Shown one piece after another: positions 1 to 64,000 of a stretch of 64,000 bases of DNA. The notes below the pieces were generated by a model, which saw only the letters and a program-made list of their open reading frames with translations, was not told where the DNA came from and made no database searches. The position numbers were made by a program, and so were the translations under genes. Where the stretch lies: assembly GCA_000708835.1 (NCBI GenBank), contig DF237246.1, positions 44,325-108,324 on the forward strand, written 5' to 3'. Positions within the stretch are counted from its first letter, which is position 1, and the number at the start of each line of letters is the position of its first letter. The DNA is from Klebsormidium nitens (Eukaryota; Plantae; Klebsormidiophyceae).

Positions 1-3000
1 GCACCATAAGCGGGTGGCGCCGTCGGAGTTTGTGCTGCGAGAGTTGAGCCCCACGACGCAGATTCTGGAGAGCGATGAGATCACGGGGAGGGCCGCGAAA
101 GTGCCGGGCAAGGTGTGGCTTTGCATGACGGTGCGCGCGGACAAGCTGCAGCGGCAGACGCCGGGTGAGGCTCCAAGAATGAAGGACATTTGATATAAAG
201 TGCTTTCTGCACAAAACTGCAGGGATTTGAACAGTTGGAAGGGTTGGAGATGACCGAGCTCTAGTCTGCGTAAGCCTGTCATCTGTCAACAGACCCTCAC
301 ATCCATCTGGATCAAATATCACATTCTGACCGGACCCTGGTCCGTCAGACCAGATCAGCAGGACAGGAAAAACCCAACGATTCTTCAATAGGAGGAAGCT
401 GGATCTGTATAGCAACAAGACGACTGCTTCACTTGGCAATCACGCGTCTTGGCGACCTCTAACGGCGAAATGAGTACCTCGGAAGGTCGAATCACCAGCT
501 CGCATGGTGGCAGAGCCAAGCCCGTTACAACGGGGGAGCAATTTCGCCACTTGACTGACCAGCCTTCGCATATTCTCAGGGCGAGACCCCGTGAACGACT
601 GGAAGCTGCGCGTCAGCCCCGTCATCAGCCTGGAGAACGACCTCCCCGAGGGGGGCCAATTCACGGTGTACGAGAAGCCCCCCAGGGCTTCTTTGGAGCC
701 CCGACAGAGCGGCGAAGTGGACAGCGGAAAGCAAGTCGGGATTCTCGCTGCGGACGTCCGGCGCCCGGTGTTCCTCAAGTGGGAGTTCGACGGCTGGCAG
801 ATGGATAAGGTGGGGCCACGTGGCTGCGACACGTCCCCAATGTCATTTAAGAGAGTTTTTGGAGTGATCAGAGGCTGTCTTACGCATGTTCGGTTGCCAG
901 GGTGGGCGTGCTTGATTGTGTGAAGATGTGTTTATCCTCTGCCGTCTGCCCCAAAATCGTCGATTGTCGTGACCTTACTCTGACGGCCCATATGCTTTGA
1001 GAAGGCACCCACTGCCAAATCACGATCTTACGACATCTTCTGCTGCTCAGCACTGGCGACGGGAAGAATGTAAAACTTCCTTAAAGCTGACCTTGAAAAC
1101 CTAAGAAAGTCGGGCCTCTTGAAAAAGCGTCGTATACGTACCTGGTTCTCTAAAGCTTACGGACAGGCTGAAAGCCATTACGTTGTTCTGCAAAACGAGT
1201 GTGAATTGGATGACAGTCGATCTGCTTTGCTTTGCAGGACTCGGTCCTCATCTCTCATCCCGACAAGTCCCCTGAAAGGGTCCTCTCCTTGACGCATCTA
1301 GACACAAATAGGTAAGTCCTTTGACTCTGGATTGTTTTGCGGGTTCTACGTCTCTTCGCTGCTTTCACGGCTCACGGACACCACGTTTGGAGCAAAGACA
1401 TCAGCAGAGCTATGAGATAGCGAACTCTGGACTGGCTCACATGTTGAAGCAGAGAGCGACGCCGCCGTTACATACTCCTCGCATTCGATATGATCAGAGG
1501 TTCTAGCTCTGGACAATTCGATTGTCGCATCACCAACTTGGAAGGCCTTTGGGGAGCTTCAAAGACCGCTTTCCCGGACCTGAAGCGGCTTCTGGAAACG
1601 TCAACTTCCGGAAGTGATACACGTCTCCGCAATTTCAGGCACCTCCGGTTGGGGCTCGACTTCCAACCGAGCGACGGCGAGCTCCCCCGGTTGATCCGGC
1701 TGTACGCGCCTTTCTGGCTGCAAGTGCGCCCGGGGCTCAAACTATCCATCCAGGTTGTCAAAGTCAGCGGCACTGTGGCCGCGGGAAAGGGCCGCGACCA
1801 CTGGATCGGGCAGGCCATCGCCCGGGTGAACATCGCCAAGCGGATCGCCGAGCGGAAGGAGAACAAGCAGCAGGCGAAACAGAACCAGGTTGCCCCGGTA
1901 AGTGCCTGAGTTCGCCCGTTTTGGGTCCGACCGAGGCCTCAGAGCGCAGTATTTAGTATGTATCCGCCGGCGACGATGCCAAATACATGGTACCATTGGC
2001 AAGTGGCTAGCAGTAGTCTTGGCAGAGTCGTCCTCTGAATGGTGCTATGTTCAAAAATTGGTCCCATAGTGGCGCAGTCTGACCCCTTGTTGGAGTGCCC
2101 TTTCCCAGATGTTCTGTGGAATGATCCAGGCAGAATTGAGCAGGTCGGCGACCCAGATATTCACTTTTCTCCATTGAAGTTTAAGCCTTAAAGTCTCCAG
2201 GGTATTTTGCCTGATTCTTGCCCGCCTTTCAGGCGGCGGAGGCTGCTGCAGACGTCTAAACAACCGGTCGCAGCCATTCTCGCGAAAACTGATTTTAAAA
2301 AGTATTTCTGCAGGCCGACGTGGTGTCTTTCTCGCGGGTGGCCAAGGTGCTGGAAGACCTGGGCGACGTGGCGCCGTCCGAGCCCGTGCTGCTGTCCCGC
2401 GCTGCGGACGACAAGGCGGGACTGTGCGTCCGCATGGCAGGCTCGGACGCGGACTACGGACCCGCGCTAGCGCTCGCAGAATTGGAGGAGCATGCGGTGA
2501 GCGGTCGAAAGGGTACCGGAATATGTGGTTTTGAGGTTTTAGGGGTTGAGTGGAAAGAAGATGCAATGTACACGGACCGGCTTATGGTGGCTTGAAAGCC
2601 GAGGAGTAGGTGGTGAGCTGTGCACTGGGTTTCAGGATTTTTGACAGCTGAGAAAGATACAGGAAAGAAAAAGCTGCAATACTGGCGCTGCCGGCAAAGT
2701 CGTGACGTCACGAATCATAGGCCTTGAAGGTCTGGATTTGAGCGGTGCCCCACATAAGACAACTTGGGGCTCCGAGAAGTTGCAACGAGATTTGCCACGA
2801 ACCACACGGTTTTTGCCGCTCGATATGGACGGTTCGACCGATGTCTTCGCTCAACGATGGCTTGAAAAGCTCTGCACTTCACACGCTTCTCATTTTGGCT
2901 GCCGCTTTTCGAAAATGACGAAGCTGTCTGACGTCTCCAAGAGTGTCGAAAGCGACCGGACGCTTTCGCCACACACTGAGACCGTTGCGGACGTTATGGT

Positions 3001-6000
3001 CGCGTTCAATGATCTGCGGACGCTTGTCTTTGCGTGCAGGCGGACCGCGTGGAGATGATGGCCCGCGGCAGCGACGGCTCGTACATGAACGTCATGGTGG
3101 GCATCGAGAGCTGCCCGCTCAAGATCGAGACGACCAGGGTGAGGACGCACAGTCTCAACATACTTTGCTTTTGCAGGAGCGTAAAAAAGATGTGCATTGC
3201 AGGAACCTTGAAAAAGATGTGCTTTGCAGGAGCCTAAGAAACGTTGCGCTTTGCAGGAGCCTAAGAACAAATGCTCATTGGTGCTGGAAGATCGTGGCGA
3301 GAACGTCGTTATGCCATGTGCCCTCTTGTTTCTGTTCAAGGCGTCGTTTGGGAGCCAGATGGCTTCAGGTTCCGAAGCGACGTCTTGGAGTCGCTAGCAA
3401 GGCTGCTTTGAAAAAGATGCTTGAAAGCAACTTTCAAGTCAGCCTAGGATGTCTCTTTTGGTTCTTAATCCTCGTTTGAGCAGGGCTATTGTCTGCGTAA
3501 CAAATCCTCCCTATCTGTGCAGGTCATCATGTTGCAGCCGCACACGCTCCTCTCGAACCAATACGGCGATACGATCACGTTCCGGCAAGAGGGGACTGAC
3601 AAGGAGCTTAAGCTAGACGTCGAGGCCGCCGCCGTGCCGCTGATTTGGACGTCAACAGAACATCCCGAGCGGATGGAGGTTGGTCAATAAAACCCTCACG
3701 GCTGTACTAGGATCGAAACTCGACCAAGCTTCGTAGCTTTTCTTGGTCGAAACATCAAGGAAAGCCGGCGGATGTAGCGCGCATGATGTGCGTTTGCCAT
3801 ACTTGTTCGCCTCTTTTCCCGAAATTGGAGGTCACTGGTAGAGCGAGCGTGACGGTCATGGGTAGAGCGAGCGACTAGAATTCTCGTCAAAAACAGTTGG
3901 TACGGCGACATCTTTGGGACCCCCGGCTTTTTCATCAAGGAAGCGGTACTTGAAACTGAGCAGTGTCCCACTTGTTCATTCTCTCTTCTCGATCTCTTTG
4001 CAGTTTCTTCCTGAGTTCCCAAGAGTTGTAGTCGCTCCAGACGAACATGGGCACAAAGAACCGTTCAGCCAAAATGGAATTTAAAGCCAATTACGAATTT
4101 GGGTCCTTTTGCAGGTCCGGGTAGGCGACCTTCCCTGGAGTCGCCCCTTCCGCACTGACGAAGACGGCACGCTCACGGTTCTCATGGGCGACCTGACCCA
4201 CCCCCTGCTGCCGCGCCTTCTGCGCATCGAGATCCGCACTGTCTTAGAAGAAGCGCGTTTCCTGGTCACTTTCCGTCGCCCCCCGATTCACCCCCCCTAC
4301 CGCCTCGAGAACCGCTCGGGGAATTGCGTTCTGGAGTATCGTCAAGGGGGGTTGCCTGATGAGGCGCAATGGGCCGCGCTGGACCCCCACTCGGCGGCGG
4401 CGTTCGTTTGGCAAGATAAGGTGCAGGAGGAGAAGCGACTGGAGGTGCGGGCGCGCGTGGGGGGAGTACTGGGCGAGCCGCAGAGCTATGACCTGGAGCG
4501 GCTTGGGAGGCTGGACAGCCTGCCAGTGCCAGGTGCGTTGAAGTTGAAACCGTCCTTCTACTTTTTAGTCGTGTGTCTTTCGTAAATCGTTCCTGTGCTT
4601 CAATTGTGTCCTTTCGAATGCTGCTGTTTCCGTTCCGATAGCGCCAAAGAGCGATGGAGTCTTTCTGGGCTGCAATCTCACAGCCACCACCGAAATATGG
4701 TGAGACCTAGTTGCGAGCCGGTTCTTTCAAGCGACCAGAATGGCAAGCGCAGAACCCACTCTGGTGGACCCCTTAATTCTTCTTTAATATACACTATTCG
4801 CAGCGATGCTCATCTTCAAGAAGGAATACGAAAGAGACAGAGTCCTTTGCCAACGGCAAGTTTCGTACGGTGGTCTATCGGAACGACGCTCGTGCTTCTG
4901 TCTTCCCTTCGAATATCCAGGAAACGGAGGACAAGAAGGACTGACCTAGTTGCGCGTAAATTTTCAGGCAGTGGCACCGCCGGCGGTCCGCCCCAGCTGG
5001 AAGCGTTCCTCTACGTGGAAGGCCCGGAGCGTGTGCTGCGCTTTGTTGTCCCGGAAGGCGACCGCCAGGTGGTGACCCGCAACAGCGGCGCCGGGAAAGT
5101 AGGCGAGCTGGCCTCCGACTGGGTGGGGGCCACGCCGGAGGACTCGCTCGGAACCTCGCAGGTGAGCCATATGTTCAAGATCGAAAACCTTGAGTAGGTA
5201 AGCCAAACTCATTGTGAGAATTTGAGTGTTGAGCTTTTGGCTACGTGAATTGTCGGGGTCGTCGGATCCATGTAATTCTGTTCCTTCAAGTTTTGAAGAC
5301 TTTGGGACTGTGGGGTGGTAAATTTGTTGAGCTCACAAGGCTTCCGTTCCTCTGGCCTGAACTTCATTACTCCATTAGTATTGCTATAATACCAAGGTCT
5401 CTCGCTTCAGTGATGGGGGAGTGTTAGCCAGTAAGGAAGCTCACTTCAGTGATGCCTGGAAAAAACCTGTTTTGCCCCCAAACTGGACCCTACTTCGGAT
5501 TACTAACGTTCTTCTTTTTTGCCAAAGGCCTTGCACTATGTGAGCTTCTTCCCTTAGTTTAAGTGGAGAATGAGCTTCGTCAGCAACGTTCAAATGGCGC
5601 ATCTGCAATGGCGTTTTCTAAGCCGCAAACTTTATTTCTTTACCGGTATAGCATGACTCAGCCCCAAAATAGAATCGGGCTTCTCAAAAACCATATTTTG
5701 ACCCGCAGGCGAGCGCCCACTTGCTTGACGTCAGCGTGGACGTCCCGGAGCTGGGCCTGTCCGTGATCGACCACGTGCCCCAGGAGCTGCTGTACTGCCA
5801 CGTGGCAAGCCTGCAGCTGGGCTATACCACAGGGCTCGGGAAGGGCGTTACACGCACGCGGCTGCAGCTGCGCCACTTCCAGGTCAGTATCTTTCAGTTT
5901 AGGATCTTTTGCAGTTCCGCTCAGCAGATAGTCGAGTTTGAGCCTTTTAAAAGCTTCTGAGATCAAGGAGGCCATAGAAAGATGATTTGGCCATGGTATC

Positions 6001-9000
6001 GAACCGCCTGCGAGCTCCTGAGACGAAAGTGAGCTATTTTGGAGACCCGAGCACTTGCGCTGAAAGGTGAAACTTGACCGCTAATGGGCAGGGACTTAGG
6101 TCATTCCTGAATTATGTGCTGCGCATAAGGCTGGCCGCGTCTTCTTGGTTTGGAGTGTGGAGAAGCTCTTAACGGTTGCCACGCTTTTCCCCTTCGAAGA
6201 AAGAAGGCAAAAGGAGAAACGTTCTCCTTTCCACCGAACTGGCGCAGCAGGCTACGATCCACTACATGAAGTATTTCCAAGGAGCAAGACCTTTGTGAGA
6301 GAGAGCGCTTTGGTACATCATAGAAACGAATTTCAATTCAATGGTTCGGCTGTCTCAATCTGTTCGTGTTGCTGCTCACCGCCAGGTCGACAACCAGTTG
6401 CCCTGGTCGCCTCTTCCGGTCCTCCTCGCCCCGGAGCCGGAGGACGCACACTCGGGCACTCCCCCCAGTTGGGTCCTCCAAGTAACCATCATCTCCAAAG
6501 AAGAGCCCGGCCACACCGCGCAAGAGTACCCCTACATCGGTCTCCACACCCCCGACATCGCCTGGAACATCGCCATCCACGAACCGATCGTCTGGCGGCT
6601 GCTCGACTTCTACGAGAAGCTAGGGCTGGACCGCCTGGGGGGATCCCCCGAGCCCGGCCAGCAGCAGGCGGCGACCGTTGATCCGTACATTGGGGTTCAT
6701 CTGCTCGACTTTAGTGAGCACCGGTTGAAGCTGACGACCGAAATGGCGCCCGGACAGCGTCCCCCGGGCGCGCTCGGCGTGTGGGGCCCGCTGCTGACGG
6801 CGCTCGGGAACACGAACGCGATGCACCTGGTGTTCCACGCGGTCGTCCGGGAGAACTTGTTCATGCGCCGCTCCGAGTTCGTGAACGCCATGATCGCCCA
6901 CGTGGCGCGGGACCTTCTCTCCCAGGTGGGCAACTGGAGGACGTCAGCAAACAAATGCTTATCTTTTCGAGTTTTTCGACACTTTCTGTGTTTCGACAAA
7001 GGCTCTGCACTGGCGCAGCTTATAAACCGAAGCTTTGAAAGACGCGCTAACTTTGGGCCCGCTTCTGTCAAGTTCCGTCTACTTTTGCCGCTTGAAAGTT
7101 TGCAGTGACTGCAAGCGCGAGCTGTGCACGGTGGGATTCCTCAGGAGAACGGATCCCAGAAGTCGTCGTGAAGGTCTGCTTGGATCCTCGATATGAATCG
7201 ACTCGGCCTTCAGTCATTTTGCATCCTGGAAATGCCAGGGACCTAACCTTCATAATGAAAGCATTGGAGCCCAGACCCTCGAATTCACGTTTTGCAATCC
7301 CAATCCTTATGTTTCCAATCGCAGCCCCTTCGTCTCCTCACCGGCGTTGACGTTCTGGGCAACACCAGCAGCACGCTCGGTCAGGCGGGCCGCATCCTTG
7401 CGGACGCTTCCATGGACCGCGTCTTCGTCCGGCGCCGCAACCGGGCGGAGCGCATGAGCAACGTGGAAGGCTTGGGGTCCGGTATTAAGGAAGGCGCGCG
7501 CGCACTTGGGCGAGCGCTGGCCCGGGGCATCTACGGCACCGTCGCGAGGCCGGTCCAGGTGAGGGGGTTGTAAACCCAGGACAACCGTTTGAGTTGCTCC
7601 TTTTGCTGCATCTGAAGCTCTGCTGAGGTAAGGCTCCTGCATTACACCTTAAGAAGGGGAGGGTTTTGACTTAACGACTGGCGGCGCTCGAAAAAGTCAA
7701 AGAAATTCTAAGGAAGTCTGTCGACAAGGATTAGAAGTGTTCTGCTTTGCCAACTGCGGCCCTCGTTTCGCACGTCTTCTTGCTGCGCTTAGTTACTCTG
7801 TCCCGTCTCACCGTCCCTCTTGAAGGGGGCGTCGTGTGACACGTAACGCCTCGGCGACCGCATAGCCCGTTTGCCCGCATTCCGGGTCGCTGAATCCGGT
7901 ACCACGTGATAGAATCCTTGGCAGCACAAGGGCAGCATATTTTGCAGAGGGGCCGCCGCGGAAGCATGTGGTTAGACGCCTTCTTGACGCTGCTGCAGTC
8001 TTCGTAAACGCTTGACATGCATTGCGTTCATCTTTGTACAGGGCGCGTCCCGCGACGGTTTGGAGGGCTTCAGCCAGGGCTGCCTGCAGGGCTTCGTGGG
8101 CTGTCTCCTGCTGCCCGCGTCCGGATGTCTTGACTTAGCGTCCAAAACCACGGACGGCATCGATACGACTTGGGTCAAGCTCCTGAGCGGGAACAAGGGC
8201 AAACAGCGCGTGCGGCTGCCACGTGCCTTCACGGCGGACGGGGTGCTGCGGCCGTACGACGAGGAGCAGGCACGGGGCCAGGTGAGGACCGGATTCTGCG
8301 TTTGATTCTGGTCTAGTCAAGACCGTTCCGCGAAGTGTCCTGTATTGGTTGAGCCAGCAACCAGTTTACTTCCAGGGGAGCAGTGTTCAACTTGCTACTC
8401 TTTGTAGCGGTGGAGGATCATCCAAGCATCCGGTGGAAATCAGAAACTGCACCTTAATTAGTAAACGGTGCGCTCCTTCCAAAATGGTGGCCAAGAGTTG
8501 GGCATCCCAGATGTTGCCAGAGATCCGACATTGATGCGGAAAGCCTGAAATCCAAACCGGAAAACAAATAGTGACGGCCTCACACGTCCATTCACATTCT
8601 GGAGGTGTGAAAGGCGCCCGACTTACAGATGTCCAGCAAACCCGTTAAGTTAGGTCAGGAAATCTGAGAGTCCTCAGGCCCTCACATTTTGCTACTTTCC
8701 TTTGCAGGCGGTCCTCCACGCGGTCCAGTTGAAGCACAAGGTGGCCCTCACCGACTTCTACGAGGCCCACTTTTGGCTGGTCAAGCAGCGGACGCTGATC
8801 CTCACCAACCACCGGATGCTGCTGGTACAGGTCAGGCTTCTAATACTCCTACTTTTTCCCCAGAGAACTATTGGATCCAAGCAAGGACCCCTATGGTCCC
8901 AAAAACTGGCGGAAGATGTTTGAAATTGACGATCTTGTGAAATAAGCTTCACGAAGCTTTTGCCCGTGCTTCTGTCGTCAACAATGTGTCTTCCTGTGAA

Positions 9001-11589
9001 CTTCTTTGGAGACCTATTTTATTAAATTACGATCACTCAGACGGCTTTGTTTCCCCCAGGGCGACACCGTTCTGTGGACCGTCACCTGGGACGAGTACCT
9101 GGCGCTTGAGCTGGCTGACGTCGGCCCGGACGTCAGCACCAGGCCGCCTCGGGTGATCGTCCACCTGCGGCATTGGCAGCACGCGCGGTCGGTCTTCGAA
9201 AGGAAGGCGCTCATGCGGAGCATCCGGTGCCAGCCTGGCACCTCCCAGGCCCGCCACGTGTACGCTGCGATAAAGAGGGCGCATGCCAAATTTGGGCCGC
9301 AGGAGAAGGAAGCCGTAACGGGGATCGGGGTGAGCTTGCGAACAGAGGCCCCAAAAAAACTTCACGTGTTCTCTTGAAGCGAATAGGAGGTCAGCGCTAT
9401 TCTGGAATGATGAGAAGCGAAGATTGTGGGCAAAAAGCTAAATGTGAGGCTTCAAGGGTATTTGGGTTCCTCCTTCGTGCAATTTTGAGCGAAACTAGTA
9501 GAGAAGAGGAACGAAGACTCTTTAAAAATCTGTAGTCCGCGCTAACTGTGTTGCAGCTAAAACTGCGCAGTCTCAAAGGGGCTGTAGCGATGGGTATCGG
9601 AAAAGTCTGCGGTGAACAGACTCAACGCTTTCATTTGACGTTTTTCCAACTCGAGCACGCCAAGATGAAATCAGAGCGTCTCACAAGTTGCCTACAGAGA
9701 AAGAAAATCTAATCCTCTCTCCCCGCTCCCCCCGCAGCTCACGCACCGCCGCCGTCCTCTTTACCGCGCCGGCAAGTCGGGCCTGCGCATGATCCCCGAC
9801 CTGGACAAGGAGGAGCCGCGCCGCGCGCCGCTGGAAATCACGGCGGGTCCGTCGGAGAGTGCCACGAAGACCCCTGTCGAGCACTTCGAGCTGTGAGTAG
9901 AATCAACTGTCCATTGAGATTGACACACCTTGTTTTGCTGGAGCTGCAGGATGAGCGTTCCTCCAGAGGGTTTAGTGCTCATTGTCTTGAGCCTTCGCGC
10001 TCTGTTTGTCTTTGTGAACAGCTATGAAGTTGAGTTTCGAAGGTGCGACAGTGTGCTTTTCTCTCTGGCAATCGACCGCGTTCCGTTCTCCTCCCTCCAG
10101 CACCGTATGGGTCTTTCCGCTTCCCTGGTGGAGGAGAAGCGCTTGTGCAAATTACTGCGCGTCGCAAAATCTTCTGAACCGCATGTTCAAACTCCAATCA
10201 AACTTCGACGATTGACAGCACACACATGCAGCGTGCTAAACATCCAAAGCAGCCGCTCGGTTCTCTCCTGGAACCCCGCCTGAATACCCTGTTGTACCTC
10301 TTTCCGCAGCATTTGGTGGAACAAAGACGCCCAGGAGGCAGGCGCGGCGCTGGGATGCCTCCCCTGCTGCAGCGGCCCGCAACCGCTCTCCCACAACGCC
10401 GGGCCGGTGGCCATCTGGCGACCCGTGCCTCCCCCCGGGTGAGCATCCGCAATTTAAGATATAAGATCCACACGTCGCCTTGCTGCTTTTGTCCCTGCTC
10501 ACCGGCAGAGGGAAAGTCGGTCTTTGCGCCTTGAAGTTGTACCTATCTTAAGGCGCTGGGTTTCGCTTTTGAAGTTGGTCGCAATTGGATGTTTTTTAGA
10601 TGAGGAGTTGCGCTGCATTGCATTTCGTGCTGAGGTTACCAAACCCTCTTGGACCGAAGTACAACCAATCATGCTCGCATTGTCTCGTCTACGGAAAAGA
10701 CGCACTTCATTGCGCTCTGCAACTGGCCGAACTTGTTGTAGCCTCTTTCCTTTATAAGAACGCCCGATCTAATCTGCAGATATGTCACGCTGGGCAACGT
10801 TCTGACTCGTGACTTCGACCCCCCGGGCTCGGTTCCCGCCTACCGGGACGATCACGGCCGGGAGACGCCCCTCTTTGCTGCTCCGACCGAATATGACCTG
10901 GTAAGAAGAGCGCCTTTGGGACGCCTTTGGTTAAACTTCATTATCCTGGCTCGGAATACTCATCGTAGTTGGACAACTCGACAATCACGTGCTCGAGGTA
11001 TTTAAAACGAAGTAGCCAGACCTCTCAGGCAAACAACTTTGCTTCACTGGCAAAGTGTCCGACCGACGACTGCTCGTCGGATTCTAGCAATCGTACAATG
11101 CTTTGGGGGCCAGGTCTTCCGGAAGTAACGTAGGGACATACTGCATGCTGGTAGGAAAAAGTTGTTGCTTGCGACTCCGCCCTCTCATGCGGGTTCTAAG
11201 AACCTCACATGCGCATAACGCCAACGAAACAAGGCTCAACAAGGATTGTGATCTCTGTGTCCCTGCAGATCTACCGTGACGTCGGGACTCCCGGCTACAC
11301 CCCGCTCACCCTGTGGGCGCCTCGGGCGCCGGAGGGATACGTCCCTGGAGGCCACGTGGCGGTTGCCGGTTGGGAGGAACCGCCAAGGGACTTCGCCACG
11401 TGTATCCACAGCGAAGCGGCCGAACCGGTCTCTGTCAACGGAAGCAATCCGATATGGCAGCCGAGCCGCGAGCTGGCGTCCCTATGGCCGTGCAATGTGT
11501 GGGGAACCGACAGCCCAGGAAACACCTTCATCGCCCACAGAGGGCAAGACCCTCCGCCACCCGCGCGCTTATATAAGCTTCGAGAGTGA
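1..11589 (+). CDS. VPS13: VPS13 lipid-transfer protein, C-terminal part (VAB/SHR-BD region, APT1/ATG2_C-like region, C-terminal Vps62-like repeats); 5' end lies outside the window
   Basis: Phase-consistent GT-AG chain: <1-164, 580-809, 1238-1311, 1639-1897, 2314-2496, 3040-3138, 3523-3678, 4115-4532, 4968-5161, 5709-5882, 6386-6925, 7325-7558, 8042-8281, 8708-8830, 9060-9329, 9738-9892, 10310-10438, 10780-10900, 11269-11589 (TGA). Family-typical motifs: RLYAPFWL, PPYRLENRS, VDVPELGLSVIDHVPQELLY, QVDNQLP, GVDVLGNTSSTLG, GCLLLPASGCLDLASKTTDGI, IWRPVPPPGYVTLG. Confidence 0.93.
306..355. repeat. Short imperfect inverted repeat (hairpin) in VPS13 intron
   Basis: TCTGACCGGACC (325-336) pairs with GGTCCGTCAGA (339-349) with one bulge; the outer ATCTGG (305-310) pairs with CCAGAT (350-355). 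Confidence 0.5.
3167..3272 (+). repeat. Tandem repeat, 4 x 27 nt, in VPS13 intron; each unit contains an acceptor-like TTGCAG|G
   Basis: Units start at 3167, 3194, 3221 and 3248. Consensus is roughly GCTTTGCAGGAGCCTAAGAAAGATGT. Confidence 0.9.
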
Positions 11590-13058
11590 CTTCGGTACCT
11601 AAGTTGGCAAAGACGTATGCACAAATGCTGCGCATACCAGAGTCCGCCATAGGAGGCCATATATGAAAGAATCCGCCAGTGCAGCTCGCGTGAAATGGCT
11701 TTATAGATTTTGATGCACTAGGCTTTTTACAGAGACAATTGCACTTTCAATGTCCGAGCGCCGATAGAAGTTATCTTACAAGTATGTGGATGCTTAAAGC
11801 TAATCATCTCCGACCTCTGATCTTCCTATACTTGAAGTTCGAAAGTAACTCGGTTCACTTTGAGCGTGGAGTCGTACGCGTGTATGAACTGATTGAACCG
11901 AAAGGTATAGGAAGAGCACAGTACATTCTTGCTGCATGCGCGGTCAAAAAACTGTGCCCGGGAGCTGCAGCCTGTCGGTTGCAGGCATGCATGTGCAACA
12001 TTCCAGAAACCGGCGGCCGCCGGCCAGTGTCTTTTGTGGGCACACACATACTCACCTGATCAATTGAATTAATACTTGAAATTTTAAAACCGCTCATGTA
12101 TAAAAGCAAACACCTTTTGTAAAGTTTGCTCATTCGATTCGCACCCATTCTCAAGGTTTCCAAGCTCTCGAGCATCGCTCATGGGCGGGCGGCGGTCGCC
12201 CACCTCTAGCTCTGTCATCGGACGGTGCCAGCAAACAGGTGGAAATTCAGGAATCATGCGCCGGCCGAACCTGGTGAAATTTGATGACGTCAGCAACCGT
12301 GGTCATCAACTTGTCAGGAATCTGAAAATCAGGCTCAGCCAATCATATTCCCGCCGCACGCGTGTCGGACGAAAGTCGACAAAGATTCCCCAGATTCGAT
12401 CAGTGTCGACATCGGACCCCAGGCACTTACACAGGCGTGGGCGGCCGGTATTACGCTTTAGCCTTTTGCTTCCTCCCATGCAAGATACCTATGCCGGGCC
12501 CCGGCTACATGCTGTCATCAACATCACCTTTGATTCGCATCTAGCTAGCTACTGCAGCTGCGGTAGCCCACGTGAGTCAGGATTTTGCTGTGACTTGTTC
12601 GGTAGGCTCAACAGCTACCTTGTAGTATCCACTACATAGTAGCTGAGGAAAGCTGACAGCTTTTGCAATATTGTGGGTCAACTTTGCCAAGAGACCAGCG
12701 ATGGTGGGGCGATGGTGACGGTGCTAATAGGAGGGAGGCCAATGTAAACGCCGCCCACGTTGCCAGGCACTGCGCAGCAGGATATGAGAGGCTTTGAACT
12801 ACTTGGGGGCATGTCCAATGCTGTGCACTTTGTGCTGAAGGGCATGATCCTCAGCTGGGGAAAATTTGGTGCGGCCTAGCATTTTAAGCTTTGCTTCAAG
12901 ACCTGAACAGTGCTGAGGATTCTGTTAACTCTCGGTCCCAGAACAACTTTTGCTGACAACCATCGTTGATCATCAGCTAGCCATGAGCAGCTAGCCGCAC
13001 TTCCAGCCAAAGACAGGGAGAATTCAGTTGCACAGTCAGACACCCTCCATCAGCTCAG

Positions 13059-16000
13059 ATGGACACAACATCGACACACCCCTGGGCCCTACAACTCTCT
13101 TCCCCCCTCCAGTTTCTCACCTTGAAGACAGAAGAGGGGGGCGTCAAGCCTGAGATTGCAATCCTGTTCTTTGGGCTGGCCCTCATTTTGGGCGCGCTCT
13201 GCAAGCAGGTCTCTGCACACACGCTCGTCCCCTACACGGTGGCCCTGCTCATCATTGGCATTGTCCTCGGTGTCCTTGGTGAGTGGCCTTTCTACTTACT
13301 TAGAACGGTCTTGATCGCTCTTTTGTATCCTGGTTCTCATGAGAGGGACCCGCTGATGAGGCCAGCATGCCATGAATCTTATGTCAGCTGAGAAGTCAAT
13401 TGCAAATGCTTGGGGACACTGTCAAGGTTTAAAGGCATTGGAGCTGTGGTGAAGAAGTTCGACAGCTATGGCACTGACTTTCTTGGACCATTTGGGCTTC
13501 AACAAATTGAAAAGCCATGTTTCCAATAGCTTTCCTCCGGGCATGGCACAAATTGTTCTTTGATTATGGAAAGGTCGGTTTTTAGAGGCGATTCGGGTTC
13601 TGACGGCCTTGGAAAGCTGAGCTCAACCTGTTGCAGAGGGGGAATGAGCTGGTCCGGCTTGATGGATGAATGCAAGCCCCCTGTCTTTGGACTCTCTTCT
13701 GAGCTGTGTCTCTTAACCAGGCCGTAGACAATGTTCTTAAACAGGGGCAGTCTGCCTTGTATGAAGCAATGAATCAGACATAAGCCAAACCTTGATCCAT
13801 GCCCCTACATGTTCAAAGACCTGTGCGGTTGCGACTCAGCAAAGGAGACATGTTTTAAGCTGTGATTACCGAACACAACTCAAGCTGTGGAAACCATTTT
13901 TCTTCATCGTATTTGTGTGCCCAATCAAGCCCGCTGGGGCAGACCCCAATTCTTAGAAAAAAGTGGACAGAAATTCCATTCAATCGAGCAGTGAGCTCCT
14001 TCTCTGGGGCGTCTAAGGGGCGGTTCGGAGGCCGCTTTCCTAATTTGCAAACTGGCTCTGGTTTGCAGGGCACGGGGACACAGGAAGAATGTGGTTTTCA
14101 ATGTATGGGGAATTCTCAGACTATGTTTGTGTATGACTGTGCAGATCACGTGCTGCACAATGGGCTGGGCACGCTGGGGGAGAGCATCCAGATATGTGAG
14201 TGGCCGTGGCAACGGACTGTACTGTCATCTCAGACGCAATTGTTGACACCGGAGTGCGTGTTGCAAACCTTTCTGACAGCCTTGCAGACGCTCCTGATAG
14301 CTTTTATCTGTAGTTTCTAATTTGGTGCGGAAGCATTCTTGTGCCGCGACTCATGCTGTTGTTTGGAAGTTTCGGAATCTGGAAGATTTACGTTCTTTGC
14401 TCCATCCCAGTCACTTTGTTTCACCACCTATTTGTGTCATCGTGGCGCACCTAGAGGAGATCGAGAAAGGTCATTATTTGCTTACCCTTTAGTGCATGCT
14501 GCACGTGTTCTCCCCACCGGACAAAGACCTGTGCTTCCTTAATTTACCGGCCGCCGCATCTGGATTCTTAGCTCAGGCTGACTTCTCATCTCCCACACGA
14601 TGTTGAAGAAATGGTCAAAGCTTGGATGGTTGGAAGGCCGACATGGACAGGGAGGCGGAGTCGGGTTATCTGTTTGAGCTCGCCACTAGTCTCATGCATC
14701 CACTTTGTCCATTTCCATCCTGTGCTGGTCACCACCTGTTTAAGCGCAGTTTCGAATCAAAGATTAACTCTCGTGTTGCAGGGGCCGACATTGAACCTGG
14801 TCTTATCCTTTTCGTCTTCCTTCCGGCGCTGCTCTTCGAGAGCTCCATGTCGATGGAAGTCCACAAGTCAGGGTGAGCGGTAGAAACTTCCTTGTCCGTT
14901 TGAAGAGAGCAGAATCCACCACTTCACTGGGCGAGTCATGGTCAAGCATTGGCCAATCTCTCTATGTTCTGAGGGAGATGAACGGACTTTCAGTAGCCGT
15001 AGTTCAGATTGGATAAGATCTGGGCAGTCTAAAAGCGGCACTTCGACCAATCAGTCCCGCGCTGAAAATGCAAATAGAGATGTCCCACGTCCAGATTTTG
15101 TCTTCTGAATTGGATTGAATGTTCCATCGTGGATAACACTGGGCCATGAGTTATCCGACAGCGCTAGACCCGAATCATCCTGGATCGACTTGCAGCTTAA
15201 ATCTGGTGTCGAACATCAGTGCATAAGACGACTGCCAACGAGGTTAAGCACTATCACTGCCTGTCAACCGGCAGCCAAGTATGGTTGACACGCCATCTCC
15301 CCGAGCAGGGTGTACCCCATACAATCATACAGCCACCACAACTGATGAGCTTGCTTGCGGTGTCCGCAGAAATGCCTGTGGCAAATGTCGCTCCTCGCGG
15401 GTCCGGGGGTGCTTGTTAACACCTTTGTTCTGGGGGCCGCTCTGAAGGTGAGGTCATTCACTTAACAACTGCGGTGTTAACACGCAGTCAGACTAAACCC
15501 TTCGAGCTTGTTCTTTCAAGGGATCCCTTATCTGAGTTGGCTACAAACCTCTAGCCCTGCTTGTTCTGAGGTCGCTCGTGACCAAAATAAAGTCAACCGT
15601 GGCAAAGGTGAAGGGGAAGCCTTCGAAAGGAAAGATGATCGACAGTCGTTCTTTTTCGCTCAATACGTGGTCTTGGCACCCCCTAACCGTAGTGCAGAGT
15701 TCGGGCTGAGATGTTCGCAGGCTAAGGAATTGTCATTTCAACCGAGCCTTCTTCAAGACCTTCTTGCTTGGTGGTGATGCGGATTTCGAGATTCCCCCGA
15801 CGGTCGTTTCCAGGCTACCCGACTCATTCTAGTCCGATTGTTTCGAGCAGTGCAGCCTCCTTTTGTCCGAGAGGCCACCGTGACTCCAATCCAACTCAGT
15901 AGAAAGGCTTCCCACCCAGTGGTTAATCTGAACCCATTTGCAAACCCGCAGTTTTGCTTCCCCTATTCGTGGAGCTGGGGTCTGTCCCTGACGTTGGGCG

Positions 16001-19000
16001 GCCTTTTGAGCGCAACGGATCCAGTGGCAGTGGTCGCCCTCTTGAAGGAGCTGGGCGCCAGCAAGAAGCTCAACACCATAATCGAGGGGGAGTCGCTCAT
16101 CAACGACGGGTAAGTCCCAGGCGTGGTTGGGTTATTCTGGATGTGGGCCACACCACGTGATCGAATAAAAAGGAAACTTCGAGAACTTTAGGAATGTTAC
16201 TCAGTACCGTTAAATTTGGACCTCTTCGTGACCCGAAACGTGAATCAGGGTCCTGCAGGCAGACGAAGGGCACACTGCCACCTCATTCACAGAAGCACGG
16301 TCCAATACAGATCTGCGAAGTGACAGACATTTGTGAGCACAAACAAGCTCAGAACTCATTTTAAGCCAAGACCAGCATACACCCAATTCCAATCCAAACC
16401 CAGTTTAATCCGGCCAAGTTTGCTTGGGAACATTCCCAATTAGGAGATGAGAAAGTGCTTCTTAGAACAGGTTCTTTGGGCGCCCCGGCTTTGTATCACG
16501 CGTGACGTACATAAGATTGCGCACGGCGGTCAGGGTTGAGTTTCAATGAACGCTGATTGGCGGACGAGATTTGAATTCTCGGCAGCGCTTCGTGAAGCAA
16601 GCATCTTTCTTGCCCGCAGCACGGCGATCGTCGTCTTTCGCCTCTTCTACCGGATCGTCTTCGGCAGCAAGTTCAACTTCGTCAACACAATCGTCTATTT
16701 TATGCAGATCTCCTTTGGAGGGTGAGTCCAGGGACGGGAAACGCATGTTCTACGCTTAAATGATGTAGCGGCATTACAAATGTGGAGCGGCCCGTGTCTG
16801 TATCATTGAGGATAAGCAAGACGCCGTTTCGGAGCGGATTTCAGGGGCCATTTTGCTGAATGCGGACTTTTCTTGCATACGACGTCAGCCCCGCCCCAAC
16901 TTCTCTTCTCTCGTGTTTTCAAAGCCAGTGCTTATCATTCTGCGAGAATCATGACAGTGGCTTGAAACGCGATGGATTCCAAACTCGAAACGTTGTGCGA
17001 TCGGTCGGTCCTCTCCCCGGCTTTTCCGGTCACACCTTCACCTCGTGCGATTTCCTCCTGCAAACTCTAACCCCCGAGCTGAGTTACCGCCACCTCCAGT
17101 CTTAGGCTTGCCTGAGCTCATCTTCGATTTTGTAGTGACATCGTGCTGCTTTTACAATGTCGCCGGTCTGAGTCTATTCTTGCTCTGTAAAGTGGCAAGC
17201 AATGAAAATAATTATCCTGGAGCCAACTGTCGCGTTAATCCCACCGGTCTGAGTCCACTCCTGCCCTGCAGAGTGGCAATGGGCATCGCCTTTGGGCTGG
17301 TCGCCATAATGTGGCTCGGTTTCGTGTTCAACGACACTCTCATCGAAATCACCATCACGGTCTCGGCCGCGTATATGGTCTACTTCACGGTGAGCTGACA
17401 CGTGGCCCCAGCCGTCCGATTTGACACGCTGCAAATCAGCATCGAGAAACTTGATTCTGGTTGTCATCCGTTTGACATTGTTGAGAAACCTCGTCAAGCA
17501 GATTCGTCAATGCAGTTCGCTCATATGTGCATCTGGTTCCTCAAACGGAAATTGGGGCTTCCAAGTTTTCACCTTGCAAGCGGCTTCGAAAGCGAACGTG
17601 AAGCGGATTTGCTCCTGATAGCCAAAGAAAAACCTTCACATCAACCTTCACGACCAATATTGCGACGGGATCCTATCCTTCGAATACTCTAAACTGACGT
17701 GACTTAAATTGCCATGACGCCCGCCCTTTTTGACAACACAACTATTTCGTTAAAGTTTTCAAGAGTCGTTTTTGCGCAAGGCATTTTAAGTTTTCAAGAG
17801 TCGTTTTGTGCAAGGCACGCTAAGAGGAATGCCAACTGCAGATTCTGCTCGATCCACGGTGGAAGGACGAGGATCTTGTTTCGACCCATGTCAAGACCGG
17901 TGTGCTCAAAGAATCAGACCGCTGTCTTACAAGACCCTGGTTTCGCAGATCGCAAGTTGGTTTGCTTCTTAGTTCTTAATCGAACTGTCGGAATCTTAGT
18001 AAGACGGACCTGCATCGTTGCCATATCTGGGCTGTTCTTTTCAGGGTTCCTCACACTCGACATCGCTCTGTCTTGTCTGCAGTCGGAGCAGAATGCGGGT
18101 GTCTCTGGCGTCATCGGCGTTATGTTCCTTGGAATGTGAGTTCCGCTTTCGTAGCCCTTTCGGTTTGGGGCCTTTCGCTGAAAAGTCTAGTGCATCAACA
18201 CAAATGTCAGGTGATGTTCGGGAAAGGAATTATGCCTCTGGCTAAAATGGAGGCCTTTCGAGTAAATGAATATGACGGATCAGTGCCGGCAGGGCGTTCT
18301 TGATGAGAGGAGATAACCTTTGTATGATCGTATCGAAACGATTGAAATCTCAGATTCTTACTAGCGAGAATAGCTAGTCTGGCCGTTTGATCCAGGTTTC
18401 CATTCGTGCGGCATGGTCTGCGAAGTCCTCTCAAGGCCGTGCTCGAATCGGCCTTTCGCGGGAAGAAGCCTCCTGCTTATCCTCCTATCTTGTACCTTAG
18501 AGGAACTTTTGCATTAAGCTGTTGACGAGTTATTCCCCACGAGTTTCTCCTCATTCCAAACTCGGCACGGCCTTTCATAAGCCTCTCGGCTTCGGCTCTA
18601 TTTCGCAGATTCTTTGCCGCGGTCGGCAACACGGCGTTCACGGGAGAGCACAAGAAGAGCTTGCACCACTTCTGGGAGATGGTCGCGTACATGGCTAACA
18701 CGCTCATATTCATCCTCAGGTCCGTACAAAAAAAGTAATTTCGGCCTAGTTGCAGGTTTACCCAAATGCTATCTTTGCCCCAATTGGAGTGAAATCCTGT
18801 CAATCTGCAAAAGCAGGTGAAATATAAGGTGCAATGAGTATCAAGGAGATCCCCTTGCGCCGCAGTGTCAGTTGCAAGTTATGTTAGACCCAGTTTGATA
18901 CCCATTCAGCCCGGATTACAGTCTTTTGCTCGTGTTGGGTGCGTGCAGTGGGGTCATCATTGCTGAGGTCATCCTGCGCAACACGGAGAGCATCGACGCG

Positions 19001-22000
19001 CGCGACTGGGTGTACCTCATCGTGCTCTACCTCTTCGTCCAGTTAGCCCGGGTTGTCGTCGTCGGGTTATCCTACCCGCTGCTTAAGTACTGGGGTTACG
19101 GAATCGACTGGAAAAAGGTTAGCTCCATTTCAAACCGCGATTCGAAACTACCAGACAGGACGCTTCGACTTCCAAGGATAATTTTGAGCTCTCTCAATCT
19201 CTACCGGACGTTGCTCCGGCGCTTTGTACTTTAAGATCGGCATATTGGCTCACGTCTGTCTACGGGTGCAGGCGACGGTGATGACGTGGGCGGGGCTACG
19301 TGGCGCTGTGGCACTTACCCTTGCTCTCACGGTTAACGTAAGTTTGAATAACATACTCTGCTTTTTATTCACGAGATGCTTTGGAGCTGTGTCTTCCTGG
19401 CAACTAGCGGCTCGGCTCAACCGCTTCCAACTTGTCTAGCTGGGGTGTGCATGGCAAAGGAAGGATAGTCAAATGTAACAACAAGAACCGAAGGAGGTTG
19501 CTCGAAAGGAGCCGATCCCGCTTATCCGAAAACGTTTTCGCCCGTTCAACCCACTTAAAAAGTCGCTCGAGTCTCCTGTCTTCTAGTTTGATCTTACCTC
19601 GACTGCAGCTATTTTCCAGCAAACTGCGGGTTTCCTCTTGGAAAAAGGGAAGTTCTAAGGGTGTGGAAGTCAGTTGCCGTAATCTGTGTTCCAGACTTGC
19701 CTAACTTCGTCGACTAAACTTAAGGCTTCCCACGTAGTTTGGACACCAACAGCTTGCTCGAGAAGCGCTGTAACTTCACCCAACAACAGACTGTCCACTA
19801 ATTGACTCCACTTTCTTGTAAGTACAGAGCTGGAAAGTGGTTCAATTGCAAACAGCCTGCGTGTGGTTTGCGGCTACCGAGGGGTCTGAACGATTCTCAA
19901 CAGTATCTGATTTTTCATTCTGAATCGCAGAGTGACGACGGGCCGCACATCGATGCTCACGGGATCGACCAAACGGTCTCCGCTAAGGACCGAGCGAGGG
20001 TGAGTGCTCCACTACCCTACGACCCTACAGCTCTTACACCTTGAACCACACAAAAGAAGTTAGGGAGGCGAGTGCTCGCCCTTGCGTCATATTCCAAGTA
20101 ACCCCCTTCATTCTGCCCCTGCAAAGCGGTCGGATGCGGGCTCGTGCGTACCTTTATGATGATAAATTTAGCAACAAGCAAATTGCAATAAGCCCTCAAG
20201 TTATCAGCGATTTCAGACCTCATCGGACGGTTCTCAATGCACTTCAAAGCTAGAGAAATCTGAGCCGCAAAGGTGATCCTCTTGAGCGGTTTGTTGGTTG
20301 TAAGGGCCAATGTCTTGAATAACCCCTTCAGTTCCCATTACTTGCCTTGGAAGGAACCACTAGACAAGGTCCAGTAGGGATCTGCCTCCAGCCCACTTTT
20401 CGTGACGCTCTCAGAGCTGTGGTCAGTTCTCTGCCTTCCAGTCCCAGCTCGTGGTTTGGGTTCCTAATCAGCGGCGTTGGTTCCTTTATCTTCGTCGACA
20501 AACCCTGTTAGTGGCTCAGTATCCTTACGATTACCCCTGGTACTTCGTGATTCCCTCTGAAGCATCCTTCTTTCCACAATCGTCACTAACCCTGTGGTTT
20601 GACCGCGCAGGTTGTGTTCCTGACCGGCGGGGTTGTGTTCCTAACCCTGGTCATTAACGGCAGCACGAGCCAGTGGCTGCTCAGCGCCCTGGGCTTGGAC
20701 CGCCTGACCGAATCCAAGGTGCGCACTGCAGAAGCTCTAGATGGCCGAGATTGTTTCGCAGCCGTCCGATCTTCACATAAGAATGCCTTTTAACATCTGA
20801 GTTCAAGAAGTTCAATTGTGGACAGGTTACTGGAACGGGTTTGAATTAAGGCCAGTAAATCCGCCTGGAAAGAACGAATCTGACGCGTCCACTTTTATAC
20901 CTCAAAATATAGAGGGTAGGTAGTGACGCCGTTTCTTCCTGCCCCCCTGCCACTCCAATCCCCTGCGTTCCGCCTGTTTTCGGCACGTCCAAGCCTTGTT
21001 GACTCAGTTGTAACACCTGAAACAACGGGTGAGCCCAGCCAAGCTTCGTGTATTTCGCTGATCTTGCGTACAGAGTAGTTGCGACGGTAACATTCGGTTT
21101 GGGGAAAGAGATGCGCCTCAGTGCGCGTATCAAGCGGCAGCCACCGTACACATCCAAACAACCCAAGTCTCTTGTTTCCTGCCCATCGATTCCTTCCTTC
21201 TGATCAGCCGGCAAACTGTAGGCAACAGAGGGTCAAAGGAAAAGCTTGTGAAGCGGACCGGGCGCTCAACCAGACTTTTACCAAGTGCGGTCAAGCTTCG
21301 GTTTATCGTGTGTGTTGCAGCTGCGTATCTTGGGCTATGCGCAACAGGAGATGCGCAGTCTTGAGCTGCAGTCGTATGTGGAGGTGGGAGAGGACGACGA
21401 GGAGCTGGGCCCTGCGCACTGGGCCTCCGTCCAGAATTTCGTGACAAACCTGAGGTGAGGTTTTCGTGCCGCGCCCAAACAAGGCCGTCGCATTTCTACC
21501 CGGCCGATTCGTTGATCCCCGACGGCCTTCGAGGAATCTGCGAGACCTGCCTGCTGATTGCTACCAGACAAACCTGGTCTTATCCGTTGACAAGCGTCCG
21601 TATTGCGGGTCTCTTTGATTTCCCTGCCATTCTTGGGGGGGTCGCCGATGAGGATCGTCGGAGCGCTTTTTTCTACGGTTTGTTTGGGAGCTTTGCCGTT
21701 TGCGGATATTAGTTCCGCACGCAAAGCAGGGCCCCGCACCGACTAGACGCATCTTGTATGACGTCCCCGTTTCTCAGACACTCCCGGATTCGTAGCCTAG
21801 AAGTCCCCTATAAGTGAGCCCGTCACAACTGCAGACACGCCTCTGCAGGAGTCTCGAAATTGCGGCTCCGGTTTTGGCCATCACAGAAGGCTGGACGACG
21901 TCAACCAAGAGTAAACACGGCCAATCTCGCCTCCCCCCTTCTGGCCGCCTTAGTAAAGGACAGCCGTCGATCGCTCATTCGACCATTTCGTTCCCGCAGG

Positions 22001-25000
22001 AAAGGCGAGACCGAGGAGCCGAGCGATCCCTTTGGTCCGGTCATCAGCGATGAGACGACCGAGATGCACCGCATGCGGCTGCGAGATGTGCGCGCGCGTT
22101 TCCTCCGAGGTGACGGAAAGCTCTACGTCTCTGAGGAACGGAATGCCGACAATAACTCGATTCGATTTACGAAACCTGTGAAACTTCAAGAGGTTGTAAG
22201 ACTTCTTCTCTGGCATATAGTTTAAGGTGTGGGCAAATGTCGTCATTGAGTCTCTGTGCCGGTAGAAGTTTCTCGGATCCTCTTCCCAAGCGTTTGCAAT
22301 CCTGAAAACGTGCCCTCTTTCAAAATGTGCACCTAGAAGCTTACGGAAAGATCCAGTCGCAAAATGCTATTAAAGGGTGCCGAGCGAGTGCCTCTGTATA
22401 CGGGTTCTCGTCTCTTATACATCAGGCGAACCTCGCATCCGAGCTCCAGGCACTTATATTTCTTATCTATTTAATGAGGGCGTCCGATGAAGCAAGGCAA
22501 ACTTTCTTTGGGAATCCAGGTGGAGGTGGCTAGCGTGCTCAACCCTTATATGAAACTCGACGGTTCGAAACTCGGCCTCAGCATTTATTTCTGATCTGCT
22601 GGATCCCGCAGCGCCCCGGTTTCCATAGTCATACCGATTGTCAAAATCCAACGTCACAAAGCAGAATGCTACCAACGATCAGATTTCACATGAAGAAAAC
22701 GACTTCGAGAAGGACGAGTCCTTTGACGCCCTAGTCACGGCGTGCTAGCTCCTTCAACAGAAACCCAACTAGCAGAGACATCGGTACAAGTTTTCTCTTT
22801 GCATCAGTTCAGTTGCCTAAGAACCACGGAGCACTTCCCCCAAGTTCTGGGTTGGCCATCTTCTGAGCTGAACACTGCTGCGAAGATACCCGAGACTCCC
22901 GAACATGTTGAGGCCGCCGTCTGGGGCAAATCCGGGCAAAATGGCAAATCGAACTTGACCAGACTACGTTCCAGACGCATCCTCAGTCAGATTAACCACG
23001 CTCCAACCAACCCACTAACCTTGTGACTCCCGCGGCCCCCCGCAGGCGTCCAGGCGGCCTACTGGGACCAGCTCGACGAGGGTCGCCTGTCCCAAGTCGA
23101 AACGCGCATCCTCATCGAATCCATCGAATGCGGCTTAGACTCGGACACCGAGTTGTGCGACTGGGCGGAACTGCGGCCATACGTGCAAGTGCCCCCCTGG
23201 CTGCGCTTCCTGCAGTCGATCCAGCACAACAACTCGTACGTGAACGCGTTGGTTAAACGGCTGGTGGTGGGCAGTTTGGAGCAGGCGTGTGCGCTCGCGG
23301 CGGGGTATCTGCGCGCGCACCACAGGGCAAGGTGCGCCGATTTGCAGAGTTCACAGAGATGAGAAAACAAAGTGTCAATGTCCCAAATGCCGCTGAAACT
23401 GTAATAAACAGCGCATCCTTTTTTGCGCGACCAAGCTATCGGAAGTACCAAGCTTTCCAAAACGGTGCTGATCGAGGTGCGCTCGTCCCTATGTCGTTCA
23501 CTATTGTAGATAGAACGCCCAGCAAGCCGTAAGCCAGAACTGCAAACGCGGACGAAAACGGTGCAGCGGATCTGATCCAAACGCGGAGAGTAGGATTTGG
23601 AAGGCGCGCGGAGCATTCCGTTTCTAGTTTTCTCCAACGAATCATTCGCCCGTCTCAGGCAAGGAGCCGAGACGAAAGCCGCCGTCACGAACTTTTGTCC
23701 TGCCACGAACATTCTTTGGCGCCTTACAGGGAGCAGCTGTGATGAACTTTCGTCCTGTTTCAGAACATTCGTTTGCGCGTTATAGGGAGCAGCTGAAGCA
23801 CTTCCTCCACGACGATGAGCTGGCAGCCGAGGTGATCAAGGAGAGCGCGTGGTTCTCGAAGGAGCCGCACATGTTCCTCGAGGAGGTGGCGCACACCTTT
23901 CCTCAAGTGCTGACAACGGTGAAGACGCGTCAGGTGGCGTTCCACGTGCTTGGCGATGTAAGCTCCTCCTCAGCGACAAGTTCTTTAACGACGCTTTTAA
24001 TCATTCAAATGGCGGAGTGCACTCATTTGTAATGATGGGTGCTTGTGGGAATCGACGGTTTTCAAAGAAAGCTCTGAGCGGATTCTGACAGGCAGGTCGC
24101 CTTGCGGGCTCTTTTTGAGTGTGGATTTCGAGAGGAATGTGTGCCGATTACGAGCGGAATGAGTGGGTCGAGAGCCAAATTATAGGGTATGAAGGCTCAA
24201 AAACCCGCTCTCGCCGTTTTTCTGTTGCATATTTGACCCCGTCCTTACCCTCTTTGGTTGACGGTTCTTTTCTTGTTTTCTTCTATTTCAAACTTGCAGC
24301 ACCTTGTCTCTCCTTCGCTTTTTTTGGAAATTTTCCAGTACTTGGAGCATGCATCTTGACTTTCTCCTCACCTTTTTCTTGCTCAATCTCCATGAACGCT
24401 ACCAGACGTTATGCAGGGCTTCTCTGACGCTCCATTAGATTTCTAGGCTGAAATAGGTTCCGGAATAATCTCTGGAAAACAACGAAGATTATATTACATA
24501 TGTGAGTATTGTTATTTTGTATTTTGATGTATCATTTTTTATCCTTATAGATTCTTAAACAATCAAAATTCTACCCTCCAGCTCATGTCGTACATCGAGG
24601 ACCTGGACACCGCGGGCCTCGTTGACTCCAAGGAGATCGAGCGGCTCCAGAACGTCATCCGATTGGACCTCAAGAAGCTGAAACGCGCGCCGCGGCTGAT
24701 CCGCCCCCAGCAGCCAACCGGCCTGCTGCAGAGCACTCCCCTGGGGAGCCACGTGCCCCCCCAGTTTGAAACAATGGTGCGGAAGGACGGAGAAGAGCGC
24801 ACTTTCCCCAAGGGAGCGCCGGTCTACCGGGAGGGCTCCGAGGGCAACGAGGTGTTCGTCGTTGCGAGCGGGCACGTCAAGGTGGGTGGTTTGCAAGGGG
24901 TGTAAGATCGTTTGGTTTGGGACTTCCTCTGTTTGCGCCGTTGTTCAAGGTGGGCGGTTTGTGAAGGGTTTGCATTGTTTTGTGGGGGCCGATTAAATGT

Positions 25001-27950
25001 TTGACAGTGGGTAAAAGGGGCTCTGCTAAATGCGGAGATCATTCTTGGCTGTCCTATAGGTTCAGGGTCGCGGCTTGGTAATGCCAAATCAGTGTGACTC
25101 TGGTCGACCTTTCCCGTTTTTTTGCGGTAGGTTAAGGCGGGCGATTCTGAAACTGCTGATCTCTTGGAGGGCGCTCTCCCGTTGTGCGGACGGTGAGTCA
25201 CCCGTTCTTCCTCAACTGAACACCTCGATTGCTGTACACACCCTCTGATCATTCCTGATCGCCCGTGCCACCTGCAGGTCTACAGCGCCGATGGCGTCAG
25301 CAACTTGGTGGGAGGGCGCCGGGTGCCCCAGTTCGTGTTGGGCGCGGGTGCCATCCTGGGGCTGTACGAGGCCCTCACGGGCAACCGCGCAAAGCTAACC
25401 AGCGTCGCGGCTGATTCTGTGTGCACGTGCTACATTGTCGATGTGAGCCCTCCTGCTTTTTGCTCTCACTTGATTGCTCGGTTTTCACCTTCCGCATCCC
25501 GCTGATATCAACGTTCCCTTCTCCTGGGCTCCGCTTATTTCGGCGTTCCCTCATTCCAGGGTCCGATCCGCTACTTCCGCATTCTGCTGATATTTGTGGA
25601 ACATCCTACGTTCTACTCATCTTGAGTGCCCCTTTTCCGCTTATATCGAGGTCTTCTGGCTCCAAGGTCTCTTAATATTACCTCTTGCTACTTCTGCGGT
25701 GCGCTTATCTTGCTGCTATTGTATAGCTTACTTGGGTTTCCCTTGTTCCGGGGTCCGCTCGTTCCGAGATCCTCGCTTTCCAATTCGCTGCTTGAGAGAT
25801 GCCGCTGCTTCAGAGTTTCTCTCGCTGATTTCTAGATTACTTCAGTTTATTCTCATGATTACCTCAGACTTCCTTCGCTATCGTGCAGAGGACCCTCCTT
25901 GCCGAGATGGTTAGCACGGACGTGGACGTAACCCAGTTCCTCTGGAAGGTGAGCGTTTCACCAGCTGTCTGATGCTTCGAATATTCCCCTTTCACGAGAT
26001 GCAGTGCCATTACGGTTCGCTTAGCGCCCGGGAACATGGCCCGGTTAATTGAGCCCTTCGAGACTTGGGAACACGCCGTCGTTATCTGACCGCATGCGGG
26101 TTTTTAAAATGAGTTGAAGGCTGCCCAATCCGACTACTTTGCCTGAGAAGTTGGGCCTTTACACAGGCTTAGCCAAAACATGGGAAAGGTTGCGTTATTC
26201 GTCGCGAACTTTGAACGCAACCCCTTCTAGCTTGGTACATGCTCTGAGCCACTCTTCAAGCTTTGCGCGTCATACTAGCCAGAGATTCTCTACATTCGGT
26301 CCCCACCGGTGAATTTTCACATGACCGGTGGATGTAACGGGTTCGCGCCTTGTGCAGGAGAGCGCCGTGCTGCTGTCCCGGTTGGTGCTCCCCCGGGCTG
26401 TTGCCCACATGAGCCTCCAAGAGATCCGGAAAATGATTCTGGAGAATGGACGGCTGAAGGTTAGCAATCTTCGCGCGGATCCTGCCGGCCTCGCCACACT
26501 GAATATTCCAATTTCTCCAATTTGCCTTGCCCAATGTTCACACAGTCTTCTCATAGTAGTCCTACTGGTTTCTCATTCTGAATCGACGTGCGTATAGAAG
26601 CCTCGGGCTTCGCGAGTTGTGCTGGGGAGCTCTTGCAACGACGCCGAAGCCCCGTCTGCTGAACCCGGTTGGTTCCACCCCATTTTTGCAGCTCTTTGGA
26701 CCCGAAGAGCCTGTTTACATCCGGTACGACGAGGTGCTCGTATTGCTGGAGGGGAGGCTGCGCAACACCGAAGGCTCCTCGCTGGTAGCACCACTGGGGC
26801 TGGATCCTGACGTTTCCTCGCTATTGGCAGGTGAGCCCCCCGGAATTTAATGGACATCCAATTAAACCTGTCCGCCTGACCGGAGTGCTATTTGGGCAAA
26901 ACTCTACCCGATGCGCAGAACTTGGACCCGGCAATGACTCGGATGCCTCTCGTCGAACGGCCCACGTTCTACGGCTCGAGAAAAGTTTTGCGACTGGCTC
27001 GATTCCTGACTCGGGTCAGGCGGCCAGGTTTGACCGAACCTCCACTATCTCTTGGTCCCTCTTTCTCGTAGGATTTACACCCCGTGCCACACCATTGTGA
27101 AGGTTTAGTATGGAGACCGCCATGACGAGCTTAGCAAAGGTACCGCCATCCATCACAAGCAGCCAGCGTCTTCCAAGAATCCTGCCATGATTAGTTGCGT
27201 ATAGTTTGCTGATTCGACTTGGCAACAGACTGCTTGACTGGCATTACAACGTCGACAACTAAGATTGGCAGCTTTGCCCGGGTGTAGCTGTATCGCTTTC
27301 CCTCTATCGACCGTCGCGGTCCCACTTGCAAGAGTACAGCGAGATGCGGTTAAGGTGCAAAGCAAAATCAAAAGGTAAAGAGACTTCGTCTTTAACAGGC
27401 GGGGTTTAACAATTGGGTCCGATCCTCCGCAGGGCCGCTCGACACCGTGCGCCTCAAGGCGGAGCTGGAGTACGTGGCCGAGGTGCTCACGCGCGTGCTC
27501 TTCATCCCGGTTGGCATCAACCGGGGCTTCTCGCAGTCGCAATACCCTCTCCCAACCGAGACCGCAAAAGCGCTTGGTGTTAGCGCCGTGTCCTTTGCCG
27601 ACTACCAGGTTGCAGCAAAGCCCGGGCCTGATGGACCCGTGGACTCACAGGAGGCCTTGTCAGATGGGCGGGAAGCGTCTAAGGACGCCCCGGCGGAGAG
27701 GGCCGCCTCCGCCGTGCTGACTAGCAAGGCCTCGGCGGGTAACGTGAACCCTGCGAAATTTACCCGGCAGTTTACCCGGTTGCCAAGTGGGCGAAATATG
27801 AGGCCGCTCGCCGATTTGGGTGTGACTATGCCCATGGAGCCGGTTCCGGTGAGAGGGCGTTCCGCGGCCCCACTGCCGGCGGACCATGGGGGCGCCGAGG
27901 ATTCGAAGGATGCCTTTGACGACCTTGAGGCCATTGTTGTGGACGGGTAA
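13059..27950 (+). CDS. SOS1: Plasma-membrane Na+/H+ antiporter SOS1/NHX7 (CPA1 membrane domain plus cytosolic tail with cNMP-binding-like domain), ~1126 aa if the frameshift at exon 3/4 is corrected
   Basis: 23 exons: 13059-13278, 14145-14195, 14782-14872, 15370-15447, 15952-16109, 16620-16721, 17272-17389, 18083-18135, 18609-18719, 18949-19117, 19272-19337, 19931-19999, 20611-20718, 21321-21454, 22000-22109, 23046-23331, 23786-23957, 24582-24881, 25278-25442, 25889-25948, 26358-26459, 26692-26830, 27433-27950. Motifs: VPYTVALLIIG, FLPALLFESS, SATDPVAVVALLKELGASKKLNTIIEGESLINDG, HHFWEMVAYMANTLIF, WAGLRGAVAL, DDEELGPAHW, GVQAAYW. All junctions are in phase except exon 3/4. Confidence 0.95.
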
Positions 27951-28069
27951 TACGGCTTGAGTTCCGAGGCGGACCCGCTAACAAGGTCGACTTGACGTGC
28001 AAGGATGTTGAGTGGGGCCCTGCTATGTGAGCGGCTTCGAAGATTCGAAGACCGTTGGCTTCTGAGCAC

Positions 28070-29700
28070 ACTACTACAAGTATGCTTAGTGAAGACTTTG
28101 ATTGGGTAGACTTATATATTTAGATAGTGACAGATTGGCCGTAGAGGGTGAGGAAGGGCCTGACGGGCGGGCCCCAGATCGCGACAATAAAGAGGGGAAT
28201 GTGTTGTGGGCACGAATGATCTAATCTGAAATAGTGGGCGACTATTTTAGTGGTCCGAAGTGATGAATGAGAGACTGGAGTATCCGTTTTACGCGGTGAA
28301 TTGTCAATAAGTCATGTTTAAGTGTCCATGTATCAGTGTTTGCTTACTAAAAGAGACGAAGAGGACCGGATACATGTCGAGGCACGGTGTTGATATATAG
28401 ATTGCTGATCGATGGTAGTAGTCGGTTGCTAAGCATCTTCGTGTCCCTGGATTTTGATCGAGCAGGTCAATCTGAAGTCAATGTATATTCGAAGTGCGCG
28501 TCAATCTCTCTTCTCTGAAGAACCACGAACATACACTCCAGTGTGAACCCTTGTCTGCTTGTTTCTTTCTAGTACTGTCTTTTTGTAGTTGATGTAGCTT
28601 GTCACCAGGGTACGATAGAAAAGCTATGTAGTACGTGTTGGTGTCGCTCGGGTGTCGACCGTCTCCCCCTATTTAAATTTTTGGCCGTCCATTCTCGATA
28701 CTGCAGTCAGCTTCGCACCCTTGGATATCAAAAGCGCAGGCTCTATATCTCTACTGTACCTTCTTGAGTGGCGAATCAAATCGGAAAAGTAGAGTCGTGA
28801 TTGAATGCCTTGTATCAATCTGTCCACGTGGCCACCGTTCAGCACGGCGTCTAGCAGCGTCTCTTGAGCACATATATCTACGGCCTCGGTGTAGCGCTTG
28901 GCATCTGCTAGCGCGTCCACTAAGATTCAAGAATACCGCCACCATGCTCGGTTGAACGTGTTTGAAGTCCCATTGCCAAGCGAAGATTCTCAACTCCGAG
29001 GACTCCCTTCACATGCCTATGCCTGCACGTCTCAATAGCTGCTTTGCAAGCGTCATTTGGTCAACCACCAGCGCGCGCCATTCCGCTGAGTCCGGTTTTC
29101 TTGAGAAACGTCAGGCTCCGAGGCGTAAACTGATTGTCAGAAATTCTGGCTTTTTGGTCACTTCGAACCATCCTTTCGAAAGAGATTGCATCCGGCAGAC
29201 CACTTCGTTTGGCAATCTGAGGTGAGGTGACAGCTAGCTATTCAAACAACCATGCAACTTACGGACGGGCCCGGCCGGCCACTGGCTGGCAATCCTTGGC
29301 AACGGAGGAAGAGGACCGTCCGCAGATAGTGACCGCTGAGCCACGAAGAGACTCACGGTTAGTCAATTCAGGTGCTTGTTCTGGTAGAGATTCGTCAAAA
29401 ATGCTCTTATAACGGCTCCAGCAAATCATCTGGAAACCCTTTGAAACCTGACCTTCAAATATTCTGACCACGAGTGGCTAGACGTGGGACAAAAAGGGCA
29501 CCACGTTCAGGTATGATCTTTATTGTGAAGGTCCTGCAATCTTGACAGGACAGTCCCGGCGTCAGGCTGTGGCAGCTATGCACTAAGATATGCATTTCGC
29601 CGCTTTGCTCTCCATCTCGAAGCATTTGAGCACCGCCGCTTGATTCAGCAACTTCCAGCACAGGCCTACGCACGTTGCCTACTGTAGTGACACGTTAGCG
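28070..29700. other. Compositionally distinct, degraded coding-like tract (possible pseudogene or decayed mobile/foreign DNA)
   Basis: AT/TA-richer than its flanks. Contains short protein-like frames broken by stops, e.g. minus 28920-28669 with a TAG acceptor at its start. No recognisable domain. Confidence 0.25.
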
Positions 29701-29779
29701 TTCCTCCTGCCTCTTGCTTGTGGAAGACTGCTATTTGCCATAGTACAACAACTAAATGTACCGTATGAGCGAACGCACT

Positions 29780-29950
29780 CCAACCGGTCGCGCGGCGCGT
29801 GGCGCGGTCGGAGCGGGCCGCCGCGCGGCCGCTCTTCTCAGCATTCGGACACGCGGTTATCGCACGGCAGGGTTTGAGGTTTCGACGGGCGCGGCCGTGG
29901 CGGCAGCCGCGGCCGCCCGCGCGCCCGGCCGCCGGCCCCGGCCGGCCGAT
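29780..29950. promoter_or_regulatory. Very GC/CpG-rich island, likely promoter/TSS region
   Basis: Runs of CGCG/GGCC, plus a telo-box core AGGGTTT at 29869-29875; similar islands precede other genes (32740-32800, 37900-38030). Confidence 0.5.
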
Positions 29951-30016
29951 CCACATGTGAAGCTAGACGTTCATGAAAAGACGAACTCAAGCCATCAAAC
30001 TTCAAAGAACGTCCGA

Positions 30017-30165
30017 AGCCCATCGCGTCTTCGCTAGGCTGAGCACACGAGCCCATCGCGGTGTCTGTGCTGGCCCCTGGGCTTCAAGAGCTTAAGCACG
30101 AGAGCCCATTGCGTCTGTGCTGGGGCTTAAAAGCTTAAGCACGAGAGCCCATTGTGTCTGTGCTG
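30017..30165 (+). repeat. Tandem repeat with ~43-nt unit (2 near-perfect plus 2 degenerate copies), each carrying AGCCCA (site II, TGGGCY, on the minus strand)
   Basis: AGCTTAAGCACGAGAGCCCATTG(C/T)GTCTGTGCTG at 30089 and 30132; partial AGCCCATCGCG copies at 30017 and 30050. Confidence 0.85.
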
Positions 30166-31308
30166 CTATCTCATATGCACGTGTGAGATATATACGTGCT
30201 GGTGGAAGGGCGCAGAGGAAAGAATTACAAGGCATACGTTGAGGTGAGTGTTTGTTTAAAGGCCACTGCTGCTGATTTGTGATGAACTATTTCTCGCAAC
30301 TTATGATTAGCTCATGATATTGCAGTGGTCTACAGCAAGAAGGCAAATGAAGTCAATTCTGAGTACTGACATCCCTTCTATTCATGACTCAATCTTAGGT
30401 CCAGGTTCAATTGAGAATCTTGTCAACACAAAGAAAGGAAACGGAAGCATGTAACGGAGGGCTGTTTAGTAGGCTCGTTCTCCTGATCAGATTTCGACGG
30501 CTCTTCTTCTAAACTTTGGTATTCGCACATGCCCTTCGACCGCAGAAGGGAGTGATGTGAGCGTAGCCAGCGTTCGTCCCATCCACCTAGGGTGCAAATT
30601 CAGTCAGATTAACCCGGGAAATGATTGAGATGGCAGGAATAAGAGGAATCAGACCGTCTCTTCCGCTCGAAAAGGTGGCCTGAACCTTTTTTGTGATCTC
30701 ATTGGCACAACTGGTCAATGTTCTGAGGAAGCCGTGAAGCAGGCAGCTTTACGTGAATGTAAAATTTTAGTTGAGGAAACGTTGAGACCGACTACTTTTA
30801 GGAAAGCGGCTTTCGATTTCCCTGCTACTTTGTGCATAGCTGAAACATTCAACATTCTGAACCTCACACCTCTTTCGATTTACATCTTTGATGGCCTTCA
30901 TTTTTCGCCGCTTAAGAGTCGCCTTCATACACTCTTGACCGGCGCATTAGTCGATTCTCTAGCGCTTCGAGTTGCAGAGTTGATCAAATTTTCCGAGGTT
31001 TTAGCTCTTTGAGATTCTTGCGATTGCAGGTCGGACGTCTCACTGGCGTTAACGAAACCTGCTCAACCGCTTGATAGACGTTGCAAAGGAATACCATCTA
31101 GCAAAACGCCCGCTCTAGTTGTCAAGCACTTCTCCAAGATGCTGTATACGGTCCGGCCTGAATTAGTCCGTATCTTGCTGTCATCCGTTGAAGACGGAGA
31201 GGCAGCCGCTACTTAACTTGAAGCGCAGCAGATTAATCCTACTTGCTTCCTGCAAGTCCTTAGGTGTTGCCGAACACTGACTTTCCGTTTGGGCTCTTTC
31301 TTTTGCAG

Positions 31309-31692
31309 TTCAACAAGGAGAAGCATGCAGGTCCGCTCGATCCGCTCGCGCTCACGCCGCGCGCGACCGCCGGGACCAATGGAAAGAAGCAGCCCGGGTC
31401 AGCACCTTCCGGCTTCAAGAACGGAACCACAGGGGCGAGCGGAACGACGACTGCGGCTAATGAAGCGGAGAGGAAGGGGAAGCGCGTCCGGGAGGAGACG
31501 CCGTCGGGCGCAGCGCCAGAAAATGCGCGCGAGCCGGTCGCGGGCGCCAATGGCAAGAGGACCAAGGAAGTGGCGCGGGCAGAAGAGGGCGACTTTGCTG
31601 GAGAAGGGCGCGGAAACTGGAAGCCGGAGGAATGGGGTTTTATCGTGCGGGAGAACCCAGAATTCAGCGGAGACGGCGATGATGCCATGTAG
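31309..31692 (+). CDS. Probable terminal exon of an uncharacterised gene; upstream exons unresolved (candidates in 30.2-31.2 kb)
   Basis: TTTTGCAG acceptor followed by a GC3-rich open frame (FNKEKHAGPLDP...WKPEEWGFIVRENPEFSGDGDDAM*). A donor-like GAG|GTGAGT lies at 30243. Confidence 0.45.
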   Translation, partial: FNKEKHAGPLDPLALTPRATAGTNGKKQPGSAPSGFKNGTTGASGTTTAANEAERKGKRVREETPSGAAPENAREPVAGANGKRTKEVARAEEGDFAGEGRGNWKPEEWGFIVRENPEFSGDGDDAM

Positions 31693-32739
31693 AAGCTTAA
31701 CACGTGCTACTAATCAGAGAGATCAAGAGTGCGGGAGGGTACTTGCTGTTTCAATCTTGAGAGCGTTTAACATTGCGGAGCAAGCTGGGCGGTAGTGTTT
31801 GGACAATACCCATCAGATCCCTTTTTGGTGTGTGAGGCAGGGCCCAAGTCAATCGAAAGTGTCACGATGAATCCTGTGCAAGAATAGCGAGATATGACCT
31901 GGCCCCTTCGTCAAGCTTTTGGAGTTACATGTGGAACAGTTGGCAGTCTGGGTAGGTTGAGTGATCCGCGCAGCCGTCCGGCCGGGAAAGGCCTGTTTGC
32001 AGGCCGAACTTTAAACGTGCTGTTTCAGCTATTCACTGGAGCGTAGGAGCGAGGTCGAGATCAAGTTCGATACTAGGGTAGTGGATAGATAACCTATACT
32101 TACCCAGTGTTCGGCGAAAAGCATTTTCTTCTTAGCGAGATTCGGGAATAGATTTAATTAGTTTGAATAGTGGTCAACGTTTCTTGTAACTCAAGGGCGC
32201 TGTAATTGATCATATATAGCGCTCAGTAGCAGGCTGGGCTACCTGCGCTATCTCAAGCGCAGGACAAGTTCTGTCACGGTCGCCTACAATCATTCAACCC
32301 GCATTGCAATGGCAGATGGTCCTCCGAAATATGAGAAGCATAGTAAGTCCTGGCTGATCTGTGGAAACGACCTTGAAGAACTTTTGCACGTCACTGAGGC
32401 AGACATCCTGCGCGGATGGACTTAACGGTGCGCATATGCGAGCGACATGCAGGTCTAGTCGAGGCATGTCAATGACGAATTCGTAGAAACGAAGTCGGGC
32501 CTTTAAGTCTTGATTGACCCACACGTTCGGCATGAAATGCGCCGAACAGATTGTCTCGGCGAAGCCATCAAAGTTGCGGCCTGCCGTGCTTTAAAGACGA
32601 AGCCGACGAATGGACGAAACTTTACACGTGTCCGACCGGCTGCATGGAGTCGTATCTCTGTGCCTGCCACGTGTGACAACATAGAGTCGCAGACAGTCTT
32701 ACGATTTTCAGCTGACTACTGTAGCAGGTTTGCGAATCT

Positions 32740-32800
32740 CGGTCGGCTGTGGGCGCGGGCGCCTCCAGGGCACGCCGCCCGCTTCGAGGGTTTCTTCTCA
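32740..32800. promoter_or_regulatory. GC-rich promoter-like island upstream of the 32925 gene
   Basis: CG-dense stretch with GAGGGTTT, ~130 nt upstream of ATG 32925. Confidence 0.4.
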
Positions 32801-32924
32801 CGTGTCGCACGAAATAGGCTTCTTGCCTGCACGGTGGACTATTGAATGTAGAGGCTTCTGCGGAAAGACGTAGGTGTCACTTTACGCGCATGGCCGCACG
32901 GCGAGCCTGGAAGGAAGCGTCACA

Positions 32925-35900
32925 ATGGCACGAATCAAGCGACGGGATCCCCCAGCTCCCGCCAACGGAAGCGGTGAAGCGGAAGGCAAGTTCACGAAGA
33001 GAATGCTACTTTCCTCACAACTAGAGACTTGCATCATCTTCCACCTGAATCAAGTTGCAAGCGACACTTGACTTTCAAGAACCATCTCGTCTCTGGATAC
33101 TTTAGCGTGGATCCGTGTTGTGCATGTGCTGCCAATCAGCTGCACTAAGACCCCAGAAGATGCGCCTTCGAAAGCAACATTGTTTCTGGCCCTTCTGGAC
33201 ACTCTCAAACCTGCGAGACTCGCGGAACAGAGCCAGCAGATAAAGCCTGACGGCCTTGCTTGCTTGCTGGATCTGGTGAGACATTAGAGCCCTTTGAAGA
33301 GGTTTTAAGGAAGGCACAGATAGTCTTTTCTGAGGTCGTCCTTCTTGCAGCTCTTAAGGATGCAACAGTAGGCATATGTCTTGCAACAAAACCGAACCAA
33401 GTCGGGAGCGCTGCTTTTTGCAGGAGATAAGAGCAACGTGGTGAAGGCTGCGCAGGAGCCAAGCGACTCTGGCCCTGCAGAAGCAGCGTCGAAACGGCGC
33501 AAAGGAAGCGGCGAACCTTATATTGGAACGACGGGCGAGGACCTTCCTCTAGCCGAGCCCAAGGATGGTAATATAAGCGCGGAAGACTGTTCGATTCCTT
33601 GTGGCTTCGTGGATTGAGATGTCTGACGAGACAGTCTCTGGAGCCGGGGTGAAAAATCTAGTTTATAGATCAGACGTTGCCGATAACCCAGAAATTACAG
33701 TTAAGGAGCCTGCAAGACTGAAACTCTGTTTCCACTCTCCAAGAACCCAGGTTTGCTGTCCAAAGGATTGACTAGGGACCAGAGCATAGTGACAGACGTC
33801 TAGCACTTAAAGGAAGGAGAGTCCGATGATCAGGAACATTGCCCTGGCAGTGACACTCCGGAAGGAAATTGGGGCCGCGCGTTCTGACGTCCTGGAATCG
33901 AGAATACCTGTACGCATATTCAATTTGATTTTGCAGAAGAGGGAAAAGAAGACGTGAAGGAGGAGCAGACGGCGAGACACACTGCCAATTCCAAACAGGA
34001 GAAAGAAGGCGGCAGGCGGACCAGAGACTCCGAGACGACGGATTCGACTCCGGAGTATGGTGAGAGATTGGCAGGATGGATTCCATGGCAGGAATCATTC
34101 CTTCGCTTTCTTAAGTTTCAGCACGCCCGCTTTGTGGAACGGCTCGAAAGAACTTGATGGGTAGCACCAGAGATTTCCTTCTCGAGAACCCTGTTTAAGG
34201 GGGCGCAGCTCGCTAACCGGGTTAGCCATAACAGCTGAAGAAAGAAGCCGTGAAGCAACAAAGCAACAAATTTGAAAAGTGGTTCAAAATTTCCTTGTCT
34301 TAGATGGTATTGATGCTGACTGAGCTTTTTGTCAATGGAATCGATACAAAGAAAGAGTAGAAAACAAGCTGAACGTTAGCTGCAAAAAGGGTTGTCAAAG
34401 CGGAGCCGGTCATGTCACTGGTGAGATGGTCGGCATGAGGAGAGCTACACAAGTTGATCGGACTACTCAATTGCCAGGCATAAGTGGGTTTGCACACAGG
34501 TCGTACATGCAGAACCAAATTCTCAACCGTGTCTGGTGGCGCAGGACCGGAACGGAAGCGCAAAGGAGCTGAATGCAAGGTGGAGCCTGTCGAGGGCTGC
34601 GTGCGGGTCAACCGGGCGCCCGTGCTGGCGCTCTGGGTAGCTGTCGTGGCGCAACGAGAGGGCTACACGTGGCCAGAGAGCCTCAGCTTTGGGATGTATA
34701 TCGCGGGACTGTTCGCCGTAAGCAAAGGTGAGACAGCTGGGTAAATGGCTCGATTTGAGTAGCCAGAATGAGTCCGAAGTGCAAGTAAACATCTGTAACT
34801 GAAGACTCACTGCAAGCCCCATGCAGAGAACACAGTTCAAAGATTCAGCGGAGACCGCGCTGCTTAGCGATCGCCAGATCCCTGCTAACGTTGGAGAGAA
34901 GAACGGAGGCCAGTTCCTTCTGCTTTCGTGTCCTAGTGTCAAAATTTGGCAACCTTCATCCACAAAGTTGTCACTTTTGGTGCAGAGCTGGGCAATTCAA
35001 TCAATACCGTCGTTGTAATCATCTCGAGCTTGTATTTGCCAAAAGATTGCTGAAGCAGGTGCAAAAACTGCATTTCTGCAGGTTATCAAACCTGACAAGG
35101 AGCCTGGACTAACAACCCACATGTACTTTGCCGGAAGTTCGTGTTCGTGCAAAACGTCTTCGGACTGGTATCAGACTGAGCGTCTCTCCTCGACCTTCTT
35201 GTCATGCAGGTCAGTCGAGAACACGGATGTGAACGTTTCTTAGTCTTTTGCATCCAAAACGGGATCAACAATACTCGAGCAGTGAGAACTTCTCTACTTT
35301 CGGTGTCCTGATGGAACAAGAAACCCCAGGGTCCCGTTTCGCTGCAGCGAGGCATCTGGGCATCGTCCGCCGGAGGGCCCGCGTGGACCGGACCAGGCGG
35401 CAGCAGGAGATGATGCACCTCGGGCGGTGCCCCGTGTTCGGCATCCAGGTGCGCCCTCTGCATTCGGCCAATTGCTTGACTCTGACAATAAGCCCACGTG
35501 AAGTCAGAGTGACGTCTGTCGCTTGTTATTCCTGGCCGTGACGATTGATGAAGATGGTGGCGGCTTCCTGCTTGTCGAACCCGGGGTGCCGGGTTTATGG
35601 AGCCCCTCAGGCCCCCCTCCGTTGCCACACCTGAGATTGGATCAGGTCTTATTCGCTTTCGCCAGCTGTAAATCGCTTCGGCTCTGTCTATGGAACGTTT
35701 GGAAACAACTATAGCTTGCCTGGCAGACCGCCCTGAACCTAAATTCAAGCTACTTTCAGAAAGGTTCCTGAAAACTTGGGTGAAAACAAAGTTTCTTTGA
35801 GTTACGATTTAAGAAAGACAACGAAGAATGTAGACCGCAAGCCTGACAGGGGCCCAAGCCGCGTGGTCCTCACCTCCTCCTGAAACTCCTCGCTTGCTCA

Positions 35901-37012
35901 TTGATTTGAAGCGCATCTCACAGCCAACAGACATCTACGCTCTATGATTGGCTGATTGGGGCAAGACAAGCTGCCTCTACAAGCAGGGAACTGCCTGAGC
36001 TTTTACTCAATTTCGTTGCTGCAGATCTACGTGAAGAAGACTCCGGGCGGCCTGCGGGCGATCGGCCCGGACGGGCGGCCCATCGAGCCGGATGATGTGA
36101 TGCAGTACCTGCGGAGAAAGTTTGGGGACAAGCTGGAGCTCGTCAAAAGTGAGCGCGCGCGCTCCCTTGAACGAGAATAACGGCTTATAGCAATCTTTGA
36201 GACTTCCAACCTGGAGATCAATAAGGTGGTGCCGCGGTTCATTAAGCGCGCGTGCTATAAGTATGAGAGCGCGATGCATACAAGCTGATTTCCTCTTCGT
36301 CCCGTTGGTAGCGGAGTCGGTCGCGTGTGGGCAGAACGTTTTGGACACTTCACATTGGCACCAGAAAGCTGGCTGACACGCTACTCAAGATCTTATTTGC
36401 CGCTTTTTAAGGCTCCTTCCCTCATTCCCTCATTCCCTCATTCTGTCAGCTTGAGAAATTGACTGCTCTGAGCCGATCGCAACGAGAAGTTTTGTCGAGT
36501 GAGGGTGCATGCGCTTTGCAAGAGTCTCCGTGTTACTCCCAGGGGTACCGCAAAATGCACTTTCGAACTCTGTCTGCATCTACTCCTATGCCCTCAGAAG
36601 AGCTGCGTTATTACCAAAAGCTCTATTTCAGCGTCGGGATCTGTTTCTTCGTTGCAGAATCCTGCCCAAAGGCGACTTCGATTGCTGTTGTTTAGGTCAG
36701 AGGAAATCTGTGTACGTGCGATCGAAAAATATCAGCCGCTCTCAAAAGCCCAAAAAGTTCCCGTGTCTCTGATCAGCGCTGTATCATTCCTGCAAATGAA
36801 ACTTCTTCCTTGCAGAGGCCATGGAGTCGCTCGCGTGCGTCTACTCGCCAAACGAGATCGGCGAGGTGGCTTACGACCTGTATGAGAAGTTCCGGCCACC
36901 GGTGCCCCCGGGGCGGAGCGGCTTCGGAACGAAGGGCCCCCTAGACCTGGCATACATCTCCAAGACCTTGGTAGAGGAAGCGAGAAAGGCAAAAGGGAAA
37001 GCCAACGCGTAG
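32925..37012 (+). CDS. Conserved protein of unknown function (~310 aa): charged disordered N-terminus plus a C-terminal domain I recall from bacterial and algal hypothetical proteins
   Basis: Phase-consistent exons 32925-32985 (or -32973), 33424-33567, 33937-34059, 34545-34727, 35348-35448, 36025-36148, 36816-37012. Domain reads VNRAPVLALWVAVVAQREG...SKARHLGI...KTPGGLRAIG..GRPIEPDDVMQYLRRKFGDKL...AMESLA...AYDLYEKFRPPVPPGRSGFGTKGPLDL. Confidence 0.85.
36417..36443 (+). repeat. Short tandem repeat (TTCCCTCA)x3
   Basis: Read directly from the sequence, in the last intron of the 32925 gene. Confidence 0.9.
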
Positions 37013-37899
37013 AGGGAAAAGAGCAGGTGCAGGCCTGGCAAGAGTTCAGAAAGACTCGAGGAGTTCACTCATCTCGTCTTTAACTTGAGGGAAGTACTAG
37101 ACAGAATTCGAAAAACAAAGTTTTGAAAGTGAAGTAGGGACGTACTAACCTAATTTCTCGAAGCTAGTGCGCACGAATCTGTCGGAAGTGTTTACAATGG
37201 ACATCACCGCAACTTCGTGTCGAACTCTGAAGAGGCTGTGATGGACGGAACTGATAACCTACTGGAAGCGCTTGTAGGACACTTTCAATTAAATCGTTGT
37301 GAAAACATGAATGAGTCACCAACCCGTCACCAAGGTTACCAGATGATCTGCAGTCCTGTACGTGCTTCGAATTTTGTGCGATTGATGCATGATGAATTGA
37401 GCACCAAGTTTGCCCCAAGTCTGCAAGCATGGAATCCGAGTGGGCTAAACGTATGCCGCTGGACACATTGAAATTTCCTAAATCACTTCCTTGTACGAGA
37501 CTCCAAGCTTGTCAGGACGACAGTATGAATGCTTTTTAAAATATCGATGTTCCGCCAGTCCGCTTGATGCTGCCATGGCCTCAGTGACAGCCCGCCGTTC
37601 GAGTCCTCCCACGACTCAGATCAATAGCTATTCGATCGTGCACAAAGACGACGGCCGAGACTTGATATTGCGTCTTGTCGCACAGAGCAGCGGCGCCCTC
37701 TCTGATGCAGGATCGCCGGATTGCGGCAACCCAATACGCCTGGCAGATAGGCCGGAGGCGATGATCACCTCAATTACCTGCTGACAAACTTGATTCACCC
37801 TCCTTTACAACGTCGGATGTCATAAGAGAAAAAAGCTGATTGATATACCTACCTCCGCAGCGTCGTGGGCCAACCGTGGCCGCCTGTGCAGATTGACTC

Positions 37900-38030
37900 A
37901 AGTCACTGAGTCAGCGCGCCGGCCGCCGCGCGCGCGCTTTAGTAGAAGTGCGGTGCGCTAAACCCCGGCCCTGGCGCGCGCGTGACCTGCCGGCTGCGCC
38001 GCGCCGTGCGCAAGCTAGGCCACCAGATCG
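37900..38030. promoter_or_regulatory. GC/CpG-rich promoter-like island upstream of ORF 38167
   Basis: GGCCGCCGCGCGCGCGC and similar CG-dense runs ~140-270 nt before ATG 38167. Confidence 0.45.
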
Positions 38031-38166
38031 ACGATTCGATCATGTACGTAACCTCAATCAGAGTCACAATTTTTGAAGAAAGGGGTCGGATGTGAACTTG
38101 GGCATGCCATGCTGAAGCTTTGTTAGGCCTTTACTACATACAAAAGCGGAGCAGACGAGAAATAAT

Positions 38167-38979
38167 ATGGCTAGCGCCTTGCCGGCGCAAAGGAGCTTTT
38201 ACCGGCAGCATGTCACCAGGTCATGTTGCTCCAATCATCCGGTGTCTTTTTCACCGAAATTCACATGCAGCAACCTCTGCGTTGCCCTTCTGGCACCTAA
38301 ATCAAAGTACGTCCTGTCACGGTGTAAGTCATTGAACGACTTCAGACTGCTTCAGATCACTCCCAGCCTGCAGAGAGTACAGCATACTAAGCCTAATGTT
38401 CAGCGAAAGAGTCCAACGATAACGGCGCAGGCTTTGGAAGAGTCCAGTGATGATGCTCATTTGAGCATGCGCAGAGCTTTATCTGCTGTCACCTGTGAAA
38501 TGAAAGGCAACCAGCTCGGTTGGGTTGCTTTCGAAAGTAGTCCGGAGGTTGGCGACGCGGCAAAACGCTGGCTTGGTTTGGACGGTTCCTGCGATTGGAA
38601 GACCGCTTGTAAAAAGCAATGTAAGGAGCTCGGAATCAACTTCAAGACGGTCAGGCACCATCTTGCACGGACAACTGAGATCGCTCAATCTATTGGAGAT
38701 GGGGGAACAGCGTTTTGTTACGGGGCTGTCCACAGGTTTCAGGAACACGACATCAAGCATGCATTGCTCCTCCTGCGTCCCGTGAAGCTGACGGCAGCCA
38801 ACAAAGAAAAGGCAAGTGCCATAGAGTGCTGCAAAAATGTGGTCGAGGATTTTCAAATATTTGTAGCCATGGTCGAATCTTGTCAACGGTTTCTCAGCTT
38901 CCTTGAACAGGACTTCTGGCGTGGAAAATATTCTTGTTTGGTCCAACTTGTTCAGATTGGCGGATCAGCAGGGCACTAG
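38167..38979 (+). CDS. 270-aa ORF with transit-peptide-like N-terminus and an unrecognised domain; possibly exon 1 of the downstream oxygenase
   Basis: ATG-to-TAG ORF directly after a promoter island. The first 57 residues are S/R/C-rich and contain no D/E. Confidence 0.55.
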   Translation: MASALPAQRSFYRQHVTRSCCSNHPVSFSPKFTCSNLCVALLAPKSKYVLSRCKSLNDFRLLQITPSLQRVQHTKPNVQRKSPTITAQALEESSDDAHLSMRRALSAVTCEMKGNQLGWVAFESSPEVGDAAKRWLGLDGSCDWKTACKKQCKELGINFKTVRHHLARTTEIAQSIGDGGTAFCYGAVHRFQEHDIKHALLLLRPVKLTAANKEKASAIECCKNVVEDFQIFVAMVESCQRFLSFLEQDFWRGKYSCLVQLVQIGGSAGH

Positions 38980-39306
38980 TAGTGATCTTCAAAAAGCCGA
39001 ACGTGAAGTTGCCGGGTTAAAGTTGCCGGTTTAGAACTTCCACACGATTGAAGGAAGTCCCCGCATCATTTACAGGGAGAGAAGCCAAAACATTTGCAGT
39101 CACCTTTATTTTCTTGCATGACATCTTCACAAGGATAGACACGAGATCTTTCTTGTCTTTGGTGTAACCTGCTAGATTGGGTTTTAAGCCGTTATGTTAA
39201 AGTAAACTTGAGCTTGCAGATCTTCAAAGACTGCGTCCAGAGAGGTCAGATGCTCAAGCGTTCAAAACTGCCTCAGCTAATCAACTTGCTTATTCTTTCT
39301 TGGCAG

Positions 39307-42227
39307 TTCAATGACATTGACGAAGGGCGTTCCGTCCTGACAAGCCTCGCCGATCTGAACATGGATTCTGTTCTGTCTGTCTGCTCCCCTGCTCCATATG
39401 GAGACCTTCTGACCGAGTCCACCAAGCTGGACCCAACCGTTAGAAGGGCTTTGGAAGCAGGCTGTGACGTCAAGCTGAACTAGACTGGTACACGAGTTGC
39501 TCAGATTCCGAGAGAAGAGACATTTCCACAGGTAACGATATGATCATGATAACGGATCAAGTAGGCTCCCAACCAAGCTGAATGCGCCTGGACTAACATG
39601 AAGCGTCAAACCCCGCATGACAAGAGATCTCCCCTTAGCTGCTCAAGCATCAAAAGCCCTGACATGGTATGATGCCTCAAGAGGTGTTTGAACTCCTTGC
39701 GTCCGCATCAAGCGTTTGAAGCCGCGTCACACTATTGATTTTGCAATTTTGGACGTCAATCACTTGAAATGCTGCCAGCAAGTGACTGATACCTCCGGAT
39801 TTCCACCAGTAAGGGAACATATACTTGCACATGTGTCTCGATTGCAGCCTGTCTTCGAGCATCAACTCCTGCAAGCGGTAAAGAAGCATCTCGTTCACGG
39901 TCAGGCGGTCCGACTTGTGCCGTACAAGTTGAACATCTACGGTAAGCAGACCCCAAGAGATCTGTCATCCGTGAAGCCGTCGTCTAATCTGCAAGCTTCC
40001 AATACTTTCCAAGGAAGAGTCTAGAGTCACGTTGTAACGCCTCAACAGACTTCGCAAATCCTCCTCAAATTAGTCATTTTGAGTAGTAGGTGATTGGAGT
40101 GGGATTGCCATACGACTACGAAGTGATGAAGCTGCCGCCTCTTCTTATCAACCTAGAGACCGATCAGATTGCTATGCGAAATAACAAAAACGTGAGCATG
40201 ACCAACGCTAGCAGCGTTTTTCCTTCCCAGGAGAAGGCGACTTCTTCAAGCCCCACAAGGACACCCCCGTGAACCCGCAGCACTTCATTGGCACGGTCGT
40301 GGTGTGCCTTCCGTCCAAGTTCTCTGGTGGCGAGTTGCTGGTATCACACGGCAGTACCTGCCAGACCTTCGATTTCGCCGAGCACTCCGGAAAACCTGGG
40401 GTGTATCAGTTTGCCGCCTTTTATGGCGACTGCCTTCACGAGATCAAGCCAGTCACGGAAGGTCGCAGGGTGACCCTCACCTATCACATCTTGCGCACGG
40501 AAACGATCAGCGAGCCCGATGCAAACGACCAGAAGATTTATTGGCCCCTAGACCTCGGACAGGTAAATTTGAGGCTAGAGAATACATTTAAGCAAACGCA
40601 GCCATTAGGATTGCCACTTTGACCAACCATAAGGCCTCCTAAAGAGCGCAGATTCCAATACCTTCGCTGTTGGCTACCAGCCATTGTCACAAAGCATTCA
40701 CGACATGATGCTCATCGTCTCTAGCTTTGCTAATATCAGCAAGCAGCTTGCCTGTCGAGTTTCTAATTTCCCTGGGATTCAGAATCCAAAATTTCCCGCA
40801 GTCATCTCCTCAGTTCCCACAGCACCCGGATCGGACGTCGCGAGAAATTCTGAGCTTTGATGCCGATCGTGCTGCCTTGCAGATGAGAGCGTTTCCGCTG
40901 GCCAGACTGCCAAAGGGGGGCCCCGTTCCTCAACACTTGCAGAAAGCGTTGAAAGCGCAACTGTCTGCGCTGTCCGGAATTGGTTATCCGTACGTCGGTT
41001 TCATCCTTCAGCACGAGTACACACGGAGCGGACTGGTGCCAGAGGTAAGCTGATCTCCCCAGGATTGGCGCTCTTCTCCCCTTGTAATACGGCGCTTCTA
41101 GTGTGCAGTTTAACAAGGAAGCGTACTTGATTGGCAGGTTGAGAATGCCTGCCAGACAATCTAGTCCAAAGCTGTGGCGTTCCCTCAAGCTTCCGCGTTC
41201 AGTGCCTGAATGAGTGAATTAATCATGTAAGCAACTTTTGACTTCCAGCTCGCGTTTTTCCGAGCGCACAAGGTTCATGTAACCGGCCGTACTAACATTC
41301 ACGGAGAAGGGCTTCGCTTATGTGAAGCATCGCAACGCCTGGTGCCTAATGCGGCTCCAACTCGTAGCATGGGACCTCGGAAACGGACCTTCTGATCGAC
41401 CGTAGAACGTCTCGTAATGGCAGAGCCGATCGTCAGGTAAGCTCTTGCCGTGAAACCGCACACCTTAACTTCTTGCAGGGGCTGAAAGGGGGCGACAAGG
41501 TTTTCTTTGACCTTCTCCGAGAAATCGGATGGTCCCTGCGTCTCTTGCCTGTCCTGGTGGTCGAGGAGCAGCGCCAAAGCGAAGGATACCAGAGTCACAC
41601 CCAGGACGTATTTTCCTTCACGAAGCAAGACTTTGAGTTCTTGAACGTAAGGACCACTTTCTGATGTTCACGGCAACGCCTACTGTAACCGCTTCCTTTC
41701 CGCAACGATAGGACAATGTCTTCGACTTTGACGCCGGGTCCCACACCGCCTTCATAGAGAAGATACGTCCAAACTTTATGTTGCTCTGTCAGGAGTCGCA
41801 AACGTTGAGCACTCTTCCAATATTCTGCCGTTTGCAAGACCGTCTTTGCTTAGGAAAACTAAAAATAAGAATTATACATGTAGGCAGGAAATGTGGGCGC
41901 TGGCAAAGCATCAGGAAGTCTCTCTAATGCAGTCGTGGAAAGATTCAAGAGATGAGCTCCAAATGCCAAGATCGCGTATGATTCGCGGCCCTTGTTTTTG
42001 GAGCTCTTCATTTACATCTTCTGTCACGTTGAAACGCCGAATTCCTGCAGGGGAAGGAAGACGCAGAGTTCGATCATGGATACAAAGACGAGATTCCATT
42101 CATCTGGTATGGCGAAGAAGGAAAGGTCCTAGAACAGGATTCGACTTTGGGATGCTATGAGGGGAATTACTATGAGCCGACTAGAGAGGCATTGTCTACT
42201 TACAGTCTGGCATCATCGTTGATCTAG
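39307..42227 (+). CDS. 2-oxoglutarate/Fe(II)-dependent dioxygenase (prolyl-4-hydroxylase-like, 2OG-FeII_Oxy_3 type); 5' end uncertain
   Basis: Exons ~39307-39470, ~39779-39941, 40231-40562, 40883-41044, 41479-41646, 42051-42227. Motifs: CSPAPYG...LDPTVRRAL, RLVPYKLNIYGEGDFFKPHKDTP (HxD), GTVVVCLPSKFSGGELLVSH, AAFYGDCLHEIKPVTEGRRVTLTY (distal H and 2OG-binding R), GFILQHEY...LKGGD. Confidence 0.88.
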
Positions 42228-43439
42228 ACCACAAGTTCTAGCGCGTTCCGTAGCCTGCCGTCATAAGAGAAGGGAATACAAGCCCTGCAAGCGTTTCGTC
42301 AGGAAAACGAAGCACGCAACTGTTCATGCGTGTTCATGGTGCTGTTCAGCTTATCTTAAGGTAGTACCCAGCTGGCAACGTCCACTATGAGCACATTGAA
42401 TCACGCAGTTGACGGCCTTTCTGTTGTTCGTCCCATGGTAAAGTTATTCATGAGGGCAGCTCTGCTTGCATGACACAAGAAACCGTTAAGCATGACCTCA
42501 ATTGAAATCCGATGGCTACATTACAAGACGGGAAGTAACCTCACAAACACCAAAAGCTCCTCGAGTAGTGCTCATGCAGATTAGGTCCGGATCGGGACTC
42601 GCCAGCGACAGTTCAATGCATCATCATGACCTTTTGTTATTGATTGTCATGATGGCTACATCGGCTCAGATAGTCTGAGTGCGAGTGTGTTTAGCGCGGA
42701 CTCAGGAGCTCTAAGAAGGAATTTACAACGGGAAGCTTATCACGCAAATTCCAAACCCTGACCAGCTGCTCCTCACGCACGTGTGCCTAGGAGCATGCAG
42801 GCTTTCCGATCGACTTGGGTCCAACACTAGCTGGTAACTGACGCGACGCTCTGCAATGTAAGCTCATGGTGCTTATACAAAACCATTGGTTGCACCTACA
42901 CCTCTGAGTCTAAGTTGGAGGCGTTTCCTTGGTCGGGGATCATGCATAATTACTTTCTGTGTCGAAAATACTTACTAAGAGTTGGCATCTCGCGAAGCGT
43001 CAAATCACACGTTCATTACTTACATTCGTGTGCAAGCTTGGTGCTCGAGGCATGACTGGCAACACAGCTACTTGAACGGTATGCACCAGAGCTCCTGCGA
43101 GCCAGCCCTTTGATATCCTTATGAGGAATGGGAAGTACCGCACACAACAAGCTGACGGCACCAGTGGTACATTCTACATCGATGTCAGTCTATCTAGCGA
43201 AGCGAATGACATGGTGTCTGCTGAAAAGAACGCTCAATCCTAGTTTCTAGTCGGCTTGGCTGAGGACTTTGATTGAGCGCAATCGACTGACATATGGTTC
43301 ATGCGCTGCTATGCTTTTTGCAGCAATCTCTATTCGCCGTTCCCATAGGCCTAGCATAAGCGAATGCTAGAAACTGAAAATACTCTCAACTTGAACAACT
43401 CAGTACCTGATTCGCAAGCGAGCTGCTACCACCCACTTT

Positions 43440-46400
43440 CTACCGTTTTCCGCCCCTGGCTACCTTTCGCGCTTCCCGCGCATTCCGTCGCTCTCGCCGT
43501 TCCTTGTTCTCCATCCGCATCGCAAACCCTTCCTTCGGCAGGACAGATTTCGGTTGTTGCTTCTGCAGGTTGTCTTTCCGCATGGCGCTCCGCTTGGGCG
43601 CCTTTCCCCTTTTGAAAATGGCTAACACCTCCATACTGCAAGAGATGTATGGTCGAGTGACTTTGAATAGAGTCAGCTACACAAATCTGTGGGCGGCTTT
43701 AGATCGCAGATATCTGCGAGCGCCTGATTACACTTTGGGCGTGCAGGCAAGCGGACTCCACTCATTAGCGCACGGCAAGCTGGTGATCGGACTGCTCCAG
43801 GTTTTTGTAGACCAGCAAATGCTTTTCTCTTCTTCGTACTCTCCAGCAGCGCAGGGAGGGCAAAACTGCCGTAAAAGTCCAGTATCCGAATTGACAAGAT
43901 CCCAATACCAGAATTATCCGAGACCGTGCAAGTTAGATGCTTCCATGCCCGTAAGGAATTTGCTGCAAACTCTGCCAAGAGGCATTGCAATGGCTGATCA
44001 TTTGTGAAAAAGTGCGCTGTGCTTTTGGTGCACTAAGCGCCTCGCGCCCTCCATATTGCAGACTCGCCAAACCGCGGCCCAACTCAAAGAGGCCGTGACG
44101 CAAATTCTGCGAAGCATGCCCGCTAGTTCCCAGGAGTGAGCGTACCTGTCCGTTCCCGGAAAGAACTGGTATCCGCACGCTGACTCCAGGTGCCACTGCC
44201 GGCTTTCGACGAGATCTTCACAGTCCCGCTTGAACGCCTGCCATCCGCAGCTAACGTAGATCAGCGTGTCCGGCCAAAGAATGTCCGCGCTTTCTTCCTC
44301 CTCGAGTTGTTCGGACGGCTGCCCCTCCCTGAGTACGGTGCCTTTCCTCCCCCGGAGGATCCAAGGCCGTTTCTCCTCCCTGTCGGGGGGTGGGCGAGGG
44401 GCGAGAGTTGGGGGGGGGGCGCAGAGGGCGTCGATGAGGGGGGGCTCCAGACCTTTCCGGGGGGGGTCCACGATGATGGTGTCGGAGCCTTTGAAGTACT
44501 TAGAGGGGGACTGCAGACACGCAGGGTCACGTCAATGGCCAAAGAATCGAAGCCCAAAGCAGACCCGACACTGAAGAATGTTAAGCACTGTCGATAGGAC
44601 AACGAGATGCCTTGCGTCGGCTACCTATAAACTCCTGAAACATTTGAATAGGGATTGAATAGAGATCTTGCAAAAAAAGGACCCGGAAAGCTGAACGTGC
44701 GACAGCCATCTTCAGCTTTCTTGTACGCTCGGACCATTCTAGAAACGTCAGGCGCGCCACAGCCGACGAGCCTTCCGCGCAAAAGCAACCTGCCGGAGTT
44801 TCCTATACCTTGCGGCCTGCGACCCTAGGCGAACGCGGCAGAGGAAAAAGGACAACCGAACTGGCTGGTTGGCAAATGTGTGCACCCATTACCGATTATA
44901 ACGGGCGCCGATTATAACGGGCGCAAACCTCAAAAGGCTGCCAGCCTCGCTTGTCAACTGCGACTCTCGACCGCATCCTACACCAGAAAATTAGATGCAC
45001 CGTAGTATGCTTGAAGCAGGTAAGCAAATCGAAATCGAGAGTCCGGAACGCTTACGTCGGCTGCATCAGCACAGACCCAGCTGATCTCAGTGGCCACGCT
45101 GGCGGGCAGCCGGGCAAGCGACTGCTGGAAGGGAGCTTTGGAGGCGGCGTTCACCTCCACGCACCGGACGTGCCTGCGGGAACAGAAACAGATATGAATA
45201 TCTGTGTACACTCTTTTCCCGGAAGCGCAATTCCAAAATGCTACCGGAACGGGATTTGACTTGAAAAGACCAGGGGGCCCAAGTTACATTCCAAGGCGTC
45301 GGGAGTCGCCAGACCCGGATGGCTGCGCTAACACAAGTAGGTAGGGAGAACGTAAGTAAATGAACGTGTGAACAACAAAATCCAGCGGCCTCTGAAAAGG
45401 CGACGCTCCAGCGACAGCCTCTCCGAGAACCATCTTCTCATGAGAATCGAGCAGAGGCCACGCGAAGCAAAATGTACGACCAGGCAAGAGTCGCTCATGA
45501 CTTAAAACGGACACACCGGGTCCAAAAGCCCGGACAATGAAACCCAGGAAAGCAAGAAAACACCGTCAAGAAAGCGCATCAGGGGGCGTACTTGCACTGA
45601 CGGGTTGCCGCCACGCTCAGCCCAATAGCGCCGGCTCCCGCATAGAGCTCGGTGACACTGCTCCCCTTCTTGACGGCTTTCTGGAGCTTCAGCAGCAGCC
45701 GGTCGAACATCTGCAGGGGAACTCCCAACAGAGTCAAATCGCCGGTAAGAAAGCTCGGGAGCGAAGGGGCTGCTCAGATTTTGCGATCGAAGAATCTCTT
45801 ACAACGTCGATTCTGAAAGTGAATGAACTGGACTCAGTTTCTTGATACAGTGCAAAGCCACAACTAATAACCGACAGCTTTTGCCTTCAATGTGATGACT
45901 GCATCACGAATCGACCATTCGTGAGAGTTCTTTTGATTGACCACCACGAGTGATACAAGCTCCTACTAAAAGACGCAATCTCCATTCTCACCGGTCCTCG
46001 CTAATCCTGGACATGATGTTGGGACAAATTGGGGCGACGAAATAGGATTCTACAACTTTTCTGCTGAGCTGGGGATGATCATCCACATGCAACATCGTAT
46101 CACTTGCGCGCTTTCGTTTTCAACAGTTTGGCTAGAATTTTTCTTGCCTGTCAGTCTACAGCAAAGACTCCTCTCTGCACTTGCAGGCCACCAACAGTGT
46201 CCTAGTCATTCTTTTCGATAGGAGCCTCGAACACAACCTGCAAATCCGAGGAACTCTTGCATTTCAAGGTGTTGATGCACGTATCACCTGAAGGTTCGCC
46301 TGCCCAAATGACGCAGGCGTAAATGCTAGGTCCACCCCTCCAAGCCGCTCCCACACCTCCGGATCTCCGTGCATGTGCCGCCACCTGTTTCCGAGAATGA

Positions 46401-49400
46401 TGTTGCTCCGCGTCGTCTGGTAGTTGGCCCACACCGAGTGAAGCACCGCATCGGGGCTACGACCACCCCCGAACCGCCACAGCGTCTGTGAAGGAAGATG
46501 GGATAGGTTGGAGCTCTTTCCAGATGACTGTTGTATGGCCTGACTCCAGCGTCTGTACAGGATGATCTGCCGTTCGGGCACTCTACCACGACTCACCATA
46601 TTCAGCGCAAAAGTTCTACGAAAACAGAGAAAAGTGGAAGATTTGAAAGGCAACTGTCTCCGGTCCGACTCGCAGGCGTGCTGCCTTGGTAAGATCAACA
46701 GAGCTTAGGCACGTCTGACGGACGGGTACCCGTTCGTGTTGCGGCTTGCAGGATTGAATAGACATGTTTCCAAGCGGGCAGGCTCGCAGATACAGAGTGC
46801 AAACAGGCAGACCTTATCTGTGTGTAAGAGTGCATCAAAGACACTGGCTTCCATTTCGGCGAACTCGGCGAGCCGCTCCGCAGCGGGCACGTTCCCGCCG
46901 CGCTTAATCAACGAAACAAAGCAAGCCTTGAAAAGTACGCATAGCACTTCATAAACACAACATATCCGCAGCCCACTTCGGCAAACTCCGGGAGCAGCTC
47001 CGCGGCCGGCGCCTTCTCGTCGCACGCGTTCCACACGAGCGACAGCTGGACCTTGGCGCGCGGATAGCGTTCGCCGACGGGAATGGCCGTGTCGTGCTGG
47101 GTCGTCACCACCGCCTGGATGTACCGCAACTCGCCCTCGCCCGTCTCCTCGTCGTACGGCATAATCTGGAGCTTGACCATGACGTCTTTCACGAGGTCGA
47201 CCGCCGCGTTGATGGCCGGGTGGTGGGCCCTGATCATATGACGAGCAAAAACGAGTATTGGGTTTCGGATCTCGAAGAGAATTTGGAAGTATCTTCATCG
47301 TATGGCACTATCTGGAGCTTGACCATACCGTCTCTCACGAGGTCGACGGCGGCGTTGATGGCCGGGTGGTGTGCCCTGGACGAGTGTCAGACAGACCAGG
47401 ATTTGAGCACTTGAGAAAGGTTTTAGGAGGCAATCTCGGGGAGAGCGTATCTTCATCGTGCGGCAAAAGCTGGAGCTTGACCATGACGTCCTTGACGAGG
47501 TCGACCGCTGCGTCGATGGCCGGGTTGTGGGCTCTGATCACGTAACGAGCAAGAACATGTATTTAGATTCAAATTCAGAGAATATGAGGAAGCAAGAGTC
47601 TCCTCGTCGTACGGCATGATCTGGAGCTTGACCATGACGTCTTTGACGAGATCGACAGCGGCATTTCTGGCCGGGTGGTGCCCTGGACGGGTTTCAGAAA
47701 AAGCAGGATGTGAGCACTTGAGAAAGGTTTCAGGAGGCACATTTCAGGGAGAGCGTATCCTCATCATACGGCAAAAGCTGGAGCTTGACCATGATTTCGT
47801 TGCAAGGTCAACGGCAGCATTGATGGCCGGGTGGTGGCCCCTGATAACTTGATGAGTAGAGAAGAGATAACATTGTGAGCAGTTGCAGGCAATGACAGGA
47901 ACCAAAATTTCTGACGACCGACTCTTCGCCGTGAGGCATGATCAGGAGGACCATGACACCTTTCGCGAGGTCGACAGCGGCGTTGACGGCCGGGTGGTGC
48001 GCCCTGGATAGGTTTGCTACATTTATAACTTTAGCGGTTGAGGTTTTCGGAAGGCATTTTGGGGACACCGTTTACTCGTTGAGCGGCATGATTTGCGAAC
48101 TTGACAATCATTGCTTTGACGAAGTCAACGCGGCATTGCTTGGATTGAATCCTGATCAGTGTGCGCTTTGTAATGACTGAAGCGGGGCACTTGATTAGTA
48201 CAAGTGTTCTCATTGTTCTGCGGGTTTTCGGGGTCTGACCATGAGTTCTTAACGAAGTTGACAATGGCATTGTGCGGCAGGAATCTGGAGGGTGGAGGTG
48301 AGAGTGTTCGTACGCTTCTGAGCCCCTTCTGAGACCAGCGCCACAACTATGCCTATTGGCAGAAAGGAGCCACAGCTCAACCAAGCAAACATAATCGGGT
48401 GTAGATTCCAAAGCCCAAGCACAATCCGTCAACTTTAGTATGGACGGGTGCACTCACCGGCAGTTTGGTATGTCCGTGACTGCGTGACTGCCCTCCTGAT
48501 ACAGCCCAATCTGCGGGTTTCCGACCGTGCCCCGGACAGCCAGCCGGGCGCGACACCGCCACCCCCACTGCGCATTAGCATCACAAAAACCGGTTCACTC
48601 GATATACCAGGCAGAATGCGCTCCTTCAGCTCTTGTTCTGCCATCTCTTCCTGGAATCGTGTTGCGCCACTCGCTTCCGCGAGTTCACTCAACCTATCAG
48701 AGATGCAATTCTTTATTCTCGAGAAAGGTTGGCGCAAAGGACTCTTCTGAGTGCAACAAAACAAGTGAACTACCGTCGTACTTTTTGTTCACGCTGCGTC
48801 TTCTGACATGTGTCCCACGTCCAGCAGTAGCAACTTACAATGTCCCCAGTGTCGAGCTGAAACTCCCGCACTCCATGCCGCCCGAAGAACCGAGTAGCAT
48901 CGGTTAGGACAGGGGGCTTGTCAAGACCGATGTCTAGGACACAGCCAGAACACCTGCAGAACAACAACGCCGGTCGGTGATTTGAGATTATGTTTTCTTT
49001 TCTTCAAATGGACAGCATCGCCCGTCATGCGCTCTGGAAAGACGCCTCATCAAAGCTCCTAAGCGAATCTACCCTGTATGCAGTGCATTTTTAAGGTTAG
49101 CGGTTGCTCTTGCCGCTCTGTAGTGCTCCTCAAGGAGCGACTGTCTCGTCTGTCCAAAGAAAAGTAGCTTCGGATGGTGAACAGGATGCAGGACATCGTC
49201 TTAACAGGTCACGGACCTATGTACAGTACTTGAATCTGCTTCTGATGAGCGAAAGAACATCATAAGGATGCCCTCACCTTTCGAAGTGCTGACAGTCAAG
49301 CACAGTGTTCGCCGGAGCTGCCCCGCTCGGGCCGTCTCTGATTGCGTCCTCGACCTTAGATTCTTTCTCCCCAGACTGCACCACCCCCTCATCATTTGAC

Positions 49401-50474
49401 GAGATCCGGCTGTTCCTTTTTGTGTAGTCTCGGGCGCCCTTCTCCGTTGCACCATCTTTGGCAGGGCCGGCAGGCTTTGCCTTTGGGTACGGAGCGCCGG
49501 ACCTCTTGACTTTGGCTGGAATGGCCCCTGGTTTGGTTGGGAGCAACCCATCAAACTTTCCCTCGGCGAACAACCGTGCGGCCTCACGTAGGTCGCCCAC
49601 ATTTGTCACGGGGGGTAAACTTTTGAGAATGTCTTCGCCAGGGGACGATAGACCTGTGGCAACAAAAGGGCAAGTTTACATTCCGGAACGCACAAGAGAT
49701 GACTGGTTAGTTGATGCTCAGCTTGAAGGCTGAGGCAAAAAAAAAGAAGCCTAGACGCCTCAGCCCGACTTTTTCAGTCCTGCGCGGCAGAGACTACGAG
49801 ATGATGGTTGGTCAAAGTGGGTTACAAGGTGACAGGGGAGACAATGATGCCTGCCGGTGCTTCTCTCCTTTTTCCTTACAAAATGACAAGCACGGCGCAG
49901 AGGATCTTGTCTGAAACCATCCAATACAGCGCTGTGGAACCCTAAAATCTGCACCATTACCACCAGAACCACCGCAGGCGGTTTTGTAAATCTCGTCTGC
50001 AACCACCAGCGAAAATGACTGAAAGATGGAAAGGAGATCAGATAGCAAGCCCAACATAAACAAATAATAACCACCACCTCCATCGCCACAGAAACAGGTT
50101 GCAGCACAGGAAACCCTAATCTGAGACCCCTCCTTGTGCCCTTTCCAAACGACCAGCGCACCTGCATCCCCAAGTGCATCAACGTTCTGCGACCATTCCT
50201 GCGATAATAACGTTGCCCCAGCTCTTTCTCCCGCGACAGCCGTATGCTGGCCACCAGTTGAACAGCGAATGTTGCCAGGAACGACCACTGTAGGTAAGTG
50301 CCTATGGTGCCTGCCTAGCCCTTCACTTAAGAGATTCTGTTGAATGCTGAACGGTTGACCACGCAATCCACCAGGCCTGTTTGGGGCCAACAGAGTAGAT
50401 GCCTGCCCAAGTGAAGCGCCTCTGGAGAACGCGTAAGTGCAGCCCAAGCTGACACCCAGCATTGCTGCCTCCAT
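43440..50474 (-). CDS. TrmA/RlmD-family RNA (uracil-C5)-methyltransferase, organelle-targeted type (resembles Arabidopsis At3g27180 as recalled), ~720 aa
   Basis: Phase-consistent exons (minus): 50474-50162, 49653-49278, 48953-48839, 48567-48458, 47229-46977, 46485-46288, 45710-45592, 45173-45056, 44510-44146, 43635-43440. Motifs: CQHFERCSGC and DIPNCRAHHP (4Fe-4S-type Cys), WGWRCRARLAVRG, PASFGQAN, ELYAGAGAIGL (SAM), IVDPPRKGL, EEKRPWILR, LIYVSCG (catalytic Cys), FFPGTDSMEVLA. Confidence 0.93.
44892..44923 (+). repeat. Perfect 16-nt tandem duplication in methyltransferase intron
   Basis: CCGATTATAACGGGCG occurs twice, exactly. Confidence 0.95.
47145..48290 (-). repeat. Tandem array of acceptor+exon-head copies inside intron 4 of the methyltransferase (functional copy plus 6 recognisable echoes and 1 very decayed one; ~150-160 nt period, ~305-320 nt higher-order dimer)
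   Basis: AG acceptors (plus-strand CTG) at 47230 (real), 47376, 47534, 47683, 47841, 48004 and 48152. Each is followed by a copy of the RAHHPAINAAVDLVKDVMVKLQIMPYDEET codons; a remnant lies at 48236-48285. Confidence 0.97.
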
Positions 50475-50779
50475 TGTTGGCACTGCTCCTGTAATCTTTA
50501 GTCACATGTAGCGGAGGCTCCTAAGAATGTATCGAACGCTGAAGCAGTGAAGGGGCGCCACAGCACTACCATTCCGAAGCCACACTTCTAACTTCTAAGC
50601 ACGCAAGTGCCTAGGCAGGCTAGGGCGGCAGGGGCCACCTGGAGGCTGGTGCCAGCAGTGCTTTTCTGAGAAGGCAGTTTGAAGTCTGTTTGACTCCTTG
50701 AGTAGCATAGACCCACGCCCCCGGGTATTACGTAGCCAAGATACAAGATCCGTTCGATCATTGATACGGACGCCTGGAA

Positions 50780-50902
50780 TGCACGCAAACCGGAGTCTTG
50801 AACTAGCACCCCCCCTACGCGCGGGCAACGGCTATCAACGGGTCGACTTCATGATCACCAAACCCTAATTTCGTGCCCACGCCCGACGCCACAGGACCAC
50901 AG
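50780..50902. promoter_or_regulatory. Compact divergent promoter shared by the methyltransferase (-) and the 51205 gene (+), with telo-box
   Basis: AAACCCTAA at 50860-50868. The plus-strand 5'UTR exon ends at CAG|GTATCA (50902), with an acceptor at 51187. The minus-strand ATG is at 50474. Confidence 0.6.
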
Positions 50903-51204
50903 GTATCACCTGCCTAGAAATCTGTTGACCAAAAGTGACAGCATGGCGCACAACATGAAGATATTTTCTGCCAGTGCAAATTGCAATGAAGGAAAAGTTT
51001 CCAAAAAGAGAACAGGTTGAATTTTACCTAGCTTGGGGGCTTCAGAAGGGCGGCACTCGCAGGAGTCGAGACGCTTGCGGGGGATCCAGGAAGATGTCAA
51101 GCGAAGTCTACGATTGAATGACCATGCGGTTTCCTCTAATATCGAGCTAATATCGGTAGCTTTTTCCTGAATCTGCATACTGTGCAGCACATGGGTCTCT
51201 TCCC

Positions 51205-54200
51205 ATGGACTCAGCGCAGCAGAGTCCAGTTCTCCCCGCTTGTTGCTTTGCCCCTGCCGCTTGGAAGGGCGTCCTTTCGAGCAAGCGAGCAAACCAGGTC
51301 GCCCCTGCTGAGATGGTTGCCTTAGAAAGTGAATCTGGCGCATCTCTTCCAAGCCAGGGTGCAGGTAAAGCATTCCAAAGTGCTGAAAATCATGGTTTGG
51401 AAAGGGTGGAGACGCCCCCAACAAGGGTGGGGGTGCATACAAAGCAGATTGTAGGAAGGGAGGGTGTTTTAGCAGGAAAAGGTGGCCCCTGCCGGTTGAC
51501 AGTTGAGATCAGAGAAAGGGGCGATGGGCTATCCCCAGAGAGGCCCCATTCAGGATTGTCATCAAGTCCGTCCAGCACAGAATGTGAGCCAATTCCTGCA
51601 GGCACACCTCTCTGGAACGCTCTGTTGCACCAGAGCCCCAGTAGGGAGCCCATTAGAACTTCCCACGCCGAAAAGTTGGATACCACAGCTGGTTACGTTG
51701 GCGGAGGAGAACCGGGGGAGTCTCCTTTGAAGCAGCTGTCAACAGTTGGCAGGGCGAGCGTGGTTGTCACGAGTGTCCCCAGCAAACTGAGCATCTCTGT
51801 GCCATTGGACCAGCACGCAGCCGCTGTGCACATTTGTACTGCTTCAGAGAGCAAGTCAGGGGGTCCTAGTGCCGGTGTCATGAGCTGGGGGGGGGTGGCA
51901 AGCTGCCTGCAGTGCTCAGCGTCGGCCGGGGCGCTTGACGCCATGCGAAAGTACTGGGAGCAGGCAGAGCAGAGGGCGAGGGAGGCGGAGGTGGCAGCAA
52001 CAAGGATGGGGAGGAATGAGGAGCGGTTGATGGCACAGCTGGCGTTGCTCCTGAAACAGGTGGGTGCTGGTTTGACACTGGTTCTTGTGGTGGGGTTTGT
52101 GTGGTTTTGTCTGCTTTGCTGGTTTGCGGACTTTCTGCTGTGATGAGCACTTTGAGCGCCATCCCAAATTTCTTTTCCTGATTCCAGCATGTTCTATGAA
52201 CTGCAGTGCAGACTCAGCAATTCAACAATTGGACTTGAGCAAGAGCAGAGGGGCAAACCAGGTGGATTGTGTCCCCAATGGTTTCATCATATTTCAGCCG
52301 GTTGACCATGTCTCAGCTTCTCAGCTACGTTTGTGGATGAATGTCTTTTCAGTTTTGCAGTCCGTTATATACAATGGTTGATTAAGTCAGGTTTGACTTG
52401 GTCATCAACTCCTGGATCGCTCGTCCTTGAGAATTGTACAAGGACCCTATGACTGATTAGGGGCACAATGTGTCAGCGCACATGGACATTTGTGTGCATT
52501 CTTTTCTGAGTCTCAGAGATCTCGCTGATGCTTCTTTTCTCAGTTGTCTGTAACGAACTTGGCATATGGAGAGAGTCATACTTTGTGCTGGGCTCGAAGA
52601 GGGATTTGTGGGGGAAAAAACAAGGTAACCAGTGAGTGTTTCAACAGTTCTGCTCATTTTAGTTTTATTCGAATGGAAGGAAATCATAAACGTCCAACAT
52701 CATGTAGCCATTCCAGTCGAGGTTGCAGGGGCGGCAGAGAAAGCAGTGACAAGCTCTGAAGCTTCTGGGTCTCGTTGATAAGAGACACAAGCAGATTCCC
52801 ACCAACTTCTGTTGTGTGAGCTTCTGAGCAACTTCGCTTTTTCCAGATTGAGCTGCGGCAGGTCCAGGTGGAGCACCTCTCGGGCCTTGTCGCGCAGCAG
52901 CAGGCGGCGTTCCTGGCCCTGGATGGGCGCTACTTGGAGCGCCTCCGCAGAGAACAGGGCCTCCCAGAGGAGCCCGCCACGTCACCCTCCCCAGAAGCCG
53001 TCAGAGGAGGGCAGTTCAAGCAGCCGGTGGGAAGAGAAGTCAGTCAAGAGGGTATCTTTTCGGAGGGACAGCTACAGGTGGAGCATTACACATCGAAAGA
53101 ACAAGGAAAGGCAATTGGGAGGGAGACAAAAGAGGAGTTGGCGACGGGTCAGAGCTCGCACCAGCATGATGTCAGCGAAGGGGCGGGTGGCGAGGCTAAG
53201 GTGAAGCGGCTTCACAGGGGGGCCTCGCTGGATGCCTGGGCGGAGCCAAGAGACGTTAGCGACATGGATGGCGATGCGGGGCCTTGTTGCGGAGATAGCG
53301 AGAGCGGGGCTGATTCTAGCTTCGAGTTTGATACGAGCCCGCTGGCCGTTTTGAGCGCCAGTTCCCCTGAGGCGGAAAGCGAGGGGGGCTCGCCAGGCAT
53401 CCGGCGAAAGCGGAGGGGACAAAGAAAGGAGGTGGAAGTAATCGTCGAAGAGATGGTCGACGCGTGCGCAGGCCTCGAGTCAGCGCAAGGTGGGTTTGGC
53501 GAGTTCTTTGTGTCGCCGAATGTGCCGGAGAGCCCGCTCAAGAGGAGGATTAGGGATGGAGATAAGCGGTCCTGTGATAGCCCCGTTGAGAGTGAGCGGG
53601 ATTCAGGCAGCCCGCCTGGCGAGGGCGTGGGTGCAGGGCGGAAGCCGGGGCCTGAGGGATCAACAGAGGCGAGGTCGTCTGAGCGAGAAGTAACTGAACA
53701 AAGTGGTTTTGGTGGGTCGGAGGACGCGGTTTTGAAGTCGGGAGAGGGTGACGGGTTTGATCAGCAAGAGAGTGCTGTTGAGGGAGATGCGGGAGCGGTG
53801 GAAGAGCAATGCGTGGAGGTACTGCAGGGGGAGGTTGGAGTCCCGGAGTTCTTACGAGTCAAGCAGGATAAACTCAGCAGCAGCGAGGCGGAAGGCAGAA
53901 GTAATGGGAGCACAATGGGGGTGGGAAGTGCTAGGGTCGCTTTCGTTTTGGGAGATGGTGTAGGGCAGCAAAAGGCCTGGGGCGGGGGGGAAGCAAAACG
54001 GGAAGAGAAGGAGAGCGGGAGCGAAGAAATGGAGGAGTTTCTGGGGCTGGCAACGGAGGAGAAACACATGGGATATGGAGTCGAAGAGCAACTGCAAGGA
54101 AGCGCACCGCCTGAGTTGACAGAGGTGGGCAGTTTAAACAACCTGGGTCAAGGAACAGGGAGAGAAGTGACCGTGGAAGGGGCTGAAGCTTCGTTCCAGT

Positions 54201-55333
54201 TGGGCTATGCCGAGTTGGCGCGGGCAAGCAGTTATGACGAGAAAGCGCTCCGGAGCAGTTGGCCCGTCACTGCTGCCGGAGCTCCTCAGATCCGCACAAT
54301 GAACGGGCGATGGGTCGAAGGGGAGGGGGCGGAAAACATCCCGAGCGACGGACGGATCCCCGAGCAGAACGGACGCGCATATACTGTTGACGGGAGGTCC
54401 GGATCTGGCGCTTGGGGCATGGTGCCACTTGAAATCGCGCAGGAGGTGGTAGTTGAGGGTTTCGGTGAGGAGGACTTTGACGGTTGGCGGCACGGAAGCG
54501 TCAGCGAGTCCAGGTCCGCCTCGCGCACGAGCGCCGATACTTTCAGCCCGGAGCCGCCGCTGATGGAGAGCTCGGGGGGGGCGTCGAGGACTGACGGCTT
54601 TGCAGAGCGGTCTAGCCCCCAGGGACGGCAGGGCGCCTGGCGGGGATCCCCTAAGCTGGTTCCGTGTAGCCCCCAAGGGCCGCGCTCAAAACCGCCCTCT
54701 CCTCGGGTCGTGTCGCCCAAGACCGGTGTGCCTACGCCTCCGGTGAACCCCCGGGGGCCTTCTCCCTCCAGCCCCCACTTTGCGAGCGCACACGAAGTGT
54801 CAAGGAAAATGGTCGGGACCGTGGCAAGCGGTCGAAGGGTTGGGTCGCAGGGCGACTTCGGGGCTGCCGCCCACCGATTGGACACGCGAGCGGGGAGGCT
54901 TTTCAGAAGAGACAGCCTGCCGAGAAGAAACAACACCTCGGATCCGTTCGGGCTCCAAGAAGCGGCTCTCGTCCCGCATCCGCCGGCCGTGGCGGCTCCG
55001 GCTAGAAAGCCGTCGACACGGGAGAAGCACTTGGCGGCGAGCGTGGGTGGCAGGCAGAGCAGCGATAAGGAGAACGACCTGCCGAAGGTGCCAACGGTCA
55101 CGCTTCGGTTGGAGGGTTTGGGGTTCAATCGGAAGACCGGGGGAGACTTCGAGAATGGAAGGAGGGTAGGGTCAGACTTGATGCAGACGTCTGGGTTGGA
55201 GTTGGGAACGGAATGGGGTTCAAGTGCGAGTGATGTACATAGTAGTGACGTAGCCGCCCCGGAACCTCCTGCGAAGCCACGGACGACATCCTCCCGGCCA
55301 CAGTTCCGGGCACTTCGTCCAATGGCAAGCTAG
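51205..55333 (+). CDS. Uncharacterised ~1113-aa low-complexity (S/G/E/P-rich) protein with a central coiled coil
   Basis: Exons 51205-52059 (CAG|GTGGGT) and 52847-55333 (TTCCAG|ATT) join in frame. Heptad-like segment LDAMRKYWEQAEQRAREAE...LLKQIELRQVQVEHLSGLVAQQQAAFLALDGRYLERLRREQ spans the intron. No other domain recognised. Confidence 0.75.
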
Positions 55334-57935
55334 TGTCAATCTATATAGAAAGTCTAGGAAGTCATGCTTTAGAATGTAGCAAATTGTCAAGTATGGCGAA
55401 CCCGTCTGTGGACATCGTCACGGGTCTGGGGACATCTTTAGGACTTGCTTCGGATAAACCGACAATTATGGAAGTCCAAGCAAGCGCTGCTGAAGAATGT
55501 AACAGCGTACTTGAAAGCAAGGCCTGCAAGTTTGACCCGATTGAACAATTTTCAGCTGGGTGATGGAATAAAGGCCGTGAACACATCATGCATAGCTCTC
55601 CTAGATAGCATGACATGATTAACTCAGGCCATCAGTCAACTCGCCAAAAAGTACAAATCCCAAGTTGCAATCAATGTTGGCGGTAGCTCTTTGGACAGTA
55701 GCTTGCCTCCAATCTGAAAACTGAGATCATCTCTCCGCGGCATGTGTTCGTTTTACAGTTGTTTTAGCGAGCACGAGTTGGAAGTTTCAATGGAAATATG
55801 CATAGCCGCAGGCTCTACATGTAAAGTTGCATCTGAGATGCATGAATTTTTGGATGTGTACCTAATTCTGCATGGTCTCAGTGTCTCAAGTGTGTAAGCG
55901 CGGGCTGGGACTCAGGGCGCGTATGCTAGGGCCGGGATTGATACTATCCCCTATGGGCAGCTCAAGAGGCCGTTATATGGCTCATTCAATGCCGCAGTAG
56001 TAAGTACTGCTTCCGTGCAATTTTCGCGTACATCGTCACCGTTCAATTGGCTGCTCTGGTCATCCGACGGTTTTGACTTGGCACGCAGATCTCACCTGGA
56101 TTGAAGGGATCCCCTGACAGATCCCTGACATTGGTCCCATAATTCCCCATCACAGGAGGTCAGCTAGTTGCTTTGCATAATTGAGCACAGGGTAACCCAA
56201 GGCTAAGAGCAGGCAGCTGAGAGCAGGACTCCCCATGGGTGTGTGTAGCTTCATACGACTTTCGATCGTGGTCTCTTCTTATCGCGAGGACGATCTGGTC
56301 CTAAGCAGCCGCTAAGTTCTGACTCCAGATGTCTCTTGAAGTTGTGGCCGTTGGCAAGCTCAATTGGTAAACAAACACGTCCACGGTTTAGCATTGAGGC
56401 GCTCAGCAAACCAGGTGAACAGCTGCACAAGTTTCGGGGCAACTCAGAAGGTCAAGGGAAGGAACGCCAATCAGGAGCGATGGCGCAGGCAGATGGGAGT
56501 AAGACCATGCTTCCAACAGCATATGATTATGTCAGGTGTTTCTGGGCCTGCCGTTTGCCATGTTTTGCCTGTGCACCATTTTGCAATTTCCGTCTGTGGA
56601 CCCTCTTCCCGCTAATCTGTTTTGTCTGCATCATTCTCAAATGCTCTTTGGCTGTCACAATGCCCCCAAATCTGTAGCCAGCTGGCACTTAGACGCGCGC
56701 AACAGATCTACTCATTGAGTGGCCGCTTTGAATGCCTTCTATGGCATTTCTTCTAGAACGTTTCGACAGCATTCTTGGTGGATTGGGGGTCCCAAGCGGG
56801 GCAATTATGAGCATTTCTATTCCATGTACATCGGGCATTCTAGGTAGCTCACGTACCTTGATTAAGGGATGAAAATGCAGGTGTGAAAGCCCGACTACAG
56901 GGGTTCAATAGGATACTACTGCCTGTATGAGGATCTCCCTACATTTTCCTCACCTTTTCTTACACACAATATCTTAGCCAATGAAGTTCTTCTGCCATTC
57001 TAAGTTGCGCAAGACAGCATCCTGTTGCAACACTTCAGCATTCTGGTCACAGAAACTCAAGACCGTGTCCCCATTCTTTGACACAACAAGCTTCTAACCT
57101 ATGCTTTCCTTGTGTCTGCAGCAGCCTCCTCCTATGTTATTGACTGGTCCAGGGTGAGTATTTACTTGCAAGTGATGGGCAGCTTTCCCAGACAGCGCTC
57201 TGCCACCTTCATGATTTGTCAGATGGTTCACATCCCATGTCCTTTCAGTGCGTTGTCAAAGGGAACAGCCTGAACTTATTGCCTTCCTGTTGGAGGCTAT
57301 CCTCAAACATGTGCTGGTTTGCGACTCTGGCATGGCATTGTGCGAAGTGATGGCTTCACCATTACTTGAGAAAGCAACTAGTTATGCATGCCAGTCGTGC
57401 AGTCTTCCTGATCAAGGCCGCCACTGTCTGGTCATTGTTCTTGGAGGTTGAGCTTTCCAGTTATCATTACACCTCAATAATGCAGCAATGGGTGATGAGA
57501 GGAGGAGTATCCTCCAATGTTTGCAGAATCTGGCGTTGCGTCTGCCACTAATCTTCTAAAATGGTTCCTTGCGTCACCCTGACGGCTGATTGCTACAAAC
57601 CTAGCAGCTTTGGAGACCAAATACTTTTACAGTAACTGTCAATCTTCCACCAAATCAACCTGGGCCTCAGGAAGGAGCACTAATCATTCTAAAAGCCTTA
57701 GGTGAGCCCATCAGCCAGCCAATCGCCATGAAATCTTTGAGGAGAAGTCAGCTTAGTGTCTTACTCAGGACCTCGTAATGCGTTTCAATGGATATGGCAC
57801 TTAACCAGAGCTTACCCAACCTCTCCAAAAATCACAACACAGCGCTGCAGGACAAAGGCTTCAGGCTCTCAGATACAAGTCTACAAGTCTAGCCAATCTC
57901 TTGAAGCACATAGTACAACTCTCTGTGCCTTGCAG

Positions 57936-58973
57936 AACGAGCAGCGCGACCCAGGCTACGAGGGCCTCAACCCCGACGTCTGGATCGCCGAGAGCAAGCA
58001 GTTCCCCGGGGAGAAAGAACTGGTCGTGAAAGCCCCCATCCCAAAGGGTGCGGTCGTCTTCACCGGGCACTACCTCCGCGAGCGGAAGGGCACAATCGTG
58101 ACGGCCGACGAGCTGCTGTCGTGGCCGGTGGAGAAGCGCGAGGAGTTCATGCACTGGACGGTGCAGATCTCCGACTTCGAGTTCCAGGCGGCGACGGTGC
58201 GCGAGGACGGGGTGCCCGAGGACTTTGCGGCGTTCATGAACCACAGCTGCGACCCCACCATCTGGTGAGCAGGGCTGACTTCCTCAGTGCCGCGAGCATT
58301 TCAGAAAAGTGAAGGTTTTATTGTTTCACGACACACCAAAGAAACGCTTGTAAACCTTTGATTGCAGAATACGAGAGATCCGTACAACTTACTGGGGTTG
58401 GCAAGTTGAATTTGCTTACTGGATAAGTTGTTGAATCGACCTTCTTTCGAGGCCTACATGAGCGAGCCAGGACATAAGAAGCGACTGCGCAGATGAGCCT
58501 CTTCGACTGCTGGTTCTGACATCTGCTGGTATTTTCAGCGTTTTACCTGTCGTTGAATCGAGAACTGATGAACCAGGAGCTGCCTAAGATCTTCCCACTT
58601 CTCTTGAAGATCGTCTCATAGCGTCATATTCAAAGCTCTGAGAGTCACTAACACCGTCAAACATTCGTGCAGGTTTCTGCCCGATGACTGGACCATGGTG
58701 GCGCGCCGCGACCTCAAAGTCGGGGACGCTATTCTCCTCGATTACGCCACCGCGGCGAACTCGTCTCCTATTGTGTATTTGAGCAACATCAAGGACATGC
58801 CATGCTTGTGCGAGACGAAGCGGTGCCGGAGGCTCCTCAAAGGAACCGACTACTTGAAGAAGGAGCTGTGGGATCTGTACGGCGCTCACTGGTCGCCGAG
58901 CGTGTATCAAATGTGGAAGAGGGATGGGATTGCTCCGCCTCAGGGAGAGGGCGTCGAGCCACTTGATGCTTGA
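57936..58973 (+). CDS. Small SET-domain protein with post-SET cysteines (lysine methyltransferase-like); 5' exons probably at ~56480-57153 but unresolved
   Basis: Exons 57936-58264 and 58673-58973 are in phase. Motifs: FMNHSCDPTIW, MVARRDLKVGDAILLDY, CLCETKRCR, TDYLKKELWDLYGAHWSP. Confidence 0.9.
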
Positions 58974-60458
58974 TCATTCGGCTTGACATTGGTGAATAAT
59001 GAACAGCCAAATGCAGTCGTCCTCGTACTGCCCTAACCGTCCCCACTGTAACTTAAGCGTTGCTTTGTGAGTAAGCTCCAATAAGTGCAACGATATGAGC
59101 TAACCGGTCTTGGGACTAAACTCTGAATACATTTTGATGCTACAAGTACTGCAAAATAGGAGTCAAGTTGCTAGTGATACCGCGGTAAGCTGGGTAGAAC
59201 GGAGCCTACGAAAGCTCCTCGTTGTACGTTACGTTGTGTGGTAAGTGCAACGTGCACCGTGGCATTCATTATGCATGGTCACGTGCACCTGATCGATGCG
59301 AGATCGCACAGCTGTAAAATCAGCTTCTATACCAGTGGCTTACGCGCAACTCGAAAGCCTGTCCGGTTATACTGATCTTGTACAGTGACAGGCAAGCTGG
59401 CGTGCTGGCAGACTGACGCACCCCAGCAGTTCATGGCAAGCTCTCAAAGGAAGTAACTTCACGGTATGTAGAAACCTGGCTAGACGGTCATGTTTAAGGC
59501 AGCTTACTCGCGGATGTGGTACAGTGCATGCTTAATTTGGGATCCGCATGCATGCACGCTAGTAGTAGGACTTTCGATGATGAGCTCTCCACATTGGCCG
59601 CCATGTGCGAGATCCACATGAAACGATAATGATGTTCTCTTTTCAATTCACCGTGCAAGCTACATGGGCCATAGGCTCCATGGCATACATGCAGGTTTGT
59701 GTTAGAGTTCTGAATGCCTCGCGCTACCCTACCGTCTGAATCTCCGTGTGCTACGATGATTAGTCCAAACCCAGCTCCTCGCAACGTTATTCATGGTCAA
59801 TGCAGTCTAGCTATGCTAGCAAAATTGCTGCAACTTTACAAGACTACGGGCCAGCAGATCGACTCAATGTTGGAACTAGGATTGGCACTAACTAGCGGAC
59901 GGCGGCTGGCGATTTGGGATCGGAATGTAGACCGCAGAAGGTGCATATGCCAGCATGGATGCGGTGTTTTGGTACATACATATGCATCATGCCGGCCATG
60001 CTCAATTGTAGCTTTTCTTCAAAGCTCACTCGACACGCACGTGGAAATGATCGGATGCATGCCCAGCACCATTTAAATGATCATAGGACAATGGAATTGT
60101 GAGCTAGTTCATGCACGCACATTTATCTTGCAATTTTCGACAAAGCAATATAAAAAATGGTTTGGCGCGGTGGCCAGATCTTGACGAAGGTGCAAATGAA
60201 GGACGGGACCAGATTACCTGGCTTGCTGCCTGATTCACGAATCTCTTGCATGAAAAACACAAACCTAAAGATAACTCAGTAAGTTGCAGTATGTTAAGTT
60301 TGACGATTCAGAACCATTATTTGTTGCGCCGCCTCATCTGCCGTCGACTTTCATGTCATGCGACTACATTGCACATACCGCAACGTGGCTGCTCCAGATG
60401 CGCAAGGAACGACGATTAAGTTACCATTCCTACAAAGGCGCCCTTCTAATGCAAAGAA

Positions 60459-62729
60459 TCAGGACTTTGAGCCTCGAGACCCCAGGTCGAGGTTGATACC
60501 TAAGAATCCGCACAGAACCAACGTGCCGCCAACCAGCATCAGAGGCTTTGGAACGATTCCAAAGATGAGAAGCTCGGCAAGTATAGCAATCGGTGTTTGA
60601 ACCGCCAGGCCCACGCTTGCTGCGGTTGGGGTTGTTAGCAGCATAGCCCTTGCACACAGGTAATCAGCGACAACGTTTCCGAATATACCTGCATTAGAAA
60701 GAACATTGGACGACTTTAGGCAGGAGCGACTTTTGTGTTTGTGGCCAGGGAGCCAACTTGAAGCAATCTGACCCTGTGAAAAACTCGTGCAGATTGCCAA
60801 AGCCTTGCTGAATGAACAGGAACTTTGACAACAGACAAAGACCCCGCCGTCTTGAAAGACACACCGGTGATGCTGACCTTCCAAAAACGGACCGAGAAGA
60901 GTACTTCTGCTTGGGGAAAACGGGACAATTTCCTCACCTTTGACGATCAAGAGCCCGAACGTTTTTGCCCCCATCCAACGCAGGTTCTCCAACCCGGTCC
61001 ATGCAAGCAGCAACAGGCACGGCAGCAAAAACACACCGGCGAGCAGACCCATATACCCAAACACCAGGGACGTGCTGACCGGCTTCTTGCCCCGCTTGCT
61101 AGGACAGCTGTCAAGATCCTCCCCGGTTTCGTCTGGCATCGTGTATTCGACACTAGTGCCATAGAAGGCGTAGATTATGGCCGCCACAAAGGCAAGTCCG
61201 TTGCCTAAGGCAGGCCCAGAAGGGATCGAAAGGGAGCCGTCCGACTCAGAAGACGACTCCACGTCCGAGATGCTGACGACCACTGTTCCCAGCATGGCGC
61301 AAACGATCATGGCGAGCTTGAAGATCGTGAACGGCTCCTTCAGCCAGATGACCGAGATCAGGAAAGTAAAGAGGCTCGTGGAAGAGAATATGATCGTGTT
61401 ACTCTGCACCCAAACAGGAGGAGATATGTACTAAGTCAGTAGCAGATAAAGACGTCCCAACCCTGGTGGAACAAGGGCAGTTAGCGAGCCTTCGCTCTTC
61501 CAAAGATTGGCAGTTAGTGAGCCTCCGCTCTTCCAAAGCTGTGAAGAACGTAAGATCTACAGTAGCAAAAGTACCGCTGATGGCTCTTGCTGTATGAACT
61601 GCAAGCAGACCCTCCACCAAGAAGATGCACGTCCTGCAAACAATGGACAAGCAAATAGAGGGAACAATAGAAAGTCAAGGGGAAATGCGAAGTTACGTCC
61701 ACTCCGAGGAATCTGATTGGAAGAAGTACTCACAGACACGGTGGTCAGGCCCAGGGACAAGGTATATGTGTACTGTGCCATAAACCACAGCGGACCAATC
61801 ACGGCCGCAATCTTCACAGCCTCCCAATGCTCCGCACCTAAGGGCCCCAGCCTCAGGCCCCTGAGCGAACCCTGGTATGCGCTCACAACCGGTTCGGTGC
61901 TGTCCAATGCATCATCCTGCGCTTCTACATCGGGCAGTAACGGGGCCTGCCCCTGGCTGTCAAGTCCCCAGGACTTCTGAGGTTGAAATCCCAGCTCCGG
62001 AAGGCTCTGAAGTTCTGCTCCATCCTGCCTACCTAAGGTTTCTTCCGCCATCGACTTGCTGCCGATTGGAGTGCTGAACAAGGTCCTGACTGCAGCGACA
62101 TTGACGGGGCCCCCATGGGCCGTTAACTCAATTAACTTGCTTGGAGAAGCGGGCGCCTTCCAAGCTTCTAAGACGGACAGTATCGGTGTCTGCGGTTCAG
62201 ACACGCTCCTACTACCCACGTCCCCGGAACTTTCTTCCGGGCCCAAGAGGGCAAATGGCAGTGCGGCCCCTACATGGGGGTGCACTTCTCTCTCACTTCC
62301 TACCCGCCTCTCATCAATCGCCGCCGCTTCCAACTGGAGGCCTCCCGCACTTTCCTGAAGCCCTCTACTCCAATTACACCCATTTGCCTCCCCGTCCTCA
62401 ACTACCGAAGCCAGTTTTCTCCATTGGCTAGGGCTCCCTGCCCCTGGAGAATCCCCACCATCTGAGCTTTTCTCTTTGCGCGAAAGCTCCCAAAAGCCAG
62501 CGTTATGCCCCTGCCGGTACCAGCGGGCGAGCATGGCACAGGGGAGGTGCAGAATGAACAGGCATGATGAGACGTATGACACCAGGAAGGACGACGCGCC
62601 CCTCTCTATGATCACCTGAATGGCGAACCCCGCAGAAATATACAGGAGCCCTGCCACTATCACTAGGCCCAGGCCAAGGGCCTGCCGTCCCTGGGGCAGT
62701 CTGCCAAGCGGGAAGGCACCTTCCGCCAT
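60459..62729 (-). CDS. EamA/DMT-superfamily transporter, SLC35F5/THI74-like, ~563 aa
   Basis: Exons 62729-61734, 61403-60938, 60688-60459 are in phase. Hydrophobic helices; motifs IGPLWFMAQYTYTLSLGLTTVSSNTIIFSSTSLFTF, GNGLAFVAAIIYAFY, GNVVADYLCARAMLLTTPTAASVGLAVQTPIA. Upstream minus-strand splice signals (acceptors 62764 and 63414, donor GTAAGT ~63944) suggest a spliced 5' leader. Confidence 0.9.
61476..61540 (+). repeat. 33-nt tandem duplication in EamA intron 1
   Basis: GGCAGTTAG(C/T)GAGCCT(T/C)CGCTCTTCCAAAG occurs twice. Confidence 0.92.
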
Positions 62730-64000
62730 ATGAGTGGCCAGAGGGGTGGGGGGCTTTGCAATCTAGGGGGGCTGGGATTTGGGACAGGTTTCAGCGGAGC
62801 ACTCAGTGGGCGTCTGAAGGGCTTGATTCAGGGGGCCAGCTGATTTGGGCCCCTCTTTCAAACGTGCAGGCTCAGTGAAAGCGCGTGGCATGAACTGCAA
62901 TAGAGAAAAGGTGGACTACTGTTAGTTCTGAGCTTTCCGCAGCCAAGAGTGGGCAAGGTTCATGGATACAAAAAAAGTCCAGCAATCAAGGACACAAACA
63001 ACTTGGAATGTGCCCAGCCAAGTTCGATTTCAGGACGGAACAGCAGCGTTCGCGAGTCAAAAACAAGCTTATCGTACATCCAAAGGCTGATTGCAAGACG
63101 ATTCATCAATGAAGGCTCTGCGAAGGGCCTGCCCAGCTGCCCATGAAGCTCACCATGCAATAGCAGCCATTTGGCCATCGAGGATTACTGCAATCTCGTG
63201 CTGGGGTGTCGGGATGATAAGAAGGACCTCAAAGTTCTCCTTGTTTGGGAACTGAAGCTCTGGCCCCGGCAGAATGTGAAGCATACAAAATGCAAGAGCA
63301 GACTGAACAAGATCTGCAGCAGAAGTGCAGAGCACATGGTGCAGTAGTGGAAGCCTCACTTTGCTTGTCGTAGGAAAGCTTGCACCCGCAATGAAACTCG
63401 TAAGGGCGTCCACCTAAGTTGCAGCTGTTGACATTCAGCAGCTGTCATTCAGCAGCTATGGCACCACACTTCTGAGGACCACGCAAGAATCTTGTCAGTG
63501 GCTCTTCCCCGCTCCCATATAGTGCAAGACCGTGACAAAACGAACTGCCACCTGCTCCTCAACCTTACATGAGTTTACTGTACAACGTTGTCTCATCGCT
63601 GTGTTAGCCACCTTAGCTCAAAACTCAAAGCTCAAGGCAGAAGCCACAGCTGCGAGCGCATAGACTCAGAGAGCACCTTCAACTTCAAGATGCATCATGC
63701 GCTCAACTTTGTTGAAGGTTGAAACTGCTGAAATGTTGAAGTCTACCATGTACCTATGACTCTATGGCCACGCACACAATAGGGTATGTCGGATGTCCAT
63801 GCTCCGATGAAAACGGATGAACAATCTGAGGACACCACGCTCATCAGCTGGAGACGTGGGACTCCTATACCTGGCGATGGTCGCCGGAGCGCGGGTGCCA
63901 AACCGCACGGCGGCCCCTGGGAGGCGGCGACGACCTCGACTTACGAGGAATTATACACCCTTTTTACCCCGCACGCGGCATGACCCGTAGTGCGTTTGCG

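Follow-up and report, generated by a model that had tools for sequence, protein, structure and literature searches.

In the human F7 IVS7 minisatellite, a 37-bp VNTR, the first element lies across the donor of exon 7; intact but silent pseudo-donors come after the authentic donor, and splicing uses the outermost, upstream site (Borensztajn et al. 2006, PMC1557585). Gao and Lynch (2009, as given in PMC4974935) treated internal gene duplication in eukaryotes, and a duplicated intron/exon boundary was reported for potato RdRp (PMC4974935). In the present study, we analyzed a stretch of 64,000 nucleotides of the Klebsormidium nitens genome (the window), whose introns had been proposed from the sequence to contain decayed copies of their own splice junctions, here termed echoes. 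The proposal was partly confirmed: echoes do exist in this stretch, but they are less frequent and more ordinary than first proposed. The donor echoes at 24882 and 2497 in the window and at 15116 and 21852 in a paralogous locus of the same genome (L001) share with F7 IVS7 a head-to-tail repeat whose first unit lies across the boundary. Unlike F7 IVS7, which is a single human locus, the K. nitens echoes affect approximately 8% of junctions and acceptors as often as donors; most of the copies are old and diverged (66–88% identity), and splice-site choice was read from gene models and RNA contigs. As far as they are presented in PMC4974935, the cases of Gao and Lynch and of potato RdRp are similar in that small intragenic tandem duplications copy parts of exons and introns together with splice signals. 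Their focus there is on new introns or coding sequence, whereas in K. nitens the mRNA is unchanged and an existing intron is lengthened.

We tested 120 junctions over 60 introns in the window. Gene models were obtained with our own exon finder and checked against the annotated protein P0001, which set the SOS1 junction positions, and against RNA contigs. The finder correctly placed 36 of the 40 SOS1 junctions in the annotation and all 14 RNA-checked junctions; VPS13 and several smaller genes were represented by exon-finder models only. The RNA data were contigs assembled from four runs, covering 6 kb only (44000–49999) and hiding rare isoforms; the decoy sites of SOS1 and VPS13 lie outside the RNA read coverage. 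Pfam analysis of single exons gave names only to VPS13, SOS1 (cNMP-binding), 2OG oxygenase, SET, and EamA, and no name to the minus-strand gene that bears the repeat array described below.

Local direct repeats were strongly enriched in the window. Ungapped repeats with a score of at least 14 and an offset of at most 300 nt numbered 38, against approximately 1.8 expected from offsets of 1–6 kb, and 119 gapped 50-nt probes scored at least 15 nearby, against 5–6 far away. Far-offset and inverted-strand controls were near zero, and in a test for dispersed units, within-window matches at offsets of 1–6 kb were at the background level. To examine the junctions, a 60-nt probe across each junction was aligned with the interior of its own intron, and equal slices of other introns served as the control. 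An echo was regarded as reliable at a score of approximately 14 or more (+1/−1 scoring, 400-nt search); weaker matches found by eye are unsafe. Eight of the 120 junctions had such a copy in their own intron, whereas 0.3 was expected from other introns, and their scores were 14–40 as compared with 9–12 for the best control. When the threshold was lowered to a score of at least 11, 16 junctions were found against 6.2 expected. A real echo was accordingly estimated at approximately 9–10 junctions (roughly 8%) and in 8 of 60 introns (about one in eight). Four of the significant echoes were in SOS1, three in the minus-strand gene at 43440–49653, and one, a weak case, in VPS13; the junction test gave no significant echo in the 33937–37012 gene, the 2OG oxygenase, the 51880–55223 gene, the SET gene, or EamA. 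The original prediction of echoes in many introns of each named gene was not supported. The junction echoes, together with an apparent duplicate of an exon, were as follows.

2485..2643, plus strand: VPS13 donor 2497 (exon end 2496); real copy 2485–2527, downstream echo 2601–2643; offset 116, 29/43 identical, GTGAG kept; the weakest case accepted.
17156..17279, plus strand: SOS1 acceptor 17272, fixed by P0001; real copy 17237–17279, upstream echo 17156–17198; offset 81, 34/43 identical, CAG changed to TAA.
20456..20646, plus strand: SOS1 acceptor 20611; exon head 20612–20642, echo 20456–20485; offset 156, 25/31 identical, the corresponding position without AG; a 21-nt tandem (20600–20646) straddles the acceptor.
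23677..23803, plus strand: SOS1 acceptor 23786 (TAG/GG); 56-nt unit, full tandem; upstream echo 23677–23739, 51/64 identical, CAG/GG intact.
24877..24988, plus strand: SOS1 donor 24882 (after 24881); 68-nt unit, full tandem; downstream echo 24945–24988, AAG/GTGGG kept.
46480..46566, minus strand: acceptor of exon 46288–46485, RNA-confirmed; real copy 46480–46499, echo 46547–46566; offset 67, 17/20 identical, ACAG kept; borderline at score 14.
46851..47023, minus strand: donor 46976 of exon 46977–47229, RNA-confirmed; real copy 46973–47023 (47 nt exon), intronic echo 46851–46901; offset 122, 40/51 identical, GT changed to AT.
47143..48140, minus strand: array at acceptor 47229; six units of approximately 150 nt, in intron 47230–48457.
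26338..26681, plus strand: putative exon-holding duplicate; acceptor and head of exon 26358–26459 echoed in the next intron at 26604–26681, AG changed to TG; it resembles what would remain of a tandem duplicate, approximately 270 nt long, that held the whole exon.

With respect to the used site, every echo lay toward the intron, and the used copy was the outermost one (upstream for donors, downstream for acceptors); the RNA joints 46485>46977 and 47229>48458 confirmed the use of the outermost site for three echoes. Seven of the eight significant matches spanned the junction with at least 4 nt covered on either side, in agreement with the predicted geometry, in which a local duplication across the junction echoes exon heads upstream of the acceptor and exon tails downstream of the donor. 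Full head-to-tail tandems in the window had units of 56 nt, 68 nt, and approximately 150 nt, and the other echoes were direct repeats with offsets of 67–156 nt. A full tandem is still seen in only approximately 5 of 14 echoes, and the alignment is shorter than the offset in the rest; some of the non-tandem echoes may have origins other than simple tandem duplication. According to the Rogers model, in which introns are gained through tandem duplication, the intron start reportedly resembles the head of the downstream exon and the intron end resembles the tail of the upstream exon. Tandem duplication is the mutational source both in that model and for the K. nitens echoes. The permuted pattern was absent among the K. 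nitens junctions tested, as had been claimed: no match had a score of at least 11 (0.3 expected), and one had a score of at least 10 (1.4 expected).

The fate of the copied splice sites was consistent with neutral decay. GT or AG was kept in 14 of 18 echoes, no fewer than the approximately 64% expected from neutral decay at approximately 80% identity. The losses reported at 17188 (CAG to TAA) and 46854 (GT to AT) do occur in significant echoes, but the assertion that echo splice sites are specifically killed was not supported by these counts, nor by the decoy CAG at 23730, which is stronger than the used TAG. Differences between real copies and echoes in the exon-derived part were distributed 15/17/32 by codon position, and the difference in the intron-derived part was 20%. 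The ratio of approximately 1:1:2 fits a dead copy drifting beside a coding-constrained copy. Copy identities ranged from 100% down to approximately 66%; therefore, duplication has been long-running and is continuing, the latter as originally predicted.

In the array, each unit consists of a spacer, CAG, and approximately 87 nt of the exon head, with a higher-order period of 304 nt. Unit U0 (47143–47288) contains the used acceptor 47229/47230, and units U1–U5 (47289–48140) are echoes, all five of which keep CAG/GG. Contigs from the four RNA runs confirmed seven of seven introns of the minus-strand gene, and its main mRNA joined 47229 to 48458, skipping the whole array. No joint at a decoy site was found in these contigs over 44000–49999, in which rare isoforms are hidden. 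One contig retained intron 46486–46976, which carries the donor echo, with a depth approximately one quarter to one half that of the spliced form. In the exon-derived part of the array, differences were distributed 8/6/25 by codon position, a third-position bias exceeding that predicted by the 1:1:2 model, and the private changes on the echo branches were spread evenly (5/5/7). Frame-breaking deletions were present in U3 (2 nt) and U4 (1 nt), and none of the echo units ended at a donor position. Duplicated mutually exclusive exons were considered and rejected, as the units contain only the first approximately 87 nt of an exon of 253 nt, the deletions are present in U3 and U4, and the main mRNA skips all units.

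Duplicates were also located inside introns, as follows.

3170..3267, plus strand: 27-nt tandem with 3.7 copies in VPS13 intron 3139–3522, spanning no junction.
17750..17824, plus strand: 35-nt tandem duplicate in a SOS1 intron, 35/40 identical.
25489..25782, plus strand: intron-internal cluster of direct repeats with offsets of 32–224 in SOS1 intron 25443–25888.
44892..44924, no strand assigned: 16-nt tandem duplicate in intron 44511–45055, 100% identical.
61476..61538, no strand assigned: 33-nt tandem duplicate in EamA-gene intron 61404–61733, 28/30 (93%) identical.

The fresh non-junction duplications that had been noticed at 44892, 61476, and 3167 (here 3170) were all verified, and numerous equally fresh duplicates sit away from any junction. 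Recognisable extra copies made up 4.3% of intron bases, or 2.2% when the array was left out. In addition, 1.9–5.4% of probes here detected local repeats, as compared with 0–3% in four land-plant loci. That local duplications explain intron size, that echoes feed alternative splicing, and that duplication activity is exceptional in this genome are unproven propositions.

Echoes were also searched for in other loci. In L001, for which exact annotated exons were used, they were found at 5 of 44 junctions against 0.12 expected, and the complete tandems had units of 65 nt and 166 nt. Four land-plant SOS1 orthologues showed an echo at 4 of 192 junctions, whereas the K. nitens rate (13/164) was 4–5 times higher (P = 0.012); both Brachypodium and Riccia fluitans had like echoes, though rarer, in their SOS1 genes. 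The Physcomitrium SOS1 match was an intronless RNA contig and was unusable for this comparison.

The echoes are in excess, have the geometry described above, decay in a neutral pattern, and, in the case of the array, are skipped in RNA. On this basis, we consider that plain small tandem duplications, a viability filter, and neutral decay quite probably explain the echoes. Small tandem duplications with units of approximately 16–330 nt would arise throughout these intron-rich genes. A duplication fully within an intron would be harmless, and one spanning a single junction would be tolerated if splicing stayed with the outer copy (the upstream donor or the downstream acceptor). Use of the outer copy would leave the mRNA unchanged, and the inner copy would become an intronic echo of the exon edge and its splice site, decaying neutrally while the used copy remained constrained; arrays would expand via further unequal exchange. 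Such a process would involve neither targeting of junctions nor specific removal of decoys, and the pattern would represent the survivors of the viability filter. Two points are our inference: the mutational mechanism, for which replication slippage, break repair, and unequal exchange are the candidates, and why intact decoys go unused.

It is hardly credible that the echoes as a whole are chance alignments, made by eye, of splice-signal-like and composition-biased sequence. This explanation stands for the weaker cases: most of the weaker by-eye echoes are indistinguishable from chance, and approximately a third to a fifth of the matches scoring 11–12 are expected randomly. The proposed echo at 10121 (AG to TT) was not above the controls, and that at 4729 (AG to AA) is a mere 12-nt exact match ending 14 nt before the junction, which makes the AG change unreadable. 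In addition, 36-nt exon-only probes against the adjacent intron stood out in just 3–4 of 124 tests, a design that was too strict because many echoes are mostly intron-derived. Chance is refuted for the eight junctions listed above by their scores, which are well above those of the other-intron controls, by the near-zero far and inverted controls, and by the replication in L001. A functional role, in which the echoes provide alternative exon starts or ends or decoys for splicing or intron retention, or in which the array consists of former alternative exons, is highly improbable. The five intact CAG/GG sites, the third-position bias of the array, and the retained intron are in its favor; the skipping of the array in four runs, the lack of joints at a decoy in these contigs, the frame-breaking deletions, the lack of echo units ending at a donor position, and the even spread of the private changes oppose it, and the other echoes fit neutral decay.

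Copying targeted to junctions, for example by transcription- or splicing-linked breaks, with subsequent selection disabling the decoys, is improbable. Junction probes scored approximately three times as often as intron-interior probes (7/119 vs 17/798, P = 0.03), and 8 of 18 events were at junctions against 4.85 expected from uniform placement with the viability filter (P = 0.07). The split fits this null, with no clear preference for junctions, but the null was only marginally passed, and a modest junction preference may exist; the higher rate in K. nitens than in the land-plant loci points in the same direction. However, the enrichment is small, and its size matches what slower decay of the constrained copy should produce; such decay would explain part of the difference between junctions and interiors. 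Many equally fresh duplicates lie away from junctions. Disabling of decoys is opposed by the retention of GT/AG in 14 of 18 echoes, including the five intact CAG of the array and the stronger decoy at 23730.

The echoes reveal a source of intron sequence that is simple and can be measured. A rough estimate based on 18 events in 30 kb of intron (mean unit approximately 95 nt, detection limit approximately 67% identity) is that duplications could add approximately a third of intron length per neutral substitution per site. At this rate, they would be a real contributor to intron turnover, though only 4.3% of bases are recognisable copies. The echoes also provide many natural cases in which an intact copy adjoins the used site, such as five consecutive intact acceptors and, beside a used TAG, a decoy CAG; these could serve to test by which rules splice sites are chosen in the plant lineage. 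It is doubtful, but conceivable, that the rate of small tandem duplications hitting, or retained at, splice junctions is unusually high in K. nitens, with its introns holding hundreds to thousands of intact unused decoys. If true, this would represent a force specific to the lineage in the growth of introns, and a natural library for learning how a spliceosome of the plant lineage selects the authentic site from several identical copies.

Gene models for the window, which is nuclear K. nitens DNA, were built with our own exon-chain finder, which combines codon log-odds, splice-site matrices and reading-frame consistency. When the annotated SOS1 protein (P0001, 'Na+/H+ antiporter [Klebsormidium nitens]' in NCBI, 100% identical to an exon translation from the window) was mapped exactly onto the window, the finder was correct at 36 of 40 SOS1 junctions. 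RNA contigs of four runs over 44000-49999 confirmed the whole intron set of the minus-strand gene, seven introns that are each GT..AG. The final set contained 60 introns (median 478 nt) and 120 junctions. The genes placed by Pfam and the introns confirmed by RNA contigs were:

1 to about 11586, + strand: VPS13 (Pfam)
about 13110 to 27950, + strand: SOS1 (Pfam)
near 40233: 2OG oxygenase (Pfam)
near 57936: SET protein (Pfam)
60938-62700, - strand: EamA (Pfam)
44511-45055, 45174-45591, 45711-46287, 46486-46976, 47230-48457, 48568-48838 and 48954-49277, - strand: introns of the minus-strand gene (RNA contigs)

The annotated start of P0001 is an internal Met (15385). The joint translation of the exon that ends at 13278 and of exons 14145-14195, 14782-14873 and 15370-15447 (+ strand) aligned with the N-terminus of P0022, the protein of a paralogous SOS1 gene, over 118 residues (BLOSUM62 score 491); on this alignment, the public SOS1 model (region 13110-15447, + strand) looks truncated by about 130 residues. 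Elsewhere, an 837-codon open frame at 52820-55330 (+ strand) had no Pfam match and lies in a region of strong GC skew (0.26 at 52001-54000).

For each junction, a probe of 60 nt (30 nt each of intron and exon) was aligned to at most 400 nt within the interior of its intron, with the identical slice of every other intron as the control. A score of at least 14 was reached by eight of the 120 junctions (0.3 expected); in seven of these eight, the alignment covered 4 nt or more on both sides of the junction. At a score of at least 11, 16 junctions were obtained against 6.2 expected, and therefore about 9-10 junctions have a real echo, a degenerate copy of the junction inside its own intron. The feature is real and statistically solid. 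The eight junctions were:

2497, + strand: donor of VPS13
17272, 20611 and 23786, + strand: acceptors of SOS1
24882, + strand: donor of SOS1
46485 and 47229, - strand: acceptors of the minus-strand gene
46976, - strand: donor of the minus-strand gene

The 60-nt probes detected no significant echo in the gene at 33937-37012, the oxygenase, the SET gene or EamA. The original prediction had regarded echoes as pervasive, which this window does not support, given the few significant junctions and several named genes without any. Of its four examples of echoes with killed splice sites, those at 17188 and 46854 were real, whereas 4729 was only a 12-nt exact match ending 14 nt short of the junction, and 10121 remained within the level of the other-intron controls.

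The predicted geometry was correct: relative to the used site, the echo is upstream in the case of acceptors and downstream in the case of donors, and the used site is in every case the one that keeps the mRNA unchanged. Some echoes remain complete tandems, for example at 23677-23803 (56-nt unit) and 24877-24988 (68-nt unit); in others, the alignment covers only part of the offset. A permuted-geometry test of the window introns did not find the permuted pattern predicted by the Rogers intron-gain model. The SOS1 acceptor 20611 lies within a 21-nt tandem (20600-20646, + strand): the intron's final 11 bases (TGACCGCGCAG) are similar to exon sequence located 21 nt further downstream (TGACCGGCGGG), and this part of the exon codes for a repeated peptide, VVFLTGG-VVFLT.

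Ungapped direct matches scoring at least 14 at offsets of up to 300 nt numbered 38, against about 1.8 predicted from offsets of 1-6 kb. Gapped 50-nt probes reached a score of at least 15 in 119 cases within 500 nt downstream, compared with 5 at 2-2.6 kb; on the inverted strand there were 16. The fresh duplications that had been noted at 44892, 61476 and 3170 were all recovered by Tandem Repeats Finder. We compared the placement of events with a null that distributes tandems uniformly, with the unit length that was observed, and retains only mRNA-preserving placements. Among independent events within modelled genes, 8 spanned a junction and 10 were intron-internal, and the null gave 4.85 junction events (P = 0.07). 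The scoring rate of junction probes was about threefold that of intron-interior probes (7/119 vs 17/798, P = 0.03), a comparison in which the constrained copy decays slower and the interior probes search less target sequence. We see no need for a junction-targeted mechanism, and a modest junction preference may exist.

Selective killing of decoys, the splice sites of the echoes, had also been proposed. When window echoes were pooled with those of the paralogous SOS1 locus on another contig (L001), GT or AG was retained in 14 of 18; it was lost at 17188, 46854 and L001:17168 and was not alignable at 20455. The expected dinucleotide survival at the observed identity of about 80% is about 64%, and the observed 78% is not lower; selective silencing is not supported by this window. 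At 23730, the decoy is CAG and the used acceptor is TAG. Comparison of the real exon with those echoes that contain sufficient exon-derived sequence gave 15, 17 and 32 differences at codon positions 1, 2 and 3 (of 134, 136 and 136 sites); this is the expectation if the echo drifts by about 10-12% per site everywhere and the real exon only at silent sites. In the intron-derived part, 20% of sites differed. In the echo of acceptor 17272 (17156-17198, + strand), 6 of 9 differences were C-to-T or G-to-A relative to the used copy. An unspliced contig across the whole intron 46486-46976 (region 46456-47006, - strand) was present in 3 of 4 RNA runs at a depth of 20-29, against 58-112 for the spliced joint, suggesting sizeable retention of this intron, the home of the donor echo.

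The strongest case was an array of six units of about 150 nt (U0-U5, 47143-48140, - strand) in intron 47230-48457, where U0 holds the used acceptor and U1-U5 are echoes. Each unit comprises a spacer, CAG and about 87 nt of exon head. CAG|GG is intact in all six units, and two spacer kinds alternate, producing a 304-nt higher-order period. RNA contigs of independent runs matched 46456-47006 and 47476-48425 with zero differences; therefore, the repeats there are not assembly errors. The exon-derived parts differed at codon positions 1/2/3 by 8/6/25, changes private to one echo unit were spread evenly (5/5/7), and U3 and U4 carried frame-breaking deletions. We infer that the shared third-position differences are successive snapshots of the evolving functional exon. 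Spacer relations (U0~U2, U1~U3) disagreed with exon-part relations, a mosaic that suggests exchange between units; unequal exchange may add to the third-position bias.

In L001, onto which P0022 was mapped exactly, 5 of 44 junctions reached a score of at least 14 (0.12 expected), the highest score being 42. The identical test on land-plant SOS1 loci gave, at the same score:

Marchantia paleacea: 0/46 junctions
Ceratodon purpureus: 0/46 junctions
Brachypodium distachyon: 2/44 junctions
Riccia fluitans: 2/56 junctions

Both Brachypodium matches share one intron, whose sequence is an 83-nt tandem of the donor junction. Echo junctions amounted to 13/164 in the window and L001 and 4/192 in the four land-plant loci (P = 0.012); in this small sample, the K. 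nitens rate is higher and the phenomenon is not unique. In an annotation-free measure of local-repeat density, the window reached 1.9% of probes, L001 5.4%, and the land-plant loci 3.0%, 0%, 2.7% and 0.2%. In the Brachypodium locus (L005:1236-1460), the first intron tested is 161 nt long; it comprises about two of the 83-nt copies, has its acceptor in a third, partial copy, and may have arisen or grown by tandem duplication. At L001:21771-22200, two echoes follow one donor junction at distances of +166 and +325 nt; both include 70-80 nt of exon tail, at 78-81% identity. GTCGGA, the donor annotated there, is a weak site with a GTGAG 23 nt further downstream, and the public L001 model may therefore be wrong at this junction.

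The minisatellite of human F7 intron 7 shows the same anatomy at a donor: the exon boundary falls within the first 37-bp unit, and the subsequent pseudo-donors, although intact, are silent because splicing selects the site furthest upstream (PMC1557585). Tandem duplications copying intron/exon structure are described in a potato RdRp gene (PMC4974935), in a paper citing both Gao & Lynch 2009 and Rogers 1989. A full-text literature search found no description of echoes as a widespread pattern, nor any for Klebsormidium. The echoes are best explained by ordinary small tandem duplication, which would make the copies, a viability filter, which would then retain placements, and neutral decay of the retained copies. 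Recognisable extra copies account for 4.3% of 30,349 intron bases (2.2% without the array intron), too little to support duplication as the direct explanation of intron size that had been put forward. A rough rate estimate suggests a non-trivial duplication flux into introns, if deletion does not balance it.

Follow-up and report, generated by a model that had tools for sequence, protein, structure and literature searches.

Tandem copies of the intron 4/exon 5 junction occupy most of intron 4 in a probable RNA methyltransferase gene of Klebsormidium nitens

In a 64-kb window of Klebsormidium nitens DNA, the whole stretch that we analysed, intron 4 of a minus-strand gene was found to contain seven copies of its own 3' junction (c2 to c8), each consisting of about 60 nt of intron tail, a CAG and ~87 nt from the start of exon 5. 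We consider it likely that serial tandem duplication across the intron 4/exon 5 junction produced this array, which would be nearly neutral and minisatellite-like. Its role as a regulatory device is not demonstrated.

The host gene is, judged from its translation, a probable TrmA/RumA-type m5U RNA methyltransferase. The translation carries the motifs CxxxxxCxxC, VTELYAGAGAIG and DPPRKG, and the exon 9 piece matched two PDB entries, 2jjq (annotated as an uncharacterized RNA methyltransferase of Pyrococcus abyssi; E 3.5e-4) and 8z62 (23S rRNA (uracil-C5)-methyltransferase; E 0.032). Pfam PF05958 reached only E 0.17 with a piecewise exon query rather than the whole spliced protein, and nothing significant was found in Pfam when the exons were submitted one by one. 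Exon 4 (48458..48567, minus strand) is delimited by RNA joints at 48567/48839 and 47228(+1)/48457 and by its translation, which ends in IGLYQEGSHAVTDIPNC at phase 2; its donor GT lies at 48457-48456. Intron 4 (47230..48457, minus strand, 1228 nt, GT..AG) corresponds to an RNA joint that skips 1228 nt, read as CT..AC (cut +1), in runs X1, X3, X9, X10 and X21, and these joints bear out the limits and the gene model given in the preliminary description. Exon 5 (46977..47229, minus strand, 253 nt) was placed by RNA joints, AG anchoring and translation, and its working acceptor reads ..TGATCAG|G. The array takes up about 1070 nt of the 1228-nt intron.

All units lie on the minus strand. Counting the real junction as c1, the first base after the AG falls at 47229 (real exon), 47375, 47533, 47682, 47840, 48003, 48151 and 48284, with AG spacings of 146, 158, 149, 158, 163, 148 and 133 nt; the unit lengths are not multiples of 3. 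The head of c1 (47143-47229) is the only one continuous with the remaining exon 5. Units c2 (47289..47445; head 47289-47375; AG 47377-47376) and c3 (47447..47594; head 47447-47533; AG 47535-47534) both retain an open frame, the former with a type B upstream spacer (GTCCAG) and the latter with a type A spacer (GATCAG) homologous to that of c1. Unit c4 (47598..47752; head 47598-47682; AG 47684-47683) has a type B spacer 86% identical to that of c2, and a 2-nt deletion adjoining its AG shifts the frame. In c5 (47755..47915; head 47755-47840; AG 47842-47841, TATCAG), whose head groups with that of c3, the frame is shifted by a 1-nt deletion. Unit c6 (47920..48063; head 47920-48003; AG 48005-48004, ATCCAG) shows an in-frame 3-nt deletion and a weak pyrimidine tract. 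The head of c7 (48070..48196; head about 48070-48151; AG 48153-48152, GATCAG) is decayed by several indels and frameshifted, and c8 (48200..48286; head about 48200-48284; AG 48286-48285, CTCCAG) is a remnant. Head identities to the real exon, from c2 to c8, are 0.85, 0.86, 0.90, 0.83, 0.84, 0.71 and 0.58. The frameshifts in copies 4, 5 and 7 had already been recognized from the sequence, as had the first six spacings, all of which match; the earlier count was six copies and a seventh remnant, and AG anchoring adds the 133-nt spacing and with it a very decayed eighth unit. The proposed growth of divergence away from the real exon holds beyond c6 but not for the nearer units, whose identities range from 0.83 to 0.90.

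The array has a higher-order organisation. A repeat search returned direct-repeat families of 5-7 members across 47129-48130, and among the five arrays that TRF reported in the window this one is much the strongest (period 304, 2.3 copies, 80% matches, score 873). By self-BLAST, identity was 76% at offset 304 vs 69% at offset 146, and 71% at offset 612 vs 68% at offset 455, so that similarity at the multimer period exceeds that at the monomer period, in support of the ~305-320 nt dimer proposed earlier. The acceptor flanks alternate over all eight units (GATCAG, GTCCAG, GATCAG, GTCCAG, TATCAG, ATCCAG, GATCAG and CTCCAG). Alternation had been claimed for the spacers as well, and here it is solid for the four youngest units, the last two dimers, only: local alignment scores were 50 for c2-c4 and 23 for c1-c3 against a shuffle 99th percentile of 10.5, with the other pairs at the null level.

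Diverged versions of the array occupy the same junction in two related lineages, L003 and L005. The L003 array has seven units, of which one is truncated, one has a 9-nt deletion and one lacks the AG; L005 has at least one upstream copy. In L001, L002 and L004 the intron has a TTTGCAG acceptor and no copies, and its length is 810-834 nt as measured in L001 and L002. In a tree, all copies group with both real exons in a single clade apart from the outgroup exons (support 99/99), and the tree of heads is a star with c1 at its centre on a branch of length 0. One-to-one orthology between K. nitens and L003 units (the latter denoted d) is not supported, given the star tree and the loosely matching spacers (c2-d1 20, c2-d3 16, c3-d1 15, c4-d3 15). 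The diverged arrays in two lineages and the absence in a more distant clade therefore indicate that the array is derived and turns over fast. The working flank of L003, GTGTCCAG, has features in common with both K. nitens acceptor types; the working acceptor may have 'hopped' between unit types.

We propose that a segment of ~150 nt, comprising the end of the intron (roughly 60 nt), the AG and the start of the exon (about 87 nt), would have been duplicated by replication slippage, unequal exchange or end-joining. As the last copy alone is continuous with the rest of exon 5, it alone would yield a working mRNA and the upstream copies would become intron. Later events would have copied one or two units each, the clearest being a ~305 nt duplication from [c2 c1] to [c4 c3][c2 c1], and older units would have been pushed towards the donor, decaying there. 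The upstream AGs would be passed over because no definable exon with a donor follows them, and their products, being out of frame, would probably be removed by NMD. The codon-like skew among the copies would be mainly inherited, each copy being a snapshot of an exon that changes at silent sites only, followed by even decay. Among the options raised in the preliminary description, a snapshot of junction amplification is the one that fits the evidence.

A broader process may lie behind the array. Local tandem duplications in the window carry splice acceptors more often than expected of untargeted duplication, which hints that their origin or retention is non-random. It is conceivable, and we hold it as a tentative idea, that the array is one product of a process active throughout the K. 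nitens clade and preferentially duplicating junction-spanning segments, mostly acceptors and often ~150 nt (nucleosome-sized); introns would thereby lengthen through 'echoing' of their own ends, and the role of real acceptor could pass from one unit to another over time. On the donor side, intron 5 contains an echo (46851..46901, minus strand), in which the final ~45 nt of exon 5 and the donor position are repeated at ~78% identity to 46973-47023 by local alignment, with GT changed to AT; two donor-side copies of this type are found in L003.

With respect to the window as a whole, no further copy of the array repeat was found in the 64 kb, and a dispersed repeat or mobile element was rejected, the copies being confined to a single locus within it. 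Three smaller junction echoes are also present in the window. In a check for non-coding RNA, Rfam gave no match to intron 4 at E up to 1; a plus-strand gene opposite the array was rejected, as only mechanical ORFs and no credible one are found there.

The substitutions among the copies bear on whether the heads, rather than simply decaying, are kept exon-like, either through gene conversion or unequal exchange involving exon 5 or through indirect selection, as exchange would import damaging changes. We regard this as unlikely, although a coding-like skew is real and of intermediate degree. Minimum changes among the K. nitens intronic copies number 9/8/26 at codon positions 1/2/3, and shared or multistate columns 3/0/13; third positions take 60% of the changes in K. 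nitens and 49% of those in L003 vs a uniform expectation of 33%, which speaks for this view. Private changes, however, are evenly spread, at 5/8/7 in the K. nitens and 4/6/9 in the L003 intronic copies, and frameshifts and deletions persist in c4, c5, c6, c7, d4 and d5. The skew in L003 lies within the snapshot bound (P 0.39), and the K. nitens excess goes slightly beyond what the snapshot model allows at its most generous (about 45%; P about 0.03). CpG hypermutability was rejected as the cause of the third-position skew, with CpG observed/expected at 0.94 in the intron, and a GC-to-AT decay bias was not supported, 10 of 20 private changes starting at A/T sites. Because the K. nitens excess exceeds the snapshot bound and no CpG depletion explains it, exchange with the exon to some degree, or indirect selection of a weak kind, may be at work as well.

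Further observations speak on both sides of the exchange question. Compared with c1, c4 shows changes at 1/47 sites in its 3' half (1-2 sites) vs 9/40 in the 5' part, which favours exchange; yet the mosaics found by longest identical run and best split (c1-c4, P 0.005, and c2-c6, P 0.002, both uncorrected) do not survive correction for 15 pairs and many split points. Between K. nitens and L003, the identity of intronic heads reaches 89% (c4 to d5) vs about 66% for the upstream flank in its longest alignment, introns and exons together; copying from a conserved exon after the species split, however, also predicts high identity. Between c2 and c4, spacer identity (0.86) is about equal to head identity (0.83), which fits neutral decay. 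Run X21 comes from a relative diverged by ~7%, and of the four silent differences that separate c1 from its X21 orthologue, three are states still found in intronic copies; like the position of c1 at the centre of the star tree, this favours the snapshot model.

We next consider decoy-acceptor regulation, in which low or conditional use of upstream AGs would give out-of-frame mRNA removed by NMD and so tune methyltransferase output. K. nitens retains each of the seven intronic AGs intact, and every upstream choice would lead to a premature stop or loss of frame: on reading through from exon 4, a stop is reached within 50 codons at c2, c4, c5 and c7, and at c3, c6 and c8 the frame stays open across 50 codons, yet out of the exon 5 register. 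In addition, the pyrimidine fraction is 0.65-0.70 at acceptors c2-c5 vs 0.65 at the real site. By such crude measures, acceptors c2-c5 look as good as the real one, so that their silence is left unaccounted for, a point that counts against serial duplication with passive neglect of the upstream AGs. In the RNA contigs, however, the sole joint was the canonical 47229|48458, in five runs from five studies; these are contigs of steady-state RNA prepared without NMD inhibition, with a detection limit of roughly 1-2% use, so that rare or NMD-degraded isoforms could be missed. The assembly yielded contigs as shallow as ~2.6 in depth next to a canonical junction covered at 113-235, and none had an upstream AG joint. 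The depth over the body of intron 4 is 2-4% of exon depth, as in neighbouring introns 3 and 6, and shows no 3'-ward rise in the RNA contigs. The retention of every AG is not evidence of selection, because its chance under neutral decay is about 0.12 and because one AG is lost in L003. The AGs are not conserved across relatives: others in L003 are shifted, and the array is absent from the L001/L002/L004 clade despite the same gene and intron position. Collectively, these results leave the suggested unproductive-splicing rheostat unsupported, and we judge decoy regulation to be quite improbable.

Downstream of the eight AGs, the next three bases read GGC, GGC, AGC, GGC, GGG, GGC, GAT and ATT. 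As no copy has AG|GT, and thus no regenerated donor, recursive splicing, the stepwise path considered earlier, is excluded by sequence. Nor is any c2-c5 head followed by a GT donor, as had been noticed at the outset.

Tandem exon duplication reportedly gives rise to mutually exclusive exons (work attributed to Kondrashov and Koonin, 2001, and to Letunic and colleagues, 2002). As in such clusters, the units here are tandem exon copies with their own acceptors in the upstream intron, and their substitutions are partly coding-like; they could thus be the relic of alternative exon '5a' variants whose donors were lost with a downstream intron. Unlike such exons, the copies represent only the first third of the exon, have broken frames in c4, c5 and c7 as well as no donors, and are included in no RNA. 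Moreover, exon 5 of the outgroup clade is single and continuous, with the same start and no extra intron, and all copies are younger than the outgroup split. A relic of this kind is therefore very improbable. That the array is an assembly artefact or a collapsed or expanded repeat, the refutation foreseen in the preliminary description and a general risk with tandem repeats, is scarcely credible, since units 10-40% different assemble unambiguously, an RNA contig (X1 record 5, 1220 nt, 47267-48486) and a DNA contig (X25 record 5, 10,298 nt) cover the array and are identical to it throughout, the RNA contig alone being independent support as the DNA contig possibly derives from the window's own source sample, and two other assemblies carry related arrays; DNA run X29, of the same species label, gave no match to this stretch.

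Intron creation or extension by tandem genomic duplication was reportedly treated by Gao and Lynch in 2009. That study is cited in PMC3443670, and Rogers' AGGT model of intron creation by tandem genomic duplication is discussed by Hellsten et al. (2011, PMC3265369). As there, a short intragenic duplication including splice signals is spliced out, leaving mRNA and protein unchanged. In the AGGT cases, however, a new intron arises from an exonic AGGT in a single event, whereas in K. nitens an existing intron was lengthened about seven times over at one junction and no new intron formed. Another parallel is described by Borensztajn et al. (2006, PMC1557585) for human F7 intron 7, where the first unit of a 37-bp VNTR spans the exon 7 donor, competent but silent pseudo-sites stand in a row and the site adjoining the exon body is chosen. 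Both arrays are head-to-tail, and in each the terminal unit includes the functional splice site together with a piece of the exon; the pseudo-sites here are likewise silent in normal RNA (contig limit ~1-2%). The F7 array differs in being donor-side, with near-identical 37-bp units of polymorphic copy number, whereas that of K. nitens is acceptor-side, with dimerically organised units of 133-163 nt that are 10-40% diverged and in which ~87 nt are coding; the chosen site is the last transcribed here and the first in F7. The ~305 nt dimer of two diverged monomers, itself amplified, also recalls the higher-order repeats of satellites and minisatellites, but this array is tiny, single-locus and intragenic, and one of its ends is anchored by sequence under purifying selection. 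The literature searched (Klebsormidium introns, tandem duplication, alternative splicing) held no description of such an architecture, and the main text of the Klebsormidium genome paper never mentions introns or repeats. The earlier impression of novelty thus stands within that literature; the principle, that silent pseudo-sites remain after a tandem duplication spanning a splice site, is known.

In summary, eight near-equivalent acceptors in a row, with the last alone used, constitute a natural experiment on 3' splice-site choice in a plant lineage and an acceptor counterpart to the human F7 donor model. Comparison across species indicates that the intron gained about 1 kb purely from copying its own junction, and, as the array is differently arranged in close relatives and absent in the sister clade, it offers a datable, stepwise record of intron growth. 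For annotators and molecular evolutionists there is a caution: copies of exon sequence that lie untranslated in an intron can pass for coding simply because the exon from which they derive was constrained. If junction copying is widespread in the genome, Klebsormidium intron expansion would be neither transposon-driven nor random. Should the clade-wide process be true, it would represent an undescribed mode of intron growth and would link 3' splice sites, or the chromatin positioned on exon starts, mechanistically to DNA breakage or repair.

The 3' splice site and head of exon 5 recur as an array in intron 4 of a minus-strand gene, whose model was rebuilt at this place from RNA joints and translation. 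TRF reported the array at 47142-47845 (period 304, 2.3 copies), and its score of 873 was the highest among the five TRF arrays in the 64 kb. A repeat search gave families with 5-7 members, 146-165 nt apart, at the same intron. Anchoring on the AG yielded eight units: c1, the real exon start at 47229, and seven intronic copies, c2-c8, numbered towards the donor, whose first bases after the AG on the minus strand are 47375, 47533, 47682, 47840, 48003, 48151 and 48284. The spacings from c1 to c8 were 146, 158, 149, 158, 163, 148 and 133 nt; the array of acceptor plus exon-head copies and the first six spacings agree with the preliminary description, and the seventh is an addition. Each unit is made up of about 45-75 nt of intron-like spacer up to the CAG, and then about 87 nt resembling codons 1-29 of exon 5. 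In the window self-comparison, the motif was found nowhere else.

The acceptor flanks, the 6-7 nt directly preceding the exon head, alternated strictly in 8/8 units between GATCAG/TATCAG and GTCCAG/ATCCAG/CTCCAG. Significant spacer homology was confined to two pairs, c2-c4 (score 50) and c1-c3 (score 23); for shuffled sequences the 99th percentile was 10.5. The alternation described earlier was therefore upheld for all flanks, and for spacers in these two pairs only. The dimeric unit proposed at the same time was supported by the TRF period and by self-BLAST, in which identity at the dimer period exceeded that at the monomer period. Given the spacer homology and the dimer-period identity, the best-documented event appears to be a single duplication of about 305 nt, [c2 c1] -> [c4 c3][c2 c1]. 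Alternation older than this event is left in the acceptor flanks only.

The array is real, and its structure is unusually clear. A 1220-nt contig (47267-48486) from RNA run X1 (2024) crossed the whole array and the exon 4 donor with zero differences, and is unspliced pre-mRNA. A 10.3-kb contig from DNA run X25, possibly the same sample as the window assembly, also matched the array exactly. With these matches the assembly artefact considered in the preliminary description was not borne out. The array locus was not found in the 328 Mb of contigs of DNA run X29, which carries a K. nitens label.

The host gene is probably a TrmA/RumA-type m5U RNA methyltransferase. Its translation contains a Cys cluster, CSGCVLD, in exon 3, ends exon 4 with ...IGLYQEGSHAVTDIPNC, begins exon 5 with (R)AHHPAINAAVDLVKDVMVKLQIMPYDEET, and carries VTELYAGAGAIG and DPPRKG motifs in later exons. 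A piece of exon 9 resembled PDB 2jjq (E 3.5e-4), a Pyrococcus abyssi entry with the annotation 'uncharacterized RNA methyltransferase', and PDB 8z62 (E 0.032), a 23S rRNA (uracil-C5)-methyltransferase; the match to Pfam PF05958 was weak because exons were searched one by one. An 821-aa ORF at 52868-55330 in the window shared 100% identity with the NCBI entry 'hypothetical protein KFL_002970120 [Klebsormidium nitens]', which assigns the window to this streptophyte green alga.

Across four RNA runs, each from a separate study, the sole joint at intron 4 was 47229|48458, which skips 1228 nt with GT..AG ends at a depth of 30-235. The junction was identical in a fifth run, X21, which is labelled K. 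nitens but is a diverged relative from a different lineage, because its exons at the locus are just ~93% identical. In the RNA contigs, the body of intron 4 had about 2-4% of exon depth, like introns 3 and 6, and showed no rise towards the 3' end. The array therefore causes no measurable delay in splicing and gives rise to no visible alternative products. Retention of intron 5 (46486-46976, minus strand) amounted to 14-30% of exon depth in each of four RNA runs, far above introns 3, 4 and 6 (2-5%). Where the exons reached depths of 165, 254, 30 and 113, the contig covering this intron (46456-47006, 551 nt) had 50, 34.5, 6.8 and 20; the donor of intron 5, GAA|GTGGGC, is weak.

On crude criteria, c2-c5 have acceptors as good as the real one, with pyrimidine fractions of 0.65-0.70 versus 0.65 for c1; the fraction falls to 0.45 in the weaker c6 and c7. 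Use of any upstream AG is predicted to be unproductive: at c2, c4, c5 or c7 a stop would follow within 50 codons, and at c3, c6 or c8 the frame would stay open across 50 codons but would not match that of exon 5, as each unit length leaves a remainder of 1 or 2 when divided by 3. NMD-coupled regulatory use of these AGs, the rheostat suggested in the preliminary description, is not supported, since the canonical joint stood alone in the five RNA runs. Because contigs down to a depth of about 2.6 were assembled, steady-state use of any upstream AG was at most 1-2% in the deepest run, a rough upper bound drawn from contigs, which prove the presence and not the absence of isoforms. Stepwise (recursive) splicing is excluded by the sequence, since a GT directly follows the AG in 0/8 units, and canonical recursive splicing at these AGs is thus impossible. 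The third option of the preliminary description, a snapshot of junction amplification, fits best, and we consider it probable that serial duplications of the junction left the array behind as an almost neutral record.

A search with the exon 5 translation brought up exon-sized ORFs in other assemblies, and the contigs that hold them were compared. L003 (Logan SRR23617307) matches K. nitens at 92% identity in exon 5, and its intron 4, 1291 nt long, holds six intronic copies, d2-d7; d2 and d7 are full-length with their AG, the AG is shifted in d3 and lost in d6, d4 is truncated, and d5 has a 9-nt deletion. L005 (ENA ERZ23872192, 583 nt) has the acceptor GTGATCAG, an upstream spacer closest to K. 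nitens c3 and, upstream of that, the end of a further head copy. Exons of L001 and L002 (JGI 3300060284, 3300060285) and L004 (Logan SRR14092358) are ~80% identical to those of K. nitens, and their acceptor is strong, TTTGCAG|A. No head copy was found in intron 4 of L001/L002 (810 or 834 nt), where local scores equalled the shuffle null; L004 covers just 134 nt upstream of exon 5. A 47-nt tandem duplication in L001 (3809-3905) lies wholly within intron 4; it stops 59 nt short of the acceptor and thus leaves out the junction. In the head tree, all copies and both array-bearing real exons formed one clade against the outgroup exons (support 99/99), with a star inside it and K. nitens c1 central at branch length 0. 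Given this single clade and the copy-free outgroup introns, the array arose after the split from L001/L002/L004. The locus persists in at least three lineages, with units gained, lost and damaged fast.

Minimum changes were counted at codon positions 1/2/3. The counts were 2/0/25 for real exons of five taxa (position 3 share 93%), 9/8/26 for K. nitens intronic copies c2-c6 (60%) and 13/8/20 for those of L003 (49%). The skew departed from uniformity (P 2e-4 in K. nitens, 0.03 in L003), and is real but intermediate. Changes private to one copy were even (5/8/7 in K. nitens, 4/6/9 in L003), the skew was confined to columns common to several copies (3/0/13), and 3/4 silent differences between c1 and its X21 orthologue (GTG/GTC, AAA/AAG, ATT/ATC) were states persisting in intronic copies. 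This is as expected if each copy were a snapshot of an exon drifting at silent sites alone, with even decay afterwards. Under such a model third positions can take up no more than about 45% of the changes, a limit that L003 fits (P 0.39) and K. nitens slightly exceeds (P 0.03). CpG hypermutability was ruled out as the source of the leftover skew (intron CpG observed/expected 0.94). A gene-conversion mosaic between c1 and c4 (9 differences in 40 columns versus 1 in 47, P 0.005 before correction) is suggestive at best, and some exchange of copies with the exon is possible. The substitution tests gave no evidence of translation or individual selection of intronic copies. Intronic AGs survive in 7/7 cases in K. 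nitens and one is lost in L003; the decay seen at codon positions 1 and 2 implies a neutral probability of ~0.12 for 7/7, and AG retention is not evidence of selection. The c1 spacer (47230-47287) is less like the orthologous L005 spacer (L005 52-112) than is its intronic paralogue, the c3 spacer (47534-47594), and c1-c3 divergence is twice that of c2-c4 (0.30 vs 0.14), though both pairs come from one duplication. Evolution may have been quicker in the region of the working acceptor.

Spliced-out tandem duplications that carry splice signals and leave the protein unchanged were reportedly described by Gao and Lynch in 2009. That such duplications can be spliced out in this way is documented (Hellsten et al. 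2011, PMC3265369; reviewed in PMC3443670). The nearest parallel on record is the minisatellite of human F7 intron 7, in which the first 37-bp unit covers the exon 7 donor and the array yields successive donors that are competent but silent (PMC1557585). In contrast to known systems, the K. nitens array is on the acceptor side, has eight units of ~150 nt in dimeric organisation with a third of an exon included, and has the last transcribed site as the chosen one; comparative data further show an array of this type being rebuilt in related species. Our literature search found no description of such an array in Klebsormidium or any other alga.

Sensitive self-comparison detected only seven local tandem duplications in the window, and three besides the intron 4 array have a YAG and an apparent exon start at a fixed place in each unit. 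On the plus strand, 3170-3280 looks like a small acceptor-plus-exon-start array of four 27-nt units, each from TTGCAG|GAGCC, the last continuing into the open frame EPKNKCSLVLEDRG. Two acceptor-like copies at 17156-17279 (plus strand, offset 81 nt) read ..CCGGTCTGAGTC..CTG(T/C)A(A)AG|(AG)TGGCAA..., the second continuing into a membrane-protein-like open frame, VAMGIAFGLVAI. The 55-nt tandem duplication at 23677-23795 (plus strand) comprises a pyrimidine tract, YAG and GGAGCAGCTG, a sequence that would fit a putative acceptor of a SOS1-like gene. Further short tandem duplications lie at 30077-30165 (43 nt, 2-3 copies) and 61476-61538 (33 nt, 2 copies). On the donor side, intron 5 of K. nitens holds one echo of the exon 5 tail (46851-46901, ~78% identical, GT changed to AT), and that of L003 holds two copies of tail plus donor (L003 4378-4421 and 4526-4571; offsets 161 and 311 nt); with the acceptor-side array, both edges of exon 5 are thus echoed in the clade. 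That 4/7 duplications span a putative acceptor would be more than expected from untargeted duplication, the count being small. One possibility is that introns throughout the K. nitens genome are built by a duplication process anchored at splice junctions.
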